Assembly: GCA_001783805.1 (NCBI GenBank) | Contig: MFNS01000002.1 | Location: 1-53,788, forward strand | From: Candidatus Levybacteria bacterium RIFCSPHIGHO2_01_FULL_40_16 | GTDB lineage: Bacteria; Patescibacteriota; Microgenomatia; Levybacterales; UBA12049 | DNA: 53,788 nucleotides | Direction of reading: 5' to 3' | Shown: piece after piece, positions 1 through 53,788 of the stretch | Layout of the letters: every line of letters starts with the position of its first letter | Numbering within the stretch: position 1 is the first letter of the stretch | The notes under the pieces: model-generated | Told to the model about the DNA's origin: nothing | The model's input: only the letters and a program-made list of their open reading frames with translations | Databases searched by the model: none | Position numbers and translations under genes: made by a program

Positions 1-92
<92 letters not shown>

Positions 93-244
93 AATTGATA
101 CTGTCAAAATTGACGTTGACAAATATCAAACCCCGCCCAGGGCGGGGATTTCCTACCACTTCTTGATCGAGGAACAAAGTTCATAGGAACATGCTCCTTC
201 AAAATAGAAGAATCCTGATTCTGATTTGCTGCTATGACTTGATT

Positions 245-256
245 TGTTAAAGAGCA
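245..256 (-). promoter_or_regulatory. boxA rRNA antitermination site
   Basis: Minus strand TGCTCTTTAACA, identical to the E. coli rrn boxA consensus, in the 16S leader. Confidence 0.85.
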
Positions 257-367
257 AAAGATAATCCGCCTCGTCTTACCGTTCGCCTTTTTCGTACTAT
301 TCGTACACGGCTCACGGGGCGACGTTAGGCGGATGATGCGCTATTTTTATATTTTCAATTGTGCATC

Positions 368-389
368 AAAAAACCCACCAAAGGTGGGT
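368..389 (-). terminator. Terminator-like hairpin with U-tract inside the rRNA leader
   Basis: Minus strand ACCCACC-TTT-GGTGGGT followed by TTTTT. Confidence 0.45.
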
Positions 390-435
390 CGAGTTTCTCC
401 CAGACTTTGATAGAATCTTTTACATACCAACAATC

Positions 436-463
436 ATTATAGCTATTTTTAAACAATTGTCAA
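436..463 (-). promoter_or_regulatory. sigma70 promoter of the rRNA operon
   Basis: Minus strand TTGACA-16 bp-TATAAT; perfect hexamers with the 16-bp spacer typical of rrn P1. Confidence 0.85.
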
Positions 464-474
464 TGTGTATTTTC

Positions 475-873
475 CTAGTTGGCCTGAAAGAAAGTACCGG
501 GAATCTTTAATAGGTAATTAATGCCATTCATTAAAAAATTAGATATAGTTTCCAGAGGTGACTCGGTGTGTTCCGGAATTGGAATTGGCGTAGCTGCGAC
601 CTGAGCCGTAGAAGAAGACGGATTAATAAATTGTTCTTGAAATTCCCGCAGCTGCGCAATTGTCTCTAGTCTTTGCGATTCCGACTCTCCATAGGAATTA
701 AAGATTTGGTAATTGGCTACAATAAGAGGCGTTGCAATAACAATTAAAAAATAGCTGATAATAAATAATTTAGTAAATTTATCCAGGAACATGAATTCTT
801 CCCAAAGATACTTAAGCGGATTTTCTCTTTCTAATTCCGGCTGATTAGGATGAAAGGAAAGTATTTTGGCCAC
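475..873 (-). CDS. Hypothetical single-pass membrane protein
   Basis: 132-aa ORF with one hydrophobic helix (FTKLFIISYFLIVIATPLIV), co-oriented with neighbours. The start could be internal (MFLDK). Confidence 0.55.
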   Translation of the reverse strand: MAKILSFHPNQPELERENPLKYLWEEFMFLDKFTKLFIISYFLIVIATPLIVANYQIFNSYGESESQRLETIAQLREFQEQFINPSSSTAQVAATPIPIPEHTESPLETISNFLMNGINYLLKIPGTFFQAN

Positions 874-904
874 GCATTAATACTAAAGAAAAAGAAATTT
901 CATG

Positions 905-1444
905 TCAAGGGAAAGCCCTTTTCATTACTTCAAAAATTATAATTCCCAAACTTACCACAACATTTAAACTTTTATTTACTCCCCACATGGGGATTTCGAC
1001 GATTTGGTCGCACATCTGCAAAGCAGATTTCGAAACACCATTGGTCTCATGACCTACCACAAGAGCTATGGGAAAATCATAATTTACTTTGTCATAAGGG
1101 ATACTTCGTTTGTCTTGTTCAACGGCTATCACCTTCAGATTTGAGATTTGAGATTTGAGATTTGAGATTGCAGTTTTTGCGTCAGCAAAATACTGCCATT
1201 CTACCCACTCGGTTGTATTGATCGAGGCTTTTTTTATCCGCGTGTGCGGTGGTGTTTCCGTTTCTCCGCAAAGAATTACTTTTTCTGCGGCCACTGCATC
1301 GGCCAAACGGAAAATAGATCCGATATTGTAAGTATCCATTACATTATCCAAAATTATATAAATCGGATTTTTCTTAATCTTTTTTTTCTCTTCCTCTGAA
1401 GATTTCGTAGTTCTTAATTCCGCCGCTCCCAATTTAATCATCAT
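905..1444 (-). CDS. SpoU/TrmH-family (SPOUT) RNA methyltransferase
   Basis: Motifs ILDNVMDTYNIGSIFRLADA, LVVGHETNGVS and EIPMWGVNKSLNV. Confidence 0.92.
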   Translation of the reverse strand: MMIKLGAAELRTTKSSEEEKKKIKKNPIYIILDNVMDTYNIGSIFRLADAVAAEKVILCGETETPPHTRIKKASINTTEWVEWQYFADAKTAISNLKSQISNLKVIAVEQDKRSIPYDKVNYDFPIALVVGHETNGVSKSALQMCDQIVEIPMWGVNKSLNVVVSLGIIIFEVMKRAFP

Positions 1445-1483
1445 TATATTTTACTATTTAACAAGTACTTTTACAAAAGAGGA

Positions 1484-2176
1484 TTATTTTTGCTGTTTTT
1501 CGGGGTACAAAGGAGCAGCTATTTTATAAACTTCTTTATATAAATCCCGCGCCAATTGAGCTCCACCAAGAACGTATTCCCTACACAGGGGACCATAAAG
1601 ACCCGAATCTAAGTCCGCCTGCGTTTCTTCAGCTCCAAAATCCATAAGCAGAAATCCTGAAGGATCCTTAATTAAAATGTTAGAATAATTGCGAGCACGC
1701 GTTTTTGACCAGATGTAGGCGCCTGCTTTCTCGGAAAGTGCATAGTCAGAATTTTCCTGACTTGACAGAGATTGTAATCTGTTAGACTCACCAACTTCAG
1801 ACAATTCATTATCGCCCACCAAGATTATCGCTGTTGCACGTTCTATGCCTTCGAGGAAATCATATCTGAATCTAACTCCAGCCATATCCTTATCGTTGAG
1901 AGCTTCTTTTATCAAATCCATAAAATATCCGTTCATCTCTACATAAATAAATTTGCTGCAAAGCGCTGGCCGCGAAAAATTAATATTATGTTTTTCGATA
2001 GTTGATTTAAATTCAGACAATCGCTCTATAGCTTCATTAAATTCTTCAGGAGCAAAATGCATCTTTGGGATAATATTTTTTACAAAATAGGAGCGTTCTT
2101 CTGTCGAAGGTGGCCCTAGACTTATTCGAATTGCCTTTAAATCAGCTCTTTCTTTCTCCAGATTTCTTTCTACCAT
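1484..2176 (-). CDS. Hypothetical protein
   Basis: 230-aa ORF filling the gap between recognised genes; no motif recognised. Confidence 0.6.
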   Translation of the reverse strand: MVERNLEKERADLKAIRISLGPPSTEERSYFVKNIIPKMHFAPEEFNEAIERLSEFKSTIEKHNINFSRPALCSKFIYVEMNGYFMDLIKEALNDKDMAGVRFRYDFLEGIERATAIILVGDNELSEVGESNRLQSLSSQENSDYALSEKAGAYIWSKTRARNYSNILIKDPSGFLLMDFGAEETQADLDSGLYGPLCREYVLGGAQLARDLYKEVYKIAAPLYPEKQQK

Positions 2177-2275
2177 AAAGCGGCTACCATTTTAACATAA
2201 TGCTACCAAGCAATCAAACATTATAGGTTTGCGGAGAGAAAAATCTTCACGTCGCTGACACATTTCTTGTCTTAT

Positions 2276-3115
2276 TTATTTCTTGGTGGATTTGGCTGGG
2301 GTTGGAGTTGGCACCACTCTTTGCAGGCTAACTGAAGCTTTTTGGAATTCACCAACTACACTTTTTACATCAATTGCATGCTGTAGGGCTGTTTGTCTGG
2401 CCGGCTGATTTTTGACAGCTGCCTCACTTGCCAATCTTGTCAAAACTTCGATTGCCCGGTTAATTCCTTTCGCGGAATTTGTGGCATTATTTAGATTGTC
2501 CGAAATTTCCTGATTTAAATCATCTATTATCTCATTCATTAAGAGATCTTCCGGCAAATTTTCTTCAGCTTTAACCTTGGCAAGCTTAAGAGCTTCTTTT
2601 GCCGCGACAACTTGCGCTTTTATTTCCCCATTAGCCTCATTCTCCAAACCGGATAGAACTTTCTGTTTTTCTTTGATTGAGTCATTTATTTCTTTTGCCA
2701 GCAAACTTATACTGCGTCCGGTTAGCTTGGCATTAACTAAATCTTCCGAAGCTCCTTTAAGATTATCCGACACCCCTTGGAGCGCAGTTCTAATTCCGGG
2801 AACATTATTCTTGGCCAACATCAATTGTAATTCTGCCAATCTTTCTCCGGCAACGCCGTTATGTATTTTGGCTTTCTGCTCGGGAGTAAATGCCAGAAGT
2901 AAACGAAATCCTTGTTTTATCCTGTCCAGAAAAAATAAAGGACTATCCGGAAGAATAAGTCCCGGTCCGTCAGAGGTCGGAGGAATTGACAATGTTGCTG
3001 CGCTGGCTACTCCCAAAACATCCTCCTGATGATTTGCCGATACGGAATTTGAAGAAAGAACAACAACTGCAGATGTCAGACTAACACTCAGTAAAAAAAT
3101 GAGAAACTTCCTCAC
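2276..3115 (-). CDS. Exported helical protein, DUF5667-like
   Basis: Signal-like N-terminus from a GTG at 3115 (VRKFLIFLLSV) and motif GLILPDSPLFFLDRIKQ...AGERLAE. The ORF-track start at 3211 overlaps topA and is probably too long. Confidence 0.65.
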   Translation of the reverse strand: MRKFLIFLLSVSLTSAVVVLSSNSVSANHQEDVLGVASAATLSIPPTSDGPGLILPDSPLFFLDRIKQGFRLLLAFTPEQKAKIHNGVAGERLAELQLMLAKNNVPGIRTALQGVSDNLKGASEDLVNAKLTGRSISLLAKEINDSIKEKQKVLSGLENEANGEIKAQVVAAKEALKLAKVKAEENLPEDLLMNEIIDDLNQEISDNLNNATNSAKGINRAIEVLTRLASEAAVKNQPARQTALQHAIDVKSVVGEFQKASVSLQRVVPTPTPAKSTKK

Positions 3116-3182
3116 AATATTTATACTGATATCTTTTTGCACATTTGTCAATACCCTAATTATTACGAGCGTTGAAGAAAAC

Positions 3183-5234
3183 TCAGGATGACAACGGAGA
3201 TTTGCCGACATCTTCTAATTTCCAAGCCGCAAATGTGCAGGCGGGGTAATTGGAACAGCCATAGAACTTGCGGCCTTTTTTGGTTTTTTTTATCACAATT
3301 TCCCCACCGTCTTTCGGACATTTCAAGCCTGTTTGCTCAACATAAGCTTTGGTAAATTTGCAATCGGGAAATCTAGAACAAGCAAAGAATTTGCCAAATT
3401 TTCCCGTTCTGATTATTAAATTTCCTTCACTACATTTAGGACATTTTTCGCCCGTTTCCTCAACTGCAATTTTTACTCTTTCCGCTCCTTCGACTTCGGT
3501 TAATTTTTTCTCAAACGGCGTGTAGAAATTACGCAAAACAAGTTCCCATTTTTTTTCTCCGATAGCAATATTATCAAGTTCATCTTCCATTGATGCGGTA
3601 AACGGAATATCGTCAATATATGAAAAATTTGTAACCAGGAAATCGCTGACGGCAATTCCGATTGCGGTCGGAGAAAATTTACCTTCTTGCCGTTCAATAT
3701 AGTTGCGGGCTTCAATGGTAGAGATAATCGTTGCGTAAGTTGAAGGCCTGCCAATTCCCTTTTCCTCTAATGTCTTGATAATCGATGCGTCATTGTATCT
3801 GGGCGGGGGCAAAGTTTCATGTTCTTTTTCCAAAACGTCGACAAGATCAAGCTTTTCACCGTTATTAAATTTGGGTAATTTATTATCAGACATTCCCAGC
3901 GGATTTACTTTCAAAAACCCGTCAAAAACAAGCACTGATCCGTTAGCTTTTAATTTATAAGAGCCTGCATCCACAAAAACCGTGGTTGACTCGACTACCG
4001 CGTCCGACATCTGCGATGCAACTGCCCGTCTCCAAATCAATTCGTATAATTTCCACCCCTGACTCCCAACTAAATTTGAAATTTGAAATTTGAAATTTGA
4101 AATTTCGCCGAAGGCAGTTGGTCTGATTGCTTCATGTGCTTCTTGGGCTAATTTTTGTTTGGCAGAATAAATTCTCGGTTGTAATGGCACATATTTGTCT
4201 CCATATTCTTTTTTAACGAAATTGATAATTGCAAACATCGCCGCCTGACCTATCGTTACGGAATCTGTTCTGTGATAAGTAATGTATCCTTCCTCATATA
4301 ATTTTTGCGCCAAACTCATGGTTCTTTTTCCATTGATATATAATTTATGCGCCGCATCCTGCTGAAGAGTTGAGGTTGTATATGGCGCTTGCGGGCTTCT
4401 GGTAGTGGCTTTCTGCAAAATATCTGCCACTGTAAATGTTTTCGTTTTTAAATCACCAACAATTCCTAAAGCTTTTTCTCCGGAGCCAATTGAAGTTTTA
4501 GTAACCTTATACTGCCCATCATACAGATCAAAAGTCTTCGCCACCTCAATCTTTTGGCCATCAATTTCTACCAGCTCGAATAATGTTTCCTCAGGTTTTG
4601 AGTTTTGAGTTTTGAGTTTTGAGTTCACCAGCGCCGCAGCGATGGTGTAGTATTTTTCTTTTCCAAACTTCTCAATTTCCCTTTCTCTTTCTACTATCAA
4701 ACGCAGGGCGACTGATTGAACGCGCCCCGCAGACAATCCCCTACGGACTTTTTTCCACAAAAGTGGAGAAAGTTTATAACCAACCAGCCTGTCTAAAACC
4801 CGGCGCGCGGTCTGCGCGTCAACCAAATTTTTATCTATGGTTCTGGGATTTTTTAGCGCCTCTTCAATTGCTTCTTTCGTTATTTCATGAAATACTATCC
4901 TATTGAATTTTTCATTTTTAACTTTTAATTTTTCATTTGAGCGGAGCATATCGGAGATATGCGAGGCGATCGCTTCTCCCTCCCTATCTGGGTCAGTAGC
5001 CAGAATAATTTGATCCGCTTTTTTTGCTTCAGTCTTAAGTTCGGCAATAATTTCCTCTTTATCCGCGACCATCTCGTATAAAGGCTTGAAGTTGTGCTCG
5101 AAATCTATGCCGATTTTGCTTTTAGGCAAATCCATAACGTGCCCCATTGAGGCTTTAATAACATAATCGCTGCCCAAAAACTTTCCAATTGTCCTAGCCT
5201 TTGTAGGACTTTCTACGATAACCAAACTTTTCAT
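3183..5234 (-). CDS. topA: DNA topoisomerase I (type IA) with C-terminal C4 zinc ribbons
   Basis: LVIVESPTKA, ATDPDREGEAI, SAGRVQS, GYITYHRTDS, AHEAIRPT and C-terminal CPKC/CSRFPDC repeats. Confidence 0.98.
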   Translation of the reverse strand: MKSLVIVESPTKARTIGKFLGSDYVIKASMGHVMDLPKSKIGIDFEHNFKPLYEMVADKEEIIAELKTEAKKADQIILATDPDREGEAIASHISDMLRSNEKLKVKNEKFNRIVFHEITKEAIEEALKNPRTIDKNLVDAQTARRVLDRLVGYKLSPLLWKKVRRGLSAGRVQSVALRLIVEREREIEKFGKEKYYTIAAALVNSKLKTQNSKPEETLFELVEIDGQKIEVAKTFDLYDGQYKVTKTSIGSGEKALGIVGDLKTKTFTVADILQKATTRSPQAPYTTSTLQQDAAHKLYINGKRTMSLAQKLYEEGYITYHRTDSVTIGQAAMFAIINFVKKEYGDKYVPLQPRIYSAKQKLAQEAHEAIRPTAFGEISNFKFQISNLVGSQGWKLYELIWRRAVASQMSDAVVESTTVFVDAGSYKLKANGSVLVFDGFLKVNPLGMSDNKLPKFNNGEKLDLVDVLEKEHETLPPPRYNDASIIKTLEEKGIGRPSTYATIISTIEARNYIERQEGKFSPTAIGIAVSDFLVTNFSYIDDIPFTASMEDELDNIAIGEKKWELVLRNFYTPFEKKLTEVEGAERVKIAVEETGEKCPKCSEGNLIIRTGKFGKFFACSRFPDCKFTKAYVEQTGLKCPKDGGEIVIKKTKKGRKFYGCSNYPACTFAAWKLEDVGKSPLSS

Positions 5235-5386
5235 AACAATTTAACAATACAACAATTTAACAATTGTTCATTTATTGTGAAGAGATTATACACGACCTGT
5301 CAAGCCCCTAAAATAAAATTCCCATGATCTTGACATGTGCCGTTATTACGTATAATAATAAGTTATAACGTCAACAGAAAACATTT

Positions 5387-5548
5387 ATGGTTAGAAAATT
5401 AATTAGAATTGGAAATTCGGTGGGAGTAACTTTGGACAAGAAAATGCTGCGCTCTATTGGCTTGGACGGAATAAGTTGGATGTGGATTGAACCAGATAAG
5501 AAGAGAAAATCAATTATTATCCGCAAGCGCGACCAAAACGAATGGTAA
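5387..5548 (+). CDS. AbrB/MazE/SpoVT-type small DNA-binding protein (53 aa; absent from the ORF track)
   Basis: My translation is MVRKLIRIGNSVGVTLDKKMLRSIGLDGISWMWIEPDKKRKSIIIRKRDQNEW; IGNSVGVTL is the swapped-hairpin signature. Upstream are TTGACA (5330) and TATAAT (5351), and an inverted repeat CGTTAT/ATAACG (5341-5370). Confidence 0.75.
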   Translation: MVRKLIRIGNSVGVTLDKKMLRSIGLDGISWMWIEPDKKRKSIIIRKRDQNEW

Positions 5549-5602
5549 GGAATCTACCCCAATTCACTTTTTTCTGATATAATCCCCTTTAATATTTAAG
5601 AT

Positions 5603-6505
5603 ATGGGAATAATCGAAGTCGGAATCAGCCTTAAGTTTGCCCCAAAAACAAATCCTGAGCAAACCGTCGGACAAATAGTTGATTATTACAATCGGATGGA
5701 GCCTAGCTTCCTTAATGTTTGGCAAGGCGCCTGTCATTTCGGATATACGGAAAAAGGAGAACGTTTTGAATTAAAGTCTGCTTTAAAAACTATGGAAATG
5801 AGGCTTGGACAAGAGCTCAATTTACATCTAAATTCGACAGTTCTCGACGCCGGTTGTGGTTATGCACGAGTTGCCACAACTATGGCTCAGCAGTTTGGCC
5901 TTAATGTTTTAGCGTTAGATCTCATACAAAAACGTCTGGACGAAGCCAAGCGCTATGCCCGAGAACAAGGTGTTGAGGAAAAAGTCAGCTTAATTCGAGG
6001 CAATTACTGCAATATGAAAAAACAAATTGCTGATTTTTCTATTGATGGAGTCTATACTATGGAAACTTTAGTGCACGCCGACCCCCTTGAGACGGCATTA
6101 AGTGAGTTCCGGCGCGTGCTTAAACCCGGTGGGAAATTAGTTCTTTTCGAATATTCAGTACCCTCATACGAGAAATTGGACCCAATACGCCGGACAATAA
6201 CAGATGCTATGGTCCGAAAAACCGGCATGCCCAGTATTAAATTTTTTGCCCACGGCGCTTTCCCGAAAATCTTGGAAGCTGCTGGTTTTGAAAATATTGC
6301 AATGAAAGATATCAGTCATAACGTCTGGCCAACTTGGCGATGGGCTTTTTGGAGAAATCTTCGAGAGAACAACCTGATGCTTTTGCCAAAAATTCTTAGT
6401 GGAAAAATTATGAAAAATACCAACTTGATGGCCGCACTGATGATTTATCCATACCGACACCAACTTAAATACAATATCATTACCGCCACTAAACCCAAAG
6501 ACTAA
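5603..6505 (+). CDS. Class I SAM methyltransferase of the sterol/tocopherol C-methyltransferase-like group
   Basis: YY...W..xHFGY N-terminal motif, VLDAGCG, DGVYTMETLVH and RVLKPGGKLVLFEY. Confidence 0.85.
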   Translation: MGIIEVGISLKFAPKTNPEQTVGQIVDYYNRMEPSFLNVWQGACHFGYTEKGERFELKSALKTMEMRLGQELNLHLNSTVLDAGCGYARVATTMAQQFGLNVLALDLIQKRLDEAKRYAREQGVEEKVSLIRGNYCNMKKQIADFSIDGVYTMETLVHADPLETALSEFRRVLKPGGKLVLFEYSVPSYEKLDPIRRTITDAMVRKTGMPSIKFFAHGAFPKILEAAGFENIAMKDISHNVWPTWRWAFWRNLRENNLMLLPKILSGKIMKNTNLMAALMIYPYRHQLKYNIITATKPKD

Positions 6506-6610
6506 ATTTATAAAACTAAGAATTTTTTACTCATCCCTAATTCCCCAAGCGCAAACAAGATGATACAACGCGTGTCAAGAGGCGGATCGCATGATATCAA
6601 AATTCCGGGT

Positions 6611-6835
6611 TCATTTTCGGGATTCCAAAAGATGTTTAATCCCTTCTGAAAGTTTATCTAGTAGTCCATCTTGTTCTAAACCGTTTTCCGTTAGTTCGCC
6701 TGTTTGATTATGTACCTGAACATCTTGAGAATTATCGCACGATTCTATCTTTATAAAAGATGCAATTAAAGCACCTGTTAGAAAATATGGTATAATTTTG
6801 TTTCTGAAAAAATTTCCAACTTCTTTCCCATTCAT
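6611..6835 (-). CDS. Small hypothetical membrane protein
   Basis: 74 aa with a hydrophobic N-terminal segment; TATAAT lies 8 nt upstream of the ATG. Confidence 0.5.
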   Translation of the reverse strand: MNGKEVGNFFRNKIIPYFLTGALIASFIKIESCDNSQDVQVHNQTGELTENGLEQDGLLDKLSEGIKHLLESRK

Positions 6836-6905
6836 AAGATTAAATTATACAATACCTGTCAAGACTACTGGAACTATGAGCCTATTTGTTATATAATGCG
6901 ACCTT

Positions 6906-7724
6906 ATGAGCAAGGAAAGCTTAACGCCATACGAAGCACAAATAAAAAGAATTTCTTTTATAGAAAAAGCCATCGGAGAGGGAGGGCTTGAAAAAATCCC
7001 CATAAGCGAGAGGGATCAAAACCTTGCGCTCGTTTATAATCTAAACGAGGAGCTAACAGCAGAAAAGGTAGGGAAAATTTTCCTAAATTCCTTTAGCAGA
7101 CATTCATTCAGAGAACGCGTAAATCAAATAAATAAAAGGTTTTTAGCAACGATGTGGAATAAAGCTAGTATCCAATTGCAAACAGAGCACCCCCTATCCG
7201 AACTTTTTATGAAAAGACCATATGCGTTAAATCCAGTAAATGTGCGGATAAGGGAACTTATCTTAAAAGGAGCTAGTCCAAAGGACATTGAGAGGGCAGA
7301 GGGTAAAGCTGCATTGGCAAATGCGCGAAAGACTCTTGATAAACGCGGCATTGAAATACCCCTAATGCCATCCAGCTATACTGATTTTATGGCTAAAGCT
7401 GAAAAAGAAACCGATGACGCAAAGCTTCAGGAACTTCTTGAAGCAAATAATCTACCAGTTATTATTAAACTACAGACTAGAAAAAAAAGTAAGGAGGTTT
7501 TAATAAGTTTATCTAACGTTTTGCGTGAGGGAGAATTTCATTACCATCTTAAGTTAAGATTTTTCCTGGGAAAAATAAGAGCAGCCGGAATTCCGGGCAT
7601 ACCAGTAAATACTGCAACTGACAAATCTAAATATCCTCAAATATATTGGATTGTGTATCGTAAACATAAGCAAAGAATTATTAACACTCTGGAAAACGAT
7701 CCCGATCTCCAAAGATTCAGATAG
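6906..7724 (+). CDS. Hypothetical protein with an N-terminal sigma70 region-4-like HTH
   Basis: ISERDQNLALVY...LTAEKVGKIF...RERVNQI resembles the sigma region 4.2 pattern (LxxRE...TLEEVGxxF...RERVRQI). Confidence 0.55.
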   Translation: MSKESLTPYEAQIKRISFIEKAIGEGGLEKIPISERDQNLALVYNLNEELTAEKVGKIFLNSFSRHSFRERVNQINKRFLATMWNKASIQLQTEHPLSELFMKRPYALNPVNVRIRELILKGASPKDIERAEGKAALANARKTLDKRGIEIPLMPSSYTDFMAKAEKETDDAKLQELLEANNLPVIIKLQTRKKSKEVLISLSNVLREGEFHYHLKLRFFLGKIRAAGIPGIPVNTATDKSKYPQIYWIVYRKHKQRIINTLENDPDLQRFR

Positions 7725-8759
7725 CTAGATACCATACATTCCCCCATCAATACTCTTGACCATCCCTTTTATTTCCATGAGAGAAAGAAGGCTGCTAAGT
7801 TGGGAGGATTTATATTTAGTTTTTCTAATTATTTCATCAAAATGCAACGCCTCATTTTCCAAAAGCTTTAAGATTATTAACTCATCTTTGGTTGCATTCT
7901 GAACTTTTGAATTTTGCTTGCCCGCTAGAGCCTTAGCGAAGGCGGGAGTTTTGAGTTCCTTAAAAATATCTTCAGCCGATGTCACTAATTTCGCTCCTTT
8001 CGAAATTAATTTATATGGACCTTTAGACATACTTGAAGTAATCGGTCCGGGTACTGCAAAAACCTTTCGATCAAATCTCAGGGCAAACTTTGCGGTAATT
8101 AAGGATCCGCTGTCTTCTGCACCTTCTGTTACCAATACCGCCTGGGATAAGCCGGCGATAATCCGGTTGCGAGCAGGAAATGTCCATTGAGTTGGCTTCA
8201 TTCCCAAGGGAAATTCCGAAACAATACAATTCCCTTTTTCAAGGATACTATTATACAAATTGAAATTCTCCATTGGAGAACAACAATCGACTCCGCACCC
8301 CAGAACAGCGATCGTTTTCCCTCCATTTTCCAAAGCAGTCAGGTGCGAAATCGCGTCAACTCCAAGAGCCAGACCCGAAACAATCGTAAATCCGTTCAAA
8401 ACCAATTCCGTAGTCAAAAGTTTCGTAACTTCCCTGCCATATTGCGTAGTTTTCCTCGCGCCCACAACAGCGATTGTTTTTGCAAACCAGGTATCGTCTG
8501 GTACCTGGCCGCGGCCATACAGAACAAACGGCGGATTTTTTATTTCTTTTAAAATTTGCGGGTAATCTTCATCCAACAAGGTAACGAACCAAACATCTTT
8601 TTCCTTAAGCTGTTTTAAATATTCTTCAATTGAGAAGTCTGACTTCTTAGCCCCCCAAGCAGCTTTTGCGGTTCCAAATTCCTTCAAAATCTTCCTAAAT
8701 TTCGCCGGCCCTATTCCGGGCAGTGCAGAAAATCCCAACCAATAATCCCGCTCGCTCAT
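7725..8759 (-). CDS. dprA: DNA-processing protein DprA (Smf)
   Basis: IAVVGARK, IVSGLALGVDA, FPARNRIIAGLS, EGAEDSGSLITA and a C-terminal winged helix. Confidence 0.97.
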   Translation of the reverse strand: MSERDYWLGFSALPGIGPAKFRKILKEFGTAKAAWGAKKSDFSIEEYLKQLKEKDVWFVTLLDEDYPQILKEIKNPPFVLYGRGQVPDDTWFAKTIAVVGARKTTQYGREVTKLLTTELVLNGFTIVSGLALGVDAISHLTALENGGKTIAVLGCGVDCCSPMENFNLYNSILEKGNCIVSEFPLGMKPTQWTFPARNRIIAGLSQAVLVTEGAEDSGSLITAKFALRFDRKVFAVPGPITSSMSKGPYKLISKGAKLVTSAEDIFKELKTPAFAKALAGKQNSKVQNATKDELIILKLLENEALHFDEIIRKTKYKSSQLSSLLSLMEIKGMVKSIDGGMYGI

Positions 8760-8828
8760 AAATCTAGCTTATCACATTGATTAAGAGTTAATCTTGACTC
8801 ATAAAATCCATAATTATATAATTCCATA

Positions 8829-9035
8829 GTGTCTAGAGAAGCCGTCAGAAGAACAAAAGGATCAGATTTAAAAGTCAAAGAAAACGTTACCAAACCCAGA
8901 GCAAAAGTACAACTCATTGATAAATTATTAGGTGGCGCATTAGGTGGCGTAATATTTTTTTTGGAAACAAAACATAGGATAGATCAACGTTTACGGAAAA
9001 AATCAAAAAAACAGACCATAGATGAAAAAAAGTAA
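8829..9035 (+). CDS. Small hypothetical protein
   Basis: 68-aa ORF preceded by TTGACT-17 bp-TATAAT; contains a short hydrophobic GGALGGVIFF segment. Confidence 0.45.
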   Translation: MSREAVRRTKGSDLKVKENVTKPRAKVQLIDKLLGGALGGVIFFLETKHRIDQRLRKKSKKQTIDEKK

Positions 9036-9041
9036 CACAGC

Positions 9042-9059
9042 CTCGACCCCGGGGTCGAG
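9042..9059. repeat. Perfect 18-bp palindrome between convergent genes (REP-like or bidirectional terminator)
   Basis: CTCGACCCC-GGGGTCGAG. Confidence 0.7.
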
Positions 9060-9075
9060 CGTGCGAGGCATGACA

Positions 9076-10806
9076 TCAGCGGGAAAACCACTCTTCCAAG
9101 ATTTTTTTCGCGATGGGGGCGGCAACGTTGGAGCCCTCTCCTGAAGCCTCCGACAAAACTGTCACGATAATTTCCGGTTTTTCTGCCGGGGCAAAAAGCG
9201 TGATCCAAGCATGTGGTAAAGTTTCTTCCCCACCATGTTGTGCAGTTCCCGTCTTGCACGCAATTTTTATTTCTTCCTCATCTTTGAGATTTGATTTTTG
9301 ATTTTTGATTTTAAAATTAAACAGCGGCCAGGCAACTCCTCCCGCAGCACATGATTCAACCATCCCCTCCTTAATCAGGTCAGACGTCTCCCTGCTTAGA
9401 AATTTTTCATTTTTAACTTTTAATTTTTCATTTTTCAGAAGGTGGGGCTTATAAATAACCCCTTCATTGGCAATCGCTTGGGTCCAAACATTGATTTGCA
9501 AGGGAGTTGTCAGCAAAAAACCCTGCCCGATTCCATAATGATAGGTATCTCCCAAATACCAATTCTCCCCGATTGTGCTTTTCTTCCATTCTCTTGTCGG
9601 GACTAGACCCTCTTGCTCACCCAGAAGATCAATCCCTATTTTTTTTCCCAAACCGAACTTTTCTGCGAAGCCAGCAAGCTTGTCAACTCCGACTAATTCA
9701 GCCAATTTGTAGAAAAAAATGTCATTTGATCTTTGAATAGCTTTTACCACATTTACTTCTCCATCCGTCCTTCCGTATTGGGTAAAGTACCAGTTGGAAA
9801 AAGAAAAAGAACCAATTCTTAAAATTCCCGTATCTTCTATAGTAAAATTCCGATCGATAACTTTATTCTCCAATCCTGCCGCAGCGACAATCAGCTTGAA
9901 GGTTGATCCCGGAGGATATGTCCCTCCAATTGCGCGGTTCAAGAGGGGCTGACCTTCTGAATCCGATAAGATTTGTGACACGGATTTATAAGGCGTCGTC
10001 TCCCCCACGGAATATCCTTCACCCATAGTAAAAAGGTTGGGATCAAAAGGCGGACTGGACAGAAGGGCTAAAATTTCACCCTTGGGACTGGACACAATTA
10101 TGGCTCCTTTTTTGATATCTTTGGCCGCGTCAAACGCGGCTTTTTGCAGTACAATGTCCAAGGTAAGCGTAACATTCTGTCCGGGTACTGGATCTGTAAA
10201 GCCTAGTTTCCGGACAACTTTACCCAGACTATTTATTTCAACCAGTTCTCTTCCATTAATTCCGGCGAGTTTAGCTTCGTATTCTCTTTCAATTCCGATT
10301 TTCCCAATCAAATCTCCGCCCCCGTAGAGGGCAAAATCTTTATTTTTTAATTCTTCCGGAGAAATTTGTCCGATATAACCCAAAACATGGGAAAAAATGT
10401 CTTCATACGGATATTGCCTCAAGACGTCAATCTCCAAATTATTTTCTCCTTCGGATAAAAGTTTTAACGCTTCATTTTCATCTATAAGTTTTGTTTTACC
10501 GTTTAACGTCTGCCTAAATCCTGGAACATTAAAAACCAAGGGTACTCCTGTTCTATCAAAGATAATTCCGCGGGGAGCATGGATGGGAATAGTTCTTGTT
10601 CTATTGCTATCCGAAAGATTTCGAAAACTTTCTCCTTTAATAATTTGCAGAAAAAAAAGTCTTGCAACAATTAAGGTTACTGCTATTATCAAAATTACGG
10701 GCAAGATGTAGCTTCTCACGGAATAGTTTTTGTCAAAATTTCCGGGATGTTTTTGGCTTTTTTCAAGTCTTATATAGTCTCCGAATGCAGGCCCAATTTT
10801 AACCAT
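9076..10806 (-). CDS. mrdA: Penicillin-binding protein 2
   Basis: APRGIIFDR, PGSTFK (SxxK), SND (SxN) and KTGT; located in the mre cluster. Confidence 0.95.
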   Translation of the reverse strand: MVKIGPAFGDYIRLEKSQKHPGNFDKNYSVRSYILPVILIIAVTLIVARLFFLQIIKGESFRNLSDSNRTRTIPIHAPRGIIFDRTGVPLVFNVPGFRQTLNGKTKLIDENEALKLLSEGENNLEIDVLRQYPYEDIFSHVLGYIGQISPEELKNKDFALYGGGDLIGKIGIEREYEAKLAGINGRELVEINSLGKVVRKLGFTDPVPGQNVTLTLDIVLQKAAFDAAKDIKKGAIIVSSPKGEILALLSSPPFDPNLFTMGEGYSVGETTPYKSVSQILSDSEGQPLLNRAIGGTYPPGSTFKLIVAAAGLENKVIDRNFTIEDTGILRIGSFSFSNWYFTQYGRTDGEVNVVKAIQRSNDIFFYKLAELVGVDKLAGFAEKFGLGKKIGIDLLGEQEGLVPTREWKKSTIGENWYLGDTYHYGIGQGFLLTTPLQINVWTQAIANEGVIYKPHLLKNEKLKVKNEKFLSRETSDLIKEGMVESCAAGGVAWPLFNFKIKNQKSNLKDEEEIKIACKTGTAQHGGEETLPHAWITLFAPAEKPEIIVTVLSEASGEGSNVAAPIAKKILEEWFSR

Positions 10807-11180
10807 AATAACTTAAAAAATAAAACTCCGATAATCGCACTTATCAATGACTGAATTAGAACGTTATTGTACCCAAAAATCATAAGATAAATCAGACTTC
10901 CCAGGAAAGTTGAGATGAAGACAAAAGCTATGGTTTGAGTTTCGAATTTTCTTTCATAAAGCCGGATTAAAAACACGAAAATCGCCAATACTAAACTCGT
11001 ATATCCTAAAGGCCGAATCATGATTAAGTCCAGAAATAAACCTAATCCAAGGGCTAAAAAAAACACCCAAGATTTTTTAAATAAAACTGTCTGAATTGTC
11101 AATAATCCAATTACAAAAGGAATGGTGGTAATCCCGCTAATAATTAGCGTAATTAACGTTAATAATATAATAAAAATCAT
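10770..11180 (-). CDS. mreD: Rod-shape protein MreD-like membrane protein
   Basis: Highly hydrophobic, contains GLFLDL...PLG, and lies between mreC and mrdA. Confidence 0.75.
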   Translation of the reverse strand: MIFIILLTLITLIISGITTIPFVIGLLTIQTVLFKKSWVFFLALGLGLFLDLIMIRPLGYTSLVLAIFVFLIRLYERKFETQTIAFVFISTFLGSLIYLMIFGYNNVLIQSLISAIIGVLFFKLLWLKLGLHSETI

Positions 11181-11962
11181 TGTAGGTACACAAAAACCGC
11201 AGACAGATTCATAAAGTTAACAAAACTTTCGACTTTTGCTTTCTGAAAAAGATTACTTGGATTTTTTTCAACTGATGTAATTTTTCCGACTATTAAATCC
11301 GGCGGAATACCAACACCATTATTGTTAATGTCGCCCTTTGTTAAAACAAGTTCACCTATTTTTATGTTTTCCGAAAGAAGAATGTTGTTAATGGTCAAAG
11401 TATTTGCGCCCTTAACTATTCCTACGGCCCCATTCTCCGTCTTGGCTGTAAAAGAAGATGAAGGATTATTGATTAGGTTAATTTGAGCTAAATTTTCGGA
11501 AATTTGCGATATTACACCTACGAAATTTTCTTTGATTACTACTGCCATCCCCATTTTTAGATTATTCTTGAGACCTTTATTTATAATAAAACTGTTGGGA
11601 ACCGATATCCCGGGAATAAAAGATTGAGCACCGATTATATCTGCTTTCAAAAGCTGTGTGCTTCGGGGATAAACCGTTTGGAATTGATCGGATAATGCTG
11701 CATTTTCTTGCTTGAGTTTTTCAAAGTCCGCAACCCGGGACAAAAGTTTCAAATTTTCGTCTTCCAATCTTTTAATTCTTGCGCTTTCCGATACAAAAGG
11801 CAATTTTTGAAACAAGTTATAAGATAAACCTTGTATAGCAACTGTGGGTTTTTCCAAAAATGAAAGAAATTTAAGTTTACCCGAAAGGGAAAGAACTAAA
11901 ATTATAATGCTTAAAAACGCGACAGCAAAAAAAGCAGACAAAAAACCCTCTCTCCTTTTCAT
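11177..11962 (-). CDS. mreC: Rod-shape protein MreC
   Basis: TM helix, coiled coil (LEDENLKL...LKQENAAL), IINKG, GELVLTKG and GIPPDLIVGKI. Confidence 0.93.
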   Translation of the reverse strand: MKRREGFLSAFFAVAFLSIIILVLSLSGKLKFLSFLEKPTVAIQGLSYNLFQKLPFVSESARIKRLEDENLKLLSRVADFEKLKQENAALSDQFQTVYPRSTQLLKADIIGAQSFIPGISVPNSFIINKGLKNNLKMGMAVVIKENFVGVISQISENLAQINLINNPSSSFTAKTENGAVGIVKGANTLTINNILLSENIKIGELVLTKGDINNNGVGIPPDLIVGKITSVEKNPSNLFQKAKVESFVNFMNLSAVFVYLQ

Positions 11963-12003
11963 AAACCCATTCTAGTAGGTTTACCCTATCGTTACAAGAG
12001 GAA

Positions 12004-12025
12004 ATTATTTCAATCCCCCCACGAC
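12004..12025. repeat. Direct repeat copy 1 (displaced duplicate of the mreB 3' end)
   Basis: ATTATTTCAATCCCCCCACGAC, 21/22 identical to 13022-13043. Confidence 0.9.
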
Positions 12026-12048
12026 AGCACTGAATTGTATTTAGCCCT

Positions 12049-12999
12049 ATGGGACGATATAATAGCCAAATGATAGAGAGACAACTAACAGGCAAACAGA
12101 TATCAAGAAGGGAATTCTTAACATTCATGGGAAAAGCTCTTATGGTGTGGGTAGGAGGAGGCGTAGTTGGGTCAATTTCGGGCAAAATTTTTATTGAGCA
12201 GACAAACATTATGCTCCCCGACAGTCCTTCCGCAAGCAATCAATTAAAAGCAACAGCGCTGAATACGGAGCTCGAAGGCGAGCAAGCCTATTTCGTACCG
12301 GAGGGAAAATTTACAAAAGAATTATTCGATAAAGTCAGAAACAGTACTTATGCTATCGATACGCTAACCGATAGAGGCATCGGTTCGGGAACGGGCTGGT
12401 GCGCTCACAAAGAAGGAAACAATGTCTACATCGTAACGAATAAGCATGTCACTACCTTAGTCGATCAACCAGATGCAAAAATAATAGGTTTGAATATCTG
12501 GAGACCGAACATAGATCGGAAAAAAATTGCTCCTTTAAATGTTACAGTGGTCACGGCGGGGACAGATGATATTGCAATATTAAAATGCGAGCTAAGTCCG
12601 GAACAGGCGCAAGCAATAACTCCATTGGCTTTTCAAGACAATGCCGAAATTAAGAGCAACGAGAAAATTTTGATTGTAGGTTTTCCTGCCGAATTTAGAG
12701 ATATAACAACAGATGGCATAAATTTTCTGACCTTAGGAAATGTGGCAACGGTAGAATGGAATGCAGATAAACAAACTAGAATCTGGTACGCCCGCGGACT
12801 GTCAAATGACGGAAGTAGCGGATCGCCTGCGGTTATTCCCGACGAACAAGGCAATCCAAAGGTTGTGGGAATTCTTTTCGGCGGAGCAGACGTAATTGTC
12901 CGGGAAAATTGGAGAGAGAAAAGGAAACAGCCAATCATCGGAAGCATTACCTTGAGTATTAATCCTCTAATCGAATACGCAAGAAAAATACAGTTTTAA
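12049..12999 (+). CDS. Trypsin-like serine protease with an N-terminal RR motif/membrane anchor
   Basis: GSGTG, VTNKHV (His), DDIAIL (Asp) and GSSGSP (Ser); N-terminal SRREFL followed by a hydrophobic stretch. Confidence 0.88.
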   Translation: MGRYNSQMIERQLTGKQISRREFLTFMGKALMVWVGGGVVGSISGKIFIEQTNIMLPDSPSASNQLKATALNTELEGEQAYFVPEGKFTKELFDKVRNSTYAIDTLTDRGIGSGTGWCAHKEGNNVYIVTNKHVTTLVDQPDAKIIGLNIWRPNIDRKKIAPLNVTVVTAGTDDIAILKCELSPEQAQAITPLAFQDNAEIKSNEKILIVGFPAEFRDITTDGINFLTLGNVATVEWNADKQTRIWYARGLSNDGSSGSPAVIPDEQGNPKVVGILFGGADVIVRENWREKRKQPIIGSITLSINPLIEYARKIQF

Positions 13000-13021
13000 A
13001 TATTTTTTAAGCATATTCCCC

Positions 13022-13043
13022 ATTATTTCAATCCCCCAACGAC
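13022..13043. repeat. Direct repeat copy 2 (actual mreB 3' end, VVGGLK-stop)
   Basis: ATTATTTCAATCCCCCAACGAC. Confidence 0.9.
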
Positions 13044-14123
13044 TTTTACCCTTTGCAGGAGTGAATCGTTTTCCAGGACGCGCCCGGTTCCCCTGACAAC
13101 CGAGGTAAGGGGATCTTCGGAAAGAACAACCGGAATTTTAGTTCTCTCAACTATCAATTGATCAATCCCCGAAAGCATAGATCCTCCGCCGGTTAATAAA
13201 ATTCCATGGCTTAGAATATCATTGGTTAACTCGGGCGGAGCCTCCTGCAAAATATCCGAAATTCCCTCCATAATTTCAGCTAAAACCGGAGCCAAAGCTT
13301 CCCTGATCTCCACTTCTGTCAGGCGCAAGCTTTTCGGAAGTCCTGTTTCGATATCTCGTCCCCTGACGACTGCCATTTTCTCCTTTATTCCCTCATTTGA
13401 CTTTTCTCCTGAGCCTTCTGAACGGGCAACTTTTAACCTTGGTTGGAACGCGCTTCCTATTTTTATTTTTACATCTTCCGCAGTCTTCTCTCCCATTATC
13501 AAGCCGTGTCTCAGTCTGACATAATGAATAATCGCATTATCCATCTCCTGTCCAGCAACTTTTAAAGATTTACTTACCACAATGCCGCCCAAAGATATAA
13601 TTGCAATCTCCGTGGTTCCTCCGCCAATATCTACAACCATCATTCCGGTTGGAGCAAAAACCGAAACCTTTTCTCCGATTGCCGCGGCCATTGGTTCTTC
13701 GATCAAAAATGCTTCCCTGGCTCCCGCCGAAAGAGCTGCTTCCCAAACAGCACGGCGCTCAACTTCGGTAACAGAAGACGGAATACCGATGACAACTCTG
13801 GGGCGGGACCAGGCAACGGGAAGAACATTGCCAACTTCATGGACTACTTGAATATAGTAAGAGATCATTGCCAGGGTCGCATCAAAATCCGCAATCACCC
13901 CGCCCTTCAAAGGTGATACCGTGATAATTGACGGAGGAGTTTTTCCAACCATTCTTTTGGCCTCGGTCCCGATCGCAATGATTTTCTTGGTTTTTTTGTG
14001 CATTGCCACTACCGAAGGCTCTCTTATAACAATTCCCTTATCTTTTACCCAAATTAAAGTATTTGCAGTTCCGAGATCTATACCAATATCATGGGAAAAA
14101 TAAGAAAAAAATTTGCCAAACAT
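13023..14123 (-). CDS. mreB: Rod-shape determining actin homologue MreB
   Basis: DIGIDLGTANT, IEEPMAAAIG, VVDIGGGTTE and LLTGGGS. Confidence 0.98.
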   Translation of the reverse strand: MFGKFFSYFSHDIGIDLGTANTLIWVKDKGIVIREPSVVAMHKKTKKIIAIGTEAKRMVGKTPPSIITVSPLKGGVIADFDATLAMISYYIQVVHEVGNVLPVAWSRPRVVIGIPSSVTEVERRAVWEAALSAGAREAFLIEEPMAAAIGEKVSVFAPTGMMVVDIGGGTTEIAIISLGGIVVSKSLKVAGQEMDNAIIHYVRLRHGLIMGEKTAEDVKIKIGSAFQPRLKVARSEGSGEKSNEGIKEKMAVVRGRDIETGLPKSLRLTEVEIREALAPVLAEIMEGISDILQEAPPELTNDILSHGILLTGGGSMLSGIDQLIVERTKIPVVLSEDPLTSVVRGTGRVLENDSLLQRVKVVGGLK

Positions 14124-14131
14124 ATAGAGAA

Positions 14132-14240
14132 AATTTTCAATTTACAGTTTACAATTTTCAATAAATGATCCAATTATCAATGCTTGAAACATTGCGTGAT
14201 TGAAAATTTAATGAAAATTGCAAATTGGTAATTGCAAATT
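14132..14240. repeat. Intergenic palindromic element built from inverted heptamer arrays
   Basis: Left arm AATTTTC-AATTTAC-AGTTTAC-AATTTTC; right arm ...GAAAATTG-CAAATTG-GTAATTG-CAAATT. Related to 20042-20149. Confidence 0.75.
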
Positions 14241-14295
14241 GTTTTTATCATAGCATACTCTTGACAAGAAAATAAAATTATGTCACTCTAGATAC

Positions 14296-14790
14296 ATGAA
14301 TTTACCCGGAGAAGGAACAGCGGACAATGCCGATCTCACTCGTTCGGCTACAGGAATTTCGACACATGAACCAAGCACTGTAATTCCGGCTTCAGATAAA
14401 CAAAGGAAGGAATTTTTGTCGGGAGCAAACATTGGCTCAAAATCAATTAGCGAAATTTCCGCTAACCCCGCCCCCACAACTGAAGCTACAGGAATTGCAA
14501 GAGATATAACCGCAGAAACAGCAATAAAAGCTAATGCCGCCGCCAAAGCAGTGAAGCCGGTAGCAGAAACAGTGGTTCCAGCAATACAAACTGCAGACCC
14601 AGCAGCACCGGAAGCTGCTCAGGAACCAAAAACCAACGAACAACAGCTAGAGGAATTAAGACAAAAAATGAAACAGGCTGAAGAAGCAAGGGCTGCACAA
14701 AAACCACCGGTCATAACTCCGGACGAAGCTGTGGCCGGAATAAATCCCGATAGGTTAAAACTTGTTCAAGATCTCAAGAAATCTCAATAA
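14296..14790 (+). CDS. Hypothetical low-complexity Ala/Pro/Thr/Glu protein
   Basis: 164-aa ORF; TTGACA lies upstream near 14260. Confidence 0.55.
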   Translation: MNLPGEGTADNADLTRSATGISTHEPSTVIPASDKQRKEFLSGANIGSKSISEISANPAPTTEATGIARDITAETAIKANAAAKAVKPVAETVVPAIQTADPAAPEAAQEPKTNEQQLEELRQKMKQAEEARAAQKPPVITPDEAVAGINPDRLKLVQDLKKSQ

Positions 14791-14850
14791 GTCTCTTCTC
14801 GCAATTGCTTGTTCCAACCTAAATAATGTGTTAAGATTGGAAAATCTAGG

Positions 14851-17202
14851 ATGAAATTCCTCAATCTTTGCAACCGGATTATCGAATATTCTTTCTATAC
14901 CCTTTTTCTTCTGGTTCCGCTTGCTTTTACGAGTGCTACTTCCGAGCTTTTTGAGTTGAATAAAATGTGGCTTGTCTGGGGACTAACTATTATTATTGGC
15001 GCGTCTTGGTTTATAAAAATGATTCTTCAAAAACGAATTCTGCTTTGCAGAACACCCCTGGATATTCCAATCGGTCTCTTTCTCCTTTCTCAAATCATCT
15101 CCACTATTTTCTCTCTGGATCCGCATGTTTCTTTGTGGGGTTATTATTCCCGCTTTAACGGCGGATTACTGTCCATAATTTCCTACATTTTGCTGTACTA
15201 TGCATTTTTAAGTAATTTCGATTCTCAAAAATTATCCGCTGTAGTCCGTAGACTATTGACCATAAGCTTAATATCCGGCCTGATTGTGGCGTTGTGGGGA
15301 CTTCCCTCTCATTTCGGCTACGACCCGACTTGCTTACTTTTTCGGGGCCAATTTAATGTTGCTTGCTGGACAGATGCTTTTCAGCCAAAAATCAGAATTT
15401 TCTCAACACTGGGACAGCCTGATTGGCTCGCCGCCTACCTGGCCATTCTAATACCAATTTCTATAGCAATGGCATTAAATAATTTACGAGCTCAAAATAA
15501 TCCTGATAATAAGTATCATGTATCAGGTGTCATGTATTATGTATCTAATAAAAAAATACTACATACTACCTACTACATACTACTTACTGCATTATTCTAC
15601 GTTGATCTCCTTTTCACTCGTGCGCGCTCCGGATTTTTGGGAATTTGGCTTTCTCTTATTTTTTTCGCCGCTTTATATTATCGGATCAGCGGCAAACCAA
15701 AATTATCCATATCAGCCGAAAATCTAAAATCTCCTATTGCCATTTTGATTTTTGGACTATTAATTATTACCTTCATCATCGGCACGCCGATTAACCAATT
15801 GAATAAGTTCACGCTTGCAGGAATCGGGAGCATTTTTCAGAAACCCGTAACTACTGAAACACAGGAAGATAAAGCACCCATTCAACCATCTGATTCCGGA
15901 GGGACAGAATCGGGAGACATAAGACTTTTAGTTTGGGAAGGCGCGTTAAGCACTTGGAGAGCAAATTTCCTCTTTGGCACAGGAGTGGAAACGTTTGCTT
16001 TTGCTTATTACAGGTACAAGCCCGTTGGCCAAAACCTAACCTCCGAATGGAACTTCCTATACAACAAAGCCCACAATGAGTTCCTTAACTATCTTGCGAC
16101 CACCGGCATTTTTGGATTAGGAACTTACCTACTCATGATCAGCTCTTTTTTCTTTGTAGGCTTTAAGAAGCTCAAAGCGCAAATGTCAAAACTCAAAGAT
16201 GAAACTCAAAACGAAAAGCTTTCAGCTTTAAGCTGTAATTTTGAGCTTTGCATTTTGAGCTTTGCACTACTGGCAAGCTACGTCTCCATCTTGATTACCA
16301 ATTTCTTTGGATTTTCCGTTGTCATGACAAATGTATATTTATTTATGCTTCCCGCTTTTGTCTTTGTTTTAAGCAATACGATTAAGACAGAAAGATCCGC
16401 GCAATCCGCCAACTCATCCGCGAAAATCTACAATAACGAATCTAACAATATGTATCAATGGACCGGTATTTTCTTTATAATTCTTGCTTCATTATTCATG
16501 ATTCTAAACTTAGTCCGTTTCTGGCAGGCAGATATTGCCTATGCTTTGGGCTATAATCTAGACCAGGCCAAAGAATATCAACAAGCCTATCCAAATTTAC
16601 ACAAAGCAGTAGAACTTCGGGGAAATGAGCCTGTTTTTAAAGACGAGCTTGCCATAAATGATGCAATTATTGCCGCAGGATTGGTCTCTCAAAAGCCTAT
16701 TGATTCAACTACAAAAGAACAAGCGGTCAGCGTTGCTTCTTCTTTGGCTCAAGAAGCAATTAACACTAGCAATGAAGTCGTTTCTCAACACCCAAACAAT
16801 GTAGTCTTTTGGAAGACCAGGGTCAGGCTTTTTCTTACTCTTGCTCAAGTTGATTCCCGATATTTGCCGCGTACTCTGGATGCGGTTGAAAAAGCTTCTC
16901 TTCTTGCTCCTAACGATGCAATTATTTGGTATAATCTCGGTGTTTTATACGGACAGAATAATAATCTTGAGAAGGGAATTTCGGCTCTGGAAAAAACAAT
17001 TAAGCTCAAGCCCGATTACAGGGATGCGCGTTTTGGATTAGGCATTTTTTATCATACTGCTTCCCTGGATAAAGACAGAAAGGTAGTTGTGGATCAGACT
17101 CTAAATCAAAAAGCAATCGCCCAAATGCAATATATTTTGGATAATCTATCTCCGAAGGATGCAGATGCCCTAAAATCCATTGAGGATTGGGCCAAACTCT
17201 AA
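14851..17202 (+). CDS. O-antigen-ligase/O-oligosaccharyltransferase-like membrane protein with C-terminal TPR
   Basis: Multiple TM helices, STLGQPDWLA, FTRARSG, GTGVETF, KAHNEFLNYLATTGIFG and TPR-like WYNLGVLY...ARFGLG. Confidence 0.85.
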   Translation: MKFLNLCNRIIEYSFYTLFLLVPLAFTSATSELFELNKMWLVWGLTIIIGASWFIKMILQKRILLCRTPLDIPIGLFLLSQIISTIFSLDPHVSLWGYYSRFNGGLLSIISYILLYYAFLSNFDSQKLSAVVRRLLTISLISGLIVALWGLPSHFGYDPTCLLFRGQFNVACWTDAFQPKIRIFSTLGQPDWLAAYLAILIPISIAMALNNLRAQNNPDNKYHVSGVMYYVSNKKILHTTYYILLTALFYVDLLFTRARSGFLGIWLSLIFFAALYYRISGKPKLSISAENLKSPIAILIFGLLIITFIIGTPINQLNKFTLAGIGSIFQKPVTTETQEDKAPIQPSDSGGTESGDIRLLVWEGALSTWRANFLFGTGVETFAFAYYRYKPVGQNLTSEWNFLYNKAHNEFLNYLATTGIFGLGTYLLMISSFFFVGFKKLKAQMSKLKDETQNEKLSALSCNFELCILSFALLASYVSILITNFFGFSVVMTNVYLFMLPAFVFVLSNTIKTERSAQSANSSAKIYNNESNNMYQWTGIFFIILASLFMILNLVRFWQADIAYALGYNLDQAKEYQQAYPNLHKAVELRGNEPVFKDELAINDAIIAAGLVSQKPIDSTTKEQAVSVASSLAQEAINTSNEVVSQHPNNVVFWKTRVRLFLTLAQVDSRYLPRTLDAVEKASLLAPNDAIIWYNLGVLYGQNNNLEKGISALEKTIKLKPDYRDARFGLGIFYHTASLDKDRKVVVDQTLNQKAIAQMQYILDNLSPKDADALKSIEDWAKL

Positions 17203-17235
17203 TGTCAGCAGGCATAATTGTGGTATAATTGCAGC

Positions 17236-17796
17236 GTGTTTAAAATAGTCATTGCCCCAAATCCGGCTTTATCGAATATCGCAAAACCAGTATCCAAAGT
17301 AGACACTACTGTAATTGCGCTGATCGAAGAAATGAAGAAAACACTTGCCGCAACAACTGACCCTAAGGGGGTTGGATTGGCCGCGCCGCAGGTCGGTAAA
17401 TCCTTACGGATTTTCATCGCCAAACCTACAGATGAATCAAAGTTTTTGGTATTCATTAACCCTGAAATTATTGAAAAATCTGCAAAGGTTGATTATGTCA
17501 AGCGGCCTAAAAAATCAGGCAAAAAAGCTTCTAAAAAATTAGAGGGCTGCCTGTCTCTTCCAAACATCTGGGGATCTGTACTCCGCCCATCCTCTTTAAC
17601 TCTTGCTTATCTTGATGAACGGGGAAACAGTCACAAGCAAAAATTTTCTAACTTTTTAGCTACGATTATTCAACATGAAATCGACCATCTAGATGGAGTT
17701 CTTTTCCCGAAAAGAGTTTTGGAACAAAAAGGAACTCTTTATAAATCCTACAAAAACGAAAAAAACGAAGATGAGTTTGAGGAATTCGAAATTTAA
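17236..17796 (+). CDS. def: Peptide deformylase
   Basis: GVGLAAPQVG, EGCLS and QHEIDHLDG. A GTG start just after TGGTATAAT is chosen over the ORF-track start at 17218. Confidence 0.96.
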   Translation: MFKIVIAPNPALSNIAKPVSKVDTTVIALIEEMKKTLAATTDPKGVGLAAPQVGKSLRIFIAKPTDESKFLVFINPEIIEKSAKVDYVKRPKKSGKKASKKLEGCLSLPNIWGSVLRPSSLTLAYLDERGNSHKQKFSNFLATIIQHEIDHLDGVLFPKRVLEQKGTLYKSYKNEKNEDEFEEFEI

Positions 17797-18641
17797 TGAA
17801 AATTGTTTTCTTTGGCTCATCATCTTATGTCATTCCAATTCTTAGATTTTTAGTCAAAAACTTTGATTTAAAATTAGTCTTAACTACGGAAAAATCCGGA
17901 GGCGCGGTTCCGACCTTTTGCAAACAAAATAAGATTGAATTTTTATCCGTTCCCAATCTTTCCGACTCAAATCTTAAATCCTTAATCTTAAATCTTAAGT
18001 CTCCAATCGCCGTCTTGGCTGACTTTGGCTTAATAATTCCTCCTGAAATTCTTAATTTGTTTCCCAAAGGAATAATTAATCTCCATCCTTCGCTTTTGCC
18101 GAAATACCGGGGTCCGACTCCGGTTCAAAATGCGATTTTAAATGGAGATAAAATTACTGGTATCAGCATTATTAAACTTGATGAAGAAATAGATCATGGG
18201 CCAATCCTGGGACAAGAAAAAGAGCAGATTTTGGACACCGATACTGCCGAATCGTTATATAAAAGGCTGTTTGCAAAAGGAGCAAATTTATTACCCAAAA
18301 TATTGAATAAATACCTAGAAGAAAGCCTTAAGTTAATCGCCCAAAATCACGAAAACGCCACTTTTACCAAATCTTTGAAACGCGAAACCGGTTTTATCGA
18401 TACATCAAAAATTAAAGATCAAAAATCAAAAATTAAGTTAGAAAGGAAAATTCGCGCATACTTCCCCTGGCCAGGCGTCTGGACCCGCCTTCGCCTAGGC
18501 TATGGCGGGCAAGCAAAATTAAAAATTATTAAGTTTTTACCTTTTGGAAAACTTCAGGTTGAGGGGAAAAAACCGGTCAGTTACAAAGATTTTCTCAACG
18601 GCTACCCCGACGCTAAAAGCGTAATACTACCAATACTATAA
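17796..18641 (+). CDS. fmt: Methionyl-tRNA formyltransferase
   Basis: MKIVFFGS, INLHPSLLPKYRG, DHGPI and PWPG; directly follows def. Confidence 0.95.
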   Translation: MKIVFFGSSSYVIPILRFLVKNFDLKLVLTTEKSGGAVPTFCKQNKIEFLSVPNLSDSNLKSLILNLKSPIAVLADFGLIIPPEILNLFPKGIINLHPSLLPKYRGPTPVQNAILNGDKITGISIIKLDEEIDHGPILGQEKEQILDTDTAESLYKRLFAKGANLLPKILNKYLEESLKLIAQNHENATFTKSLKRETGFIDTSKIKDQKSKIKLERKIRAYFPWPGVWTRLRLGYGGQAKLKIIKFLPFGKLQVEGKKPVSYKDFLNGYPDAKSVILPIL

Positions 18642-18672
18642 ATAAACAAATAACCCAATAAGGAAAGTGGGA

Positions 18673-18900
18673 TTAGGCGGTGGCGGAAACCGGAGATGCT
18701 ACTTTGGGAGAAGCTTTTGGAGCCATTTCTTTCTTTAATTTCCTCAAGCATTTAACACAGAGTTTTACTCGCCTCAAAGTTCCATCAATCATTACGCGCG
18801 CGGGGTGAAGATTGGGTGCAAAAATCCGGTTGGTCCGATTTTTTGCATGGGACACGTTATGTCCATACATTACGCCTTTTCCGCAATTTGCACACTTCAT
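18673..18900 (-). CDS. rpmB: 50S ribosomal protein L28
   Basis: MKCANCGK...GHNVSHAKNRTNRIFAPNL...LCVKC. Confidence 0.93.
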   Translation of the reverse strand: MKCANCGKGVMYGHNVSHAKNRTNRIFAPNLHPARVMIDGTLRRVKLCVKCLRKLKKEMAPKASPKVASPVSATA

Positions 18901-18971
18901 TCCAGTACTCATAGACAAACTCTAATCCTGATAGTATACTAAAAACTGCAATCAAATACAATAATAAATCT

Positions 18972-19376
18972 GTGCTAGTTCAAAACTCAAATATCAAAAA
19001 TCAAAGCCAAAATAAAAGTCCAAAGCTGGAAGTAAAATATCGCGCGTTCTATCTATCCATAAACATTATTAAGTTTTTAGAAAAACTTTCGTATAAGGTT
19101 TCTCTTAAAATTATTAGCGATCAGTTAATCAGATGCATTACTTCCGTAGGCGCTAATATCGTCGAAGCAAAAGCATCTTCTTCTAAAAGAGAGTTTCTTA
19201 ATTACTTTCAAATATCTTTAAAAAGCGCTAATGAGGCTAAATATTGGCTGGCAATGCTAAGAGAGCTACTACCCGAAGAAGGAAAAAATATAAATGTTTT
19301 TATTCAAGAATTGGACGAAATATCTAGAATAATTGGAACAAGCGTTTTAACAATGAAAGGAAAAAGAAGTCTCTAG
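18972..19376 (+). CDS. Four-helix-bundle protein (23S rRNA IVS-protein/Avd-like family)
   Basis: DQLIRCITSVGANIVEA...SKREFLNYFQISLKSANEAKYWL. Confidence 0.9.
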   Translation: MLVQNSNIKNQSQNKSPKLEVKYRAFYLSINIIKFLEKLSYKVSLKIISDQLIRCITSVGANIVEAKASSSKREFLNYFQISLKSANEAKYWLAMLRELLPEEGKNINVFIQELDEISRIIGTSVLTMKGKRSL

Positions 19377-19432
19377 GTTTTTAACTTTGAAATAGTCTTT
19401 GATATTTGAACTTTGATCTTTGATCTAATATT

Positions 19433-20038
19433 ATGATTCTTTCCGCAATTATTACCCTAACCATTTTGCTTTTCTCCGCTATTCTCCACGAAATCGCCCA
19501 CGGTTATGTTGCGGAACGCCTTGGCGACCCGACAGCCCGCCTGATGGGGCGACTAACCCTGAACCCAAAAAATCACATCGATCCGATGATGAGTATTGCC
19601 TTACCTTTAATACTATTAATTACGGGATCTCCGATTATTATCGGTGCAGCTAAACCTGTTCCGGTTGATCCTTTTAATTTGCGCGACGGCAGAAAAGATA
19701 TGGCATTGGTTTCCCTCGCCGGACCTTTGACAAACGTCGCTTTGGCCATCGCTGCCAGCTTAATCTTAAAATTTATTCCATATTCCATTTTCTACGATTT
19801 ACTTGCGGCCATTACACATTTAAATCTCCTGCTGGCAATTTTCAACTTATTACCGATTCCCCCTTTGGACGGATCCAAAATCTTTGCCCTGCTTCTCCCG
19901 GAAAAACTGGCTAATGCATATCTGTCTTTGGGGTCAATTGGAATTTTTATTATCTTTTTCCTACTGATGATCTCCAGCACGCTGGGAAACCTGATCTTCA
20001 ATCTCCTCACTTTCTCGGAAAAACTCCTAGGATTGTAA
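19433..20038 (+). CDS. Site-2 protease (peptidase M50)
   Basis: HEIAH, GRLTLNP, AGPLTN and NLLPIPPLDG. Confidence 0.93.
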   Translation: MILSAIITLTILLFSAILHEIAHGYVAERLGDPTARLMGRLTLNPKNHIDPMMSIALPLILLITGSPIIIGAAKPVPVDPFNLRDGRKDMALVSLAGPLTNVALAIAASLILKFIPYSIFYDLLAAITHLNLLLAIFNLLPIPPLDGSKIFALLLPEKLANAYLSLGSIGIFIIFFLLMISSTLGNLIFNLLTFSEKLLGL

Positions 20039-20041
20039 AAT

Positions 20042-20149
20042 AATTTTCAATTTGAAATTTAAAATTTTAAATCAAATCTAAATGTTTTAATTTTAAAAAT
20101 TTAAAATATTGAAAATTCAATGAAAATTAAAAATTGAAAATTTAAAATT
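20042..20149. repeat. Intergenic palindromic heptamer element (second copy of the 14132 family)
   Basis: Shares AATTTTCAATTT (12/12) and ATTGAAAATTyAATGAAAATT (20/21) with 14132-14240. Confidence 0.75.
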
Positions 20150-20195
20150 ATATATCTATTGACTTCCCCCCCCAACTTTGTCATATTTAATTAAG

Positions 20196-21755
20196 ATGAA
20201 CTTTCTCAGAAAGTTTCGTGATTTTATTTTATCTCCTTCGCGCTCAAGAACAATGGGACTTCTGGCTGTGCTGGTGCTTGTCTCCGCAGTTTCCCTGACC
20301 GTAATTGTCGCCCAACAACAACAAACTCTCAAACAAAGGGCAGCCTCCGCTTGTTATGATGCCTCTGATTGTGAAACAGGTTATTTTTGTAACAACGGCA
20401 AATGCCAGCCCGTAACCGGAGACGCCTGCACCGCAAATGGAGGAAATTGTATTCCGATGGGGCCATGTGTTCCACCCTCTGTCCAAGATGCAAGTTACAG
20501 CTGCGGTAACAATCCGAACGGATCTGTTTGCTGTACAACCCCCTCTTTTAATTGCGTTGATAAAGATTGTTTTAGCAGTCAAACCTGCATCGGAAGTCTT
20601 TATGACGATTCAACATACTGTCTTAGTAAGGGAGTTGGCATAATCGGATCTTATTGCGGAAAACCCGACAAAACCCCAAACAATGAAGCTTGTGCTTCAG
20701 GATATTGCAATCCTACTACCCTACTTTGCTCCGCTGGCTGTACGGATACAGGAAGTACCTGCACTGATAGCATAGAAACATGGACGGACTTCTGTAATGG
20801 TAATACTGCTAATGATTATTTTTGCGGAAGTAATGGGCAATGTAATCAGAGAGCTTCGAATTGCCCTCCTCCGACAATCTGCATAGTAGATGCTGATGGT
20901 GCCGGTTGTGTTAACCCGGGTGCTCCGACGGCTCCACCCTCAGACTGTACGGAATCGGGAAATACTTGCACCGATAGCAGTGGGAGCTATACAGACAGCT
21001 GTGGCCCTACTGATGCTAACGGGACTGCTGCTCGTAATTATACTTGCGCTAATGGATATTGCAACCAATCCGCTTGGTATTGCCCCCCTCCAACAATCTG
21101 CATAGTAGATGCTGATGGCGCCGGTTGCGTTAGTCCAAATGCCCCAACCTCCACCCCAATTCCGGGAGCTCCCACCTTCACCCCCACTCCGACTCCAGTT
21201 GCAGGAGCTCCGACCTCAACTCCAACTCCTACCCCAACCCCAACCCCAATCAATTTTGTCACTCTGGTGTTGACTTTGAATGATCAGGATGTGGCATCAG
21301 CTTCGGGTGATATCTTTGCAGATCTTATTCTTTACAGTCTTAAGGACAATTCAAAAGTGCCCGGCGCGCCTGCAAAACAATTATTTACCAAGACTTTTAT
21401 TCCAGGAAAAAAATATTCGGCGAATATAACTCTTGCGAATTTACATCAGGACAAATATTTCTTGGTTGTACGGAAAAACAACATGATAGCAAAAGCTTTC
21501 TTCACTGTTTCAGCCCCGAATGAAACAATTCCCGTCCCCACGAAAACCCTTGTTTTCGGAGATATCAATAGCGATAACGATATAAATATTTCAGACTATT
21601 ATAATGATAATGCGTTTAGAGGCTGCTGGCGAAAATCAACTACTGCAGATCCTTCTTGTGCGTCATCGGATTTCGATAATAGCGGGACTGTTGAGCAGAT
21701 TGATTACAATACTTTTCTTCGAGGATTCTCAACTTGGAGTAAAGAAGGAAAATAA
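20196..21755 (+). CDS. Membrane-anchored Cys-rich surface protein with a PT linker and C-terminal dockerin-like domain
   Basis: TM helix followed by QQQQTLKQRAA, many Cys, two internal repeats, a (PT)n linker and GDINSDNDINISD...DFDNSGTVEQID Ca-binding loops. Confidence 0.75.
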   Translation: MNFLRKFRDFILSPSRSRTMGLLAVLVLVSAVSLTVIVAQQQQTLKQRAASACYDASDCETGYFCNNGKCQPVTGDACTANGGNCIPMGPCVPPSVQDASYSCGNNPNGSVCCTTPSFNCVDKDCFSSQTCIGSLYDDSTYCLSKGVGIIGSYCGKPDKTPNNEACASGYCNPTTLLCSAGCTDTGSTCTDSIETWTDFCNGNTANDYFCGSNGQCNQRASNCPPPTICIVDADGAGCVNPGAPTAPPSDCTESGNTCTDSSGSYTDSCGPTDANGTAARNYTCANGYCNQSAWYCPPPTICIVDADGAGCVSPNAPTSTPIPGAPTFTPTPTPVAGAPTSTPTPTPTPTPINFVTLVLTLNDQDVASASGDIFADLILYSLKDNSKVPGAPAKQLFTKTFIPGKKYSANITLANLHQDKYFLVVRKNNMIAKAFFTVSAPNETIPVPTKTLVFGDINSDNDINISDYYNDNAFRGCWRKSTTADPSCASSDFDNSGTVEQIDYNTFLRGFSTWSKEGK

Positions 21756-21769
21756 TGTATAATTAACCT

Positions 21770-22363
21770 ATGCCTAAGAGAACGCTTTTCCTAATATTTG
21801 CACTTTTCTTAATTACCTTTGCGCTTTTGCTGATAGCGCTTTATCAGCCACAAGCTCCCAAAACTACAACAACAATAGCTCCCAAAGAGCCTGTTGCTCA
21901 AACTGTCCTTTCCTTCGGAAATCTTTCTCTTGCAAGCCCCTCATCGGTTTTACGCCAGCCGGCGGATTTAAATTACTCTCTTCCAATAAGTATTTCAACC
22001 GGAAAAAATAAGGTAACTGCAGTACAGTTGGAATTACAATATGATCCACAGATTCTAACAAACGTAGCTGTTGTTCCCGGGCCTTTTTTCGCAAATCCGG
22101 AAGTGCTTTTAAACCAAATTGATACCAAAACCGGAAGAATATCTTATGCTTTTGGCGTCGGACTTACGGGTTCAGGGGTTGCCGGAAAAGGAACCGTGGC
22201 TAACCTTATTTTCACAGCAATAAAAACACCGAAGAAAACAGCAATCATCTTCCTGCCAAAAACCCTAGTCACAGCTGAAGGAGTAAGCGAATCTGTATTG
22301 AAACAAACTAATGTAGGCCAAATTATTATCGGAAATAACAATTCTACTTCCAGCGCACAATAA
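21770..22363 (+). CDS. Membrane-anchored cohesin-domain protein
   Basis: N-terminal TM helix; VTAVQLELQYDP...TGRISYA...GKGTVANLIF beta-sandwich pattern. Confidence 0.75.
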   Translation: MPKRTLFLIFALFLITFALLLIALYQPQAPKTTTTIAPKEPVAQTVLSFGNLSLASPSSVLRQPADLNYSLPISISTGKNKVTAVQLELQYDPQILTNVAVVPGPFFANPEVLLNQIDTKTGRISYAFGVGLTGSGVAGKGTVANLIFTAIKTPKKTAIIFLPKTLVTAEGVSESVLKQTNVGQIIIGNNNSTSSAQ

Positions 22364-22373
22364 AACCTTACCA

Positions 22374-22402
22374 TTGACATCTGCTTTTTTCTTTCCTATA
22401 CT
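22374..22402 (+). promoter_or_regulatory. sigma70 promoter P1
   Basis: TTGACA-17 bp-TATACT. Confidence 0.8.
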
Positions 22403-22408
22403 AAAACT

Positions 22409-22584
22409 GCTCTTTGGTATTAGAGGTTGATTTAGATTTTTCTCGACAATTTCAAATCTCTTGAGGTACCTCTCACCAGACTGGTGAGGGAGACAAAGGC
22501 TTTTTCCTTTGCACCGTGGTGCAAAAGATCGCCTTCCTGATTAAAACTTGGGAGAAATGATAATCATCTTCGGTACAAAAGAGC
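22409..22584 (+). ncRNA. Candidate structured non-coding RNA or leader
   Basis: Begins at the expected TSS of P1, its ends are complementary (10/11), it has several perfect internal hairpins, and there is no ORF in the track. Confidence 0.4.
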
Positions 22585-22665
22585 GGATTTATTCTTCAAA
22601 GAAGAATTCAATGCCTAACCGCATTAATTCTCTAATTTAAATAAAATTCTGCTTTGCAGAGCTCC

Positions 22666-22694
22666 TTGTCCTATTTCTCTTTGTTTGGTAAAAT
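22666..22694 (+). promoter_or_regulatory. sigma70 promoter P2 for the tRNA cluster
   Basis: TTGTCC-17 bp-TAAAAT with an extended -10 TG. Confidence 0.65.
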
Positions 22695-22711
22695 GTCTTA
22701 AGCTCTTTTTT

Positions 22712-22949
22712 GCCTCCCTAGCTCAATGGCAGAGCGTATGTTTTGTCCCAGTAAAATCTTGTCAATTCTGGTAAAATTGACTTAGATTTACGGGATCCCG
22801 TAAAATCGGCTTGCCGAGATGGCTCAGTGGTAGAGCAGCTGTTTTGTAAACAGCAGGTCCCGGGTTCGAATCCCGGTCTCGGCTCACAAGACAAGCTCGA
22901 TTTTTACTGGGATAAACATATGACAACAGTTCGATTCTGTTGGGAGGCT
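22712..22949 (+). tRNA. Split/interrupted tRNA-Thr(UGU): exons about 22712-22746 and 22914-22949 with a 167-nt insert
   Basis: Acceptor GCCTCCC/GGGAGGC, D stem GCTC/GAGC, anticodon stem TATGT/ACATA and T stem AACAG/CTGTT with loop TTCGATT. The joined anticodon loop is TT-TGT-AA. Confidence 0.7.
22813..22884 (+). tRNA. tRNA-Thr(UGU), intact, nested in the insert of the outer tRNA
   Basis: GCCGAGA/TCTCGGC, GCTC/GAGC, GCTGT-TTTGTAA-ACAGC and CCGGG-TTCGAAT-CCCGG. Confidence 0.96.
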
Positions 22950-22970
22950 CAGGCAATATAATCAAATCCT

Positions 22971-23054
22971 GCTGGGTTCGCATAGCGGCAATTGCATGTG
23001 GCTGTAGACCACACGGTCGCAAGGCCTACGGGGGTTCGAGTCCCTCACCCAGCA
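22971..23054 (+). tRNA. tRNA-Tyr(GUA)
   Basis: GCTGGGT/ACCCAGC, TGTGG-CTGTAGA-CCACA, a long variable arm and T loop TTCGAGT. Confidence 0.96.
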
Positions 23055-23177
23055 CCCAATTCATTTGCGCTTATCAACAAACTAAGATAACGCAAAATCG
23101 TTGGCTCTGGAGTTCCGATTTTGCGAAACCCTAGGGGGAAAATCGTTGGGAAAAAACCGTAGGTTTTGTTCCATTTG

Positions 23178-23249
23178 GCCGACATAGTTTAGTGGTAAAA
23201 CGACTCATTGGTAATGAGTTGAGTGTGGGTCCGATTCCCACTGTCGGCT
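23178..23249 (+). tRNA. tRNA-Thr(GGU)
   Basis: GCCGACA/TGTCGGC, ACTCA-TTGGTAA-TGAGT; T loop is TCCGATT (C55). Confidence 0.92.
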
Positions 23250-23305
23250 CACAACGACCCGCCGTCGCTAAAAGCTTTGGCGGGCGCAGGAAGGAGGAAA
23301 ATATT

Positions 23306-23482
23306 ATGGCGAGTAAAGGTGAACAACGGGTTAAAATCGCACTTATTTGCACTGTTTGTAAAAACAGAAATTATATCACAACCCGCAACAAAGTTAATAC
23401 GCCGGAGAAGGTGAAGTTGAAAAAATATTGCAAACATTGCAAAAAAGTCAACGAACACAAAGAAACGGAGAAAATGAAATAA
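23306..23482 (+). CDS. rpmG: 50S ribosomal protein L33 (zinc-binding type)
   Basis: [14 protein letters not shown]...[15 protein letters not shown]; SD AAGGAGG upstream of the ATG at 23306. Confidence 0.96.
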
Positions 23483-23508
23483 CTTTGATATAATTAAACT
23501 GTCTCATT

Positions 23509-23579
23509 AGGGCTATGGTGAAATGGTATCACGGCAGTCTCCAAAACTGCTTTTCCAGGTTCGAGTCCTGGTGGCCCTG
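23509..23579 (+). tRNA. tRNA-Trp(CCA)
   Basis: AGGGCTA/TGGCCCT, GCAGT-CTCCAAA-ACTGC and CCAGG-TTCGAGT-CCTGG. Confidence 0.95.
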
Positions 23580-24347
23580 CTAACCCAGAATGTCTTTGCC
23601 TTTTCCCCATCCCGGTATTGAATCGGACTCTAGCCAGCCTGCATACGACCTGGCATTTCTGAACTGATCTTTCCTAAATCTGCTTTGCGTTAAATTATTT
23701 TTATGCCGAATATCTACATTCGGAAATTCCGACCGGTAATCTTCACATCCCAAACCATCAATTCTCTCCGGCCGGTTATGTGTTCCCGGTTCAAATCCTA
23801 ATCTGTGAATACCTTCTTTTAAAGAAATTGTATTCCCGCTGGTTGCTTTAACATGGCCCGTATTGCCGGCCTCTTTTAATAACGCTTCTATTCTTTCTTT
23901 TCTTTTTCGAAAATGCGCCAGGGCAGTTTCCCGGTAGCAAGACATCCCACTTAAAGACCGGTGATCGTAATATAAGCAATGCCCATCTTTTGCCCTAAGC
24001 ATCCAGGAATTCGTGTTGTAATAATAAACATCCTTTTTGGTTGGCGTAAAGTTAAAGTGAGATGGATGATACAAAACATCGTGTTCGCAGAAAAAAACTA
24101 TATCCGCGGCACTTTCTTCCAATCCCTTAATTATCTGCTTGGTTACGGTCAGATAGCCTCTTTCTCCATCCACTATGTAATTTTTCCCGAAATCAATTGG
24201 TTTAAGCGAGACGGAAATGATGGGAATACCCAAGTCTTCAGCTTTTAAAAGCTGCTCCTGGCATTTCTTCATGATTTTTTCATCCAACCGGTTATCCGTG
24301 TAATAAATAATGCTCTTGGTGGGGATAAAAATTGCCAGATCAATCAT
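23580..24347 (-). CDS. Putative GT-A-fold glycosyltransferase
   Basis: YYTDN...FFCEHDVLYHPSHF; paralogous to 34607-35287 and to the C-terminal half of 36395-38068. Confidence 0.65.
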   Translation of the reverse strand: MIDLAIFIPTKSIIYYTDNRLDEKIMKKCQEQLLKAEDLGIPIISVSLKPIDFGKNYIVDGERGYLTVTKQIIKGLEESAADIVFFCEHDVLYHPSHFNFTPTKKDVYYYNTNSWMLRAKDGHCLYYDHRSLSGMSCYRETALAHFRKRKERIEALLKEAGNTGHVKATSGNTISLKEGIHRLGFEPGTHNRPERIDGLGCEDYRSEFPNVDIRHKNNLTQSRFRKDQFRNARSYAGWLESDSIPGWGKGKDILG

Positions 24348-25681
24348 TTTGTTCCTTTTGCGTAAAACCAGGTGGGGCCGGCATCTTTATTAAAGATAAA
24401 CAAAGGCCGGATTTTTTTCTTCTTCACCCATTCGCTAACCGCCTTTTTAACTCCGTTGGGCTGCCCGGACAATTCGTTATTATAATTATAGCCCGCTATA
24501 ATCCCGCCTTTGCGCACTTTTTTTGACCACTCCTTAATATTATCTCCTGTACTTTTATAGTCAGCCCCTGCGTCAATAAAAACAAAATCCAGTGAATTAT
24601 CGGCAAACTTTTTAGCTGCATTTGCCGATGTATCCCTGATAATTTTACAATTAAATGACTCAAGTCTCGCTTTGGCTCTATTATACAGGTCGTCGTTAGA
24701 TTCCCATGCATCAATTGCAAATAATTTTAGATTGGGATTCATAGCGCAGAGGAATTTAGCATACTTGCCTGCTCCAACCCCTATTTCAGCACCCAGATTA
24801 AACCCCAATTCCCTGAATAATACCGACAAGCTGCCCTCTCTGCTGCGATACAGCTTATGCCGCGACTGATTTTTCTTTAATTGATATTTATTTAAGATAT
24901 ACTTTGACGTCGTCATATTATCCACTACATTATATGCTTCCGACTTATGTTTTTCAAACCATTCATATCGGTTGCCCCTTGTTTTGTCGGGAAGCTGATG
25001 CTTCTTATTCTTCCACCGCATTATAGCAAAGGTAGTGGGGAGAGGAACGCCAATGAAATAACGTGAGAAATTTTTTGTATCTCTGTCTTCAAGATATTTT
25101 CTTCCGAAATAGCGATAATGCAACATTTTTACCCCTATCTCTTCTCCTTTTTTGAATGAAGTATTTCCTTGCAGTTCTGCAATACTATGGCAGCCATTTC
25201 TAAAACGTATATAAATTGCAGGATCAAATAAAACACACTGGGTTGCCCAATAATCAGGGAGTCCATTTTTTACTTCATCATAAATCTGCCCGGTGGTGGT
25301 TGGTAATGTTTCAGAAAACATTGTGAATCCCTGAGGTTGTATCAGCTGTGTCCCAAGTTTTTTCTCGCGTTTTAATACTTCCATTAAATTAGGGTGATAA
25401 AGAAACTCATCCGCGTCAACCAATACCACCCAATCAGCTTTACCGCGGCTAAGTTCCTCATACTTCGTCCACAATTTACTAATCCAATATCCCTCATTTA
25501 ATCCATGTTCTTTTAAATCAAAGATTGTAACTTTTGGATGCTGACTTAATATCTTTCTGCTATTATCCGGACTTTCATCGTAAAAAGCATATATGTTTTG
25601 GGCAAAACTTCCATAATGCTTCAGGAAATAAGGCAAAAGAAATTCCTCATTGTAAACCATGACATAAACATCAATTTTCAT
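24344..25681 (-). CDS. GT2-like glycosyltransferase fused to a class I methyltransferase domain
   Basis: N-terminal VMVYNEEFLL...VDADEFL; C-terminal AEIGVGAG...LDFVFID...KVRKGG. Confidence 0.82.
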   Translation of the reverse strand: MKIDVYVMVYNEEFLLPYFLKHYGSFAQNIYAFYDESPDNSRKILSQHPKVTIFDLKEHGLNEGYWISKLWTKYEELSRGKADWVVLVDADEFLYHPNLMEVLKREKKLGTQLIQPQGFTMFSETLPTTTGQIYDEVKNGLPDYWATQCVLFDPAIYIRFRNGCHSIAELQGNTSFKKGEEIGVKMLHYRYFGRKYLEDRDTKNFSRYFIGVPLPTTFAIMRWKNKKHQLPDKTRGNRYEWFEKHKSEAYNVVDNMTTSKYILNKYQLKKNQSRHKLYRSREGSLSVLFRELGFNLGAEIGVGAGKYAKFLCAMNPNLKLFAIDAWESNDDLYNRAKARLESFNCKIIRDTSANAAKKFADNSLDFVFIDAGADYKSTGDNIKEWSKKVRKGGIIAGYNYNNELSGQPNGVKKAVSEWVKKKKIRPLFIFNKDAGPTWFYAKGTK

Positions 25682-25682
25682 A

Positions 25683-26336
25683 TCAGGTTTTTACATAAAA
25701 CCAACTTCTGCAATTAACCTTAGTCAAGACAAATAAAGGGTTTATATTATTTGCTTTTACCCAGTCATTTACTGCCGCTTTAACATCATAGATTTCCTTG
25801 TAATAATCTTTTTTTCCATCGAAATTAGGGTCCATATAATCATGCCCGCCAATAATTCCACCCATCCTAACCTTTTTTGACCATTCTTTAATATCGTTAT
25901 AAACATTTTTGTAATCGTGAGCAGCATCGATGTAGACAAAATCCAGACTCTCATCGGCAAATCTTTTTACCGCATTCATTGACCAATCCCTAATAATTTG
26001 GCAGTTCAGGCCGGTAAGATTTCCTCTGGCTATTTCATATAATTTATCCATATCTTTTTGAGTTTTATCTTTAGTGCACCCTCCGAATAATTCCCAGGCA
26101 TCTACGGAGTATAGCTTGAAATTAGGACAGTAATGGCACAGGTGCCTTGAAAAATAGCCTGATGCTACGCCAATTTCAGCCCCGACTTTAAAATTTAAAT
26201 TATTTATTAACCTTGGAAAAGCACCTTCGCGGCTTCGCACAACTTCAATCGGAGACTTTGCAGCTTTATTCAGCACCGAATCGGTGCTGGATTTATCTAT
26301 TCTAAATCTTCCGTAAATATATTCTAATGTGTCCAT
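25683..26336 (-). CDS. Class I SAM methyltransferase (Methyltransf_24-like)
   Basis: GAEIGVASG, LDFVYIDAAHDY and GGIIGGHDY. Confidence 0.88.
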   Translation of the reverse strand: MDTLEYIYGRFRIDKSSTDSVLNKAAKSPIEVVRSREGAFPRLINNLNFKVGAEIGVASGYFSRHLCHYCPNFKLYSVDAWELFGGCTKDKTQKDMDKLYEIARGNLTGLNCQIIRDWSMNAVKRFADESLDFVYIDAAHDYKNVYNDIKEWSKKVRMGGIIGGHDYMDPNFDGKKDYYKEIYDVKAAVNDWVKANNINPLFVLTKVNCRSWFYVKT

Positions 26337-26340
26337 ATCA

Positions 26341-27489
26341 TCATTTTACATACATCCAGGTTGGACGAGAATCTTTATTAAGGATAAGCAAAGGCCGGAT
26401 TTTTTTCTTTTTTACCCATCCGTCAACCGCTCTTTTGACTTCATTGGGTTTTCCGGACAATTCGCTAGTATAATTATATCCGGCTACAATTCCGCCTTTG
26501 CGCACTTTTTTTGACCATTCCCAGATATTGTTTTTTATACTCTTATAGTCATTAATTTCATCCAGAAAAACAAAATCCAGTGAATTATCGGCAAACTTTT
26601 TAACCGTATTCATTGACGTATCTCTAATAATTTGACAGGTAAACGGCTCAAGCCTTATTTTGGCCTTGTTATATAGTCCATCGTTAGATTCCCATGTGTC
26701 AATGGCAAATAATTTAAGCTTGATACTAATAGAACAAAGGGTTTTAGAAAATCTGCCTGTTCCGACCCCAACTTGAGCACCCTGATTAAATTCCAATTCC
26801 TTAAACACCTTTAACAAACTGACCTCCCTACTGCGACATAGCTCATACCGAGATTTGCCTCTCTTTAATTTGAATCTGTTTTCAATATGCCTTAGAGTAT
26901 TCATCCTCACAGCCCTCTCTTCAATTCCGGCCTTTCTATTTTCATATCTTCTAATTGCATCCTCCACTGAAGAAGCTTGAATGACTTTTGGATTTTTATT
27001 CCAATGCCAGTTCAATTTTCTTTCTCTCCAATTGTCTCTATAGATATTTTTTAGATATTCTTCGTATTTATGAGGAACAGGAACTTTACGACCCTCAAAT
27101 TCAATATAGCTGTAGGGAAATATGATATCCTTATCAAGCACATAATAGCAGTCTCGCCAAATATTTAATACTACATATTTACCTCTCGTAATAATAAATA
27201 CAATATCCGTTCTATATGCGTCTCCATCCCTATAAAAACCTATGCTGCCAAATCCTGAAGCGGCCCGTTTATCAAAAAAATAGTATTTTAAAGGATTTTT
27301 TAAAATTTTTTCTCTATATTCAGCCTGGACAAACATATCTATCTCCGAATCATCATCAAAAGGTTTTCTCTGAAGAAGAAATGCCATCAGGGTACTTCCT
27401 CCCAAAAAATACGGAATTTTTAATTTATCCAATTGGTCCATTGACCCGAATATAAAGTTTTCCATTAAAGTTGCTTTTGCAGATGTCAT
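26341..27489 (-). CDS. LicD-like nucleotidyltransferase fused to a methyltransferase-like domain
   Basis: YFLGGSTL...DDDSEID, FEGRKVPVP...YL..IY; C-terminal GAQVGVGTG...LDFVFLD. Confidence 0.78.
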   Translation of the reverse strand: MTSAKATLMENFIFGSMDQLDKLKIPYFLGGSTLMAFLLQRKPFDDDSEIDMFVQAEYREKILKNPLKYYFFDKRAASGFGSIGFYRDGDAYRTDIVFIITRGKYVVLNIWRDCYYVLDKDIIFPYSYIEFEGRKVPVPHKYEEYLKNIYRDNWRERKLNWHWNKNPKVIQASSVEDAIRRYENRKAGIEERAVRMNTLRHIENRFKLKRGKSRYELCRSREVSLLKVFKELEFNQGAQVGVGTGRFSKTLCSISIKLKLFAIDTWESNDGLYNKAKIRLEPFTCQIIRDTSMNTVKKFADNSLDFVFLDEINDYKSIKNNIWEWSKKVRKGGIVAGYNYTSELSGKPNEVKRAVDGWVKKKKIRPLLILNKDSRPTWMYVK

Positions 27490-27621
27490 TATATCATGCG
27501 GAAACGCCGCTTAATGCGGTTAAAGCCTTTTTTGCAGATCCGGAATCATTTGTGTAAGCAGATATTAGTTATTGACTGAATAGGCTTATTTATCTATACT
27601 AATTGGACTTTTTGCTCAAAT

Positions 27622-28014
27622 ATGGCAATACACGTAACAAAAATCAAACCGGAATTTACTGATGAGAGAGGGTATATCTCAAGGATAGTTGATCAGGAGA
27701 AAATCAAAATCCGAAGCGTTCTTGAAATAACAGGCAGGCCCGGTTCCGTCCGAGGAAATCACTATCACAAAAAGGACATGCATTACGTCTATTGTCTGAA
27801 AGGAAAATTTAGATATTCCGAAAAGGATATTAAAGACCCTAAATCTAAAATTGAATCGGTAATACTGAAACCGGGAGACCTGGTTTTAACCAAGCCCATG
27901 AAAGCGCACTCAATGAAATTTATTGAGAATACAGTATTTTTAGCAATTACGACAGAAACGCGCAATCAAAAAGCGTATGAGAAAGACTTAGTTAGGGTGG
28001 TTATAACCAAATGA
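27622..28014 (+). CDS. Cupin-fold sugar isomerase/epimerase (FdtA/WxcM/RmlC-like)
   Basis: FTDERG, RGNHYH and AHSM. Confidence 0.78.
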   Translation: MAIHVTKIKPEFTDERGYISRIVDQEKIKIRSVLEITGRPGSVRGNHYHKKDMHYVYCLKGKFRYSEKDIKDPKSKIESVILKPGDLVLTKPMKAHSMKFIENTVFLAITTETRNQKAYEKDLVRVVITK

Positions 28015-29258
28015 AAAAATTATTTGCTTCAAAAGCTTCCTCATGTAGAATATGCAAGCGCAATACCCTAATTCCTGTAATCTCGCTGGGCTTATCTCCT
28101 CTTGCCAATTCATTTCTATCTAAAAATCAAATGCGAAAAAAAGAACTATTTTTTCCTCTCGAAACAGTATTTTGTCCAAAATGCTCATTGCTCCAACTTT
28201 CCCATGTAGTCAATCCTAATCTTCTTTTCAAACAATATCTATACGTCTCCTCTACTTCTCAAACATTTATAAAACATTTTCAAAAATTAGCCAAATCGGT
28301 TATCAAGCAGCTCAAATTGCAAAAAAATGACCTCATTGTTGACATAGGAAGTAATGACGGAATTCTTCTGAAACCTTTTAAGAAATTGGGCATGCGCACA
28401 TTAGGCGTTGATCCTGCGGAAAATGTTGCACCAATTGCCCGGGCAAACGGAATTGACACAATAATTGCATATTTTAATGATAAAATAGCAAAGAAAATAA
28501 TTAAAAAATACGGCAAGGCAAAGGTCATTTCCGGGACCAATGTATTCGCTCATATAAATGATTACGATGAATTAATTAATTCTGTAAAAATGTTATTAAA
28601 CCCAAAAGGAACATTTATAATTGAGGTTCCTTATCTTGTTGATTTTCTGAAAAAGAATTTGTTCGATACAATCTATCACGAACATCTTTCCTACCTCTCC
28701 GTAAGACCCCTAGCTACACTTTTCAAAAGATTTGATATGGAAATTGTCAGCGTGCAGCGTGTTCCCTCGCATGGCGGATCAATCAGGGTATTTATAAAAA
28801 ATGCTAGCTCCAACCCCCATATTAATCATTCTGTCAAAAATTTGCTTTTCTTGGAAAAGAAATTGCAGTTGGATAACATGAAAACCTATATAAAATTTGC
28901 AGCTAAAATACAAGCAAATAAAATTTTACTAATTGAGATGTTAAAAAAGCTAAAGAAGAAGCGAAAAACTATTATCGGTTTCGGAGCTCCGGCAAAGGGT
29001 AACACGTTACTGAATTTTTTCAGTATCGGCACTGATTATTTGGACTATATTATTGACGACAATCCTCTAAAGCAGGGCTTATTTACGCCCGGAACCCATA
29101 TCCCCGTTGTGTCCGTAAATAAATTAAGGGAGGCTGCTCCCGACTATATACTTATACTTGCCTGGAATTTTGCCGAATCAATTATGGATCGTTTTGAGGA
29201 TTTCCATAAAAAGGGCGGGAAATTTATTCTCCCTGTTCCTATACCGAAAATAGCATGA
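28011..29258 (+). CDS. NDP-hexose C-methyltransferase (zinc-binding, TylC3/NovU-like)
   Basis: CRIC...CPKC, DIGSNDG, IEVPY, IYHEHLSY, HGGSIR, GAPAKG and LAWNF. Confidence 0.92.
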   Translation: MKKLFASKASSCRICKRNTLIPVISLGLSPLANSFLSKNQMRKKELFFPLETVFCPKCSLLQLSHVVNPNLLFKQYLYVSSTSQTFIKHFQKLAKSVIKQLKLQKNDLIVDIGSNDGILLKPFKKLGMRTLGVDPAENVAPIARANGIDTIIAYFNDKIAKKIIKKYGKAKVISGTNVFAHINDYDELINSVKMLLNPKGTFIIEVPYLVDFLKKNLFDTIYHEHLSYLSVRPLATLFKRFDMEIVSVQRVPSHGGSIRVFIKNASSNPHINHSVKNLLFLEKKLQLDNMKTYIKFAAKIQANKILLIEMLKKLKKKRKTIIGFGAPAKGNTLLNFFSIGTDYLDYIIDDNPLKQGLFTPGTHIPVVSVNKLREAAPDYILILAWNFAESIMDRFEDFHKKGGKFILPVPIPKIA

Positions 29259-30325
29259 AAAATTTTTTTCAAGACAAAATAGTTGCAGAAGACATTTCCA
29301 ATATTTCCATTGCGCTTTTAAAAATCGCAAAAGCCCTCGAGGGAAAAACTATGTTGATAACCGGAGGGTCCGGATTCCTAGGAAGCTACATGGTTGGCAC
29401 GATCTTAAGCCTCAATAAAATCATTCTTAAGGAACCATGCAAAATAATTTCAGTTGACAATTATATTACCTCAAGCAAGAAGTCAAAGAAGAAAATTCCG
29501 TTCCTTACAAATATTGATCATGATATAAGTCGCCCTCTACACATTAAGGAGCCTGTTGATTATATTATTCATGCTGCAGGAATTGCGTCCCCTATTTATT
29601 ACAAACAGTATCCACTTGAAGCTATTGATGTTGCCGTCAATGGAACCAGAAATATCCTTGAACTCGCGCACAGAAGAGCACCCAAAAGCATCCTGTATTT
29701 TAGCTCCAGTGAAATTTATGGTGATCCTACGGCCGATCAAATACCAATAAAGGAAACATATCGGGGGAATGTCTCATCTATAGGCCCTCGCGCTTGTTAT
29801 GACGAGTCAAAGCGGCTTGGTGAGACGCTCTGTATGACATACTTTGATTTATATAAAATCCCTGTCAAAATAGTCAGGCCTTTCAATATTTACGGCCCGG
29901 GAATGAAAATGAATGACTACCGCATCATGCCTAATTTGATTTCCAAATACTTACAAAAGAAGAAGAACTTGCCAATTTTCGGAAAGGGTACGCAAACCAG
30001 AGCTTTCTGTTACATTTCGGACGCAATTGAGGGATTTTTTAGGGTACTTCTTTCCAAAAAACATGGTGAAATCTACAATGTCGGAAATGATGAAAGAGAA
30101 ATTACAATGCGGGATTTGGCGAAACTTATGAACAAATTGTTTGAAAATAAACTTAAAATAAAAAAGACAACTTATCCGAATGATTATCCAAAAGATGAGC
30201 CACGGCGACGATCGCCGGATATTACAAAAATTAAAAATAATCTTGGATATAGACCAAAAATTGCTCTGAAAAAAGGATTAATGCGCACAATTACTTGGTG
30301 CAAGGATAACTGGAGTGTCGTATGA
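29255..30325 (+). CDS. NAD-dependent epimerase/dehydratase, UDP-glucuronate-decarboxylase-like
   Basis: GGSGFLG, SSSEIYGDP, GPRACYDESKR and EPRRRSPDI. Confidence 0.88.
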   Translation: MKNFFQDKIVAEDISNISIALLKIAKALEGKTMLITGGSGFLGSYMVGTILSLNKIILKEPCKIISVDNYITSSKKSKKKIPFLTNIDHDISRPLHIKEPVDYIIHAAGIASPIYYKQYPLEAIDVAVNGTRNILELAHRRAPKSILYFSSSEIYGDPTADQIPIKETYRGNVSSIGPRACYDESKRLGETLCMTYFDLYKIPVKIVRPFNIYGPGMKMNDYRIMPNLISKYLQKKKNLPIFGKGTQTRAFCYISDAIEGFFRVLLSKKHGEIYNVGNDEREITMRDLAKLMNKLFENKLKIKKTTYPNDYPKDEPRRRSPDITKIKNNLGYRPKIALKKGLMRTITWCKDNWSVV

Positions 30326-31254
30326 AAAAGATTGGCTTATTAGCATACGGAGAAATGGGTTTTTCCGCGTTAGAATCATTAAGGTCGCTATTCAATGTTG
30401 TATGGGTTATTCTTTCTCCCGAACGTTCTAATGTAAAATTAATAAAATTTGCAAAAAAAAACAATATAAAGATCTTTTTCACGAATAACAATGATCGGAT
30501 ATATCGCATTGCTAAAAACACGAAGCCTGAAGCAATAGTTATCGCTTCTTATAATAAAATCTTGCCTGAAAAAATTCTTACACTTTGTAAGTGCATCAAC
30601 GTACATCATGGTGATCTCCCACGGTTCAGAGGCAGAGCAAACATTAATTGGGCAATTATTATGGATAAGAAAAAAATTGCGCTAACTATTCACGAAGCTG
30701 TATCAAATCTAGATGCGGGAAATATTTATAAAAAATATCAAATACCTATAACCAATATTGATAATGTGGAAACTGTATACGGAAAGGTAAATCTTCTACT
30801 AAAACTTGATTTAGCGCACATTGTAAATAAGGTAATCAAAGGATATAAAGGGAAAAAACAAATAGGCAACCCAACCTATTGCTGCACAAGACTGCCTGAG
30901 GACGGACTGATAGATTGGGCAAAATCAAGTAAAGATATCTATAATCTTATACGAGCGCTTACCAAACCTTATCCTGGAGCATTTACATTTTTTAAAGGAA
31001 AAAAGTTAATTATATACAATGCGGAAATTCCAAAACATCCAAAAATTTTTGAGGGAAGAATTCCCGGAAGGGTTATATCAATAATCCCTAACTACGGTGC
31101 CGAAGTTTTAACCGGTGGCTCTTCGATTATAATTAAGAATGGGCTGTATGAGGGGAAAGAAACCGTTTTATCTAACGTCATTACTTCGGTTAAAGAGACT
31201 CTTGGGATAAATTTTGCATCTATTTATGAACAGTTGAATAAATATCAAAAATGA
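30322..31254 (+). CDS. Sugar N-formyltransferase (ArnA-N/Fmt-like)
   Basis: NVHHGDLPRFRGRA, LDAG, PEDGLIDW and PYPGAFT. Confidence 0.85.
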   Translation: MKKIGLLAYGEMGFSALESLRSLFNVVWVILSPERSNVKLIKFAKKNNIKIFFTNNNDRIYRIAKNTKPEAIVIASYNKILPEKILTLCKCINVHHGDLPRFRGRANINWAIIMDKKKIALTIHEAVSNLDAGNIYKKYQIPITNIDNVETVYGKVNLLLKLDLAHIVNKVIKGYKGKKQIGNPTYCCTRLPEDGLIDWAKSSKDIYNLIRALTKPYPGAFTFFKGKKLIIYNAEIPKHPKIFEGRIPGRVISIIPNYGAEVLTGGSSIIIKNGLYEGKETVLSNVITSVKETLGINFASIYEQLNKYQK

Positions 31255-32372
31255 ATTATAGGATTAAATTAGTCGATCTAATTCGCCCTCATCGGAAGCT
31301 TAAAAAGAGATTTCTAGCTTCGATTGGAAAAATTATCAACGCTTCAGATTTTATTATGGGGGCGGAGGTGGAAAAATTTGAAAAATCTTTTGCCAAGTTT
31401 TGTGGTAAAAAATATGCAATAAGCCTTAACTCCGGAACAGACGCGTTAAGACTTGCGCTTCTTGCCTATAATATTGGGCCAGGCGACGAAGTGATTACGG
31501 CTCCGAACTCTTACTTCTCAACAGCGATGATAATTACCGAGTGCGGAGCAAAGCAAATTTTTGTCGATATTAATCCTGATACTTACACTATTGATACAGC
31601 AAAGATAAAAAGGGCAATTACAAGCAGGACGAAAGCTATAATACCTGTCCATATCTATGGCCAACCTGCAGACATGACTCCAATTCTTCAAATAGCTAAA
31701 AAGTATAATTTGAAAATCATAGAGGATGCATGTCAAGCACACGGAGCAATATATAAAGGAAAAGCTGTCCCATATGGGGAGACAGGCGCATTCAGCTTCT
31801 ATCCGGGAAAAAATCTTGGTTGTTTTGGAGACGGAGGGATTCTTGTCACGGACAATCCAACTGTCGCAAACAATGTCCTTCTTCTTAGAAATGACGGATC
31901 AAGCAAAAGATACATACATGAAAAATTGGGTATTAAAAGCCGGTTGGATACTATTCAGGCAGCTGTATTAAATATAAAATTACCTTATTTAAAACAAGGA
32001 AATAAAAAAAGACGCATCCATGCTATGGCATATACAAAATTACTGAAAGATATACCGGGAATCACCACTCCCAAAGAAGCAAATGACGTTATTCACGCGT
32101 ACCATCTCTATGTTATCGAGGCTGAAAAACGCAACGAGCTGCAATCTTATTTGAGCAAACACGGAATTGAAACAGGAATACATTATCCTATACCAATTCA
32201 CCTGCAGGAAGCTTACAAAAACGAGAAGTATAAGAGAGGCGACTTTCCTGTAGCTGAAGGGAAAGCGCGAAAAATACTCTCTTTACCTATGTTTCCTGAA
32301 CTTACAAAAAAAGAAATAAGATATGTTTGCGAAATGATATCTAATTTTATGCTTCAAAAGCGCAAAACTTAA
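31251..32372 (+). CDS. DegT/DnrJ/EryC1/StrS sugar aminotransferase
   Basis: NSGTDAL, IEDACQAHG, FSFYPGKNLG and SRLDTIQAA. Confidence 0.95.
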   Translation: MNYRIKLVDLIRPHRKLKKRFLASIGKIINASDFIMGAEVEKFEKSFAKFCGKKYAISLNSGTDALRLALLAYNIGPGDEVITAPNSYFSTAMIITECGAKQIFVDINPDTYTIDTAKIKRAITSRTKAIIPVHIYGQPADMTPILQIAKKYNLKIIEDACQAHGAIYKGKAVPYGETGAFSFYPGKNLGCFGDGGILVTDNPTVANNVLLLRNDGSSKRYIHEKLGIKSRLDTIQAAVLNIKLPYLKQGNKKRRIHAMAYTKLLKDIPGITTPKEANDVIHAYHLYVIEAEKRNELQSYLSKHGIETGIHYPIPIHLQEAYKNEKYKRGDFPVAEGKARKILSLPMFPELTKKEIRYVCEMISNFMLQKRKT

Positions 32373-32588
32373 ACAGTACTAAACTAATAAACATCTGCTA
32401 GAATGAGTACTTATGTCAAGACAAGGAAGGAAAAGAGCTCGCACATTTGAAGGTGTCAAGAAATTTTGGGAAAGAGAGGCGACAAGAATTATTCATCCTC
32501 TCACCGTCAGCCCAAAGGAACCGCAATTTCCCAACCATAAAGATGTTAAAAAAAATAGGATTATCCCTATTCTTATTGATATCTCCAT

Positions 32589-33203
32589 TTATTCTTTTAC
32601 GTATAGCCAGCTGGGCATTTCGGTATTTGCATTTTTATTCAAAATAAATAGATAGGGAATTTTGTTTTCCGCAACCCATTCGTTAACTGCCCGTTTGACG
32701 CCAAAAGGTATTCCGGCATGCTCATTGACATAATCGTGCCCTGATACAACTCCACCCTTTTTAACCTTCTTAGACCATTCCCTGATGTCCTCTTTCACAT
32801 ATCCGTAGCTGTGATTGGCATCTATGTAGATAAAATCCAGTGATTCATCCGCAAACCGCTTAACCGCTTTCATTGACCATTCATTAACTATCTGCACATT
32901 ATAAGGCGCCAGCAATTTCCTGGCGTACGCATAAATATCATCCATGACTTTCTGCTCAGTTTCTTCCGTATCAATATATCCGTCGTACACTTTCCAGACA
33001 TCAATTCCGTACAATTTAAGATTGGGAACTCTCTGGCACAAAATCTGAGCAAATCTACCCTTAGCTACACCGACTTCGGCTCCGAGCGTAAATCCCAAAT
33101 TTGCAAATATTCTGGGTAGGGTTATTCCTCTTGTGCCATCAATTTTGACCAATCCTTTTTCTTTTATCCTATATTTTCTTAAAATATGATCCAATGCGTT
33201 CAT
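32589..33203 (-). CDS. Class I SAM methyltransferase (Methyltransf_24-like)
   Basis: GAEVGVAKG, DFIYIDANHSY and GGVVSGHDY. Confidence 0.88.
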   Translation of the reverse strand: MNALDHILRKYRIKEKGLVKIDGTRGITLPRIFANLGFTLGAEVGVAKGRFAQILCQRVPNLKLYGIDVWKVYDGYIDTEETEQKVMDDIYAYARKLLAPYNVQIVNEWSMKAVKRFADESLDFIYIDANHSYGYVKEDIREWSKKVKKGGVVSGHDYVNEHAGIPFGVKRAVNEWVAENKIPYLFILNKNANTEMPSWLYVKE

Positions 33204-33811
33204 TCTTTTATAAAAAACCAGCTGGGATGGTGCTCCTTATTGAAAATAAAAAGATATTTTATTTCGTGTTTTTCTACCCATTCGTCAACAGCTTTGACAA
33301 CGCCATCATTTCCTGAATTAAAAACAAAATAATCATCTCCGGCAACAATTCCATCCTTTCTTACTTTTTTTGACCACTCGGCAATATCTTCTTTGACAAA
33401 CTCATAACCATGGTTAGCATCGATATAAACAAAATCCAATGAATCATCCTTAAATTTTTTCACAGCATCCATTGAATAATCTCTGATAATCTCGCAATTG
33501 AAAGGCGCAAGTCTGGTTTTAGCTTCTTCATAATATCTATTTTGTCGATTAGTAGATTTACCAAATTTACCATTACCGGGAAATTTATAAGGCGCCCAGG
33601 CATCAACAGCATAGAGTTTGAGATTTTGTACCTTACCGCATAATCGTTTTGAGAAATATCCCTTTTCTACCCCAATTTCAGCTCCAATCGTAAAATTCAA
33701 TGCCTGAAATAACTTTGGTAAGGATACCCATCGGCTGCGTCTAAGATATATTGGTGATTTTTCCGCACCTGTTAATTTATATCTTTTAAAAATGTGATCT
33801 AATGCACTCAT
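33200..33811 (-). CDS. Class I SAM methyltransferase (Methyltransf_24-like)
   Basis: GAEIGVEKG, DFVYIDANHGY and GIVAGDDY. Confidence 0.88.
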   Translation of the reverse strand: MSALDHIFKRYKLTGAEKSPIYLRRSRWVSLPKLFQALNFTIGAEIGVEKGYFSKRLCGKVQNLKLYAVDAWAPYKFPGNGKFGKSTNRQNRYYEEAKTRLAPFNCEIIRDYSMDAVKKFKDDSLDFVYIDANHGYEFVKEDIAEWSKKVRKDGIVAGDDYFVFNSGNDGVVKAVDEWVEKHEIKYLFIFNKEHHPSWFFIKE

Positions 33812-34614
33812 AATTGATTATACAACTTGGCAATTTTGCTGATGTGCCAGTCTTCCGCTTTAGCGGCAATTTTTTCTGAAAATTGATTGTAATAATCTGC
33901 ATTCTTAAACTTATTCACTTCGCTGATTAACTCATCTATTGTCTTAACCGGAACATAATAGTTTTCAAACTCCCGATAGCAATCCTCCCGATAGCCAACA
34001 GTCGGAATACCGAATGATGCGGCATTATATAATTTTAAAGGATTCTTTAGCCTCCAATTCAGCGTTCTCCAGGTAATTTGAATATCAATTTGTTTATATA
34101 AATTTACCACATCCATTCTGTTCTTAAATACGAAACCGGTAAATAAGTTCATTCCTATACTTTTCAATTTCTTTTCCATCTCGTCAAACGGATACATAAA
34201 TGAACTGGATAGCCCGATAATTCCGACTGTATTTATTTCTTTTCTCGTTCTTCTTGTCCTCTCAAAGTTACAATGCTGCTGCGGAATTAAAATAATCCTA
34301 TGACCGGGAAGTTTGTAAGTCAAATAATCGTATGCGCTCTTTGATACGGCAATAATTGGAAATTGAGGCCTTGTTTTTAACCAATTTACCAGTGTAAATC
34401 CATCAACTATATCTATATATGAGTTCTTAGCGAAATTTTCATTTCCGCTAGGCTTTACATATATGCAGATGTCATCCTCATATCCTTCGGCCGGGTTAAA
34501 TTTCGCTCCTAAATATTGAGCGATTTGTTCCGCTCTAATAGACGTTGATCCGTTATCAATTCTCTGCATGTTTCGTCTTATAGACAATGGTTTGCCGAAA
34601 AATGATTTATGCAT
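33808..34614 (-). CDS. Putative GT-B-like glycosyltransferase
   Basis: IDIQITW...KNPLKLYNAASFGIPTVG resembles a GT4/CgeB C-terminal motif. Confidence 0.55.
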   Translation of the reverse strand: MHKSFFGKPLSIRRNMQRIDNGSTSIRAEQIAQYLGAKFNPAEGYEDDICIYVKPSGNENFAKNSYIDIVDGFTLVNWLKTRPQFPIIAVSKSAYDYLTYKLPGHRIILIPQQHCNFERTRRTRKEINTVGIIGLSSSFMYPFDEMEKKLKSIGMNLFTGFVFKNRMDVVNLYKQIDIQITWRTLNWRLKNPLKLYNAASFGIPTVGYREDCYREFENYYVPVKTIDELISEVNKFKNADYYNQFSEKIAAKAEDWHISKIAKLYNQL

Positions 34615-35287
34615 ATCTGGGTTTTAATTTTTCTCTTGGTCTGGCTCTGCCCCAAAATTTTCTTTTTAATTCCCAGCAATCTCCCCAGCCTGCTAATTCC
34701 TGTCTGGAAACAACTTCATTTTCCTTGCTGTCCATTTTCCCGCCTAGTGTATGGAAGAAGTTAAAAGTAAGTATTGGAGTTTTGGAATACCAATATTCGG
34801 TTTTAGCGCCATCAAACCTTCCCGGCTCCTGAAAATATCTATTTACTCCCTTAATCTCCTTGGGAAATTCCTCAAATCTGGGAGTTAAGGTATCGATTAA
34901 ATATTGAGTTGCGACTATGCAAGCGCACATGCCTACCCAGCCCTTATTCCAATATTCCTGTTCTTCGGCATACCAAGTATTCTTGTTAAAGCTGAATACT
35001 TTATCTGTTGCTGGCCGATGATTGAGATGTTCTTTGGTATACAAAGTGTCATCTTCACAGAGAGCCACATATTTAGTTTTGACTGCTTTTGCACCAATAA
35101 GTATCTGTTTGTAGCAGTTGTAATAGGATTGACCTATCTCTCCTACGCAAATATTTCTCCCGAAGTCTAGCGGTTTTTGGGAAACGCTGACAATCGGATA
35201 ATCACCCAATGATTTCAAATGCTTCCGAACATTTTCTCCCAAATATTCTTCTATTTTAGAAGCTGTGTAATAAAGTAAGGTAATCAT
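34607..35287 (-). CDS. Putative GT-A-fold glycosyltransferase
   Basis: LLYYTA...VALCEDDTLY; paralogue of 23580-24347. Confidence 0.6.
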   Translation of the reverse strand: MITLLYYTASKIEEYLGENVRKHLKSLGDYPIVSVSQKPLDFGRNICVGEIGQSYYNCYKQILIGAKAVKTKYVALCEDDTLYTKEHLNHRPATDKVFSFNKNTWYAEEQEYWNKGWVGMCACIVATQYLIDTLTPRFEEFPKEIKGVNRYFQEPGRFDGAKTEYWYSKTPILTFNFFHTLGGKMDSKENEVVSRQELAGWGDCWELKRKFWGRARPREKLKPRYA

Positions 35288-36198
35288 TCTGCCGGATAGA
35301 TCCCCAATCCTAAGTTTTTAAGATATCTTTGCTCGTACTTCGGATCTTTCCAGTCTTCAGGCCAACCGGGAATAGGCCAGAACCTTTCAATCAGCCATTC
35401 CATTTTGTGAATTGCCTTGGGCCATCTGTCATGCATCCAGTAGTCGATATGGAAGATTCTCTGCCGTCTCATGGGCCACTTATTGATAAAGTATCCTCTT
35501 CCCCGTTTACCTTTATATAAATGCGCATACCAAGTCTTCTTATTTACCATGCACTTGCCTCCCGATAACCACGTTTTATTTGCCATTTCTTCACTTTCTA
35601 ATACGAACTCATCCCCGGTTGACGTATTGATATCAAAGCCTCCGATATTATTCATGTGTTTTCTGGTGGTCAGCCAGCATGATCCTTGAAATGCCATTTC
35701 ATCATCTATGAGTAGTTCTTTCCTATCTATGGCTCTTTGATGCCACTTGCCTCCGGTTTTAACCGAATGAAGTTCCTTTACGAACGGGAAGACGAAATAT
35801 TCGTAATCGACTATTGGCCGGTCTTTTTTAATTGACCAGGGATTGGTATCTGCATTTAGACTATATCTTCTGGGAACAACTACCCAATTCTCATTACAGT
35901 CGGCAGTTAATATTTTGTCAAACCCTTCACCGAACATACAATGCCCGTCAGTTTTCATAATAAACTCTCCTTTAGAAGCGGCAATAGCTTGATTCATAGC
36001 GCTTCTAAGTCCGGGCTTACCTACCTTCTGAATGACTCTTAAATTAGGACGCGGAGGAAGTTCCTGCCAATTTTCGTCACAAATTACTACGATTTCAAAA
36101 TCTCCTCTGGCCTTATTGTAAATGTCGTCCACGGTTTTTGCGAGGAACTCTTCATTGCGGGAAGGGATAATTATCGATAGCATATTTTTTGTTTGCAT
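35284..36198 (-). CDS. GT2-family glycosyltransferase
   Basis: LSIIIPSRNE, MKTDGHC and FQGSCW. Confidence 0.88.
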   Translation of the reverse strand: MQTKNMLSIIIPSRNEEFLAKTVDDIYNKARGDFEIVVICDENWQELPPRPNLRVIQKVGKPGLRSAMNQAIAASKGEFIMKTDGHCMFGEGFDKILTADCNENWVVVPRRYSLNADTNPWSIKKDRPIVDYEYFVFPFVKELHSVKTGGKWHQRAIDRKELLIDDEMAFQGSCWLTTRKHMNNIGGFDINTSTGDEFVLESEEMANKTWLSGGKCMVNKKTWYAHLYKGKRGRGYFINKWPMRRQRIFHIDYWMHDRWPKAIHKMEWLIERFWPIPGWPEDWKDPKYEQRYLKNLGLGIYPAE

Positions 36199-36314
36199 AA
36201 TTTTACATTATAACACATTAAATATGGAGCCCTAATTATAGATAAAAAACTTTTTGCGATTTCATCGCCCACTATAAAATTGTTATAGTAAGTGATAGTT
36301 GCATACCCTCTTCC

Positions 36315-36392
36315 AAGGAATCTCCTTTAAAGATGCTCTATCCGAAGCTGCTTGAAAGCTTATCTTTCAAGGTTTCTCCTTTAAGGATACTC
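36315..36392. repeat. REP-like doublet
   Basis: AAGGAATCTCCTTTAAAGATGCTC and AAGGTTTCTCCTTTAAGGATACTC flank a TTGAAAG/CTTTCAA hairpin. A third copy is at 42212-42235. Confidence 0.65.
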
Positions 36393-36394
36393 TT

Positions 36395-38068
36395 CTACAG
36401 CCCCTTGACCAACTCTTTTGTTTTTCCCCATCCGGGAATTTCAATGGCAGTCATAAAATTCTTGGCTGTCGCTTTATCTCTAAAATCATTAATGCCCCAT
36501 TTATTTTTAATTAAGTTTTCCTGATGCTCGATAACAACATTTGGGTACTGCGATTTCCAAGTTGAAATATAATTTGAATTTTCTCCACCCGGCTCAAGTT
36601 CGACAAGGCGTTCGCGGTAAAATTTCAGAAGGTGTTCGCGGTATGCACAGAGTCCTGATGTCAGATTTTCATCCCAGCGGACGGCAAGTCCGTCTGTTGT
36701 TCTTACCCTCCACCAGTTCTGATTGTAATAGAAAATGTCTTTTTTCATTGGTACAAAATCAAAATGAGAAGGATGATACAGAACATCGTGTTCACAGAAA
36801 TAAATTATATCTGCCTGACTAACCTCTAAAGCACCTACTATTTGCTTGAGTGTGGCAACATAACCTTTTTTTAGGTCTGGGAAGCGGACGTTTCTATCGC
36901 CAAAGGTCATTTGTTTGAAAGATGCGCTAAGTATTGAAATCTTCTTCTCCTTGCTTACCTTACTAAGTACACCTTGAACTCGATGGGCAATTTTTAATTT
37001 AAGCTGATTGTCAGTATAAAAAACAATCTCTTTGGTCGGCCAGTCTAAATAAATAAGACCTTTTGCCGGCAGTTCGCCTTCCGTAGGCTCAATTTCTGCT
37101 GGTTTTGCGCCTGATTGATCTTTGAACTTAAAAGTATTTGCTTTCAACTTAGCCAAGTCTTCTTCGCTCCAGCCTTTGACCGGCCAAAATTTTTCAACCA
37201 GCCAGGAAAGCGGATGGACTTGTTTGGGCCAGTTATTGTTAAAAAAAAGGGTTCGGGCATAATCCTTGGCTTTTTCCTGATCGCGGCCTGAAATGGGATA
37301 GGGAAAACTGAAATCTCCGCCCTGGGTCCGAAACATATGGGCATACCAGGTTTTTTTATTTACCATTACCCTACCCCCCGATAACCATGTTTTTACAGCT
37401 ACTTCAATTCCCTGTGATCCCCAGCTGCCGAATTTCTCATCGCAAACCCCAAGTTCCCAATACTTATCGCGGGTCAACATCCAGCACGACCCCTGAAGTG
37501 ACATTGTCTCCGTGATATCCCCCCCGTATCCGGGCCTTTTTGTATATTCATTAAAATACTGAAAATGAGGGACAGAATCAAAACAGTAGGAAACGCTATT
37601 GGGTCTTTCTTTGGCTTTCCAGAAAATATCTCTCACGGTTGGCTTGCCGCATTCACTACATGGCCCGCTGGGCCCCTGATACCTTCTGTGCCCGTCCGGG
37701 CAGAGCCAATCAAAAGCATGTAAATTTTTCATCAGAGGAACCATTGTCCAATCATCATGCATTTCCGCAATCATTTTTACATCAAATCCCTTATCAAAGG
37801 AGCAATGCGCATCACACTTCATCAAATATTTGCTCTTCGAAAGTCTGGCCGCGACATTCGTGGCGGCTCTTTGTCCGATAGATTTTGGCAAATTGACAAT
37901 CGTTACTCTTGAATCCTGAGGCAATTCCGGTACGGGAACCGTGTATCCGTCCAGAACTGCAATTACTTCGGTTTTACCTTCAATATTGGCCAGAATATTT
38001 TCAATGGTTTTACCTAAAAACATTTCGTTGCGACCGGGGATGAGTATACTCAAATCATAGGTAGTCAT
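36395..38068 (-). CDS. Two-domain glycosyltransferase (GT2 plus a second GT-A-like domain)
   Basis: LSILIPGRNE, MKCDAHC and LQGSCW; C-terminal FYTDN...FCEHDVLYHPSHF. Confidence 0.85.
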   Translation of the reverse strand: MTTYDLSILIPGRNEMFLGKTIENILANIEGKTEVIAVLDGYTVPVPELPQDSRVTIVNLPKSIGQRAATNVAARLSKSKYLMKCDAHCSFDKGFDVKMIAEMHDDWTMVPLMKNLHAFDWLCPDGHRRYQGPSGPCSECGKPTVRDIFWKAKERPNSVSYCFDSVPHFQYFNEYTKRPGYGGDITETMSLQGSCWMLTRDKYWELGVCDEKFGSWGSQGIEVAVKTWLSGGRVMVNKKTWYAHMFRTQGGDFSFPYPISGRDQEKAKDYARTLFFNNNWPKQVHPLSWLVEKFWPVKGWSEEDLAKLKANTFKFKDQSGAKPAEIEPTEGELPAKGLIYLDWPTKEIVFYTDNQLKLKIAHRVQGVLSKVSKEKKISILSASFKQMTFGDRNVRFPDLKKGYVATLKQIVGALEVSQADIIYFCEHDVLYHPSHFDFVPMKKDIFYYNQNWWRVRTTDGLAVRWDENLTSGLCAYREHLLKFYRERLVELEPGGENSNYISTWKSQYPNVVIEHQENLIKNKWGINDFRDKATAKNFMTAIEIPGWGKTKELVKGL

Positions 38069-38973
38069 AGCATGGTTCTTAATCCTTCCTCAAACTTAAC
38101 CCTTGGTTTCCAGCCCAAAAGCTTGCGGGCTTTAGCATTAGATGCCCAGGTAATTCCGGGCTCAATAACTGGAGGTCCATGAATCGGCTTTATTCTTTTC
38201 CCCAAAAGCCCATTAAGTATTTCAACTACCTTATTTACTGAAATTGTTTCTCCGCGACCGATATTAAAAACCTCTCCGCTGATTTTGGACTTTGCTCCCA
38301 AAAGCGTTGCATCTACGACATCTGTTATATAAGTAAAATCCCGGGAATGTTTGCCGTCACCGTTGATAGTCGGCTGTCTATTTTGAGACATAAGCTTGAT
38401 AAATTTGGGAAGAAGAAGAGCGTAAGGACTATTGGGATTCATCCTTGAACCGTAAACATTAAAATAACGGAGCGAAATTGTCGAAAGACCCCAAAGATCT
38501 GAAAACATTTTGCAATATTCCTCGCATTCAAGTTTCTGCAGTGAATAAGGCACTAAGGGATTAGGCCGCATATCCTCAAAAAAAGGCACCATGAGTGGGT
38601 TACCATAAATAGAAGAGCTGGAAGCAAAAACAAATCTTTTGACTTTATATTTTTTGGCCATCAAAAGCAGATTGAGCGTCCCGTCAACATTTACTTTATG
38701 CGTTTCCCACGGATCATCAAGTGATCTTTTAAGACGCGGCAATGCGGCAAGATGAAAGATGACATCCTGTCCTTTAACGAATTTGGAAACGTCATCCAAA
38801 ATCGAAGCTTTAATCTTAATTAGATTTTTGTGTTTCGGCAGATTTTCCCATTTCCCTTCGGATAGATCGTCAATAACAGTTACACGGCTCCCCTCTTTGA
38901 GAAGCCGTTCAACCAAGTGGGAACCAATAAATCCCGCACCACCGGTTACCAAACAATTTTTCAAGTTCTTCAT
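38065..38973 (-). CDS. NAD-dependent epimerase (UDP-hexose/HexNAc 4-epimerase-like)
   Basis: GGAGFIG, SSSSIYG, YSLQK, LRYFNVYG and RDFTY. Confidence 0.92.
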   Translation of the reverse strand: MKNLKNCLVTGGAGFIGSHLVERLLKEGSRVTVIDDLSEGKWENLPKHKNLIKIKASILDDVSKFVKGQDVIFHLAALPRLKRSLDDPWETHKVNVDGTLNLLLMAKKYKVKRFVFASSSSIYGNPLMVPFFEDMRPNPLVPYSLQKLECEEYCKMFSDLWGLSTISLRYFNVYGSRMNPNSPYALLLPKFIKLMSQNRQPTINGDGKHSRDFTYITDVVDATLLGAKSKISGEVFNIGRGETISVNKVVEILNGLLGKRIKPIHGPPVIEPGITWASNAKARKLLGWKPRVKFEEGLRTML

Positions 38974-39731
38974 TTTTGAGTTATCTCTATAAAATCATCC
39001 AGCTTTCTACTGAAGATCTCCCGCATTCCGTTATAGTGTTTTCTAAACTTTGTGTAGTTTAGCTTAACACCATCATCTTTGTAAAGAGATATCCCATTCA
39101 TTCCCGGTTCATAATCTTTCTTAAATCCTTCCATTGGAGAGATCATCACTACCCGGCAGCCGCATAAACGGGCAACTTCGCTTAACGCGGTTACAGGATC
39201 ATAGATGTAAAGCACCTGGCAGTCGTTCAGCATATCTGCCAACTCCTGCTGATCCTGCATTCTCGGAAGTTCAATTGCGTCGGATGGATGCTGATTGGTA
39301 TTCTTTCCTTTTCCTACGTAGTAAAATTTTTTGGTCCGCTTCCCCTTCCGGCTGCAAAATAAATGCATGTCAATAATCGGAAGAAAGAGGTAGTGGCTTT
39401 CCGGAAGATTTTTCAGGTAAAGTCTGGAAAAAGCAAATAGTTTATCCTTTGGATCAAATTTAGTCGGGCCGGGTTTGAAGCTTCGGGTGCCGGGAGTTCC
39501 CTTCCCCATCATTCCGGGCTTCTGTAGGATGTATCTGACCACAGTATTGGCTTCCATGGGATTTCCATGATAAATCTCCGGATAAATTGCCACAAAATCC
39601 GAATCGGGATACTTTGTGTTGACATTGACAATTTGGCCTTTAGCCAAAAGCCAGCCGTAAAGTCCCCACATGACCCGGATTCCGCCGGAGCTAATCTTAA
39701 AGTTGGGAGTAACAACGCTGTATGGCTTCAT
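38970..39731 (-). CDS. Hypothetical glycosyltransferase-like protein
   Basis: SGGIRVM, IYPEI...GNP...VVRYIL, YIYDP and EARLCGC-type motif. Start placed at the ATGA overlap. Confidence 0.5.
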   Translation of the reverse strand: MKPYSVVTPNFKISSGGIRVMWGLYGWLLAKGQIVNVNTKYPDSDFVAIYPEIYHGNPMEANTVVRYILQKPGMMGKGTPGTRSFKPGPTKFDPKDKLFAFSRLYLKNLPESHYLFLPIIDMHLFCSRKGKRTKKFYYVGKGKNTNQHPSDAIELPRMQDQQELADMLNDCQVLYIYDPVTALSEVARLCGCRVVMISPMEGFKKDYEPGMNGISLYKDDGVKLNYTKFRKHYNGMREIFSRKLDDFIEITQK

Positions 39732-40459
39732 CTGATTATGATGCTTTGCCCATAATTGCCGATTTGCTTTAGCCATTCTTTGACTTCGGGGGTAAAAGGC
39801 ATATTTTCAAAATCCAGTTTGGGATAGACTCCGCCTTTAGCATTGTGATAGGCCAGGACCTGTTCTCCCCGGCACATTAATTTGTCATTCTCAATATAAA
39901 ACTCCGATTCGCGGTTTAGCGATTTGCAGCCATAATAATCCTTTTCTCTATCCACGATCTTGAGTTTGAGCTGGGGCATGGCCTTATAGATTACTAAATT
40001 CAGGACGTCATTTTCCCGGCCCTTGTATTTCCTGGCATCCCTATTCATTTCCTGCCATTTGAGCCAAAATTCCTTCTTAGTTGAGGCAATCAGACCTCCC
40101 TGAATATACATTTCTGCGGTTATGTTTTCAACAGTAGAATTTTCATAATCATTATAGTTCCACGGACCGGCTACATCATAGTTAACGTTGTCAAAAATTT
40201 CCATCATTCTGCCCGTAACCACATGGTCAACGTCCATTTTTACAACCAAATCGTAATCCTCAAACAGAAGCTGGGCAAAATATGGGGTAGCATTATACCA
40301 GTTAATTCCTTTTTCCGGAAATAGCTTGTCAACTACGTTCTGTCTCATTACAACCAAATCGATGTCCGGATGGAATCTTTTGAAGCTGTTAATCATGATC
40401 GGAGTCCCAGCCAGAGAATAATGCTTGTCATCAACAGGAGCAAAACATACTTTCTTCAT
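39728..40459 (-). CDS. GT8-like glycosyltransferase
   Basis: VKMDVDH, QGGL, ENDVLN and AYHNAKG. Confidence 0.62.
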   Translation of the reverse strand: MKKVCFAPVDDKHYSLAGTPIMINSFKRFHPDIDLVVMRQNVVDKLFPEKGINWYNATPYFAQLLFEDYDLVVKMDVDHVVTGRMMEIFDNVNYDVAGPWNYNDYENSTVENITAEMYIQGGLIASTKKEFWLKWQEMNRDARKYKGRENDVLNLVIYKAMPQLKLKIVDREKDYYGCKSLNRESEFYIENDKLMCRGEQVLAYHNAKGGVYPKLDFENMPFTPEVKEWLKQIGNYGQSIIIR

Positions 40460-41064
40460 ATTTTTCTCGCCAGAAAATGATCTTTCATCGGCTCCGTGTA
40501 TCGATAGCCCATTTCTTCAACCACATCTTTAACTTCAATTCTTCTATCAGTTGCTTCAACCACCTTGTTTGTGTCGTGATGCAATTCCCCCAGTATCGTA
40601 TATACCCTATCTTTAGGAAAATTCGGGTCGCTTAAGATTTCTCTCTCCAGTCCTTCTACGTCTATTTTTAGGATATCCGCATATTGAATCCTGTTCATAT
40701 CCATAAAATTCCTTAGTGTCATGCTTTGCGTTTCAAATTCACCGTCTCTTCTTATTTGTGAGCTTCCGGCAGCCAGAACCGGATCCTTCCAATACCTTCT
40801 GGGCAACTCATTTCCGGTTATCGCAGTGCAGTAGGTTTTAATTCTAGCTATTTTATTTGTTGCAATTGTCCGATTCAAATTATCAATGATCTCGGGAACC
40901 ATATCGATTGCGTATATTTCTTTTGCCAAAGCGTATAACCAGAAGGAGAAAGTCCCGATATTGCACCCCACGTCAATTACTACCAAATCTTTGAATAAAA
41001 ATGAATATTCATTTCTATTTATTACTTCCCGAACAAATCTGTCGGAATCAGCTTCAATTACCAT
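40456..41064 (-). CDS. FkbM-family methyltransferase
   Basis: VIDVGCNIG and DILKIDVEG.E. Confidence 0.88.
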   Translation of the reverse strand: MVIEADSDRFVREVINRNEYSFLFKDLVVIDVGCNIGTFSFWLYALAKEIYAIDMVPEIIDNLNRTIATNKIARIKTYCTAITGNELPRRYWKDPVLAAGSSQIRRDGEFETQSMTLRNFMDMNRIQYADILKIDVEGLEREILSDPNFPKDRVYTILGELHHDTNKVVEATDRRIEVKDVVEEMGYRYTEPMKDHFLARKI

Positions 41065-41157
41065 ACGGAAAAAGTAAACTGCTTAGAAATTCCGGCACAA
41101 TTTTCATGACAGTAGTTTATAGTTTAATCTAATGAACGTCAAGAGGCATGATTAGAG

Positions 41158-41796
41158 CTAAAAGACATTGTTATAGTAGTCATATTTGAGATTTGTCCGG
41201 TTCATCCAGTTGCCGGGAAAGTTGATCTGCCCTTTTGTGTAACGGAAAGAACCCTTATTCGCGTCTTCTCTCATGATAAACCAGGCGCCTTGGTGATTGG
41301 TAAATCCATAAAAAGCGATGATGCTGTCGTCAATCTCGGTAATATTGTATCCGACCAATGGCTGATCTTGTTCAAGATTGCTACTATCGGTTGCGGCAGT
41401 TTCCATATTTCTTTCCGATGGTGCCGGAGAACTTTTGGGAAATAGGTTTTCGAATTTTTTATTAAAAATTGAGAAGAGGAAAACGGCAAGTCCTGCACCG
41501 CCAATCAGTTTAAGAAATGCCCGCCTGTCAATATCGGCAATGCCTAGATTTTCTCCTATTGCCGCCCCGATTCCTGCCACCGACTTCATCGAAGGATGGC
41601 TCGTGGCCACCGATTCCCTAGAATATGCCGCCCGAGTCCGGCGCGGAAAGACTTTAAAGAAGAAAAGAATAAGCAATGGATAAAGAAGAATTGCGACGGC
41701 CAGCTGGAGATAGGTTTTGGCAGTCACAAACGTTGCTCCCACCACCAGGCCGGCGACTATAAAGATAAAACCGGTTAGAACCTTGCCTTTATTCAT
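41158..41796 (-). CDS. Hypothetical membrane protein with an internal RR motif
   Basis: Two N-terminal TM helices, DRRAFLKLIGG plus a TM helix, and an aromatic-rich C-terminal domain. Confidence 0.7.
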   Translation of the reverse strand: MNKGKVLTGFIFIVAGLVVGATFVTAKTYLQLAVAILLYPLLILFFFKVFPRRTRAAYSRESVATSHPSMKSVAGIGAAIGENLGIADIDRRAFLKLIGGAGLAVFLFSIFNKKFENLFPKSSPAPSERNMETAATDSSNLEQDQPLVGYNITEIDDSIIAFYGFTNHQGAWFIMREDANKGSFRYTKGQINFPGNWMNRTNLKYDYYNNVF

Positions 41797-42880
41797 TTAT
41801 CTCCTCCCTAACCTCTACATATGTTGCCGATATAAAGCCTGACTCGGTAGCTAATTTGACCTCATACCACTTTGAATCAGCAGAAACAAATTCGAAAATG
41901 TCGCCATCTTTAGCCTGTCCGATTATTTCCGAATTGGTGGTCGATTTTTGGCGGATGTTCACACTTTCCGCCCCATCACTAACTTTAACCGTTACGATCA
42001 TTTTGGGTTTTACCTCTTCTGTTGTTGAAAGAACTGCGGGAGCAATAGAAGGATTGAAATCATTGGCTGTGGAAACCATAACGTTTCTTATTCCGAAGGT
42101 AAACAGCAACAAAAATACTACAATTGTCGCCAGAAGTTCAGGCATTCTTTGCAGGGGCTTCAGAGAGGATTGTGCAGCTGTTTCCGGAAGATGATTTTCA
42201 ACATTTCTTGCAGGATCTCTCCTTTCAAGATGCTCAATTTCACTCTCAAAAGTGATATCCTTAAGAAGTTCCTTTACCTTTTGGTCGGGTTCGTATTTTT
42301 CCACAAAATCTTTGTATCCGGCCGTCCCCTTGCCAAAAAAAGACAGAACAATTTTCGGCTTAACCCAGGAAGTTTCTCTTGCACCCAAATATTCGCTATA
42401 GGATGAATGGCCGCCGGCATAATGGAAAAAACGAGTCAGGTGCGGCAGACGGGGTCCGCTCTTGATCTGAACTGACTTATATGGGCCTTCGAATAGAGCT
42501 CCTGTGCGCTGGTATTTCTTATTAAAATACATTGAATATCTGGTACACAAAGATCTGATAAAGCTCTCCAACGAGCCTTTGGCCACCTGATGCAAGAGTA
42601 AATGGAAGTGGCCCGGCATTAACATGTACGCGATGAGCTCAACTTTGTTGAAATAATTCTTAGGCTGGTGAGGAGTGCCTCGGAAAACGCGACCATTCAC
42701 CGTAAAAGACTTTTTGATGCTTTCGGGATCCTGGGGAGGAGTCAAATAACCCTCTAGGAAGTCAAGGAAGACCGTGTAATCCGCTTCGTCGTTGAAAATG
42801 ACCCTGTTCTCTACCCCTTTGTTGTAAATGTGGGAATAAATTCCTTCTTTCCGTTCCCTAAAGAGATTTTTGGCAGGCAT
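41789..42880 (-). CDS. RAYT/IS200-like HUH transposase domain fused to a TM helix and an SH3-type domain; probably catalytically dead
   Basis: HIYNKG, AYMLMPGHFHLL, YFNKKYQRTGALF and SSY..Y; TM LLATIVVFLLLFTFGI; VNIRQKSTTNSEIIG...WYEV...GFIS. Confidence 0.8.
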   Translation of the reverse strand: MPAKNLFRERKEGIYSHIYNKGVENRVIFNDEADYTVFLDFLEGYLTPPQDPESIKKSFTVNGRVFRGTPHQPKNYFNKVELIAYMLMPGHFHLLLHQVAKGSLESFIRSLCTRYSMYFNKKYQRTGALFEGPYKSVQIKSGPRLPHLTRFFHYAGGHSSYSEYLGARETSWVKPKIVLSFFGKGTAGYKDFVEKYEPDQKVKELLKDITFESEIEHLERRDPARNVENHLPETAAQSSLKPLQRMPELLATIVVFLLLFTFGIRNVMVSTANDFNPSIAPAVLSTTEEVKPKMIVTVKVSDGAESVNIRQKSTTNSEIIGQAKDGDIFEFVSADSKWYEVKLATESGFISATYVEVREEINE

Positions 42881-43047
42881 AATATTACAATACCTTGTAA
42901 GAAGATACTTTGCAAGTACCAATTTGAAGCTAAATCTTCCCGAAGATTAAGAAGAAGATGAATCCTTATAAGTATTTTTTGATATCAACCGCCCCAATAG
43001 ACTGCTAAACGGAGCTGAAGAAAAAGAATGTGCTATAATGAGCCGGA

Positions 43048-44097
43048 ATGAACACAACCAATGTCAAAAAATACCGCCCTATCCCGCTCTTTTATCCGTT
43101 TGTCAGCGAAGGCATGCGGCGAGCGGCTTATGATGCCTTGAAGGATAAAATTATTACCCAGGGCCAAAAAGTAATTGAGCTTGAAAAGCGCTTAAATTCA
43201 GCTCTTGGTACAAAAAACCTTCTGACTGTAAATTCCGGCAGTTCGGCTCTGGAATTAGCTTATCATCTTTTGGACTTAAAGCCCGGCGACGAGGTAATCG
43301 CTCCGGTATTCACCTGCACTATCACCAATCTTCCTCTCTTAAGAAGAGGAGTCAAAATTGTCTTTGCCGATGTGAAGGATAATCTTCTACCGGATTGGAG
43401 CGATATCGAAAGTAAAATTACTAAAAAAACCAAAGCCATAGCCGATGCTCATCTGTTCGGACAGCTCAATGAAACAAGAAATTTAGGAATACCGGTGGTT
43501 GGCGACGCAGCTCAATATTTGGGCAAAACTTTTGGTGAAAGATTTACCGCCTATTCTTTCCAGGCAGTCAAAATTATGACCACGGTAGATGGCGGAGCTT
43601 TGGTTTGTGAACGAAAACAGGATTACCGGCGGGCAAAGCTGCTTCGCTGGTACGGAATTGACCGGGAAACGGGCAAAGAAAGCTACGACGTGGACATCAA
43701 AGAAGCCGGATACAAATACCACATGAACGATGTCACGGCTGCGATTGGCATTGCCGGTTTAAAAATATTGGATAAGCTGAAAAAAGAACGTGCTACGCTC
43801 CAAAACCACTACAAGGAATGTTTAAGAGATATTCCCGGCCTTCAAGTTATTGGCGGCTCTCCATTTCTTATTCATGTTTTCAATCGGAAAAAACTTATGC
43901 ATAAACTGGCCATGGCAGGAATTGAAACAGGCCTTGGACATCGCCGCAATGATATGTATACGGTCTTCGGGGGAAGAAGACAAAATCTACCCAATATGAA
44001 CCGCTTGGAAGAAACTTATCTCCTGCTCCCCTGCCATAACCACATGACGGCAAATGACGTAGACTATATCTGCGAATCAATTAGAAAAAATATATGA
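43048..44097 (+). CDS. DegT/DnrJ-family aminotransferase
   Basis: NSGSSAL, GDAAQ, SFQAVKIMTTVDGG and GYKYHM. Confidence 0.92.
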   Translation: MNTTNVKKYRPIPLFYPFVSEGMRRAAYDALKDKIITQGQKVIELEKRLNSALGTKNLLTVNSGSSALELAYHLLDLKPGDEVIAPVFTCTITNLPLLRRGVKIVFADVKDNLLPDWSDIESKITKKTKAIADAHLFGQLNETRNLGIPVVGDAAQYLGKTFGERFTAYSFQAVKIMTTVDGGALVCERKQDYRRAKLLRWYGIDRETGKESYDVDIKEAGYKYHMNDVTAAIGIAGLKILDKLKKERATLQNHYKECLRDIPGLQVIGGSPFLIHVFNRKKLMHKLAMAGIETGLGHRRNDMYTVFGGRRQNLPNMNRLEETYLLLPCHNHMTANDVDYICESIRKNI

Positions 44098-44175
44098 TCC
44101 CGTTAGAAGCAAATTGCAACATAAACATTTTAGAATTCAAAATATGAGAAAAGCGATCGCAGCTTCTAACAGGAT
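44097..44175. mobile_element. MITE-like element, CCCGTTAGA/TCTAACGGG family
   Basis: ATCCCGTTAGAAGC...GCTTCTAACAGGAT (13/14 inverted repeat), with ATGA at both ends. Confidence 0.65.
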
Positions 44176-44767
44176 GATTAATTTCTCCTACAGAAAAGAT
44201 TGGCTAAATCCCCCCTGGTATTCTTCGTATGAAAAAAATAACTACGGAGATTTTTTTTACGCTCTAATGCGCGTTTATCAACCCAAAAAAGTAGTTGAAC
44301 TGGGAACTAAAGCCGGATACAGTGCTTTTCACATGGCCAGAGGACTTACGGCCAACGGCAAAGGGAAGCTAGATTGCTATGATCTTTGGGAAAACTATAA
44401 ATTTAATTCTGTCCCCCGGTCTCTGGCTGAAAAGAACTTAAAAAAATACAAAAAAATTGTCAGCTTAAGCTTACGGAATGCAATCGGTGTCGATAAGAGA
44501 TACAAAGAGATAGACATTTTACACGTGGATTTGAGCAACGAGGGCGGAATCTTGGAGAAGATAATCCCCTATTGGATAGACAAAGTCCGTCAAGTGATTA
44601 TTCTTGAAGGCGGTTCAAAAGAACATGACAAACTTCCCTGGATTAAAAAGTTTAAAAAAATCCCGGTTGAGAAATGGCTGGCAGATTTTATCCGCAAACA
44701 CCCAAACATTGAACATGTTACGATTGAACCATTCCCGTCAGTAACTATTCTTAGAAAAAATGAATAA
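44174..44767 (+). CDS. Class I SAM methyltransferase
   Basis: VVELGTKAGYS and DILHVD. The start is placed at the ATG after the repeat element, not at 44114. Confidence 0.75.
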   Translation: MINFSYRKDWLNPPWYSSYEKNNYGDFFYALMRVYQPKKVVELGTKAGYSAFHMARGLTANGKGKLDCYDLWENYKFNSVPRSLAEKNLKKYKKIVSLSLRNAIGVDKRYKEIDILHVDLSNEGGILEKIIPYWIDKVRQVIILEGGSKEHDKLPWIKKFKKIPVEKWLADFIRKHPNIEHVTIEPFPSVTILRKNE

Positions 44768-45818
44768 TAACTACAATCTCCCTGAGGAGCTAGAAGCGAT
44801 GCTTCTTGATTTCTATATGATGCCCGCCAAAAAAAGATATGTATCCGATGATTGGGTTAATAAAATTAACAATGGACGTGTTGCTAAATTGGCAGCAACC
44901 GGATATGAAAATTTCGGGCATACCTTGGCCATCGATTACTGCGCTTGGCTTGAAGATCCATCTATGCCAGGGGTTTCAAAATTACTCCAATCAAAGATTG
45001 ATTATTTATGCCGTAATCTTGGCTCAGAAGAAATCGCAAAAGCTAAAAAAGTAGCAAAAAAAATCCCGCCATCGCCGTATGCGGCTAAAGACTGTAATTT
45101 TATTACCCTGCTTCTTTGGCAATATGTAAAAAATCAAGGATTACAAAAAGAATCAAAAATGCTCAGTGAATCAAGCGAGGGCGACCCGACCGCAATTAAT
45201 TTTGAAGGCAAGCTAATTTCGCAAGGTCTGGGATATTCACTTCTGGAATACGATACAATACGTAAAAATACCGACATTAACTCAATCAAGTCCATAATGT
45301 CAATCGGCCCCGGATATGGGAGAACAGCCTATGTCTTTCTGCGTTTACTTAAGGTACAAAAATACATACTGATTGACATACCGCCCGCACTTTACGTAGC
45401 TCAAAGATATCTGGAAAACTTACTCCCCGAAAAGAAAATATTCAAATATAGAAAGTTCACATCTTTTAGGGAAATCGAAGAAGAGTTTGAGAAGGCGGAA
45501 ATCGTATTTCTTATGCCCTGGCAAATTGAACTGTTGCCGGAAAAATGTATCGATTTAATTACTGCCATTCTCTCATTTGATGATATGGACATAAGAACAA
45601 TAAAAAGATATCTTAAGCATATTAACACTCTAGGTAAACGTTATTTCTATCTAAAAACCTGGAAGGAATGGACAAACGAAAATAAAATAATAAAATGGAA
45701 GGAAAGTTGTCCGATACCAAAGAGTTGGAAAACCCTGGTATATCGCAGTTGCAGGGCGCAAGCCGATTACTCTGAAAAATTGTACAAACTGCCGAGACAC
45801 AGTAAATTAGAGCATTAA
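44760..45818 (+). CDS. Putative sugar O-methyltransferase
   Basis: SIGPGYGRTA, YILIDIPPALYVAQRYL and YLKHI. Confidence 0.8.
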   Translation: MNNNYNLPEELEAMLLDFYMMPAKKRYVSDDWVNKINNGRVAKLAATGYENFGHTLAIDYCAWLEDPSMPGVSKLLQSKIDYLCRNLGSEEIAKAKKVAKKIPPSPYAAKDCNFITLLLWQYVKNQGLQKESKMLSESSEGDPTAINFEGKLISQGLGYSLLEYDTIRKNTDINSIKSIMSIGPGYGRTAYVFLRLLKVQKYILIDIPPALYVAQRYLENLLPEKKIFKYRKFTSFREIEEEFEKAEIVFLMPWQIELLPEKCIDLITAILSFDDMDIRTIKRYLKHINTLGKRYFYLKTWKEWTNENKIIKWKESCPIPKSWKTLVYRSCRAQADYSEKLYKLPRHSKLEH

Positions 45819-45836
45819 CATGGCTAAAGCAATAAA

Positions 45837-46538
45837 ATGATCACTGTACATACGGTAGCTTATAATGAAAGCTTACTTATCCAGTTCATGATCGATCATT
45901 ACCGTAAGAGATTTCCGGGCTGTCGGATTATCGTGTACGATAATATGAGCACTGATAATACCGTTAAAATCGCTCTGGCCAATAATTGCGACGTTATCCC
46001 CTTTGATACGAACAATGAATTTCAAGACCGCCGGCATATGGAAATCAAAAATAATTGCTGGAAAGATGCAAAAACCGATTGGGTTTTAATGTGCGATCTG
46101 GATGAGTTGCTGGATATAAATGAAGTTGAGTTAAAAACGGAAGAAGGTTTCGGAACGTCAATGATCAGATGCGAGTTTTACGACATGATTAATATGGAAG
46201 ATAATTTGGATATTGCCGGCATGAAGTATGGGGAAAAAAGCCCACTACCTGGTAAGTTTTTGCTTTTTAACAAAAAGTTAATCAACGAAATAAATTACAC
46301 GCCAGGCGCTCACGGATGTAATCCAATGGGCACTGTTATATACAGCAACAAAGTATACAAGGCATATCATTACAATGCCATAAATGAGAATGTAACAATT
46401 GAGAAATTTAAGGACTACAGTGCGAGATTAAGTCCGGACAATATCAAGCATGGTTGGAGCCTTTTTGTTTTGTCTACGCCCGAACAAATCCGTGAGGAAT
46501 ATGTTGCCGGACGAAGCAAAGCAATAAAAGTACGCTGA
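45837..46538 (+). CDS. GT2-like glycosyltransferase
   Basis: VAYNE, YDNMSTD and MCDLDE; related to the N-terminal domain of 24344-25681. Confidence 0.8.
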   Translation: MITVHTVAYNESLLIQFMIDHYRKRFPGCRIIVYDNMSTDNTVKIALANNCDVIPFDTNNEFQDRRHMEIKNNCWKDAKTDWVLMCDLDELLDINEVELKTEEGFGTSMIRCEFYDMINMEDNLDIAGMKYGEKSPLPGKFLLFNKKLINEINYTPGAHGCNPMGTVIYSNKVYKAYHYNAINENVTIEKFKDYSARLSPDNIKHGWSLFVLSTPEQIREEYVAGRSKAIKVR

Positions 46539-47122
46539 TGAAAATTTTAATCGGAACACCAATTCACCAAGTTAAGGATTATTCCATGGAAAGGTGGCTT
46601 AAAAATGTCGCCAGACTCCAGAAGAAAACTCCGGCTGATTTATTTTTAATTGATAACTCCTCCGGACTTGACTATGTAGAAACAGTTAAGGGTTATTGCC
46701 AGAAATACGGCGTCAAAAATTACAAAATAAAACATTTGAATCTCGATCAAAAATTAAGCTCCGGCAGACGGATAAATATAGCGCAGGAAGCATTAAGACG
46801 AATAGCTATCGGCAAAGATTATGACGCTTGGTTTTCTTGGGAATGCGATCAAATCATACCAACCAATGCCCTGGATAAACTTATCAAGATAATGAAGTTA
46901 GGAAATTTCATGATGGTTGTACATAATTCTTGGGACAGGAAAATTCCCGCTGTCTTTAATTTCGATATGGGCTGCACCTTAATCACAAAAAAGTGCTTAA
47001 AATTAAAAAGAATTACCGACCTCTGGACAGAGGACTGGTTGGAGACACAAACTTTACAAAATGGAGGCAGTTTTGCCAATGTTCATGGAGCAATATGTCC
47101 GATTTATCATTTAAGAAAATAG
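46538..47122 (+). CDS. GT-A-like glycosyltransferase, KILIGTP family, copy 1
   Basis: MKILIGTPIH..KDY, DNS, SWECD and PIYHL. Confidence 0.7.
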   Translation: MKILIGTPIHQVKDYSMERWLKNVARLQKKTPADLFLIDNSSGLDYVETVKGYCQKYGVKNYKIKHLNLDQKLSSGRRINIAQEALRRIAIGKDYDAWFSWECDQIIPTNALDKLIKIMKLGNFMMVVHNSWDRKIPAVFNFDMGCTLITKKCLKLKRITDLWTEDWLETQTLQNGGSFANVHGAICPIYHLRK

Positions 47123-47125
47123 CCT

Positions 47126-47926
47126 ATGCAAATTGGAATAACAACAATACAACGTGACCGGGCACCTTGGATTAAGGAATGGATTGTCTTTCATTATCTG
47201 GTCGGGTTTAGAAAATTTTATATTTATCTACATAAGTGTTCCGATGATACCGAAAAGATTTTGAACAAACTAAAGCAGAAACTTGACATTGAAATTATGA
47301 TTGTGAACCCAAAATTAAAAACACCGCAACTTAAGAGCTACGAAGATGCATATACCAAATTCGGAGATGAAGTTGACTGGATGGCCTTCATTGATGGAGA
47401 TGAATTCCTCTTCCCCACAAAGGATAAATCAATGGAAATTGCGCTCAAAAAGTACTCGGACAAAAAACTTTCCGCTTTGGGCGTTTATTGGTCGTGTTTT
47501 GGCTCTAGCGGACACATAAAAGAACCGAAGGGTTTAATTATTGAAAATTATAAATACCGGGCAGAAGATAATTATTCAAACAACCGCCATATCAAAAGCA
47601 TTGTCCGCGGCGGACTTAAAAAGTTTACCCAGCCACCTGACAATCCCCATCTTTTCCAAACTCCGCAAGGCACTTTTGATGAAAATTTGCGGCCAATTAC
47701 TCAAGGCTGGACGGATTATAAACCCACTTACGAAAACTTCCGGATTAATCATTACATCACCCAGAGCCGCTCATTTTTCTTGAATTTTAAATCTAAAGTC
47801 AATCCCCCGGACGGCGCCTCAATGCGGGATGAAGCCTTCTGGAAAGAACACGATATAAACGATGTCCTAGATAATTCAATGGATAAGTTTATTAAACCTC
47901 TGAAAAAAATCTTAAAATCACTATAA
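47126..47926 (+). CDS. GT92/DUF23-like glycosyltransferase
   Basis: WIKEWIVFH, AFIDGDEFL, KSIV and INHYITQS. Confidence 0.82.
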   Translation: MQIGITTIQRDRAPWIKEWIVFHYLVGFRKFYIYLHKCSDDTEKILNKLKQKLDIEIMIVNPKLKTPQLKSYEDAYTKFGDEVDWMAFIDGDEFLFPTKDKSMEIALKKYSDKKLSALGVYWSCFGSSGHIKEPKGLIIENYKYRAEDNYSNNRHIKSIVRGGLKKFTQPPDNPHLFQTPQGTFDENLRPITQGWTDYKPTYENFRINHYITQSRSFFLNFKSKVNPPDGASMRDEAFWKEHDINDVLDNSMDKFIKPLKKILKSL

Positions 47927-48064
47927 TCAATCTTTTGACTGTATATTTTTGATTGCTTGACTATCGCCAACTTTATGCTTAAAATTACTTACAAAATTAA
48001 TGTCGCTAATTTATCCAAAACATCATCATGTCCGCGGCGGACGTGAATTTGCTAATATAGAGAT

Positions 48065-48751
48065 ATGATTCAAGTTAAGAACCCGGAGCCAAAAGAAAAC
48101 CTAATCTTCACCGCAAAAAAAACTGCCCCCTCCGGCAGATTCAAGGTTTTAATCGGCACGCCGATTCATGAGGTTAAAGACTATTGCATGGAAAAATGGA
48201 TTGCGAATGTGGCCAAATTACAGAAGAAAACTCCTGCAGATTTATTACTGGTAGACAACTCCCCTGACCTTAGTTATATAGAAAAAGTCAAAGGTTATTG
48301 CAAAAAATATAAAATTAAAAATTACAAGATTAAACATTTGGAAATCAATCAAAACCAGCCTGTGCCTGAAAGAATCGGCCGTTCTAGGGAAATAGTCAGG
48401 CAGGAAATTTTGGCCAATGATTATGGCGCCTGGTTTAGCTGGGAATCCGATCAAATTATTCCACCCAATGCTTTGGAAAAGTTAACCAAAATTATGGAGG
48501 CGGGAAACTATATGATGATTCATCCCAACACCTGGTCCAGAGTCTTTACGGGAGAACCGAACGTGAATTTCGGCGTCTGCCTAATTAAAAGGTGGTGTCT
48601 GGAAAAGTACGGCTTCTTACTTGAATTACCCGATATGCCCGACTGCTACGCTATGGTAGAGGCCTGGTTCAAGAAGAAAGTTCTCGCAGGCGGAGGTAAT
48701 TACATTGAAGTTTACGGACTGATTAAACCTATTTATCATTTAAACGCATGA
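48065..48751 (+). CDS. KILIGTP-family glycosyltransferase, copy 2
   Basis: KVLIGTPIHEVKDY, SWESD and PIYHL. Confidence 0.7.
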   Translation: MIQVKNPEPKENLIFTAKKTAPSGRFKVLIGTPIHEVKDYCMEKWIANVAKLQKKTPADLLLVDNSPDLSYIEKVKGYCKKYKIKNYKIKHLEINQNQPVPERIGRSREIVRQEILANDYGAWFSWESDQIIPPNALEKLTKIMEAGNYMMIHPNTWSRVFTGEPNVNFGVCLIKRWCLEKYGFLLELPDMPDCYAMVEAWFKKKVLAGGGNYIEVYGLIKPIYHLNA

Positions 48752-48821
48752 ATCCCTTTAGAAATAAAAAATCAGAGATTTTTGCCGACACGCCAAAGGC
48801 GAGTCGGATTTCTAACGGGAT
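48752..48821. mobile_element. MITE-like element, CCCGTTAGA/TCTAACGGG family
   Basis: ATCCCTTTAGAAAT...ATTTCTAACGGGAT (13/14), ATGA at both ends, internal hairpins. Confidence 0.7.
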
Positions 48822-49434
48822 GAGGGTCCTAATTGGCACACCGATACATGTCAGTAAAGATTATTCCATGGAAAGATGGCTGAAAAATGTAGCGGCAATG
48901 GAATATCCGGCCGATTTGCTGTTGGTTGATAACTCCCCCGGACTTGATTACGTAGAAAAAGTTAAGGGTTATTGCAAGAAATATAAAATAATGAATTATA
49001 CGCTGAAACACCTAGAGCTTCCCTCGGAACAAAAAGGAGATGAAAGGATAGCCCGTTCGCGGGAAATAATCCGGAAAGAAATTCTTTCTCACGACTATGA
49101 TTGCTGGTTTGACTGGGAGTCCGATCAGATTATACCGGCGGATGCCCTAGATAAGCTAGTTAAAATCATGGAAGCGGGAAACTGCATGATGATTGTCCAC
49201 AATAATGGAATTAGACAAATCCCGGGCGCAACCGGCTTTGACCTCGGCATTGCTTTAGTTAAAAGGGAGTGTCTGAAAAAATACAGTTTCATTCTTGAAT
49301 TCGGGACCGATCCTGATATGCCCGATAATTGGGATGCCGGCGACCAGTGGTATAAAAAACGGTTGCTCCGGGACGGAGGCAGCTATATTGACGCAATCGG
49401 AGTATTTGGTTTTATGTTTCATCTGGACAAATAA
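48820..49434 (+). CDS. KILIGTP-family glycosyltransferase, copy 3
   Basis: MRVLIGTPIH and DWESD. The ORF-track N-terminal extension (from 48748) is repeat-derived. Confidence 0.7.
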   Translation: MRVLIGTPIHVSKDYSMERWLKNVAAMEYPADLLLVDNSPGLDYVEKVKGYCKKYKIMNYTLKHLELPSEQKGDERIARSREIIRKEILSHDYDCWFDWESDQIIPADALDKLVKIMEAGNCMMIVHNNGIRQIPGATGFDLGIALVKRECLKKYSFILEFGTDPDMPDNWDAGDQWYKKRLLRDGGSYIDAIGVFGFMFHLDK

Positions 49435-49638
49435 CCATAAAAATTAACATAATTCATGCGGGTGAATTTTGATTATGGTATAGTTTTATCTAACAGGATG
49501 TTTGGAGAAATACATCCGGCTGCCCCAATGTTGTTTTTAAGACAAACCGATATTAATAAAGTATTATTAGTTTAGACAATTAAAAGTAAAGGAGAAAATT
49601 AAAGGTCTTTGGATTGTGGCCTTTTTTGACGTGATAAA

Positions 49639-50928
49639 ATGAAAATATTAATTGCGACGCCTGTTCACAAAATAAAAGATTATTGCATGGAGCGGTGGCT
49701 CAAGAATGTAGCCGAATTGCAGCCTGCCTATTCCGCTGACCTTTTGCTGGTTGATAATTCGCTTAACCTTGACTTTATGGAGAAGGTTAAGGGCTATTGC
49801 GGGAAATACAAAATCAAAAACTACAAAATTAAACATCTTGATCTTCCCCCAAACATAGAAAGGTATGAAAGAATGGCCCGCTCCCGGGAAATAATTAGGA
49901 ATGAGTTTCTCTCCAAGAATTATGATGCTTGGTTTAGTTGGGAGTCCGACATAATAATACCGACTGACACGCTAGGCAAACTGGTTAAATTCATGAAGAC
50001 GGGAGATTTTATGGTTATTGATCACAATTGTTGGATGAGGGGTTTTCCCGGCGCGTACTGCACCGACTTCGGCATTGCTTTAGTTGCCAGAAATGCCTTG
50101 GAAAAATACAGCTTCATTCTAGAGTTCGGAACCGATCCTGAAATGCCTAAGACTTATGAACCCAGCGAAGCTTGGTTTAAAGCGCGGGTTTTAAGAGACG
50201 GAGGCAACTGCATTGAGGTTGATAATTTAGTTACTCCGATAGCTCATTTGAATCCGATTGTCACCCAAAAAATGAAAGTCTTGATTGCGGCGCCAATTCA
50301 TGAATCCAAAGATTATTCTATGGACAGATGGCTGGAAAATGTCTCCCGGCAGGAACACCCTGCCGATTTGTTAATGGTTGATAATTCCGTCGGCACAGAA
50401 TATATGAGAAAGGTAGATATGTATTGCGCCAAACATGGAATTAACCCCGTTAGAAATCTCGGACAGAGTCCTATTTCTAACGGGGTAACCAACTACAAAA
50501 TCATTCATTTGGAATTGCCAATAGAGCAAGGGAAACATGAAAGAGTCGCCCGTTCCAGAGAAATAATCAGGCAATATTTTCTGAAACACGATTATGATGC
50601 TTGGTTTGTCTGGGAATGCGACCAGATTATTCCGGTCAATACTTTGGATAACTTAATTAAAATCATGCAACAGGAAAATTACATGATGGTTAATCCCAAT
50701 AAATGGGCCCGGGAAGACCCAACTATCCCCAATACCGATTTTGGAGTCTCTCTAATCAAAAGAGAGGCCTTGGGAAAACATAATTTCATTCTTGAATTCA
50801 ACGATCCTGAAACACCTGACACTTGGGAAACAGGAGAGAGCTGGTTCAAATCACAGGTTCTTAAAAACGGAGGCAGTTACATTGACGTTTATGGAATTAT
50901 TGACCCAATCTATCACTTAAATCAATGA
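49639..50928 (+). CDS. Tandem two-domain KILIGTP-family glycosyltransferase (copies 4 and 5)
   Basis: MKILIATPVH...PIAHL, then MKVLIAAPIH...PIYHL. Confidence 0.75.
   Translation: MKILIATPVHKIKDYCMERWLKNVAELQPAYSADLLLVDNSLNLDFMEKVKGYCGKYKIKNYKIKHLDLPPNIERYERMARSREIIRNEFLSKNYDAWFSWESDIIIPTDTLGKLVKFMKTGDFMVIDHNCWMRGFPGAYCTDFGIALVARNALEKYSFILEFGTDPEMPKTYEPSEAWFKARVLRDGGNCIEVDNLVTPIAHLNPIVTQKMKVLIAAPIHESKDYSMDRWLENVSRQEHPADLLMVDNSVGTEYMRKVDMYCAKHGINPVRNLGQSPISNGVTNYKIIHLELPIEQGKHERVARSREIIRQYFLKHDYDAWFVWECDQIIPVNTLDNLIKIMQQENYMMVNPNKWAREDPTIPNTDFGVSLIKREALGKHNFILEFNDPETPDTWETGESWFKSQVLKNGGSYIDVYGIIDPIYHLNQ
50444..50486. mobile_element. In-frame MITE-like insertion, CCCGTTAGA family
   Basis: Perfect 14-bp inverted repeat ACCCCGTTAGAAAT/ATTTCTAACGGGGT; adds INPVRNLGQSPISNG, which is absent from the paralogous domains. 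Confidence 0.75.
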
Positions 50929-51293
50929 ATCACGTTAGAGATTCAAGCCTTATCCCGTTAGAAATTCGCGGGATAAAAGATACAAATATGATTAACAATG
51001 ACAACAACAAGAGAGGAGATTTCTAACGGGACTTATGAAATATGTTTATGTTATACAAAGTTTAAAAAGCAACTATTGGTATACTGGCTTAACTAATGAT
51101 TTGCGGAAACGTTTTAATCAACACAATGAAGGAAAATCAACTTGGACAAAACCACGAGGACCGTGGGAATTAATATATTATGAAGCTTGTCTTGATGGGG
51201 ATGATGCGAAAGCGAGAGAAAAATATTTAAAAAGTGGTATGGGCAAACGTTATCTGAAAAATAGATTAAAACGTTTTCTATCTCTAACGTGAT
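50929..51293. mobile_element. GIY-YIG-encoding element with 14-bp terminal inverted repeats
   Basis: ATCACGTTAGAGAT (50929-50942)/ATCTCTAACGTGAT (51280-51293); a second inner pair at 50952-50965/51019-51032. Confidence 0.7.
51035..51292 (+). CDS. Small GIY-YIG nuclease
   Basis: YVYVI...YTGLTNDL..R..QH...TK..PW.LIYYE...A..RE..LK. Confidence 0.93.
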   Translation: MKYVYVIQSLKSNYWYTGLTNDLRKRFNQHNEGKSTWTKPRGPWELIYYEACLDGDDAKAREKYLKSGMGKRYLKNRLKRFLSLT

Positions 51294-51906
51294 GAAAATT
51301 TTAATGGGAACACCCGTACACGAGTGCAAAGATTACGCCATGGAAAGATGGCTTGAATCGGTATCGAAATTGGATTATCCTTTTGACCTATTGCTAGTGG
51401 ACAATTCCGAAAACCCCGGATATGTTAAAAAATTGCATGCGTATTGTAAAAAATACGAGATAACCAATTATAAATTGCTGCATGTTGACGTTGACAAAGA
51501 TACGATACTCGATGAGAGATTGGCCAAATCAAGAGAATTGATAAGGAGAGAGGTTTTGGACAAAAATTATGGAGCTTGGTTCTCTCTTGAATGCGATGTT
51601 ATCGCCCCGCCGGATGCGCTTTCCAAGCTGGTTAATTTAATTGAGGATAATTGGATGGTTAGCCATGCTTATCCTACCAGAGAAATTCCCAACGAAACCC
51701 ATGCGCAGCTTGGCATTTCCTTAATTAACCGGAAAGCGCTGACAGCACTTGGATTCATCAATGGATACGGCTACGTCAATCCCCTTTCGCCCAAAAGTTG
51801 GTACGGCTCTGACGTTTGGTTCATCAGGCGGATAGACACGGGCAATGCAGGCATACACATTAATGTTGATGGAATTATCAAGCCAATTTACCACTTAAGT
51901 CAGTAA
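51292..51906 (+). CDS. KILIGTP-family glycosyltransferase, copy 6
   Basis: MKILMGTPVH, SLECD and PIYHL. Confidence 0.7.
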   Translation: MKILMGTPVHECKDYAMERWLESVSKLDYPFDLLLVDNSENPGYVKKLHAYCKKYEITNYKLLHVDVDKDTILDERLAKSRELIRREVLDKNYGAWFSLECDVIAPPDALSKLVNLIEDNWMVSHAYPTREIPNETHAQLGISLINRKALTALGFINGYGYVNPLSPKSWYGSDVWFIRRIDTGNAGIHINVDGIIKPIYHLSQ

Positions 51907-51917
51907 TTTAATAAGTT

Positions 51918-53788
51918 ATGCTTAAATTTTATTACAGTAATTCCACCAACACAGCCACCCCAGGAAGCTGGCATGGAACTTGGAACGACAATGCTTCGGC
52001 TGTCACCAAATTGCTCGATACTGCTGCCAGCGGTACGGGTCCAAATGAACTCCCAATTACTGAAAACCAAAATTCTGCGGATTACAACGTTGCCATGGGA
52101 AGGTGGATTTCCGAAGCGCTGCCTACGGGAACCGTCTTTACCGCAGGCTCAACCACTTGGCAGTCTGTTGTGGGTGTGGGGGAAGATAACGCTGCTGCTG
52201 ATGAATTTGATAGATTCTACATTTGGATTTGGACGGGAAATGGCACCGGCGATTCATCTGCAGCTAATCTCGTTGCCAACGCAAATAACGCTACCGAATG
52301 GACAACGATTGTAGCCGGAAGACAGATGCTTAATTCCACTACCAATGCCATAGCCGATTCATACACTACTATTGCAGGAGACAGGCTAGTCGTAGAATTT
52401 GGTTATCATTCCACAAGTCAAGATACCACTACTTATACAGGCACGATGTGGTACGGGGGTGTGGGTGGAGATTTGGGCGTAAACGGCAACGAAACTAGCC
52501 TATCGGCATGGATACAATTTGATGGTGTTCCATCAGCCAGCCCATCTATATCGCCTTCTGCCAGTGCATCTATATCGCCATCCGCCAGTGAGTCCATCAG
52601 CCCCAGCGCTTCTCTATCGGTTAGTCCGTCAATCTCCCCTTCCGCCAGCGAGTCTATTTCGCCATCCGCCAGCGAGTCGATTTCGCCATCCGCCAGTATT
52701 TCTGCCAGTCCATCAATCAGTCCTTCCGCAAGTGAGTCGATTTCGCCGTCGGCCAGCGAATCAATATCGCCTTCGGCCAGTGAGTCGATATCGCCATCCG
52801 CCAGTGCGTCTATTTCGCCGTCTGCCAGTGAATCGATTTCACCGTCCGCCAGCGAGTCCATTTCACCGTCTGCCAGTGAATCGATTTCACCGTCGGCTAG
52901 TGAGTCTATAAGTCCTTCAGCCAGTGAGTCAATTTCACCATCCGCCAGCGTGTCAATTTCGCCGTCTGCCAGCGAGTCAATTTCACCTTCGGCCAGCGAA
53001 TCAATTTCACCATCTGCCAGTCCGTCAGCAGGTTCAGAATCTCCATCTGCCAGTGAATCAATTTCGCCGTCAGCCAGTGAGTCTATTTCTCCTTCCGCCA
53101 GTATTTCTGCCAGTCCATCAATCAGCCCTTCCGCAAGTGAGTCGATTTCGCCTTCTGCCAGCGCTTCAATTTCACCATCCGCCAGTGAGTCGATATCGCC
53201 TTCGGCCAGCGCTTCAATTTCGCCGTCTGCCAGCGAATCGATTTCACCGTCCGCCAGTATTTCAGTTAGCCCATCGATCTCTCCGTCTGCCAGCGAATCG
53301 ATTAGTCCGTCTGCAAGTGCATCCATCTCTCCATCTGCTAGCGAGTCGATTAGTCCTTCTGCCAGTGAGTCAAGGTCACCTTCAATCAGTCCGTCAGCCA
53401 GTGAATCAATATCTCCATCCGCTAGTGCTTCCATCTCCCCTTCAGCCAGCGAGTCCATTTCACCGTCTGCCAGTGAGTCCATAAGTCCCAGCGCTTCTCT
53501 ATCAGTCAGTCCATCAATTTCGCCTTCTGCTAGCGCCTCCATCTCTCCATCTGCAAGTGAGTCGATATCTCCATCAGCAAGTGTGTCTATTTCTCCGTCT
53601 GCCAGCGCATCGATTTCGCCGTCAGCCAGTATTTCTGTCAGTCCGTCAATCAGTCCGTCGGCCAGCGCTTCAATTTCACCTTCAGCCAGCGAGTCGATCA
53701 GTCCTTCCGCCAGCGAATCAATTTCACCTTCCGCCAGCGAGTCAATCTCTCCATCCGCCAGCGCTTCAATTTCACCTTCTGCAAGCGA
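51918..53788 (+). CDS. Serine-rich repeat protein, partial (more than 620 aa, open at the window end; missed by the ORF track)
   Basis: My translation from ATG 51918 has no stop: about 204 aa of unique Trp/Thr/Gly-rich domain, then (SASESISP)n from about 52530. Confidence 0.9.

Follow-up and report, generated by a model that had tools for sequence, protein, structure and literature searches.

In-frame heptanucleotide arrays in core genes of a Levybacteria genome are probably homogenized simple-sequence repeats rather than mobile-element insertions

Background

Heptamer over-representation, arrays mostly of four units, inverted pairs of arrays and the hypothesis that polymerase slippage lies behind them have already been reported (PMC4692102). 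The simple-sequence repeats (SSRs) of Nostoc and Anabaena (GGGGAYT; the STRR of Calothrix) and of Xanthomonas (GGGAATC) share with the arrays described here dispersed tandem units of 7 nt, mostly about four per array, heterogeneous units with conserved and variable positions, a unit family that is specific to the genome, and frequent convergent inverted pairs that are able to form stem-loops, with slippage as the suspected cause (PMC4692102). According to PMC4692102, Mrazek et al. (2007) traced the excess of long heptanucleotide SSRs in prokaryotes to how long a piece of DNA the polymerase holds; there, as here, period 7 stands above the neighboring periods, and the work as cited concerns general statistics, not in-frame arrays or concerted slots. 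Heptanucleotide tracts are also described as driving phase variation in Haemophilus (PMC8262952). In the literature on bacteria and candidate phyla our search returned nothing relevant to in-frame heptamer repeats. A tandem repeat whose unit length cannot be divided by three would be expected either to be lost from an essential gene through selection or to work there as a switch, and the Levybacteria arrays do neither.

The window, which is the whole stretch of DNA that was analyzed, comprises 53,788 nt of contig MFNS01000002.1 from Candidatus Levybacteria bacterium RIFCSPHIGHO2_01_FULL_40_16. An earlier note on this DNA, made from the sequence alone, had described single-arm heptamer arrays inside essential genes, including an identical 33-mer in topA and mrdA, and had proposed an active insertion process with phase variation as a possible consequence.

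Results

Census of period-7 arrays

Arrays were located with TRF and with a separate period scan that used local shuffles as its control. The first 20 kb contain 17 period-7 arrays, each of about 30 to 36 nt. At the strict score 12 of them were found in 1-23.5 kb against 0.0 in the local shuffles, and the other periods between 4 and 15 gave 0 or 1 arrays each, with the exception of period 14, which is the double period. The two methods agree with the earlier note that period-7 arrays in the core genes are real, and the 7-nt periodicity scan that it had proposed, run on the window, finds enrichment at period 7 alone apart from its double. The arrays inside or next to genes are the following.

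1137..1169, minus strand: perfect (AATCTCA)4.7 array, read on the coding strand, in the SpoU/TrmH gene (905-1444)
4072..4105, minus strand: topA site 3, perfect (CAAATTT)4.9 array encoding EISNFKFQISNL
4595..4625, minus strand: topA site 2, perfect (TCAAAAC)4.4 array encoding NSKLKTQNSKP
4906..4938, minus strand: topA site 1, imperfect array of the T[GT]AAAAA family, the 'NEK' 33-mer, encoding SNEKLKVKNEKF
5234..5265, minus strand: period-8 array (AAATTGTT)4 in the 5' leader of topA, directly 5' of the ATG
9283..9312, minus strand: mrdA site B, (AAAATCA)3 plus AATCTCA, encoding KIKNQKSNLK
9401..9437, minus strand: site A of mrdA (PBP2, 9076-10806), the NEK array plus one extra unit, encoding LKNEKLKVKNEKF
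15513..15588, plus strand: two arrays in the gene of the Wzy_C/TPR membrane protein (14851-17202), one of GTATCAT and one of ATACTAC units
16217..16264, plus strand: T-rich arrays AGCTTTN / ATTTTGAGCTTTGC in the Wzy_C/TPR gene, with stop-breaking variants
17969..18002, plus strand: array 1 of fmt (17796-18641), AAATCTT units with a stop-breaking variant, encoding SNLKSLILNLKS
18404..18433, plus strand: fmt array 2, ATCAAAA units, encoding TSKIKDQKSKI
19774..19792, plus strand: short (TATTCCA)2.7 array in the M50 peptidase gene

On the forward strand the perfect arrays read (AGATTTG)4.7 at 1137-1169, (AAATTTG)4.9 at 4072-4105 and (GTTTTGA)4.4 at 4595-4625, and those at 4906-4938, 9283-9312, 9401-9437, 17969-18002 and 18404-18433 are imperfect. 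The arrays listed in the earlier note all exist, with ends that were off by 1 to 6 nt, and the octamer array that it had placed against the topA start does have period 8 and lies at 5234-5265, immediately 5' of the ATG. Absent from its list were three arrays in the Wzy_C/TPR gene (15513-15544, 15556-15588 and 16217-16264), the one in the M50 gene (19774-19792), one at the 5' end of the IVP ORF (18980-19005) and intergenic arrays at 14132-14162, 14215-14241, 19398-19426 and 20042-20149. Pfam confirms what the array-bearing genes are, with SpoU_methylase, Toprim/Topoisom_bac, PBP_dimer/Transpeptidase and Formyl_trans domains.

Nearly all arrays have 4.3 to 5.3 copies, as do those of relatives and of other array-rich contigs, and 13 of the 17 lie inside ORFs; the bias toward non-coding DNA that an STRR-like family would lead one to expect was not found. 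No inverted partner occurs within 600 nt of any genic array, and the description of these as single-arm therefore holds. The 29-kb glycan-gene island (23.5-52.4 kb) has 0 period-7 arrays at the strict score and a single weak TRF match (48303-48338, 76% matches), in agreement with the reported lack of arrays in 23.6-53.8 kb. An assembly artefact was ruled out, since assemblies from ENA, JGI, NCBI and Logan contain the arrays, each time between orthologous flanks.

Two-arm elements and tests for mobility

Three two-arm elements in the window are convergent inverted pairs, and hairpin arrays also occur in the loci L011 and L075.

14124..14248, no strand: intergenic two-arm element of inverted heptamer arrays, a long imperfect hairpin upstream of mreB
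18977..19426, plus strand: 23S_rRNA_IVP gene (18972-19376, four-helix-bundle) between inverted TCAAAnn/nnTTTGA arrays
20042..20149, no strand: two-arm AATTTNN / NNAAATT arrays in the spacer that separates the M50 peptidase gene from the next one, with a weak predicted fold

The arms that flank the IVP gene pair in 5-bp blocks with 2-nt bulges between them, and the relative L083 has an IVP gene at the intergenic position that matches the 14124..14248 element. Clearly heptameric stems surround only two of four IVP genes, which rules these genes out as obligatory partners of the arrays.

Target-site duplications, terminal inverted repeats and a conserved element consensus were sought at the arrays and none was found; the flanks are unrelated and the units differ by slot. 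There is no reverse transcriptase or transposase in 1-23.5 kb. The test for a diversity-generating (DGR) target found no RT domain among the 30 scanned ORFs of the window, only the Avd-like IVP gene, and the test for a REPIN-RAYT system found that the sole Y1_Tnp-like ORF (41789-42922) lies in the array-free island without flanking arrays. A universal (CAAATCT)n element was ruled out as well, matches in viral contigs being rare and lying in genomes with many other unit types.

Protein context of the genic arrays

The SpoU/TrmH array (1137..1169) encodes ISNLKSQISNL and overlies a native helix-strand segment, and the protein aligns gap-free to TrmH 1V2X; fmt array 1 overlies a native helix and aligns gap-free to 3TQQ; mrdA site A takes the place of a linker of about equal length in orthologues. 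The net length change relative to the native segments is 0 to 1 residue at these three arrays, which are therefore not insertions. Length is less constant elsewhere: fmt array 2 adds about 5 residues relative to solved Fmt, the slot of mrdA site B is highly variable in length, and topA sites 1 and 2 exceed those of E. coli and of some orthologues by 6 to 10 residues. The earlier note had expected the TopA inserts to map to surface loops. Site 1 is indeed the loop after the Toprim DxD helix and site 2 sits in a beta-hairpin loop; site 3, of which an identical array is found in the relative L085, lengthens a helix instead. The AlphaFold2 model of TopA, with a moderate mean pLDDT of 63, served for this loop and helix assignment only. 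The arrays of the Wzy_C/TPR gene at 15513..15588 encode hydrophobic and aromatic peptides. Levybacteria orthologues also carry GC-rich in-frame inserts that resemble Rickettsia palindromic elements (RPE).

All genic arrays had been described as A-rich on the coding strand and as keeping the frame. The frame is kept, and A-richness does not apply literally to (AAATTTC)n, in which A=T=15, or to the membrane-protein arrays. The antisense strand lacks any open frame in 8 of the 13 genic arrays, and for this reason the rule of orientation and frame is a survivorship effect of stop codons. Imperfect arrays depart from the perfect repeat exactly at the would-be stop codons.

Age, stability and concerted change

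Unit numbers were identical in two independent assemblies (99.9% identity, 0 gaps), and Logan contigs of four metagenome runs, from different samples and years, had no indels at the arrays; only assemblies and Logan consensus contigs were compared, so that rare unit-number variants could escape. With k=31, which is less than the length of an array, the Logan contigs are interrupted there. Unit-number variation, for which the earlier note had named reads as the check, was not seen at the consensus level of the four runs.

The same slots are occupied by arrays in orthologues of 50-88% identity, from which it follows that the arrays are old, and even a Patescibacteria genome whose TopA is 52% identical has arrays at topA site 1 and in the SpoU slot. 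The 33-nt slot of topA site 1 holds the NEK type in the window, L084, L085 and L089, (AAGTTCA)4.7 in L086 and a different unit from either in L083, and over the orthologues its length is bimodal, at 8-9 and 15 residues. The 120 TopA orthologues contain 104 segments with a period of 7 residues versus 2-27 for other periods. The SpoU slot has the same length in 117 of the 118 orthologues in which it was located, and its two heptads co-vary, with 3.68 of 6 matches within a protein versus 2.65 between proteins, a value that 0 of 5000 shuffles reach; fixed length with joint change of two heptads is concerted evolution. P0074 and P0079 differ by ESQK[SKVKSQK]YR between flanks that are about 95% identical, a 21-nt step, and differences of one unit (7 nt) occur in the non-coding arrays of the homologous loci L092, L095 and L097. 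Arrays of one genome resemble each other in unit family more than arrays of different genomes do (0 of 2000 permutations), a likeness partly inflated by the two-arm pairs.

Arrays are also present in some Patescibacteria (L005, L011, L075) and nearly absent from 77 other bacterial loci, the control set being 80 loci from one TopA-pattern genome scan with over-conserved patterns, mostly from distant phyla and with no close Levybacteria. Relatives were gathered one by one, separately from this set. The refuting condition chosen in the earlier note, peptides conserved in orthologues that lack periodicity in their DNA, is the reverse of what the orthologue alignments show: the 7-nt periodicity is retained and the peptide changes. 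Its view that the process acts on DNA rather than through peptide conservation gains from the same result and from the unit families shared by the loci of one genome.

The 33-mer common to topA and mrdA

The exact 33-mer occurs twice in the window, at 4906-4938 in topA and 9401-9433 in mrdA, with 0 occurrences expected even at 3 mismatches. Both copies encode NEKLKVKNEKF, exactly as claimed, and their synonymous positions match. It is found again in mreB of L088 and topA of L089, and a metagenome scan for the exact 33-mer gave two loci only, mreB and topA of relatives. L104 has a 1-nt variant in mrdA and no array in its topA, which rules out topA as the donor of the mrdA array. Between relatives the NEK array is 31-33/33 identical versus 67-80% in the flanks, and 0-3 of its 12 codons differ versus 38-63% of the same-residue codons in the flanks. 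Change that is slower than at the flanking synonymous sites needs either a directional homogenizing force or selection at the nucleotide level. The sequence of the 33-mer itself is largely set by the unit family and by the avoidance of stop codons in that phase.

Discussion

Proposed misalignment in a 7-nt register

On balance we lean toward the view that the arrays are lineage-wide heptanucleotide SSRs, homogenized by misalignment in a 7-nt register and by a frame filter, and that they are not mobile-element insertions. The analysis directly established the periodicity and stability of the arrays, their orthologous slots, their concerted change, the stop filter and one 21-nt step; that misalignment is the mechanism, and why the register should be 7 nt, are the parts of the model that we infer. 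A replication or repair process that misaligns DNA in a 7-nt register would keep copying a unit onto its neighbors, candidate processes being slipped-strand mispairing, transient misalignment and template switching, and the copying may now and then extend to similar nearby arrays. Unit number would be free to drift in non-coding DNA, where inverted two-arm hairpins could arise, and in genes only those outcomes that spare protein function would survive. Orientation and phase would have to be stop-free, and length changes would be limited to 21-nt steps of three units and seven residues. Arrays would settle where 7-residue periodic peptides are tolerated, that is in loops, linkers and amphipathic helices, and a unit with a latent stop would take a stop-breaking variant in every third unit. 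A slot would then keep its place and length for a very long time even as its units are replaced in concert. The topA/mrdA 33-mer is the near-unique stop-free form of T[GT]AAAAA units in its phase, its identity perhaps strengthened by conversion between co-oriented arrays of the mreBCD-mrdA-dprA-topA cluster.

Several points weigh against misalignment. For simple slippage, the gain of three units from a seed of only 1.7 units is hard to achieve at one stroke, and intermediates of a single unit would shift the frame of core genes. The patchy distribution of the NEK array over slots and genomes (L104 mrdA, L088 mreB) would also fit copying between loci, and the model accounts neither for the 7-nt register nor for the figure of about 4-5 units even in non-coding DNA.

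Other readings of the arrays

The active insertion process of the earlier note corresponds to the copying and pasting of cassettes, in which a dedicated machinery would use a donor copy to place preformed arrays of about 33 nt in slots or on top of them. This machinery could be a templated process linked to a retroelement or to Avd/IVP, a structure-specific transposase or the uptake of short DNA. Such copying would explain an exact imperfect 33-mer in three genes (topA, mrdA and L088 mreB), in L089 topA and, as a 1-nt variant, in L104; an array far better conserved than its flanks; array k-mers in dozens of other contexts of the same metagenomes; inverted arrays that enclose IVP (Avd-like) genes; and further in-frame inserts of the orthologues that are common to different sites. 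We nevertheless consider it unlikely. Target duplications and terminal repeats are lacking, there is no recombinase or reverse transcriptase near the arrays, and units vary between slots. At several arrays, which coincide with native segments, the length changes by 0 to 1 residue, stop avoidance alone nearly dictates the NEK sequence, the slots are old and orthologous, and near-identical strains have no presence/absence polymorphism.

It is somewhat more doubtful that the arrays are functional nucleic-acid motifs under selection, either protein or RNA sites with a 5-6-nt core in every 7 nt or elements of mRNA translation or decay, of which the genic copies would be the same signal in tolerant coding segments. 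The conservation of slot position and length over deep divergence, the slow change of the NEK array relative to adjoining synonymous sites, the constant 6-nt core with one variable position (GATTCAN in L075, GATTTAN in L011), the frequent position directly 5' of start codons and the folding of two-arm versions as stems all speak for such a role. Units, however, differ so widely across slots and between orthologous slots that no single reader sequence is conserved, the 29-kb island functions without arrays, and no candidate binding protein was found.

With similar doubt we entertain a dedicated activity in array-rich lineages that rewrites DNA in a 7-nt register, perhaps tied to the Avd-like IVP genes in array stems, as a templated 'periodizing' mutator rather than passive slippage. 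It would write or rewrite arrays of about 33 nt in place and at constant length, even over native segments of essential enzymes, and the lineages concerned may be Levybacteria, some other Patescibacteria and possibly Nostoc, Xanthomonas and GC-rich contigs.

It is very improbable that selection acts on the proteins, favoring heptad-like peptides that are amphipathic or rich in Lys, and that the DNA periodicity is a by-product. Peptides of the ISNLKSQ type do put Ile/Leu at heptad a/d positions, and the SpoU and Fmt arrays coincide with native helices; but periodic DNA also occurs in non-coding regions and on both strands, the periodicity of the DNA persists in orthologues whose peptides vary freely, the copies do not differ at synonymous positions, and the co-variation of solvent-exposed positions in two heptads has no structural rationale. 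Phase-variable contingency loci toggled by the gain or loss of 7-nt units, as the earlier note had thought possible and as perfect tandem repeats in ORFs with a unit not divisible by 3 would allow, can be dismissed almost entirely, since unit numbers are the same in three assemblies and four runs, arrays have 4-5 units only, lengths are fixed over >100 orthologues and the genes are single-copy housekeeping genes (TopA, PBP2, Fmt, SpoU/TrmH) rather than genes of surface, host-interaction or restriction-modification functions.

Significance

Over long evolutionary times the Levybacteria arrays keep their slots and their lengths, write over stretches of native folds and undergo concerted change. 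The 7-residue periodic segments of topoisomerase I, PBP2, MreB, Fmt and a TrmH-like methylase are thus imposed by a process at the level of the DNA, which is an unusual evolutionary route for essential proteins. These candidate-phylum bacteria offer a clean natural system in which mutational homogenization can be parted from selection through the stop filter, the 21-nt quantum and the turnover of units. One caution for practice is that k-mer assemblies fragment at the arrays, which can also be mistaken for "shared mobile sequences".

Comparison with known repeat systems

The palindromic elements of Rickettsia, which Ogata et al. reportedly described in 2000, are said to be 100-150 bp long, to lie in the reading frame of protein genes, to share a family consensus and to be clearly present or absent. 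They are like the present arrays in that a repeat is translated as extra surface segments of essential proteins and the same repeat is found in unrelated genes, whereas the Levybacteria arrays are tandem repeats of 30-36 nt without a palindrome and often without net insertion. Cryptic simplicity and compensatory slippage, reportedly treated by Tautz et al. in 1986 and by Hancock and Dover in 1990, mainly for eukaryotic genes and rRNA expansion segments, likewise involve slippage-like turnover that homogenizes short motifs in functional sequences, including both arms of stems, but in no fixed 7-nt register. In-ORF repeats of Borgs have unit lengths divisible by 3 and a varying copy number, whereas the Levybacteria unit is 7 nt, its copy number fixed and its slots ancient. 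The two are alike in that perfect repeats in ORFs, described as fast-evolving in Borgs, give low-complexity peptides (PMC9879509). REP/REPIN-RAYT systems are described as short dispersed repeats in hairpin doublets and singlets, with a small gene between inverted copies (PMC3116915), a layout that recalls the two-arm elements; unlike them, the Levybacteria arrays have no palindromic consensus or adjoining RAYT, and the flanked gene encodes a 23S_rRNA_IVP four-helix-bundle protein. The 7-bp contingency loci of Haemophilus share a unit that is not a multiple of 3, and the Levybacteria tracts are short, lie in housekeeping genes and have no length polymorphism that we saw.

The arrays of Nostoc and Xanthomonas are G-rich, have been discussed as G-quadruplexes and are 89-93% intergenic, whereas the Levybacteria units are A/T-rich and without G-tracts, so that a G-quadruplex account of the preference for four units cannot be general. 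Unlike those arrays, most copies in the window lie in housekeeping genes, in frame and in conserved slots, with stop-breaking variants and 21-nt quantization. The heptanucleotide families of Nostoc and Xanthomonas are the closest known, and the Levybacteria arrays are a new coding-region form of such repeats.

Genes and repeats in the window

The best relatives of TopA belong to Levybacteria or Levyibacteriota (Microgenomates, candidate phyla radiation). At its start the window has the 5' end of a 16S rRNA gene; four tRNAs lie at 22.8-23.6 kb. Pfam searches bore out the SpoU, TopA, PBP2/mrdA and Fmt assignments that the earlier note had made from the sequence alone, and also identified DprA, MreB and M50 peptidase. 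The main genes are:

905-1444, SpoU_methylase
3183-5234, TopA
9076-10806, PBP2/mrdA
14851-17202, Wzy_C and TPR membrane protein
17796-18641, Fmt
18972-19376, 23S_rRNA_IVP (IVP) four-helix-bundle gene

All the heptamer arrays listed in that note were located, with coordinates off by only a few bases, and others were found in the Wzy_C gene, the M50 gene and intergenic DNA. At a strict score the first 23.5 kb (the core) contains 12 period-7 arrays versus 0.0 in local shuffles, and only 0-1 arrays at other periods, so the enrichment is specific to period 7. The typical array size is ~4-5 units, non-coding DNA included. The exact 33-mer shared by topA (site 1, 4906-4938) and mrdA (site A, 9401-9433), which encodes NEKLKVKNEKF and is called here the NEK 33-mer, occurs twice in the window, with 0 occurrences expected even when three mismatches are allowed.

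The lack of arrays beyond the core also held: at the core density of ~0.3-0.8/kb, 23.5-52.4 kb should contain about 10 or more, and its strict-score period-7 count is 0. This island (23.6-52.4 kb) encodes glycosyltransferases, methyltransferases, a sugar epimerase/dehydratase, DegT aminotransferases and one transposase-like ORF, around which no arrays were found:

41789-42922, minus strand, Y1_Tnp-like ORF with an IS200-like Y1_Tnp domain (26.9 bits) and a C-terminal SH3_3 domain

The island resembles the core in composition, with a tetranucleotide correlation of 0.94-0.96, versus 0.97 between the two halves of the core. The absence of arrays would fit their slow build-up in genes of long residence and a later arrival of the accessory cluster.

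Repeats of other kinds are also present. The gene at 52433-53788 (minus strand), which runs off the window end and has no Pfam match, carries ~24-nt (8-residue) tandem repeats with the consensus TCCGCCAGCGAGTCGATTTCGCCG and higher-order periods of 48, 72, 84 and 156 nt, a repeat kind different from the heptamers. A hexamer array, (ACCCCA)6 at 21208-21249, probably encodes a Pro/Thr linker in a 525-residue ORF (20178-21755) that has no Pfam match and is followed by an ORF with a Cohesin domain. GC-rich perfect palindromes resembling terminator hairpins lie in AT-rich intergenic DNA at 125-150, 375-395 and 9040-9075; the one between dprA and mrdA reads CTCGACCCCGGGGTCGAG.

Relation of the arrays to the encoded proteins

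The arrays had been proposed to result from active insertion, and comparison with reference proteins suggests that often they are not insertions. Solved TrmH structures (1V2X: "dlheafrflkergftvyatal") can be aligned to the SpoU array with no gap, so this array overlies a native helix-strand element. Fmt array 1 aligns gap-free to the solved Fmt 3TQQ, and PBP2 site A stands in for a linker of equal length (within one residue) in orthologues, a linker that is longer still in solved PBP2s. Extra length was found at Fmt array 2 (~5 residues more than in solved Fmt) and, relative to E. coli TopA, at TopA sites 1 and 2 (6-10 residues) and site 3 (~4 residues). An AlphaFold2 model of TopA, of moderate confidence, places sites 1 and 2 in low-confidence loops and site 3 inside a helix.

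The A-rich orientation and preserved frame of the genic arrays are explained by survivorship. A heptamer array passes through all three reading phases in turn, and in 8 of the 13 arrays within genes the TGA inside TTTGA closes every frame of the antisense strand. Each strand of the NEK 33-mer has a single open frame (2 of 6 overall), and its antisense peptide would be the hydrophobic NFSFLTFNFSF. In the two NEK arrays, in fmt 17969 and in Wzy 16217 and 16238, the consensus unit hides a stop, and the periodicity is broken once in 21 nt, precisely where that stop codon would fall.

The T[GT]AAAAA family, which includes the NEK arrays, obeys the phase rule [free][TG forced][TT forced], so that NEKLKVKNEKF is almost fully fixed once this family fills a slot in that phase. 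The exact 33-mer was also found in mreB of the relative L088 and topA of L089, and a 1-nt variant in mrdA of L104, whose topA has no array. Its recurrence across genes can be convergent, possibly aided by conversion between arrays that share an orientation within the conserved mreBCD-mrdA-dprA-topA cluster; transposition is not required. Change in the NEK array, where 0-3 of 12 codons differ, is slower than at synonymous sites nearby (38-63%), and the fixed-point logic of stop avoidance could lie behind this.

Conservation of array slots and their length

Period-7 arrays were also found in five relatives (L083-L087, TopA identity 74-80%) and in three more distant Patescibacteria (L005, L011, L075); the remaining 77 control loci, from other bacteria (~1.2 Mb), contain almost none. 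In every Levybacteria locus with an array at TopA site 1, the slot is 33 nt long, its boundaries are shared and its content differs: NEK type in the window, L084, L085 and L089, a perfect (AAGTTCA)4.7 in L086 and another unit in L083. In the SpoU gene, slot length is identical in 117 of the 118 orthologues with a located slot (73-100% identity), and the paired heptads shift together (ISNLKS/ISNLK, IKNLKL/IKNLR, IKDLRF/IKDLR, INNLQL/INNLR). Heptads match at 3.68 of 6 positions within a protein versus 2.65 between proteins, a value reached in 0 of 5000 shuffles that ignore relatedness; the paired residue changes are evident directly from the residue table. Among 120 TopA orthologues there are 104 peptide segments with a 7-residue period versus 2-27 at other periods, and units resemble each other more within than between genomes (0 of 2000 permutations, a signal to which two-arm pairs add). 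The slots are old and orthologous, with content turning over in concert. The refuting condition set in the earlier note, peptides conserved in orthologues that lack DNA periodicity, was checked, and the outcome favours a DNA-level process: the orthologues retain the periodicity while the peptides vary.

In L087, TopA site 1 (~1130-1205 of the locus) holds an in-frame octamer two-arm element (an inverted pair of arrays), with TTGGGT/ATTGGG arms facing (CCCAATTACCCAAAAA)2, a predicted hairpin of -25.6 kcal/mol and the encoded peptide SRDIGSLGGNKNPITQKPNYPKT.

In-gene length steps come in 21-nt quanta, with single-unit differences where frame is irrelevant. A TopA pair with ~95% identical N-termini differs by a clean 7-residue indel, ESQK[SKVKSQK]YR, TopA site-1 lengths are bimodal (8-9 and 15 residues), and the length difference among homologous non-coding arrays of L092, L095 and L097 is a single unit of 7 nt.

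Other inserts were seen in TopA. At the protein level, short secondary inserts rich in Pro/Ala/Gly/Arg/Ser break the heptamer arrays of P0011, P0071, P0012, P0003, P0035 and P0043 (for example PASPRGE, PLRSEAS, TRSQRG and PVPSGG), several being exactly 7 residues (21 nt). Long GC-rich in-frame inserts (RQPRVSDDARL...SESGLPP; GPxxSFPPxSAP...VRAVGSPS) recur at different sites in different Levybacteria, one set at site 2 of P0003, P0011 and P0058 and site 4 of P0055, another at site 2 of P0023 and P0039 and site 4 of P0008. The copy in L085 (in the region 5031-7361) is 141 nt long with 64% GC in a 40% GC genome. These long inserts look like RPE-type mobile in-frame elements.

Two-arm elements and IVP genes

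The window contains three two-arm elements:

14124-14248, long imperfect hairpin 5' of mreB in the divergent region (-35 kcal/mol, z -5)
18977-19426, arms 18977-19017 and 19379-19426 enclosing the IVP gene
20042-20149, predicted fold weak

The arms of the second pair in 5-bp blocks with 2-nt bulges, leaving the IVP gene in the loop of the stem. Each of the 4 IVP genes examined is enclosed in a long stem, and only 2 of these stems are clearly heptameric. L083 has three IVP genes in 18 kb, all within long stems, one of them inside a 16S rRNA gene, in its 3' part. An IVP gene of L083 also occupies the intergenic position matching 14124-14248, a hairpin that may be the ORF-less shell of an IVP element. 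Period-7 arrays are even denser in GC-rich IMG/VR contigs (L091 [GC 0.62], L093, L094, L098), several lying directly 5' of start codons; the 9.3 kb of L091 contain 12, built of CCCTCAA, AATCTCA, GCCATTG and CCTTCAT units.

Stability across samples

Two contigs of the same species from other samples match the window at 99.9% identity along 8.1 and 3.8 kb; the alignments are ungapped and the arrays identical. Logan contigs from four runs of groundwater and soil sampled in 2015-2016 have no insertions or deletions. This comparison of assembled contigs works at the consensus level, with rare variants below its reach. The arrays are stable and not switching, and the phase variation thought possible in the earlier note found no unit-number change to support it. 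The Logan contigs (runs X1, X2, X5 and X7; window 900-20200) stop at almost every array. In these runs the array k-mers have a word depth 10-100 times that of the flanks and dozens of unrelated continuations, so the same array sequences are present in many other contexts of those communities. The arrays fragment k=31 assemblies and join unrelated contigs.

Possible mechanism and comparison with known systems

We lean, with some reserve, towards misalignment or slippage in a 7-nt register, which would homogenise tolerant segments in situ, translation filtering its products. A difficulty is that growth from a 12-nt seed to 33 nt would have to avoid lethal intermediates. A dedicated process that copies or writes the arrays is the leading alternative, though an unlikely one, followed by selection for a periodic nucleic-acid signal, which we consider rather unlikely. 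Protein-level selection, facing peptides that vary in their slots, is very improbable, and phase variation, facing constant unit numbers, is scarcely credible.

By the features tested, the arrays do not fit a contingency locus, an RPE or MITE, a DGR target or a REPIN system. Our literature search found no description of such arrays in candidate-phylum genomes or essential genes, where they appear to be new; heptanucleotide repeat families themselves are already known. The closest described systems are those of Xanthomonas and Nostoc, which are described (PMC4692102) as mostly four heterogeneous units, with frequent convergent inverted pairs, 89-93% intergenic, without known function and suspected to arise by polymerase slippage. 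The Levybacteria arrays share this anatomy, but their units are A/T-rich, most copies in the window are in coding sequence and in frame, they occupy orthologous slots whose length is constant, and they bear stop-breaking variants.

Follow-up and report, generated by a model that had tools for sequence, protein, structure and literature searches.

In a 53,788-nt stretch of DNA from Candidatus Levybacteria bacterium RIFCSPHIGHO2_01_FULL_40_16 (hereafter the window), a gene for a predicted serine protease stands between mreB and mreC, and the sequence that ends mreB is found on both sides of it. The host is a tiny-genome groundwater member of the CPR/Patescibacteria, and the names under which close MreC homologues are deposited place it in Candidatus Levybacteria. 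To our knowledge, how this group acquires accessory genes is poorly understood. How did a gene come to lie directly behind mreB, and how did mreB retain a complete 3′ end? The original prediction, made from the window alone, was that a protease cassette had integrated site-specifically into the end of mreB.

The mreB 3′ end is present twice

The mreB gene of the window (13023-14123, minus strand; Pfam MreB_Mbl, 407 bits) is intact. Its last six codons (VVGGLK), the stop codon and one more base form a 22-nt segment at 13022-13043 (ATTATTTCAATCCCCCAACGAC; the functional copy), which recurs at 12004-12025 (ATTATTTCAATCCCCCCACGAC) with 21/22 identity. Read from the minus strand, each copy is GTC GTx GGG GGA TTG AAA TAA T, encoding V-V-G-G-L-K-stop plus one base. 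The lone mismatch is a synonymous difference, GTT versus GTG. When up to three mismatches (<=3) were allowed, the two copies were the sole matches in the whole 53.8-kb window, compared to 0 expected from 100 shuffles. Pairs of 22-mers at >=21/22 identity are rare in the window when paralogous and internally repetitive genes are excluded. The mismatch search and the shuffles therefore bear out the predicted 22-bp duplication of the last six mreB codons and stop. The coordinates likewise agree with the predicted 41 bp between the upstream copy and mreC: the copy ends 41 nt from the mreC ATG, and the end of its stop codon lies 42 nt from it.

The copies enclose a 996-bp cassette (12026-13021, plus strand), in which 9 nt precede a promoter-like site and 22 nt follow the protease ORF. 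The ORF map and Pfam searches place the protease, in opposite orientation to mreB, as the only gene between them, as had been predicted. The promoter-like site (12035-12063, plus strand) comprises TTGTAT, a 17-nt spacer and TATAAT, and ends 6 nt before ATG 12070. It was read by eye and does not appear in a consensus scan (first hexamer 3/6); its geometry suggests that it could act as a promoter and give a leaderless transcript. The protease ORF spans 12070-12999 (plus strand, 309 aa; Pfam Trypsin_2). ATG 12070 is the likely start, rather than 12049, as it is used in several public gene calls and the TATAAT ends 6 nt upstream of it. The composition of the cassette shows no anomaly (GC 0.42, versus 0.40 in the flanking mre genes), and its DNA had no match in a phage collection. 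No terminal inverted repeat or core-type symmetry was found at the cassette ends, and no imperfect palindrome at the boundary.

The cargo is a predicted S1 serine peptidase

By its Pfam matches (Trypsin_2, 45.8 bits against a cutoff of 27.6; Trypsin, 31.1 bits against a cutoff of 20.6) and its predicted His-Asp-Ser triad, the cargo protein is classified as an S1 (chymotrypsin-fold) serine peptidase. The catalytic residues H126, D167 and S250 are invariant in a family alignment of 20 members. At the N-terminus, a hydrophobic stretch comes after a twin-arginine-type signal (SRREFL). The twin-arginine-type N-terminus is conserved across the family and suggests an endopeptidase that is secreted or anchored in the membrane. 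Among solved structures, those of the staphylococcal Spl and V8 proteases and of HtrA are the nearest (profile E = 1.7e-8 to 1e-6). The cargo protein has the chymotrypsin fold and H-D-S triad in common with Spl/V8 (S1B) and with the HtrA protease domain, but it belongs to a divergent CPR family with a twin-arginine-type signal and without a PDZ domain.

The family is small, with 61 cluster representatives at E < 1e-10 in an exhaustive search. As the best of these is only 39% identical, no donor can be named for the protease. A k-mer protein search with the protease found only itself. The best homologue, P0122, has an unrelated neighbourhood in another CPR genome, and P0125 lies on a 1.8-kb contig; neither context links the family to mreB. 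A 133-aa protein that shares the C-terminus of the protease (P0155, locus L056) was rejected as a likely assembly chimera, its 715-nt contig starting with 264 nt of GC-rich unrelated sequence.

Related species carry empty sites

We gathered loci, denoted by L numbers, from ~59 Levybacteria species by MreC, by MreB and by the DNA pattern of the mreB end. The mreB-mreC spacer measures 1-124 nt in ~33 of the ~59 species and 203 nt in one, while in ~25 species mreB is followed by at least 450 nt or by visibly different genes. In L017 and L018, whose MreC is 62-65% identical to that of the window, 44 nt (TTCTYGTTCTTGAAGAAGCCCC..AAACCTACTAGAATAAGTTT) separate an intact mreB stop from the mreC ATG. 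In L053 and L054 (MreC 71-74% identical), mreB and mreC are 4 nt apart. The direct adjacency of mreB and mreC that the original prediction had expected of relatives is thus present in ~33 species (L017, L018, L053, L054 and ~29 others), each of them having the repeat only once. The protease is absent from the site in the closest relatives, and no cargo-free relative with both repeat copies was observed.

The 12004-12025 copy and its 42-nt spacer align with the L017/L018 junction, base for base around the promoter-like site of mreC, and also with a partial mreB end in L052 described below. Because its 42-nt spacing to mreC matches the 44 nt at empty sites, the mreC-side copy is, on this comparison, the displaced original end of mreB, which we refer to as the scar. 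An insertion into the mreB 3′ end that regenerated the gene is well supported by these alignments.

The site is a recurrent slot with unrelated cargo

The cargo at the mreB-mreC junction is unrelated between lineages across the ~25 species with an occupied site. This agrees with the expectation that other species would hold different cargo at the same place. Pairwise blastp among 13 cargo proteins found no mutual similarity. L001 encodes a 712-aa protein, L005 a 208-aa protein, L020 a Zn-dependent phospholipase-C-like protein and L022 a YafQ-type toxin-antitoxin pair together with a 225-aa protein. From a reading of sequences and motifs, L061 would carry an AbrB/PIN-like pair and L081 an MsrB-like protein. 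The cargo proteins of L023, L063, L066, L077, L083 and L084 are encoded on the opposite strand, and the cargo of later loci differs in length and sequence. Cassettes in the slot are 0.6-1 kb long and form single transcription units, and in many cargo genes a strong promoter-like site starts 1-14 nt from the mreB stop. A motif, TCCTATAGTT(T)GAC, lies directly 3′ of the mreB stop in L001, L005 and L076, which carry different cargos. We found no identical cassette in two unrelated genomes. The gene content of the compared loci provides good support for the mreB-mreC junction as a recurrent accessory-gene slot across Levybacteria.

Partial mreB ends mark insertions in other lineages

Scars were also found outside the window. 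In L022, AAAGTCGTCGGAGGACTGAAATAGGTCTTGA ends mreB and a second copy, AAAGTCGTCGGGGGACTAAGATAGGT-TTGA (31 nt), lies 647 nt further downstream, with a repeat alignment score of 19.5 compared to a null maximum of 11.5. The repeats flank the toxin-antitoxin cassette, and the scar is followed by older cargo and then mreC. L109, from another assembly, has the mreB end, the L022 cassette (89% of nucleotides identical) and a scar of 27 nt; the DNA directly past the scar differs between the two. The L063 mreB end, AAAGTCATCGGCGGATTAAAATAA, has its second copy, AAAGTCATCGGTGGCCTCAAGTAA, ~705 nt further downstream; this scar measures at least 24 nt. An opposite-strand 232-aa gene lies between the copies, with more cargo beyond. 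L022, L109 and L063 therefore share one order, with the new cassette at mreB, then the scar, and older cargo distal to it. In L052 (MreC 75% identical), GTCGGGGGATTGAAATAA and a 44-nt spacer precede mreC, with non-mreB sequence upstream; this scar is at least 18 nt long.

With the window included, there are four independent scars, none longer than 31 nt. Counted from where the stop codon ends, their left boundaries are at -18, -21, -26 and -27 nt. Lineages differ in repeat length (18-31 nt) and in where the right boundary falls (+1 to +9). About 20 of the ~25 occupied sites have no detectable scar: none scored above shuffle controls in L001, L005, L020, L023, L024, L027, L031, L057, L061, L075, L077, L081, L083, L084 or L085. 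A duplicated mreC start in L058 adjoins a run of N and was discarded as a scaffolding artefact.

L024 has the mreC promoter twice, and the second copy is similar to that of L022 (29/32). L108 carries the L022/L109 toxin-antitoxin unit in a non-mreB context; the homologous stretch begins precisely at the -35 box and finishes with the stop codon. No duplication flanks the window's other small species-specific insertions, which lie in the PBP2-dprA spacer and upstream of mreB.

We then considered how the functional and displaced copies differ. Seven of the eight differing codons are synonymous. In L063, 5 of 24 nt differ and the peptide KVIGGLK* is unchanged (P = 3e-4 under random neutral decay, or ~1% if half of the changes fell in the constrained copy). 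The functional copies of L022 and L109 share CTGAAATAG, and their scars share YTAAGATAG. These patterns indicate that, at least in L063 and L022/L109, each copy had its own past as a working mreB end, which argues against a target duplication from a staggered cut. They further indicate that, in L063 at least, the incoming DNA would have brought its own mreB end. Comparison with the nearest relatives to determine which copy is native gave a mixed result: the L022 scar looks native, and the functional end of L063 matches its nearest relative. The window pair, with its one synonymous difference, is compatible with an imported mreB end and is uninformative alone.

Transcription of the neighbouring mre genes

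On the minus strand, the gene order is mreB, the insert, mreC (11177-11962; Pfam match), mreD (10770-11180; without a clear Pfam match) and mrdA, the PBP2 gene (9076-10806; Pfam match), with successive genes from mreC to mrdA overlapping. The consensus scan listed a promoter-like site for mreC at 11969-11997 (minus strand; TTGTAA, 17 nt, TAGAAT), with 6 nt between it and the mreC ATG. This site is kept in L001, L004, L005, L017, L018, L051 and L052. At the empty sites of L017 and L018 the spacer is much like that of the window and keeps an identical -10 box and geometry, and for this reason mreC was probably already transcribed independently in the lineage before the insertion. With a promoter of its own for mreC, the insertion need not have altered the coupling of mreB and mreC, and the suggestion in the original prediction that the insert uncouples these genes is doubtful.

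The protease and mreB genes are convergent, with stop codons 23 nt apart, and no terminator was predicted between them. Antisense transcription, or convergent read-through into mreB, is possible with this arrangement.

Searches for a recombinase and for current mobility

No integrase or resolvase was found in the cassette, in the scanned ORFs of the 53.8-kb window (>=96 aa) or in the scanned cargo proteins of relatives. The only transposase-like match in the window is a weak Y1_Tnp domain at 41789-42922, 29 kb away. The cargo examined contained no relaxase, coupling-protein or integrase remnants, and an attP-like pattern, GTNGTNGGGGGATTGAAATAA, had no match among viral contigs. The predicted cargo of about 1 kb without an integrase is therefore what the locus holds: 996 bp, one ORF and no recombinase in the cassette.

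For a look at the population, we read 24 contigs for identical MreB and 24 for identical MreC, from many samples. All site-spanning contigs of the same species carry the cassette at 100% identity. Fourteen contigs aligned to window positions 11000-14300 at 100% identity, two of them with one SNP, inside mreB. Window bases 9001-15000 match contig MFOW01000005.1 of GCA_001782525.1 at 100%, and the longest contig bearing the protease is 776 kb, Levybacteria genomes being roughly 0.8 Mb. An empty or excised variant was not present among the site-spanning contigs of the 24 read per look-up. In this sample, the cassette is now fixed and gives no sign of current mobility. We note one 1037-nt contig (L015) that begins right at the scar and departs from the window sequence 10 nt past the protease stop, where it has 30 nt of other sequence; it may represent a variant with another gene beside the protease.

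Taken together, the prediction of site-specific integration stands in part. The geometry of the repeats, the regenerated mreB and the occurrence of empty and occupied relatives agree with it, but there is no integrase or resolvase, no excised form was seen among the contigs, and most occupied sites are scar-free.

How the cassette may have arrived

From the comparisons above, the ancestral locus had mreB, a ~42-nt spacer containing the mreC promoter, and mreC. A 996-bp unit of a promoter and one gene entered 21 nt before the end of mreB, so that mreB now ends in six substitute codons and its original end was pushed to the far side, as a 22-nt scar before the mreC promoter. In the reading that we tentatively favor, the cassette would have arrived as circular DNA bearing a short (~20-30 nt) mimic of the mreB end and undergone a single Campbell-type crossover with the resident end. 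The crossover would have been catalyzed in trans by a recombinase encoded elsewhere, or would have occurred by short-homology recombination. The product would be attL/attR-like direct repeats around a recombinase-less mini-cassette resembling a CIME. We regard this reading as quite possible, if short of probable. It is favored because independent lineages would then be expected to have short repeats of about equal length in one position, mreB would be regenerated, the copies would differ only synonymously, and accretion would follow the order known from CIMEs and tycheposon islands. Weighing against it are the lack of an integrase in the searches above, the lack of symmetry at the ends, the variable repeats, the ~20 of ~25 occupied sites without a scar, the missing attP match and the absence of excision among the contigs. 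A bolder version, in which Levybacteria and possibly other CPR would have a dedicated cassette-capture system acting on the last 20-30 nt of mreB with its recombinase encoded elsewhere, strikes us as unlikely. Such a system would add cassettes of one or two genes with their promoter and restore the essential gene in the process. If it exists, it would be an integron- or tycheposon-like slot of an undescribed kind, whose cassettes lack a recombination gene and any recognizable attC or attP structure.

A route that needs no recombinase, which we consider possible but on the unlikely side, is homology-facilitated illegitimate recombination after DNA uptake. The 3′ part of mreB from a donor Levybacterium, with its downstream cargo, would replace resident sequence through one crossover in mreB, and the other end would be joined just upstream of the resident mreB end, leaving the scar. 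Selection on the zone upstream of the mreC promoter, together with deletion bias, would keep scars short; the scar lies at -43 to about -65 of the mreC promoter, by our own reading a UP-element-like zone, so that its persistence and its length could both be due to selection. A competence gene, dprA, lies 2.3 kb away, and same-species contigs contain 150-220-nt patches of ~25% divergence in mreB and mrdA that resemble recombination tracts. The duplicated mreC promoter on the right flank of L024 is unexpected from a recombinase that targets the mreB end, and the TCCTATAGTT(T)GAC motif common to L001, L005 and L076 fits swapping of cargo through conserved flanks. Cargo free of mobility genes also suits this route, and synonymous differences between the copies would be expected here too. 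However, all four independent scars are 18-31 nt long, where random joints should give a long tail, and mreB diverges by 12-25% in nucleotide sequence between species, making it a poor substrate for RecA.

Duplication in place appears improbable to us. Here, both copies would derive from the resident gene, either by fill-in of a staggered break of ~22 nt, as by a transposase- or casposase-like enzyme, or by a templated switch-back. The single difference in 22 nt between the window copies would suit this origin, as would an insert that is almost exactly one promoter-plus-ORF unit and the toxin-antitoxin unit that L108 shows moving between loci. The all-synonymous differences at 5 of 24 positions in L063 speak against it at the probabilities given above. 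Target duplications of the transposon families known to us are 2-15 bp, a range that the 18-31 nt seen here exceeds; moreover, the cassette has neither terminal inverted repeats nor a transposase, and the other small insertions in the window lack flanking duplications. Finally, the protease could be ancestral at this position, with the repeat a product of chance or a functional sequence kept twice, and a regulatory value is conceivable for a scar that adjoins a promoter. This reading is effectively refuted: no chance match is expected, the scar is in frame as an MreB C-terminus with its stop, its spacing to mreC matches that of empty-site junctions, the protease is at most 39% identical to any relative and has its best homologue in an unrelated context, and the closest relatives are without it.

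Comparison with known systems

The locus offers an alignable case in which the end of an essential gene has repeatedly been given unrelated, self-promoted cassettes (protease, toxin-antitoxin, MsrB, phospholipase-like). Its scars record the order of events and hold evidence for an imported replacement gene end. By splitting mreB from mreCD-mrdA with the mreC promoter kept, the insert also provides a natural test of whether these genes need to be co-transcribed. If a recombinase acts in trans, the 22-31-nt mreB end would be a defined attB and perhaps a landing pad in CPR organisms, for which, as far as we know, genetic tools are lacking. If none is involved, the locus would document transformation-driven gene gain in CPR.

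Of the features of att-flanked elements, the locus has a regenerating pair of repeats, empty sites with a single copy, and re-use with tandem accretion (L022, L109 and L063); absent are a recombinase, in the cassette, the scanned cargo and the scanned window ORFs, and excision among the contigs. Features that would point to other classes of element are missing. There is no transposase, no terminal inverted repeat and no short identical target duplication such as a transposon or IS would have, and the cassettes are self-promoted, with no attC-like palindrome and no integrase in the window, unlike integron cassettes.

Homology-facilitated illegitimate recombination likewise brings in foreign DNA without element enzymes from one homologous anchor, and the host of the window has dprA. 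The outcome usually described is replacement or deletion at random microhomologies, whereas in the mreB slot one gene end is duplicated again and again over 18-31 nt. The slot resembles phage morons and additive flexible genomic islands in holding lineage-specific, self-contained units of promoter and gene between genes that are adjacent in relatives. The mreB slot differs from morons in lying on a cellular chromosome and in having no predicted terminator, and we know of no moron described with a regenerating duplication of the end of its neighbor gene.

In streptococci, CIMEs and att-flanked islands sit in the 3′ ends of fda, rpsI, rpmG and rplL; they accrete in tandem, the element that lies farthest from the target gene being the most decayed, and classical CIMEs span 1.2-13 kb (PMC7563491). 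Like CIMEs, the mreB slot shows accretion, has cargo without recombination or transfer genes, and is marked by direct repeats, one copy of which overlaps and restores the 3′ end of a conserved gene. The slot differs in that it shows no sign of ICE/IME descent, has no nearby integrase, holds cassettes of 0.6-1 kb, lies in a CPR host and targets mreB. Tycheposons of Prochlorococcus, 10-20 kb long, encode a tyrosine or serine integrase of their own and have tRNA genes as targets (10.1101/2020.12.28.424599). In the islands of that organism, partial tRNAs mark successive integrations, older cargo is pushed outward and most of the material has no mobility genes (10.1101/2020.12.28.424599). A streamlined genome, a fixed hotspot at a conserved gene and partial copies of the target are common to these islands and the mreB slot, but none of the ~25 occupied loci has an integrase-bearing element at the mreB site. 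What is new here, with no associated integrase in ~25 occupied loci, is the combination of a CPR host, mreB as the target and very small, self-promoted cassettes.

A short sequence shared by three essential genes

A 33-nt sequence, AAATGAAAAATTAAAAGTTAAAAATGAAAAATT, occurs in exact copies within topA (window 4906-4938) and mrdA, which encodes PBP2 (window 9401-9433), and again within mreB of another Levybacteria species (contig L018, 1885-1917). These host genes are unrelated and essential. All three carry the sequence in frame, where it encodes the peptide NEKLKVKNEK; the surrounding sequence is unrelated among the copies, and the chance expectation is 0 matches. The element looks like either a tiny in-frame mobile insertion or the product of short-patch templated copying.

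Variation around the mre genes

The spacer between mrdA and dprA (window 8760-9075) is 316 nt long and contains a 68-aa ORF (8829-9035, + strand), whereas the same spacer measures 19 nt in the relative L054. We looked for a flanking duplication at 8760-9075 and found none. This spacer is a further small lineage-specific insertion. On the other side of mreB, between it and the Wzy_C/TPR gene, lies a 164-aa ORF (14296-14790, + strand) with no Pfam match. The genes that relatives carry at this position vary, with one of 120 aa in L005 and others in L053 and L054; the second flank of mreB is therefore variable too.

L008 and L011, two contigs of the same species from other samples, are identical to the window except for one patch each of 150-220 nt with approximately 25% divergence, located inside mreB in L008 (window 13578-13722) and inside mrdA in L011 (window 9364-9582). 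Either recombination introduced these patches as short tracts from related species, or they are chimeras of co-assembly. A third contig, L015, comprises window 12003-13009 plus 30 nt, and its first base falls exactly at the scar, the displaced former 3′ end of mreB upstream of mreC. At 10 nt past the protease stop, L015 has GTATGATATAATATTATCATGAGTGAAAAT in place of the mreB end, a sequence that looks like a promoter and gene start. L015 may represent a strain with an extra cassette.

Recurring sequences at the mreB site and elsewhere

In three species whose cargo genes all differ (L001, at 1777; L005, at 4284; and L076, 3 nt past the mreB stop), the mreB stop is followed by the motif TCCTATAGTT(T)GAC, which contains a -35-like TTGACA. 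The mreC promoter is present twice in the relative L024 (4864-4895 and 4965-4996). The extra copy precedes the functional promoter by approximately 105 nt and matches the promoter of the relative L022 at 29/32 positions, compared to 23/32 for L024's own. Outside the mreB site, a YafQ-type toxin-antitoxin unit (L108, 693-1267) sits behind an unrelated 209-aa gene and shares 77% nucleotide identity with the mreB-site unit of L022 and L109, the homology extending exactly from the -35 box to the toxin stop.

Repeats and a transposase-like gene in the window

Much of the window (23.5-51 kb) is a large sugar-modification and glycosyltransferase cluster. Paralogous Methyltransf_24 genes contain a 222-nt repeat (24395-24616 and 26383-26604), and further repeats occur among tandem paralogs of the glycosyltransferase region (46536-46707 and about 48800-51300). 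A gene with 24/48-nt internal periodicity (52433-53700) lies at the window's end. The sole transposase-like match within the window is a 377-aa protein (41789-42922, - strand) with a weak IS200-like Y1_Tnp domain (26.9 bits) and an SH3_3 domain.

Gene starts

Across genes of the window (for example 11969-11962, 12058-12072, and 14133-14121) and of relatives, a -10-like hexamer repeatedly ends 6-9 nt before the ATG, and a Shine-Dalgarno-like sequence is absent at these genes. Together, these features suggest that leaderless transcripts are common in this lineage.

Follow-up and report, generated by a model that had tools for sequence, protein, structure and literature searches.

The window analysed here is a stretch of 53,788 nucleotides from an aquifer genome of Candidatus Levybacteria (CPR), in which two palindromic elements, E1 and E2, lie between protein genes, unlike 23S rRNA intervening sequences (IVSs), which are inserted at the tip of helix 25 or helix 45. 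In both elements a centre is flanked on the left and right by heptamer arrays complementary to each other, as the first-pass annotation had described for 14132–14240 and 20042–20149 (Table 1). E1 is flanked by the divergent mreB (−), whose ATG is 8 nt off, and ORF 14296–14790 (+). E2 begins 3 nt past the stop codon of an M50 peptidase gene and ends 9 nt ahead of the −35 box of the next gene, which encodes a Cys-rich secreted protein and shows a leaderless-type arrangement directly downstream of E2; at many genes of the window 6–9 nt separate the −10 box from the ATG. When the upstream regions of mreB were compared across 23 Levybacteria loci, a conserved promoter was seen, and its counterpart here, with the extended −10 box TGCTATGAT, appears to have been cut off from its ATG by E1.

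Table 1. Positions of E1, E2 and associated features in the window.
Feature	Position	Strand	Basis
Short AACAATT/AATTGTT array palindrome abutting topA start codon	5235..5280	−	Tandem-repeat and palindrome scans
mreB, leader contains E1	13023..14123	−	PF06723, translation
E1, ORF-less palindromic element of AATTTTC family	14132..14240	.	Window scan, fold, profile, read boundary
E1 left arm: AATTTTC AATTTAC AGTTTAC AATTTTC AATAAAT	14132..14166	+	Tandem-repeat calls, read ends
Outward promoter-like TTGAAA-17-GAAAAT within E1	14133..14161	−	Consensus match only
E1 centre, variable among AATTTTC-family copies, with CAATG/CATTG motifs	14167..14198	.	Alignment A2
E1 right arm: ATTGAAAATTTAATGAAAATT GCAAATT GGTAATT GCAAATT	14199..14240	+	Window scan, alignment A2
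Extended −10 box TGCTATGAT	14247..14255	−	Matches conserved mreB promoter of relatives
Full cassette: TCAAAAC-type left array, PF05635 four-helix-bundle ORF, complementary right array	18977..19431	+	Palindrome scan, Pfam
E2, ORF-less, AATTTTC family, A/T-rich subfamily, weak hairpin	20042..20149	.	Window scan, profile, read boundaries
Promoter-like TTGACT-17-CATATT (with TG), 8 nt, ATG at 20196	20159..20198	+	Sequence match

The likeness of the two elements, which are 72% identical over 111 nt, exceeds chance. Exact copies of AATTTTCAATTT stand at 14132 and 20042, with a reverse-oriented one at 20131; allowing one mismatch, the window has 15 matches vs 4.4 expected, and 0/100 shuffles reached 15. 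ATTGAAAATTYAATGAAAATT has copies at 14199 and 20108 and a third at 17784 when two mismatches are allowed (3 matches vs 0.06 expected in the window). RNA folding bore out the palindrome of E1, which has a near-perfect centre and arms of 62 nt (14124–14185 and 14187–14248, 71% complementary) and folds at −35.3 kcal/mol (z = −4.7). The hairpin of E2, with arms of 19–28 nt, is far weaker (z = −1.45, with 16/200 shuffles folding equally well), and by itself the palindromy of E2 would not be convincing. Rfam covariance models gave no significant match, either at 13900–20400 with E ≤ 1 or over the whole window at gathering thresholds.

Heptamer arrays are a feature of the window and of the lineage. 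There are 15 period-7 tandem arrays in the window vs 0.2 in locally shuffled sequence, with other periods at background, and TRF reports period 7 at 14132–14162, 14215–14241 and 20049–20149. In 423 kb of Levybacteria 192 such arrays were counted, and in-frame heptamer arrays also lie at conserved positions within proteins. The palindrome abutting topA also lies in a leader and is broadly of this kind, and one strain has a one-heptamer copy-number variant in this array.

Further copies do exist, and more than 100 relatives were recovered from metagenomes. A scan with the pattern AATTTTCAATTT-N45-75-AATGAAAATT, which favours copies with E1/E2-like ends, gave >120 matching stretches, ∼106 of which are near-full-length relatives, with up to 3–5 copies or part-copies per contig. 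These form a family of ∼105–115-bp palindromes with AATTTTC-type heptamers on the left and GAAAATT-type on the right, the profile of which scores E1 at 72 bits (E = 3e-20) and E2 at 48 bits (E = 1e-12). In groundwater run X6, read depth was 3405 over E1 and 4969 over E2 vs ∼10–15 in the flanks, or 200–400 times. Boundaries taken from reads and contigs of public runs fall at 14132/14166 for E1 and 20108/20149–20150 for E2, with the loose ends of other copies beginning at 14132 and diverging past 14166; the repeated part corresponds to the arms and the variable part to the centre. The AATTTTC family appears to be abundant among Levybacteria and in further uncultured bacteria of groundwater.

Positions left free by the search pattern are nearly invariant in the family alignment, and the >100 copies have in common their non-repetitive parts (CAATCAAT..., CATTGAAAATTCAATG), length and architecture. 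Most copies fold strongly (median z = −4.7), while the subfamily of E2, like E2, folds weakly. No base-pair covariation was detected in the arms (87.1% of cells paired vs 87.4% in shuffles), and nothing in this alignment shows selection for an RNA stem. Most copies lie between co-directional genes, and convergent spacers are avoided (3/85 elements vs 50/375 in the background).

Copies of the family lie within LSU rRNA in L069, L085, L137 and L064. The L069 copy occupies the loop directly 5′ of GGUAGGGGAGCGUU, which we take to be helix 45, the classical IVS site. The AATTTTC family forms short insertions in 23S rRNA hairpin loops, at sites identified as those of classical IVSs. Related 23S rRNA genes have occupied and empty sites, with L069/L085 differing from L137/L064, and mobility is supported by such presence/absence differences between related genomes. 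E2 is also 87% identical to the element in the mreB leader of L012, which belongs to another species and to another locus. Both E1 and E2 are present in every near-identical strain, so that no recent insertion or empty site is seen at these two loci.

E1 and E2 had further been read as empty versions of the window's four-helix cassette, whose ORF (18972–19376) matches PF05635 in Pfam (E = 6e-19) and PDB 2rld. Since the arms of that cassette are of a different heptamer type (TCAAAAC), the two elements are not deletion derivatives of it. The empty-cassette reading does hold more broadly, because palindromes carrying PF05635 are found in the same family and at the site of E1. L124 has two PF05635 "23S rRNA IVS protein" genes, each centred between AATTTTC-type arms and with its start codon supplied by the CAATG of the element. 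At the orthologous mreB site of the relatives L011 and L015, a PF05635 ORF stands between left and right heptamer arrays, with the promoter ahead of them and the mreB ATG after them, and in L010, L012, L014, L016 and L018 the same site has empty palindromes of other heptamer types. The optional PF05635 (S23p) ORF in the loop of IVSs is thus seen at the level of the family, E1 and E2 being ORF-less.

Taken together, E1 and E2 are best explained as gene-less copies of a dispersed palindromic family that also occurs in 23S rRNA and some members of which carry a PF05635 gene, a reading to which we give a probability of about 0.7. The rRNA IVSs, long an oddity, look like one component of a family of mobile hairpins spread through the genome. 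The elements would be selfish or near-neutral insertions that spread without leaving a target duplication and persist where a long transcript hairpin may be harmless, at rRNA helix tips and in short spacers directly upstream of start codons. E1 would have inserted between the leaderless-type promoter of mreB and its ATG, and E2 sits in the spacer following the M50 peptidase gene. By analogy with rRNA IVSs, RNase III probably cleaves the AU-rich stem (∼45 bp) of a transcribed element, which would restore a short leader, and heptamer slippage may later remodel the arms.

An unlikely, but not negligible, alternative is that the elements are kept as portable cis-regulatory modules, the terminal four heptamers being an outward TTGAAA-N17-GAAAAT promoter or an A/T-rich UP element, so that the neighbouring gene would be transcribed without a leader or with a short one, something that is compatible with the main explanation. 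The shunning of convergent spacers agrees with this, as do 33/59 outward ORFs whose starts lie at a distance of 0–11 nt (mode 7–8 nt, which fits the −10-box-to-ATG spacing in the window), the GAAAAT of E1, which ends 9 nt ahead of the mreB ATG, and Shine-Dalgarno sequences that are present at genes 16–19 nt away and absent at closer ones. A compact genome whose spacers are short would, however, give short distances in any case, the spacing within E1 arises because four heptamers give that geometry, and GAAAAT is a weak −10 box. Ends facing a gene start are no more promoter-like than those facing a stop codon (8.33 vs 8.24 of 12, p = 0.57), E2 is followed by the next gene's own canonical promoter, and the family copies in rRNA helices have no promoter role there.

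E1 and E2 had also been proposed to represent a MITE-like non-autonomous family, and this stands as far as they are multi-copy, dispersed and ORF-less, but not in the strict sense. As in MITEs, the elements are small (∼110 bp, where MITEs stay under ∼600 bp), non-coding and intergenic, with palindromic ends formed by conserved, mutually complementary arms, and 106 near-full copies are dispersed in the fetched loci. Flank matches of 2–3 nt were found in 12/68 copies vs ∼8 expected from shuffled pairing and none was longer, though with element ends that are somewhat fuzzy very short duplications could escape. The genes within 2 kb of copies include no recurrent transposase family, no transposase is encoded in the full-length forms, and the longer relatives of E1 and E2 encode PF05635 only. 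A classical MITE, that is a deletion derivative of a transposase-encoding IS mobilised in trans via its terminal inverted repeats, is therefore very improbable. Given that no target-site duplication above chance, transposase or base-pair covariation was found, E1 and E2 fit the description of IVS-type elements that lack an ORF and lie outside rRNA better than that of classical MITEs.

A role as a REP-like 3′ hairpin, terminating or stabilising the transcript upstream of it, similarly has little to commend it: E2 does begin just past a stop codon and most copies fold strongly between co-directional genes, but E2 itself folds weakly, E1 is flanked by two gene starts, convergent spacers are avoided, and there is no T-tract, terminator scans at E1 and E2 being negative. 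That heptamer slippage built each palindrome in place, with no mobility and with the likeness of E1 and E2 a convergence on favoured A/T-rich heptamers, might be suggested by the lineage-wide arrays (in-frame ones included), the copy-number variant within a population, the differing heptamer types of the mreB leader among species and the over-representation of heptameric repeats in bacteria (PMC4692102), but is hard to hold against the agreement of >100 copies in their non-repetitive parts, length and architecture, the identity between E2 and an element at another locus of another species, the rRNA-helix insertions with their presence/absence differences, and the depth over both elements.

ORF-less 23S rRNA IVSs of ∼100 nt occur in Salmonella and Yersinia. 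Forms carrying S23p/PF05635 occur in Leptospira and Coxiella, and in Coxiella the helix-45 IVS combines an S23p ORF with terminal inverted repeats and with tandem heptamers that differ between strains and precede the ATG, RNase III being the enzyme that excises it (PMC4990558). The rRNA genes of CPR bacteria have also been reported to contain numerous short insertions without an ORF at IVS sites (PMC11270868). The AATTTTC family resembles IVSs in the long stem formed from terminal inverted repeats (in E1 and the family median; weak in E2), the optional four-helix-bundle ORF in the loop, arms comparable to the variable-copy heptamers adjoining the Coxiella ORF start, and the occupation of 23S rRNA hairpin loops by the very sequence family of E1 and E2. 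It differs in that E1 lies in an mRNA leader and E2 in an intercistronic spacer, that the arms consist wholly of heptamer arrays, and that RNase III excision without religation, known for IVSs, would apply to E1 and E2 by analogy. Our literature search found no paper on dispersal of an IVS family outside rRNA. PF05635 genes scattered between operon cistrons at unrelated loci, for example inside cas loci, have been described (PMC3936711), and are like the intercistronic inserts in this window (18972–19376), L011, L015 and L124, but flanking inverted heptamer arrays and gene-less derivatives were not reported there.

Other repeat families share some of these traits. The Correia/NEMIS elements of Neisseria are MITEs that are co-transcribed with genes, cut by RNase III and equipped with outward promoters; their inverted repeats are defined, their target duplication is TA, and they are not known to have a heptamer-array structure, rRNA copies or a gene-carrying form. 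Like E1 and E2, they are intergenic palindromes of ∼100–150 bp by gene starts, with mRNA-leader hairpins and promoter-like ends, but no duplication was found around copies of the E1/E2 family. REP/BIME sequences and REPINs are mobilised by a RAYT (Y1) transposase, REPs being ∼35 bp, mostly at gene 3′ ends and RAYT-associated. They too are short palindromic extragenic repeats that are hairpin-based, have many copies and leave no target duplication, whereas AATTTTC-family elements are ∼110 bp and avoid convergent spacers, and no RAYT-like gene was found within the 2 kb around copies that was searched. Heptameric SSRs such as the STRR of Calothrix and Nostoc and GGGAATC of Xanthomonas are likewise tandem heptamers, mostly intergenic and sometimes in inverted pairs, that vary in length and sequence at the same site among close relatives (PMC4692102). 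The arrays of E1 and E2 qualify as such repeats, yet both elements also have conserved non-repetitive parts, while heptameric SSRs are described as simple repeats and not as conserved ∼110-bp palindromes that have a defined centre, occur in rRNA or carry PF05635 as a passenger.

Knowledge of IVSs and of their S23p/PF05635 ORF goes back to about 1990, and their origin, mobility and protein function are open questions in the literature (PMC4990558). A wider reading, which we offer as speculation and think rather improbable as a whole, would make IVSs the rRNA-resident fraction of a hitherto undescribed mobile class targeting hairpin loops, with PF05635 (Avd-like) as its own mobility or maintenance factor and heptamer arrays as the module for recognition or processing; derivatives without the gene, E1 and E2 among them, would be mobilised in trans and would colonise rRNA helix tips and housekeeping-gene leaders, harmless through RNase III excision. 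In practical terms, these repeats break assemblies and the heptamer arrays create frameshift variants. If the family does fill mRNA leaders and intercistronic spacers, in full and empty forms, IVSs would become one particular instance of a repeat family found genome-wide, the many short unexplained insertions of CPR rRNA genes (PMC11270868) would gain an identity, and hundreds of natural insertion/occupancy contrasts would become available for studying the movement of the element and the function of PF05635.

The two ORF-less palindromes reported in the first-pass annotation, here E1 and E2, are present as it described them (a left heptamer array, a centre and a complementary right array), and the 12-mer and 21-mer common to them occur far above chance. 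The palindrome of E1 is long but imperfect, its arms measuring 62 nt. E2, which shares 72% identity with E1 over 111 nt, is a member of an A/T-rich subfamily; among the sequences fetched its nearest relative, 87% identical over 115 nt, occupies the mreB leader of another species (L012). The proposed RNA folding was borne out for E1 (-35 kcal/mol, z = -4.7), whereas E2 forms a weak hairpin (z = -1.45). Arrays of period 7 are specifically enriched in the window, with 15 found against 0.2 expected, other periods being at background; TRF likewise reports period 7 at 14132-14162, 14215-14241 and 20049-20149. The source is an aquifer population of Candidatus Levybacteria (CPR, Microgenomates), represented by GCA_001782525.1, GCA_001782335.1 and JGI/ENA contigs.

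Palindromic elements, heptamer arrays and promoter-like sites in the window
Feature	Position	Setting
E1	14132-14240	between divergent mreB (13023-14123, -) and unknown ORF 14296-14790; 8 nt from mreB ATG
E2	20042-20149	start 3 nt past M50 peptidase stop codon; end 9 nt before promoter-like TTGACT-17-CATATT
TTGACT-17-CATATT promoter-like site		8 nt before ATG (20196) of Cys-rich secreted protein
In-frame arrays	1137-1169, 4072-4105, 4595-4625, 4906-4938, 9290-9312	
In-frame arrays, further	9402-9437, 15513-15592, 16217-16264, 17970-17998, 18404-18433	
Examples of -10 box close to ATG	6885-6905, 8810-8828, 20182-20198, 43027-43050	

E1 and E2 belong to a dispersed family. Scanning metagenomes with the pattern AATTTTCAATTT-N45-75-AATGAAAATT gave more than 120 matching stretches, a lower bound, and among the matches listed about three quarters are obvious full-length relatives, the remainder being chance A/T-rich matches. 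With a profile built from 56 of these relatives, E1 scores 72 bits (E = 3e-20) and E2 48 bits (E = 1e-12), and further copies do exist as had been proposed: the 1.2 Mb of DNA fetched holds at least 106 near-full ones, and a single contig can have up to 3-5 copies or part-copies. An alignment of 67 copies is near-invariant at positions that the search pattern did not impose, for example CAATCAA on the left side of the centre and CATTGAAAATTC on its right side. Support independent of the pattern scan comes from the public groundwater run X6, whose contigs mapped on the window reach depths of 3405 over E1 and 4969 over E2 vs. ∼10-15 in the flanks; judged by loose contig ends in public runs, the repeats are bounded at 14132/14166 and 20108/20149-20150.

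The copies lie in spacers between co-directional (69), divergent (13) and convergent (3) genes, the background being 277, 48 and 50, respectively, and the element often takes up the whole spacer. Outward ORFs start 0-11 nt from the element end in 33 of 59 cases, much of which is due to the short spacers of a compact genome. Copies recur beside nusG (five loci) and rplK (four loci), as in the metagenome locus L151 (2184-3310, with NusG and L11 genes), so some insertion sites near highly expressed operons may be shared or favored.

Relatives that carry a gene link the family to PF05635, the four-helix-bundle protein of the cassette at 18977-19431. Locus L124 holds two PF05635 genes (E about 1e-17), each between AATTTTC-type arms. 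After one of them comes a right arm, after the other an entire palindrome; their start codons come from the CAATG motif of the element, and the proteins begin MKQFSNNY... and MAQFSNNY.... The left half of the element is also present there as three tandem copies. The reading of E1 and E2 as empty cassettes of a non-autonomous family was therefore right in substance.

At the site of E1, the related loci L011 and L015 keep the conserved promoter, and between it and the mreB ATG lies a PF05635 ORF flanked by a left and a right array. In the PBP2 tree the window is sister to L011, and every member of the clade holding both has an mreB-leader palindrome, lineages outside it having a short leaderless-type spacer. 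The PF05635 proteins of L011 and L015 are 77% identical, which is compatible with vertical descent and indicates that the gene-carrying state is probably old at this site. The AATTTTC-type arms of E1 are, however, unrelated to those of the L011 element, which means that the site underwent replacement or turnover and no simple internal deletion. The mreB leader of L015 also contains a nested set of inverted repeats rich in G+C (gtcattcccgcgaaagcgggaatc ... ggattccgtgtcaagcacggaatgac; 9698-9820). They separate the PF05635 gene from the right array and have no relation to the heptamer family.

For the suggested empty-site comparison, nine near-identical strain loci (L001-L009) carry E1, E2 and the cassette at 100% identity, save one mismatch in one locus (251-bp E2 query), and are uninformative because all are occupied. 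No clean empty site for E2 was found among the relatives, since synteny with them breaks off after the M50 gene; a PF05635 cassette, in degraded form, is at the equivalent position in L018 alone.

Family members scoring as well as E1 are also found inside LSU rRNA genes (L069, L085, L137 with three copies, and L064). The copy in L069 stands in place of the loop of a hairpin just 5' of GGUAGGGGAGCGUU, presumably helix 45, the classical site of 23S rRNA intervening sequences (IVSs), judging by the E. coli 23S structure. L137 is without this copy, and a copy common to L137 and L064, about 500-700 nt into the gene, is absent from L069, so that occupancy differs between related rRNA genes. The metagenomic 23S rRNA gene of L137 (309-4470) is heavily interrupted, holding a group I intron (4237-4465) besides its three elements.

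The helix-45 IVS of Coxiella carries inverted repeats at its termini and an S23p (PF05635) ORF whose ATG is preceded by tandem heptamers that vary between strains, and it is excised by RNase III (PMC4990558). Short insertions without an ORF are numerous at the IVS sites of CPR rRNA genes, and some insertions have 23S_rRNA_IVP ORFs (PMC11270868). Operons of cas genes, too, have PF05635 genes inserted between their cistrons (PMC3936711). A literature search found no report of such elements outside rRNA. The window itself takes in, at its edge, the 5' part of a 16S rRNA gene (1-93, -). In strain contigs reading through this gene (L157-L159), GIY-YIG ORFs lie within the 16S region, and glycosyltransferase or other protein genes come after it; these contigs have no 23S gene following the 16S and no copy of the family, so the rRNA genes are unlinked.

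Of the copies, 96% fold with z < -2. The idea of a conserved structured RNA under compensatory selection was dropped because RNAalifold gave no consensus structure for the 67-copy alignment and, under a hand-set structure, there was no covariation (87.1% paired cells vs. 87.4% in shuffles) and compensatory changes were not above control. The palindromy resides in the conserved consensus, and variable heptamer positions drift independently, as expected of decaying mobile-repeat copies. The term MITE was not substantiated, with no target-site duplication above chance across the family copies and no transposase recurring within 2 kb of them; an Rfam search gave no match to the elements.

The four terminal heptamers automatically spell TTGAAA-N17-GAAAAT, which in E1 ends 9 nt before the mreB ATG, but element ends that face a gene start do not resemble promoters more closely than those facing a stop codon. 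Many window genes lack a Shine-Dalgarno sequence and have, 6-9 nt upstream of the ATG, a TATAAT-like box that is often TGn-extended, a layout which suggests frequent leaderless mRNAs in this Levybacterium. A recurrent CTTGACAGGTnnTGTATAAT lies upstream of topA (about 5290-5310, -) and of ORF 6611-6835 (about 6845-6865, -). A TTGACA box there precedes an extended -10 box by just 7 nt, which is either an uncommon geometry for a promoter or a common operator; TGTCAAG-like motifs also lie near 14258-14268, 6560-6580 and 41125-41140.

Heptamer arrays also lie in frame within housekeeping genes (SpoU/TrmH-type methylase, topA, PBP2, Wzy/TPR protein and fmt), encoding SN.K.Q-type peptides such as ISNLKSQISNLK and SNFKFQISN. 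They always have the TCAAA sense on the coding strand, the opposite sense giving TGA in frame. At these protein positions the orthologues also have arrays, but of other heptamers, and in PBP2 the region is of equal length in all orthologues, so the arrays there are not insertions. A ∼32-nt string, ATTTTTCATTTTTAACTTTTAATTTTTCATTT, is found in both topA (4907-4938) and PBP2 (9402-9433), giving NEKLKVKNEKF in both proteins, and its sense strand resembles one arm of an E2-type element. In strain L162 (contig of ERZ27254752, about 6200-6260) the topA array at 4595-4625 is one AACTCAA heptamer short, and the resulting frameshift leaves topA as two ORFs, of 219 and 453 aa; either this essential gene is truly polymorphic through slippage or the variant is an artefact of assembly. 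A different repeat, a long 24-nt tandem array (8-residue units; higher-order periods of 48, 72, 84 and 156 nt), occupies 52433-53788 in a minus-strand ORF running to the window edge, with a G+C of 0.52, above the rest of the window.

The closest known kind of element is the 23S rRNA IVS; E1 and E2 are relatives of it that lack an ORF and lie outside rRNA. The insertion of E1 appears to have separated the mreB -10 box (TGCTATGAT, 14255-14247) from the ATG. Heptamer slippage may remodel the arms, and is regarded as active in the population because of the shortened topA array in L162. Transcripts through the elements would fold into an AU-rich stem that, by analogy with rRNA IVSs, may be removed by RNase III, which would explain how the elements are tolerated both in the leaders of essential genes and in rRNA.

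Follow-up and report, generated by a model that had tools for sequence, protein, structure and literature searches.

In-frame hairpin cassettes made of heptanucleotide arrays in an O-antigen-ligase-like gene of Levybacteria

Two complete palindromes built of 7-nt units lie in frame inside an intact, conserved O-antigen-ligase-like gene of a Candidatus Levybacteria genome, and both the sequence and its translations confirm this reading, which was first proposed in an earlier note on the same DNA. On balance, these elements (A and B) are probably hairpin cassettes derived from simple sequence repeats (SSRs), carried as passengers that translation has filtered, and part of a repeat class that Levybacteria genomes carry in abundance and that extends to other phyla. 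What they illustrate is the making of new protein sequence from repetitive DNA, rather than a function special to the host gene. This gene (14851-17202, + strand, of the 53.8-kb window, by which we mean the whole stretch of DNA analysed) encodes a 783-aa polytopic membrane protein with a Wzy_C domain at aa 246-426 and TPR repeats at its C-terminus, and is found in conserved synteny, in the order mreB (- strand), small ORF, Wzy_C+TPR gene, def and fmt. The ORF is unbroken, the flanks of both elements are conserved, and orthologues with short loops exist.

Element A is an imperfect inverted array of about 83 nt (15510-15592, + strand). Its left arm (15510-15547) is a GTATCAT-type heptamer array encoding NKYHVSGVMYYVS, and its right arm (15549-15592) is an ATACTAC-type array encoding KKILHTTYYILLTA; Tandem repeats were delimited by TRF as GTATCAT x4.7 at 15513-15545 and ATACTAC x5.3 at 15556-15592. 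The paired portions, 15510-15547 and 15549-15586 (38 nt each, with a gap of 1 nt), are 71% complementary. Positions given in the earlier note agree with ours overall, except that its start of element A (15512) is one base off, the K codon beginning at 15511. Element B, of about 102 nt (16167-16268, + strand), is likewise an imperfect inverted array in frame: CTCAAAG/GTCAAAA-type units with a weak 7-nt periodicity (xxCAAAx) make up the left arm (16167-16220), which encodes KLKAQMSKLKDETQNEK, and the right arm (16224-16268), encoding LSALSCNFELCILSFAL, consists of (ATTTTGAGCTTTGC)x2, an exact double occurrence at 16238-16265, plus AGCTTTA units. Here the paired arms (16176-16220 and 16224-16268) span 45 nt each and are again 71% complementary.

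Repeat units within A and B match imperfectly (64-83% in TRF), with copy numbers of 4.7, 5.3 and 7.0 at period 7 and 2.1 at period 14. Ungapped inverted-repeat scores were 11.0 for A and 12.5 for B, where shuffled orthologue site sequences reached at least 11 in 0.7% and at least 12 in 0.1% of cases. When RNA folding was compared with 200 dinucleotide shuffles, element A gave z = -2.8 on the + strand and z = -3.9 on the - strand (0/200 shuffles as good in either case), and element B gave z = -2.1 (5/200) and z = -4.5 (0/200), respectively.

Neither element contains a stop codon or frame shift, and complementarity departs exactly where perfect pairing would create stops. If the right arm were the exact complement of the left, it would contain a stop codon in A as well as in B, and the reverse replacement, a perfect complement of the right arm, would place two stops in the left arm of A; a requirement that the arrays be stop-free in all three frames would force the complementarity of the arms to be imperfect. 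The kept frame and the avoided stops argue for read-through translation and rule out bypass, in which an interrupted frame is crossed between take-off and landing codons. From ORF integrity and stop avoidance we infer that both elements are translated, in which case trypsin would release peptides such as YHVSGVMYYVSNK or LKDETQNEK from the protein. The mitochondrial byps of Lang et al. (2014), reportedly frame-interrupting hairpin insertions that the ribosome skips, resemble A and B as short hairpin-forming insertions in protein-coding genes, but A and B keep the frame and avoid stops.

In both elements the A-rich arm encodes a hydrophilic segment and the T-rich arm the opening turns of the membrane helix that follows. 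An AlphaFold model of the host protein (pTM 0.84) places helices at residues 190-213, 233-256, 410-453 and 457-485. The left arm of A (aa 220-232) is modelled as a low-confidence loop (pLDDT <50 for 223-231), probably cytoplasmic, and its right arm as the start of helix 233-256; the left arm of B lengthens helix 410-453 out of the membrane, and its right arm is the start of helix 457-485. The model thus bears out the proposal that the hydrophobic right-arm peptide enters the next membrane helix. A structure search of the PDB with this model returned matches dominated by the TPR domain and nothing informative for the membrane part.

Comparison of about 200 orthologous sequences shows that the two sites are insertion hot spots, with loops of 9-66 aa at site A and 25-69 aa at site B. 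At least eight recurring cassette families fill them. Either site can hold an A-type cassette (site B does so in 14 orthologues), and a motif search places such cassettes at both sites in three orthologues (P0025, P0063 and P0080). The 15 nearest relatives of the host gene carry at least seven different cassette combinations, hairpins are commoner in longer loops (32/86 vs 9/86), and unit number differs among orthologous cassettes. The earlier note asked whether the elements are lineage-specific insertions, and the orthologue alignment shows that they are not, because alignable cassettes occupy the same positions in orthologues of 47-72% identity (L060, L012, P0009 and P0012 for A; P0008, P0019 and L046 for B). 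What stands of the insertion reading is that many orthologues lack the elements, down to the shortest loops at each site; what does not is a single event, since the distribution is patchy, with replacement rather than one insertion. Searched by blastn against 86 related loci, A and B matched at orthologous sites only. Cassette turnover is visible among near-identical alleles: outside a ~370-nt patch that takes in site A and the 3' end, L083 and L175 are 100% identical, and L035 differs from L023 by a clean 102-nt in-frame insertion, with no obvious target duplication seen at its flanks. An apparently precise cassette swap between P0009 and P0015 was rejected, being in fact a recombination patch of about 370 nt.

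The heptamer arrays are by no means confined to this gene. Within 754 kb of Levybacteria DNA we counted 309 arrays of period 7, 14 or 21 as compared with 30 in shuffles, a roughly 10-fold excess (by period, 210, 84 and 15 vs 22, 8 and 0 in Markov shuffles), and the 210 period-7 arrays comprise 111 distinct units. On a greedy ORF map, 65% of the arrays (201/309) lie entirely within ORFs, among them topA, a PBP2-like gene, fmt and mreB, while spacers are still ~4-fold richer in arrays per base. The peptides encoded by A-rich arrays are hydrophilic (mean hydropathy -1.46) and those encoded by T-rich arrays hydrophobic (+1.75).

Housekeeping genes of the window are affected besides the membrane protein. 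On the - strand, topA holds two perfect single-arm arrays in frame, (AAATTTG)x4.9 at 4072-4105 (ISNFKFQISN) and (GTTTTGA)x4.4 at 4595-4625 (NSKLKTQNSK), the complement of the latter being 85% like the left arm of element B, as well as a 33-nt array at 4906-4938 (NEKLKVKNEKF). An identical 33-nt array lies in frame at 9401-9433 in the PBP2-like gene (KNEKLKVKNEKF), also on the - strand, together with (TTTGATT)x3.3 at 9290-9312 (KIKNQKS), and a perfect (AGATTTG)x4.7 array at 1137-1169 (-) is read as ISNLKSQISN in a SpoU-like methyltransferase. The fmt gene carries in frame an AATCTTA-type array at 17970-17998 (+; NLKSLILNLKS) and an ATCAAAA-type array at 18404-18433 (+; SKIKDQKSK). Two intergenic regions, to which no strand is assigned, complete the set: AATTTAC and AAATTGC arrays forming a long hairpin at 14131-14241 (z = -4.9 and -5.4), in the divergent spacer between mreB and the next gene, and a period-7 region of AATTTAA-type arrays at 20049-20149 with weak hairpin potential (z = -1.4). 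For CPR (Candidate Phyla Radiation) genomes, such arrays imply variable low-complexity inserts in annotated proteins and contigs that break at arrays, and they bear on the alignment and phylogeny of marker genes.

Under the passenger account that we favour, arrays would lengthen and homogenise via slipped-strand mispairing, 7 nt being the preferred unit length in long SSRs of prokaryotes, the complementarity of inverted arrays would be upheld by intrastrand template switching or by hairpin selection, and recombination would swap cassettes between alleles. Translation would be a filter and not a purpose, admitting only arrays that are stop-free in all three frames. An A-rich/T-rich palindrome always reads as hydrophilic-then-hydrophobic, whichever the strand, so that a whole hairpin would be acceptable only directly ahead of a membrane helix, a placement rule that would apply to such palindromes in general; both A and B are so placed. 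In soluble proteins, the A-rich arm alone would survive. The net outcome would be a longer loop, presumably cytoplasmic, and an extended membrane helix in an otherwise conserved protein, with the peptides as passengers.

Some observations run against this account. Identity at third codon positions is 0.81-0.91 in shared cassettes, as compared with 0.51-0.53 gene-wide, and this exceeds the expectation for neutral passengers; it would need nucleotide-level selection, recent exchange, or an array without silent positions, and frame-rotating, homogenised arrays plausibly have none. The better folding of the antisense strand, seen by z-score for B in 4/4 genomes and for A in 3/4 (L083 being the exception), is left unaccounted for by passenger cassettes. 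Slippage also sits uneasily with the absence of copy-number polymorphism in Logan contigs, which lose rare variants.

The passenger account draws on a known repeat type. Heptameric repeats are familiar from cyanobacteria as STRRs. Like heptameric SSRs, the Levybacteria arrays are few-copy tandem 7-nt units, dispersed, often in two convergent arrays able to form stem-loops; they show a period-7 excess, and A and B have at least three unit copies. According to PMC4679880 and PMC4692102, heptamers are the commonest class among long simple sequence repeats, which is attributed to polymerase slippage, and the latter paper describes inverted heptamer pairs, GGGAATC in Xanthomonas and GGGGA(C/T)T in Nostoc. 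Those are single motifs, mainly intergenic and under-represented on coding strands, whereas the Levybacteria units are AT-rich and very diverse, with 65% of arrays in ORFs and whole hairpins in frame. TAACTGA direct repeats are described in PMC4679880 from Beggiatoaceae, Cyanobacteria and Bacteroidetes, with no known transfer mechanism, as readable in three frames and limited in position by stop codons. They share with our arrays the recurrence of one heptamer array in distant phyla and the translation constraint, but they contain stops in forward orientation and are direct repeats mostly just upstream of start codons, while the Levybacteria arrays are stop-free, within genes and often paired as hairpins. 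Our literature search found no description of a heptamer-hairpin repeat class in Patescibacteria.

An alternative, which we regard as unlikely, is that A and B are discrete selfish mobile elements, RPE- or MITE-like units that a trans-acting enzyme copies into permissive in-frame sites. The best-known palindromic repeats that lie in frame are those of Rickettsia, where Ogata et al. (2000) reportedly described the Rickettsia palindromic elements (RPEs). RPEs fall into discrete families, about 100-150 bp long, that have a recognisable consensus and are present in many copies in each genome. The analogy drawn in the earlier note holds for the effect on the protein: A and B, too, are hairpin repeats of ~100 nt (about 83 and 102 nt) lying in frame in a conserved gene, adding peptide at permissive positions without destroying the protein, and occurring patchily among orthologues. 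They are probably not members of the RPE family, however: their arms are heptamer arrays of a class with at least 111 unit types and variable loops, they are single-copy in the window, and the taxon is another. The same outcome would be reached from different raw material, heptanucleotide-array hairpins in a phylum of the CPR. RPEs are also mentioned in PMC1458961 and PMC10969869. REP/BIME and MITE/PATE elements are likewise small palindromic dispersed repeats; they are largely extragenic, and their conserved head motif, terminal inverted repeats, target duplication or RAYT/IS200-type enzyme were not seen in the 53.8-kb window, the arms of A and B being repeat arrays and not fixed termini as in a MITE.

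Mobility could explain how one cassette family comes to occupy two sites of one gene (L007/P0069, and the three orthologues with A-type cassettes at both), as well as the clean insertion in L035 and the identical 33-nt array of topA and the PBP2-like gene, whose 30-nt core is found exactly in 7 genomes of several phyla. The pattern of the A arm turns up in CPR classes, in Bacteroidota (one MAG alone has at least 17 such stretches), in Omnitrophota and in Roseiflexaceae, 83 stretches in all, and metagenome depth over arrays is 75 to 2000 times gene depth, with heterogeneous flanks. Nevertheless, allowing up to 3 mismatches we found no second copy of A or of B in the window, the centre of B is found solely in orthologues of the Wzy_C+TPR gene, and dispersed A-type hairpins have loops of 3-69 nt, variable arm copy number and a partner arm in only 34/84 cases. 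The diversity of units speaks against a discrete element, neither terminal inverted repeats nor a target-site duplication nor a linked enzyme came to light, and the exchange between L083 and L175 is a recombination tract, not precise excision and insertion. Element B does not behave as a discrete dispersed mobile element: dispersal is seen for the repeat arrays of which the arms consist, and these recur in other genes, as do other cassettes.

It is also doubtful that the hairpins are functional nucleic-acid structures (in mRNA, antisense RNA or lagging-strand-template single-stranded DNA) selected for regulation, pausing or replication-related roles. Such a role would fit the synonymous-site conservation within shared cassettes and the compensatory changes between arms, where GTATCAT/ATAC becomes GAATCAT/ATTC and CTCAAA/TTTGAG becomes ATCAAA/TTTGAT; arms match their cognates far better than non-cognates (score 11.5 vs 5.3), a partly circular comparison as the set was pre-selected for hairpins. 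Folding potential is retained in most orthologous copies, and a strand asymmetry favours G-U pairs on the antisense strand (sense-strand mismatches: A.C 81 vs G.T 38). Intergenic arrays, moreover, are enriched in divergent, promoter-side spacers (42 vs 29.7 expected) and depleted in convergent ones (6 vs 17.3), the loci being non-independent. Against function, many orthologues have short loops without a hairpin, unrelated cassettes replace one another at the same site among close relatives, element A of L083 has no significant hairpin on either strand, and an Rfam search over the window and three loci yielded tRNAs and a 16S rRNA end, with no family matching the elements. A role in termination was ruled out, given the depletion in convergent spacers and the lack of U-tracts in the elements.

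Exact array sequences of 22-30 nt recur in distant phyla. Slippage acting only locally can hardly explain this, which also counts against the passenger account and may point to an active process with sequence specificity. We hold it improbable that heptamer-array hairpins are the product or target of a dedicated DNA process of this kind shared across phyla. If they were, candidates would include templated repeat addition or an uncharacterised enzyme that works on hairpins in single-stranded DNA; the same 22-33-nt arrays would have been written into genomes from CPR to Bacteroidota, Fibrobacter and Firmicutes, and membrane loop-plus-helix segments and surface loops of housekeeping enzymes would have been repeatedly created or replaced in CPR ORFs. 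The arrays bear in any case on the question why 7-nt repeats keep appearing in different bacterial phyla, at times with identical sequence.

Selection at the protein level, either for adaptive loop and helix extensions or for a phase-variable contingency locus switching through 7-nt slippage, is very unlikely. Carriers do have similar peptides, and as 7 is not a multiple of 3, a one-unit change would shift the frame. Palindromic DNA symmetry, however, is not expected from protein-level selection, the loops are probably cytoplasmic and not surface-exposed, and similar arrays are found in essential genes such as topA, fmt and mreB. Phase variation at A and B was ruled out: the imperfection of their arrays would suppress slippage, and no indel or copy-number variants were seen at arrays in Logan DNA contigs, which drop rare variants (4+4 runs, 8 run-by-region comparisons).

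Chance low-complexity sequence or an assembly artefact, which an AT-rich genome (GC about 0.39) and the breaking of Logan contigs at repeats elsewhere in the window might suggest, is excluded for practical purposes by the shuffle tests, by the same cassettes in independently assembled orthologues, and by a single independent Logan contig from run X1 that spans 14851-17202 with zero differences from the host gene.

The host gene (14851-17202, + strand, 783 aa) encodes an O-antigen-ligase-like Wzy_C domain (aa 246-426) and C-terminal TPR repeats. Its relatives are labelled Candidatus Levybacteria, Microgenomates or Patescibacteria, and the gene order mreB (- strand), small ORF, host gene, def and fmt is kept in five fetched relatives. 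Two heptamer-array hairpins lie in frame within it. Element A has 38-nt arms (15510-15547 and 15549-15586; 71% complementary) made of 4.7 units of GTATCAT and 5.3 units of ATACTAC, and element B has 45-nt arms (16176-16220 and 16224-16268; 71% complementary) and contains two exact copies of ATTTTGAGCTTTGC. Translation of the DNA agrees with the peptides that an earlier note had read from both elements, and the sole correction to its coordinates concerns the K codon of A, which begins at 15511. Both elements fold more stably than their dinucleotide shuffles (A, z = -2.8 on the + strand and -3.9 on the - strand; B, z = -2.1 and -4.5), and inverted-repeat scores as high as theirs (11.0 and 12.5) occur in 0.7% and 0.1%, respectively, of the site sequences after shuffling. 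An assembly artefact was ruled out, because a Logan contig from an independent run spans the whole host gene with zero differences.

Were the right arm an exact complement of the left, it would contain an in-frame stop in either element; were A's left arm an exact complement of its right, it would contain two. Since heptamer arrays are read in all three frames, the 5-of-7 complementarity of the arms is explained by ORF maintenance. Hairpin potential is retained in most orthologous copies, and in the related locus L085 concerted unit changes on both arms (GTATCAT/..ATAC.. to GAATCAT/..ATTC..; CTCAAA/TTTGAG to ATCAAA/TTTGAT) preserve complementarity.

An AlphaFold model of the host protein (pTM 0.84) agrees with hydropathy on the placement of the arms. 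The left arm of A (aa 220-232) is modelled with low confidence as a loop that links helix 190-213 to helix 233-256, the right arm begins the latter helix, and at B the left arm lengthens helix 410-453 while the right arm begins helix 457-485. We infer that the loops at both sites are probably cytoplasmic, from the K/N-rich composition and from a helix count taken backwards from the large conserved loop (aa 311-410). If the 5' arm of a palindrome is A-rich, either strand is A-rich then T-rich, so that the encoded peptide is always hydrophilic then hydrophobic; it follows directly from this symmetry that such a peptide would fit solely ahead of a membrane helix.

Across 120 database homologues and 81 translated loci, the loop varies from 9 to 66 aa at site A and from 25 to 69 aa at site B, with hairpins commoner in longer loops (32/86 versus 9/86). 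Recurrent cassette families occupy the sites: the A-type (KYYVSSIK..IHNTYYILL), the B-type (..KTQMSKLK..NFELCILSFAL), KQYQNSNDKNSKRFE..NLFRVSNFGF, ISKSEFLISNQ..LGQLEIRSIRNL, KITNSFANFANKLANVREK, ILNLFQDL..MLKLVQHD, NWKLW and ..AQNDK. A-type cassettes occur at site B in 14 orthologues; a motif search places them at both sites in P0025, P0063 and P0080, and L007/P0069 has one cassette at the two sites. Carriers do not form a clade and can be as far apart as 52% identity; a carrier and a non-carrier can share 95% identity outside the two sites, and at least seven different cassette combinations occur among the 15 nearest relatives of the window's copy. The earlier note had asked whether the segments are lineage-specific insertions and named alignable sequence in distant orthologues as a refutation; such sequence exists, so that the idea formally fails, yet the pattern is one of replaceable cassettes, not of ancestral protein sequence.

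Two loci (L083 and L175) share 100% identity along most of the gene and differ in a ~370-nt patch spanning site A, where they hold different cassettes, and at the 3' end, a mosaic that points to allelic recombination. A similar patch (aa ~106-135) separates the window's copy from the 98%-identical homologue P0001. Such short patches in near-identical alleles indicate that alleles recombine often in co-occurring Levybacteria. In addition, L035 carries, relative to L023, a clean 102-nt in-frame insertion at site B that bears a hairpin.

Heptamer arrays are abundant throughout the lineage. Levybacteria loci totalling 754 kb contain 210, 84 and 15 arrays of period 7, 14 and 21 (shuffles: 22, 8 and 0), with 111 distinct units among the 210 of period 7. 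Adjacent arrays tend to be complementary (27/44 pairs match at ≥5/7 positions), and 201/309 arrays lie inside ORFs, the A-rich ones encoding hydrophilic and the T-rich ones hydrophobic peptides. Single A-rich arms are found in frame within the window in topA (three arrays), a PBP2-like gene (two), a SpoU-like methyltransferase gene and fmt; perfect arrays lie in topA (4072-4105 and 4595-4625) and the methyltransferase gene (1137-1169). Contigs from the source metagenomes are 75 to 2000x as deep over simple arrays as over the gene, with heterogeneous flanks; over these two topA arrays the summed depth reaches 450-2000x (metagenome runs X1 and X3), and Logan contigs terminate at each topA array. 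A different membrane protein also contains the right arm of B in frame (FELCALSFAL), and the centre of B was found in orthologues of the host gene alone. The A-arm pattern GTATYATGTATCARGTRTYATG is spread over 83 stretches, which belong to many CPR classes as well as to Bacteroidota, Omnitrophota and Roseiflexaceae; of 84 hits, 76 do not fall in long ORFs, and a partner arm accompanies 34 (loop length, 3-69 nt). A GTATYAT-type hairpin also sits in one conserved non-coding stretch (..cgtggtaccacc..hairpin..gctatgacgggc..) of three CPR genomes (L093, ~4480-4620; L124, ~2560-2700; L126, ~6680-6820), which looks like a candidate structured RNA and has no Rfam match at the gathering threshold.

A and B are best read as coding-region members of this heptanucleotide-repeat hairpin class. 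The data directly show the structure of the elements, their stop-avoiding placement in frame, the hot-spot character of both sites, the recurrence and turnover of cassettes, the covarying arms and the abundance of arrays across the lineage; the mechanism that follows is inferred. Arrays would grow by slippage, as long SSRs of prokaryotes are reported to have period 7 most often (PMC4679880, which cites Mrazek 2007; PMC4692102); arms would be homogenised through template switching, cassettes would pass between alleles via recombination, and the encoded peptides would be passengers. Closest in substance are the cyanobacterial STRRs and the inverted heptamer repeats known from Xanthomonas and Nostoc; the present class differs from these by its AT-richness, its great diversity of unit sequences and its location mostly within ORFs. 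The likeness to Rickettsia palindromic elements drawn in the earlier note holds for the effect, and membership of that family appears unlikely, since the arms consist of SSR arrays and no discrete unit with a consensus and many copies was demonstrated. In the literature searched, this class is not described for Patescibacteria.

Something more specific may nevertheless be at work, and three observations favour either a dedicated mobilising process, which we consider unlikely, or a functional hairpin, which is more doubtful still. First, array sequences recur exactly across phyla: one 33-nt array (AATTTTTCATTTTTAACTTTTAATTTTTCATTT) is shared without change by topA (4906-4938) and the PBP2-like gene (9401-9433; KNEKLKVKNEKF), in frame in each, and its 30-nt core matches exactly in seven genomes (Patescibacteria, Levybacteria, two Fibrobacter, Bacteroidia, Epsilonproteobacteria and Oscillospiraceae, the last with GC-rich flanks), usually with a complementary arm nearby downstream. 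The core is also in frame in a Levybacteria MreB, a protein that is between 358 and 377 aa long in close relatives (window 13023-14123; loci L081-L085 and L181), with a variable loop after ..GSA(F/Y)Q.. that is filled by differing cassettes (KNEKLKVKNEK in L181; PRLKVARSEGSGEKSNEGIKEK in the window). Second, synonymous sites are conserved: third-codon-position identity among cassette-sharing orthologues is 0.85-0.91 in B and 0.81-0.85 in A (gene-wide, 0.51-0.53), reaching 1.0 in local windows within B. A homogenising array read in three frames would have no truly silent positions, which could explain part of this conservation. Third, the antisense strand folds better for B in 4/4 genomes and for A in 3/4, element A of L083 giving no significant hairpin on either strand. 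Mismatches in 40 translated hairpins (sites A and B, 86 loci) include 81 A.C and 38 G.T on the sense strand, so the antisense strand would form more wobble pairs. The cumulative GC skew has its minimum near ~42000, a possible replication origin; with an origin there, the + strand of 1-42 kb would be lagging, and the minus strand, on which both elements fold better, would serve as the lagging-strand template.

A second, unrelated kind of translated repeat is a GC-rich 42-nt palindromic element, present in two in-frame copies of opposite orientation and 88% complementarity in a DprA-like gene (7905-7946; ..TPAFAKALAGKQNSK..) and in fmt (18484-18525; ..RLRLGYGGQAKLK..). A 16S rRNA gene has its 5' end at 1-93 (- strand), and four clustered tRNA genes are located at 22813-23579 (+ strand). 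Diverged paralogous gene clusters (24353-26640, 32729-33497 and 46537-51365; direct repeats of 75-300 nt, 65-79% identity) fall in the glycosyltransferase-like part of the window. The last ORF (51918-53788, continuing past the window end) encodes an 8-aa-periodic repeat protein, its 3' part (52530-53788) filled by long tandem repeats with periods of 24, 48, 72 and up to 156 nt.

Follow-up and report, generated by a model that had tools for sequence, protein, structure and literature searches.

Structure of the locus

The window (the whole stretch of DNA that was analysed, 53,788 nt from Candidatus Levybacteria bacterium RIFCSPHIGHO2_01_FULL_40_16, contig MFNS01000002.1) carries a small four-helix-bundle protein gene between rpmB and a gene for an M50-family peptidase. 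The following features were assigned at this locus:

18673–18918, minus strand: rpmB (L28), divergent left neighbour (Pfam PF00830)
18912–18940, plus strand: promoter-like site TAGACA-17-TATACT (10/12 consensus match), now upstream of the cassette
18963–19432, plus strand: inferred inserted cassette, 470 nt, termini AATA...TATT
18972–19376, plus strand: four-helix-bundle protein gene, 134 aa from GTG; PF05635 domain at residues 18–121 (nt 19023–19334)
18976–19024, plus strand: 5' arm of tandem TCAAANN heptamers
19379–19427, plus strand: 3' arm of tandem NNTTTGA heptamers, reverse complement of the 5' arm, ending 5 nt short of the M50 ATG
19433–20038, plus strand: M50-family peptidase, host gene (Pfam PF02163)

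The extent of the cassette was derived from an alignment in which the rpmB–M50 spacer was set against empty alleles (L322, L296, L304, L306, L311, among others) as well as a sister species' occupied allele (L193). The reading frame opens with GTG at 18972, followed by GTTCAAAACTCAAATATCAAAAATCAAAGCCAAAATAAAAGTCCAAAG, and closes with TAG (19374–19376); GTTTTTAACTTTGAAATAGTCTTTGATATTTGAACTTTGATCTTTGATCTA and ATATT follow, and the next gene starts with ATG at 19433. Period-7 arrays were returned by TRF at 18980–19005 (3.7 copies) and 19396–19426 (4.4 copies), and an inverted-repeat search returned arms at 18976–19024 and 19379–19427 (49 nt, 73% complementary) that contain a perfect 12-mer (TCAAATATCAAA/TTTGATATTTGA). 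With the frame called from GTG 18972, the 5' arm lies within the ORF as peptide QNSNIKNQSQNKSPK; it need not be translated, because a stop codon stands between arm and ORF in the homologues L098, L099, L102, and L105.

Flanks of genes were compared by local-alignment score; RNAduplex, applied to 160×130-nt flanks, was non-discriminating (controls averaged −45 kcal/mol). The window gene scored 23. For 603 control ORFs, drawn from the same loci as the PF05635 genes, the median was 9 and the 95th percentile 13.5, and a score of at least 23 was reached by three of them. The original prediction that inverted heptamer arrays bracket the four-helix-bundle gene was confirmed by TRF, by the inverted-repeat search, and by these scores.

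The TAGACA-17-TATACT site is probably, from its sequence, the promoter of the M50 gene. In cassette-free relatives a TAGTATACT box followed by a leader of about 22 nt abuts the M50 ATG. A terminator scan found no terminator-like site between the four-helix-bundle gene and M50, and M50 is presumably co-transcribed with the cassette. No target-site duplication was found at the inferred junctions (ACAAT|AATA...TATT|ATG) or in L112/L115, the boundaries being fixed only to within a few nucleotides; the junction comparison gave no conserved cleavage motif, and no recombinase encoded by the cassette was found. The cassette lies outside rRNA; in the Rfam scan of the window only the 5' end of 16S rRNA was matched (positions 1–93), and no Rfam family was found for the arms.

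The four-helix-bundle protein

The protein was assigned to PF05635 (23S_rRNA_IVP; E 6e-19, 68.6 bits, cut-off 33.8) and to TIGR02436 (E 2.8e-22, 79 bits, cut-off 24). Structural relatives in the PDB are 2RLD (E 8e-12) and 2GSC (XCC0516; E 4.6e-12 via the family profile). The latter was deposited as five chains, and XCC0516 has been described as a homopentamer (PMC4990558). The family motif G/SxxRxxxSxxxNxxE (PMC3936711) is present as ...DQLIRCITSVGANIVEA..., with S58, N62, and E65 invariant in the family alignment (A1). When the four-helix-bundle genes were compared, amino-acid identity was 73% and arm identity 69–73%, and 4-fold degenerate sites were near saturation (40% identical, chance 34%); judged from these sequence comparisons, protein and arms are both under purifying selection. 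No relatives were found in IMG/VR viral contigs, and no family in PADLOC or PHROG. A 99%-identical protein (P0002) is encoded on a 776-kb contig.

Occupancy of the rpmB–M50 site

Some 40 relatives from GTDB and some 45 from metagenomes keep the order def-fmt-rpmB|M50 without a four-helix-bundle gene in between, the rpmB–M50 distance in cassette-free relatives being 29–250 nt. Overall, about 80 related Levybacteria/Microgenomates lack the cassette at this site, and one sister species has it, with a four-helix-bundle protein that is 88% identical (L193). In the closest empty allele (L322) the M50 protein is 87% identical and the spacer measures 56 nt; neither this allele nor the other closest empty ones (L282–L284) have a hairpin in the spacer. 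The insertion point lies exactly between the M50 promoter/5'UTR and the M50 ATG, and the cassette has the same orientation as M50.

By this comparison the cassette is an insertion relative to its relatives, and the insertion probably dates to an ancestor of the window species and the sister species. The proposal of a discrete, insertable “full” cassette with complementary arms is thereby strongly supported, the gene being far from syntenic and fixed at the site. At the strain level, ten contigs gave no presence/absence or repeat-number polymorphism and no empty allele within the species; in the metagenome scan for empty alleles, the best M50 identity reached was 87%. Metagenomic samples that contain the species include ERZ27254767 and SRR3989307.

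Recurrence of the gene together with its arms

Homologues were collected in subfamily searches with three single-protein queries; a diverse alignment had no conserved stretch. The window gene recurs with matching arms in several CPR lineages (65–88% protein identity) and in unrelated neighbourhoods. In subfamily 1 (TCAAA/TTTGA cores) the gene was found in 16 GTDB loci and in L191 and L192 (65–82% identity), each time with arms of this type; the neighbourhoods are unrelated, one copy lying, for instance, between deoC and rpiB. In subfamily 2 (the CPR “CTAATT” type) flanking arms were found in 69 of 74 loci. In subfamily 3 (XCC0516-like, across Bacteria) the own-arm score had a median of 20.5 versus 9 for cross-locus pairs (p 1.6e-35), and the best period was 7 in 42 of 55 arms, the heptamers being locus-specific. 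Copies on Nostoc/Anabaena plasmids have near-perfect (AATTCAA)4/(TTGAATT)4 and similar arms, and in Xanthomonas (X. vasicola) a four-helix-bundle gene lies between accB and accC with GGGAATC arrays on both sides.

Flank scores of at least 15 were obtained for 23 of 25 PF05635 genes, versus the control median of 9 (Mann–Whitney p 1e-13), and inverted heptamer flanks were seen in more than 200 homologous loci; family members thus have such flanks almost without exception. Arm compatibility is 21–23 inside one subfamily versus about 11 across subfamilies and climbs with protein identity (Spearman 0.21, p 8.5e-18). Tandem cassettes occur in L119, L155, and L158, and two cassettes of one genome can carry different heptamers (L098, L103, L109). 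The cassettes are wedged tightly between co-directional genes, with median gaps of 12 nt on the upstream side and 11–15 nt on the downstream side; 80/89 and 73/88 neighbours have the same orientation, and the cassettes end a few nucleotides ahead of the next start codon. In genomes filed under a different lineage name, such as WWE3 (P0025), the protein is still 77–78% identical, whereas M50 identity falls to 47–53% in Shapirobacteria and Woesebacteria, a contrast that points to horizontal spread. No rRNA was found by Rfam near the 20 homologous loci scanned, most of them close homologues.

On these comparisons, gene and arms are inherited and spread together into unrelated loci and lineages, and the arms remain complementary while the heptamer sequence shifts between subfamilies. 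The recurrence of gene plus arms in unrelated contexts, together with empty heptamer hairpins in the window and in the spacer of relatives (see below), further upholds the cassette proposal.

Two more specific ideas were tried as well. Three observations weakened the idea that a protein subfamily recognises one particular heptamer: L106 (56% identical to subfamily 1) has different arms, L107 (40% identical) has subfamily 1-like arms, and the arms of subfamily 3 are locus-specific. A match of about five repeats per arm to the protein pentamer was dropped: copy numbers range from 2 to 7 at a spacing of 7 or 9 nt, with modes of 5 and 4 in subfamily 1 and of 3–4 in subfamily 2.

Proposed reading and relation to rRNA intervening sequences

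Intervening sequences (IVSs) of rRNA are excised by RNase III without re-ligation. The IVS of Coxiella burnetii (428 nt) carries an S23p ORF, a 28-bp terminal stem, and two to three GACAGAT heptamers ahead of the ATG, and RNase III cleaves at the first heptamer (PMC4990558); rRNA insertions in CPR bacteria can likewise carry 23S_rRNA_IVP ORFs (PMC11270868). The cassette resembles such ORF-bearing 23S rRNA IVSs (Coxiella helix 45, Leptospira) in size (470 nt here), in the PF05635/S23p ORF in the loop, in terminal inverted repeats around the ORF that form a long stem (here predicted), in tandem heptamers that immediately precede or overlap the start of the ORF, and in a sporadic, horizontally spread distribution with both ORF-less and ORF-bearing versions. 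It differs in lying in the 5'UTR of a protein-coding gene rather than in 23S helix 9, 25, or 45 or in 16S, and in having longer, imperfect arms that consist wholly of heptamers; moreover, the Coxiella ORF is reported to be decaying, whereas the cassette ORF is under purifying selection.

The reading that we consider probable is that 18963–19432 is a hairpin-type selfish gene cassette, the counterpart, in a protein-gene context, of an ORF-bearing 23S rRNA IVS. A PF05635 gene, read as promoter-less, is carried between two inverted arms of about 50 nt, each built of tandem 7-nt units, and the host promoter would transcribe the cassette along with M50. In the transcript the arms would form a long, interrupted stem, in which 5-bp UCAAA/UUUGA helices are split by 2×2 loops; this stem would loop out the ORF and bring the host leader beside the host AUG. 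By analogy with the Coxiella and Leptospira IVSs, the stem could serve as an RNase III substrate, and processing would leave the host transcript usable and the insertion nearly harmless. New sites would be reached at the DNA level via the same hairpin-forming ends, through the action of a trans-supplied enzyme. The four-helix-bundle protein is related to pentameric XCC0516 and more remotely to Avd, the nucleic-acid-binding protein of diversity-generating retroelements, and would serve the element and not the host.

Pairing of the arms as RNA or as DNA

The original prediction, partly supported overall, also had the two arms pairing with each other in the transcript so as to loop out the ORF; the evidence on this point is mixed. 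The arm stem appears in both the MFE and the centroid fold, in which looping-out of the ORF is thus predicted, and RNase III cuts the Coxiella IVS (PMC4990558). Against this, G–U pairs were not in excess over A–C among arm mismatches (172 vs 205 in 91 cassettes, 107 vs 104 in 57 cassettes), so that no selection specifically for pairing in the sense RNA can be seen; copying or conversion at the DNA level may keep the arms complementary. The fold of the whole transcript was not unusually stable (z=−1.0). In subfamily 1 the duplex energy was no more favourable for the arms of one locus than for arms combined across loci (−27.6 vs −28.2 kcal/mol), as a result of the conservation of the TCAAA/TTTGA cores, and arm covariation appears only between subfamilies.

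These results bear on a second reading, which overlaps partly with the first and which we regard as a sizeable possibility, though short of probable. The arms would act mainly as DNA, that is, as hairpin- or cruciform-forming terminal inverted repeats for a trans-acting enzyme such as a Y1 HUH transposase (RAYT/IS200), and RNA pairing would be a by-product. The missing G–U bias fits DNA copying or repair, and the arm cores are conserved far above synonymous sites, as would be expected of a protein-recognised end. REPINs, inverted doublets of REP repeats for which movement by RAYTs (REP-associated Y1 tyrosine transposases) is proposed, provide a precedent (PMC3116915), and a possible enzyme is encoded in the window:

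41789–42922, minus strand: Y1_Tnp protein, RAYT-like (HUH motif GHFHLLL), with a transmembrane segment and SH3_3 (Pfam PF01797)

This protein is conserved in Microgenomates and was recognised by PF01797 (26.9 bits, cut-off 23). However, it stays below the cut-off of the NCBIfam RAYT model (REP_Tyr_transpos, 17.5 bits, cut-off 80), it carries a transmembrane segment plus SH3, and its gene lies 22 kb from the cassette without flanking heptamer arrays. In addition, the cassettes span many phyla, whereas the Y1_Tnp protein was surveyed in Microgenomates, and neither the target-site duplication nor the conserved cleavage motif sought at the junctions was found. For the role of an enzyme that acts in trans on hairpin DNA, the protein is no more than a candidate.

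The earlier statement that no reverse transcriptase or recombinase lies in the window holds for the former: Pfam detected no reverse transcriptase (RVT) domain in the 57 ORFs scanned from the window (length about 80 aa upwards), nor was one present in the genes called around the homologues; the scanned window ORFs also gave no integrase. For recombinases the statement has to be qualified by the IS200/RAYT-like HUH protein and by DprA (7725–8759).

The comparison with REPINs has two sides. Both are non-autonomous, hairpin-forming inverted doublets, dispersed intergenically and, for REPINs, moved in trans (PMC3116915), and the window has its RAYT-like protein. REPINs are nevertheless gene-free, have one conserved REP sequence per genome, and adjoin their RAYT, whereas the cassette arms are tandem heptamers of many families with a gene aboard.

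Heptamer hairpins in the window and the remaining alternatives

Arrays of the type (TCAAANN)3, with at most one mismatch, occur 18 times in the window versus 0.08 expected from shuffles. The first 20 kb contain about 17 period-7 arrays, many of them inside ORFs; nine are of the TCAAANN type, including solo arrays. Three “empty” hairpins (no strand assigned) were identified:

14124–14248: heptamer-array hairpin with 62-nt arms, in the spacer between mreB and a 164-aa ORF
16166–16271: hairpin of TCAAA/TTTGA heptamers with 57-nt palindromic arms, in frame in a Wzy_C/TPR ORF; residues absent from relatives
20040–20151: heptamer-array hairpin with 55-nt arms, immediately 3' of M50

Empty heptamer hairpins of many sequence types also occur in the rpmB|M50 spacer of relatives (L002, L009, L010, L011, L030, L286, L287, L305, L307, and others).

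Such hairpins raise the alternative that the arms belong to the site and not to the element: a four-helix-bundle gene would have been inserted, in a homing-like manner, into the tip of a pre-existing heptamer hairpin of the short tandemly repeated repetitive (STRR) type, which occurs in cyanobacteria. Their presence in this very spacer and in other spacers of the window is in its favour, as are the locus-specific heptamers of subfamily 3. We nevertheless judge it improbable: arms accompany the matching gene subfamily across unrelated loci and lineages, arm compatibility tracks protein identity, two cassettes of one genome can differ in their heptamers, and the nearest empty alleles have no hairpin.

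The folding places GUG 18972 and AUG 19433 at the base of the predicted stem, and heptamers just upstream of start codons have been proposed to be regulatory in Beggiatoaceae (PMC4679880). Both observations would suit a purely local regulatory device (an attenuator, translational operator, or mRNA stabiliser for the four-helix-bundle gene and M50) with the gene as an ordinary resident. This is very unlikely, given that the gene is missing here in about 80 relatives and found at unrelated sites elsewhere, and that its identity across lineages, compared with that of M50, indicates horizontal spread.

Because period-7 arrays are so common in the first 20 kb, bracketing alone is weaker evidence than the comparative data, and one could suppose that heptamer arrays, as frequent slippage products with solo copies in ORFs, merely happen to flank the gene; with a flank score matched by 3 of 603 control ORFs and such flanks in more than 200 homologous loci, coincidence is taken as already refuted and given next to no credence.

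Avd, an accessory protein of diversity-generating retroelements, is a small, basic pentamer of four-helix-bundle fold that binds nucleic acid and reverse transcriptase. Avd-like accessory proteins are assigned to PF05635. A remnant of such a retroelement, with the window protein as Avd, would be in keeping with this assignment (PF05635 accession in PMC10053308); the two proteins share the broad four-helix-bundle family, and XCC0516 is likewise pentameric. Such a remnant is scarcely credible here, since no reverse transcriptase was detected in the 57 window ORFs scanned, the repeat search around the gene gave no template/variable repeat pair but only the heptamer arms (short tandem repeats) and short chance repeats, Avd was not matched by sequence search, and the cassette, of only 470 nt, recurs without a reverse transcriptase at every locus inspected.

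Other hairpin and cassette elements

The hairpin-type cassette that we favour shares features with several further systems. Like integron cassettes, it has a promoter-less single ORF, a structured, imperfectly palindromic site, an outside promoter, and co-directional arrays; unlike them it has no IntI and no attC organisation, and two mutually complementary arms flank its ORF. It differs from MITE/TIR transposons in showing no target-site duplication, with boundaries known to within a few nucleotides. Rickettsia palindromic elements enter protein-coding genes without breaking the frame, as does the empty hairpin at 16166–16271 within the Wzy_C ORF; the Rickettsia elements are unrelated in sequence, are not built of heptamers, and have no cargo gene.

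The STRR heptamers of heterocystous cyanobacteria were reportedly described by Mazel et al. in 1990. Together with the GGGAATC arrays of Xanthomonas they resemble the present arms as intergenic, tandem 7-nt units, often in convergent inverted pairs, of which Xanthomonas has 70–75 (PMC4692102). In the literature covered, they are described as simple-sequence or G-quadruplex elements without a link to PF05635 or mobility, unlike the arms described here; the older literature on STRR or Nostoc dispersed repeats might already note gene-flanking arrays.

A broader unification is speculative and, at present, rather unlikely in our estimation. The STRR arrays of Nostoc/Anabaena, the GGGAATC pairs of Xanthomonas, the CPR arrays, and the heptamers of the Coxiella IVS would all belong to one superfamily of hairpin mobile elements, whether as arms, as solo arms, or as empty shells, and the full form would carry a PF05635 gene. 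The pentamer that this gene encodes would act as a factor of the element itself and bind the periodic arms in single-stranded or hairpin form. For excision and spread it would recruit host enzymes (RNase III, a polymerase, or a HUH nuclease), or else it would itself cause the 7-nt arrays to form and become homogenised. An rRNA IVS would be a special case, an element of this kind that landed in an rRNA helix.

Significance

Among small proteins that are still uncharacterised, those of PF05635/TIGR02436 are some of the commonest in CPR bacteria, Bacteroidota, cyanobacteria, Planctomycetota, and others, with two crystal structures available. To our knowledge, ORF-bearing rRNA IVSs and STRR-type heptamer repeats have each gone without explanation for more than 30 years. 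In the more than 200 loci found here, the PF05635 gene, the rRNA IVS, and the heptamer repeats are joined in a single anatomy: a gene, inverted heptamer arms, and insertion just before a host start codon. As far as comparative sequence data can tell, the hairpin cassette is a widespread, little-described kind of mobile hairpin element. Such cassettes sit within operons, including cas operons, and split conserved gene pairs; by conjecture, those in cas operons could explain some of the reported “CRISPR association” of 23S_rRNA_IVP. Related empty hairpins insert in-frame, low-complexity peptides into essential CPR proteins.

Gene, arms and insertion site

The four-helix-bundle gene and its neighbours were located in the window as follows:

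Left neighbour, minus strand: rpmB
18972–19376: four-helix-bundle ORF with GTG start; PF05635 (23S_rRNA_IVP) at E 6e-19 (residues 18–121), TIGR02436 ("four helix bundle protein") at E 2.8e-22
From 19433, right neighbour: M50 peptidase gene

Solved structures related to the product are 2RLD and, via the family profile, 2GSC/XCC0516. At least 24 metagenome contigs carry the identical 134-aa protein in an unchanged gene order, and the closest species representatives bear Levybacteria/Levyibacteriota labels. Period-7 arrays were detected with TRF at 18980–19005 and 19396–19426, and a repeat search returned inverted arms at 18976–19024 and 19379–19427 (49 nt, 73% complementary), so that the original prediction of a gene bracketed by inverted heptamer arrays was accurate.

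Heptamer arrays per se are non-random, yet not specific to this gene. About 17 were counted in the first 20 kb of the window, many inside ORFs, and (TCAAANN)3 with at most one mismatch occurred 18 times against 0.08 expected. Bracketing was scored as the best local alignment of the 160 nt around a gene start with the reverse complement of the 130 nt past its stop. The flank score was 23 for the four-helix-bundle gene; for 603 other ORFs of the fetched loci the median was 9 and the 95th percentile 13.5, and only three reached 23.

The order def-fmt-rpmB(−)-M50(+), with rpmB adjoining M50, was kept in about 40 species representatives and about 45 metagenomic relatives, all lacking the four-helix-bundle gene at this site; the proposed check in relatives thus showed that it is not fixed there. 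The closest empty allele (locus L322, M50 87% identical) has a spacer of 56 nt. A second group of relatives (L296, L304, L306, L311 and others) carries TAGTATACT, about 22 nt and then the M50 ATG. The window shares the TAGTATACT box, with a promoter-like site TAGACA-17-TATACT at 18912–18940, and its leader is the same as that of the relatives up to ...AAATACAAT (18962); extra sequence then runs to 19432, directly followed by the M50 ATG. By this comparison the inserted segment, hereafter the cassette, would be 18963–19432 (470 nt), exactly between the M50 leader and the start codon. No target-site duplication was seen at the cassette when the spacer was compared with those of relatives. A sister species (L193, protein 88% identical) has a cassette with nearly identical arms at the same place, and all ten strain-level contigs (99.6–100% identical) contain it, with no variation in repeat number among them.

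The rpmB–M50 spacer stands out as a hot spot: among relatives, ORF-less hairpins of at least five further kinds and two unrelated four-helix-bundle cassettes (L035, L294) were found in it. A palindromic element of another, non-heptamer type (...GTCATTCTGAG...CTCAGGATGAC...) occupies it in other Levybacteria (L280/L281, L285, L015, L034).

Distribution of the cassette and association of arms with gene

The protein had 386 homologues (E below 1e-5); of these, over 100 were 69–88% identical and of equal length, recorded from Levybacteria, WWE3 and unclassified Patescibacteria. Sixteen GTDB loci, adding Roizmanbacteria and Woesebacteria, and two further loci (L191, L192) shared no neighbourhood with one another (in one, the gene is flanked by deoC and rpiB), and all carried (A)TCAAAN repeats before the gene and NTTTGAT repeats after it. 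At four of these loci the 5′ array and the ORF, which begins at the ATG of MEVKYRAF (CTG in the window), are parted by a stop codon; this indicates that the 5′ array acts as nucleic acid and that its translation as an N-terminal tail is optional. Fourfold degenerate sites were nearly saturated among these copies (40% identity, chance 34%), protein identity was 73% and arm identity 69–73%; both protein and arm sequences are under purifying selection. L191 has a second copy of the 5′ arm region, with its ...AAAGTC..CAA.ATG segment, upstream of the cassette (2930–3000), possibly left over from an earlier cassette.

The expectation that other four-helix-bundle loci would also be flanked by inverted arrays was borne out. 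Divergent PF05635 genes within the fetched loci each had their own inverted arrays of other heptamers (GTTAAGA, GAGAAGT, ATCAGAT, TTAGTCT, ATTTTAA and others). Subfamily 2 (query L110; 80 loci from many CPR phyla, Omnitrophota, Planctomycetota and Bacteroidota) has arms of 7–9-nt units containing CTAATT, and a flank score of at least 15 was reached in 69 of 74 usable loci. For subfamily 3, the relatives of crystallised XCC0516 (80 loci across Bacteria), own arms scored a median of 20.5 and cross-locus pairings one of 9.0 (p 1.6e-35); in 61/77 loci the own arms outscored 95% or more of the cross pairings, and the best period was 7 in 42 of 55 arms, with locus-specific heptamers. Near-perfect arms were found on finished plasmids of cultured cyanobacteria, such as (AATTCAA)4 ... 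(TTGAATT)4 in Nostoc flagelliforme and (AATTCGC)4 ... (GCGAATT)4 in Nostoc sp. N6. In Xanthomonas vasicola, an XCC0516 homologue between accB and accC is flanked by GGGAATC arrays, published as unexplained convergent heptamer pairs (PMC4692102).

Arm compatibility was 21–23 within a subfamily and about 11, the background level, between subfamilies; within subfamily 3 it rose with protein identity (Spearman 0.21, p 8.5e-18), and two cassettes of one genome bore different heptamers. It follows that the arms are part of the element and diverge together with its gene, rather than being a feature of the host genome or a target present before insertion.

Four-helix-bundle cassettes were also seen between cas2 and cas1 (L195, Anabaena cylindrica pANACY.01) and next to cas1 (L198, Pseudanabaena). 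The short repeats at their flanks might play a part in the "CRISPR association" of 23S_rRNA_IVP reported in large screens (PMC3936711, PMC10910872). Tandem or nested cassettes occur in L119, L155 and L158, where a second, CTAATT-type unit begins with its 5′ arm right behind the stop codon of the first four-helix-bundle gene. In Aegiribacteria/Fermentibacteria (L059, 4653–5510; L045, L048, L050, L058) a non-PF05635 gene downstream of M50 has strongly complementary flanks (scores 21–33) and may represent another cassette type or paired REP-like elements.

Other repeats and features in the window

ORF-less hairpins and solo TCAAANN arrays were recorded at the following positions:

14124–14248: ORF-less heptamer hairpin, intergenic
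20040–20151: ORF-less heptamer hairpin, intergenic
16166–16271: ORF-less TCAAA/TTTGA-type hairpin, in frame inside the Wzy_C/TPR gene; relatives lack matching residues
1137–1169: solo array in the SpoU methylase gene
4072–4105 and 4595–4625: solo arrays in topA
9283–9312: solo array in the PBP2 gene
18404–18433: solo array in fmt

In the solo arrays TCAAA always lies on the coding strand of conserved genes, giving peptides such as ISNLKSQISNLK, NSKLKTQNSK and SKIKDQKSKIK. At the fmt site many relatives have 3 aa fewer, and other repeats stand there in some relatives. One 33-nt array (AATTTTTCATTTTTAACTTTTAATTTTTCATTT) occurs in the unrelated genes for TopA (4906–4938) and PBP2 (9402–9437), yielding NEKLKVKNEKF in both. 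The hairpin-like heptamer pairs of the 783-aa Wzy_C/TPR membrane protein gene (15513–15592 and 16166–16271) are in frame, resembling the in-frame palindromic elements of Rickettsia, and fall in loops where relatives are 7–19 aa shorter; at the second site the insert of locus L002 is longer.

Unlike the first 20 kb, a long polysaccharide/glycan modification island (~23580–50900; GT2 glycosyltransferases, many Methyltransf_24, DegT aminotransferases, epimerases and a second formyltransferase) is almost devoid of heptamer arrays. The stretch 20178–22363 encodes a 525-aa Cys-rich protein with a Thr/Pro linker and no Pfam match, followed by a cohesin-domain protein; strains differ in the length of the linker (519–525 aa; 6-nt ACCCCC indel in L084). 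Extensive 24/48/72-nt tandem repeats (consensus TCCGCCAGTGAGTCAATTTCACCG) at 52433–53788 lie in a minus-strand ORF without Pfam match, probably encoding a repetitive surface protein.

Possible DNA-level role of the arms and a candidate enzyme

If pairing in the sense RNA were selected, G–U mismatches should outnumber A–C mismatches. The counts were 172 versus 205 and 107 versus 104 in two sets of arms; neither showed the excess, and complementarity is thus kept symmetrically. Such symmetry weighs against an explanation at the RNA level alone and suggests DNA-level copying, conversion or recognition, for example at hairpin/cruciform ends or through templated repair within the palindrome. Arm cores were more conserved than pairing alone would need.

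The original prediction placed no reverse transcriptase or recombinase in the window. The former part held for the 57 ORFs scanned, and a diversity-generating retroelement was rejected for this reason; the latter must be qualified by one protein:

41789–42922, minus strand: Y1_Tnp protein (IS200/RAYT-like, HUH motif GHFHLLL), 377 aa; Pfam above cut-off, NCBIfam RAYT below

Besides the Y1_Tnp domain, this protein contains a transmembrane segment and, at its C terminus, an SH3_3 domain. Its conservation in Microgenomates (50–70% identity across Levybacteria, Gottesmanbacteria and Roizmanbacteria) resembles that of a domesticated host gene. REPIN hairpins are proposed to be moved by RAYTs (PMC3116915); as mover of the cassette, the Y1_Tnp protein is a lead, not a link.

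Proposed working of the cassette

When the RNA 18955–19445 was folded, the arms were paired in both the MFE and the centroid structures, the predicted stem consisting of 5-bp UCAAA/UUUGA helices separated by 2×2 loops, with GUG 18972 and AUG 19433 at its base. The pairing of the arms proposed originally thus recurs in the predicted folds, from which the looping-out of the ORF would follow.

Among 91 cassettes, arms were about 51 nt long, the median gap to the upstream gene was 12 nt and that from the 3′ arm end to the next start codon 11–15 nt; neighbours lay on the same strand in 80/89 and 73/88 cases. Cassettes therefore take up the room between co-directional genes. The window has its best promoter-like site upstream of the cassette and no terminator-like site between cassette and M50, which fits a promoter-less cassette living on host transcription.

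IVS (intervening sequences of 23S rRNA) with an S23p ORF, the heptamers of the Coxiella IVS and STRR (short tandemly repeated repetitive)/GGGAATC arrays are each known already. Full-text literature searches returned no paper describing, as a general rule, insertable cassettes in which inverted heptamer arrays enclose a PF05635 gene outside rRNA; earlier notice is possible in Elhai et al. 2008 or early STRR papers. The Coxiella IVS (428 nt) contains an S23p ORF with two or three GACAGAT heptamers ahead of the ATG, is closed by a terminal stem of 28 bp, and is cut by RNase III where the first heptamer begins (PMC4990558); CPR rRNA insertions also carry PF05635 ORFs (PMC11270868). ORF, terminal stem and heptamers make the anatomy of the cassette that of an ORF-bearing 23S rRNA IVS. 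The best reading is an IVS-type selfish element that would be able to live in any transcribed spacer: its stem would loop the cargo out of the host transcript and would probably be cut by RNase III, so that the host gene would keep working.
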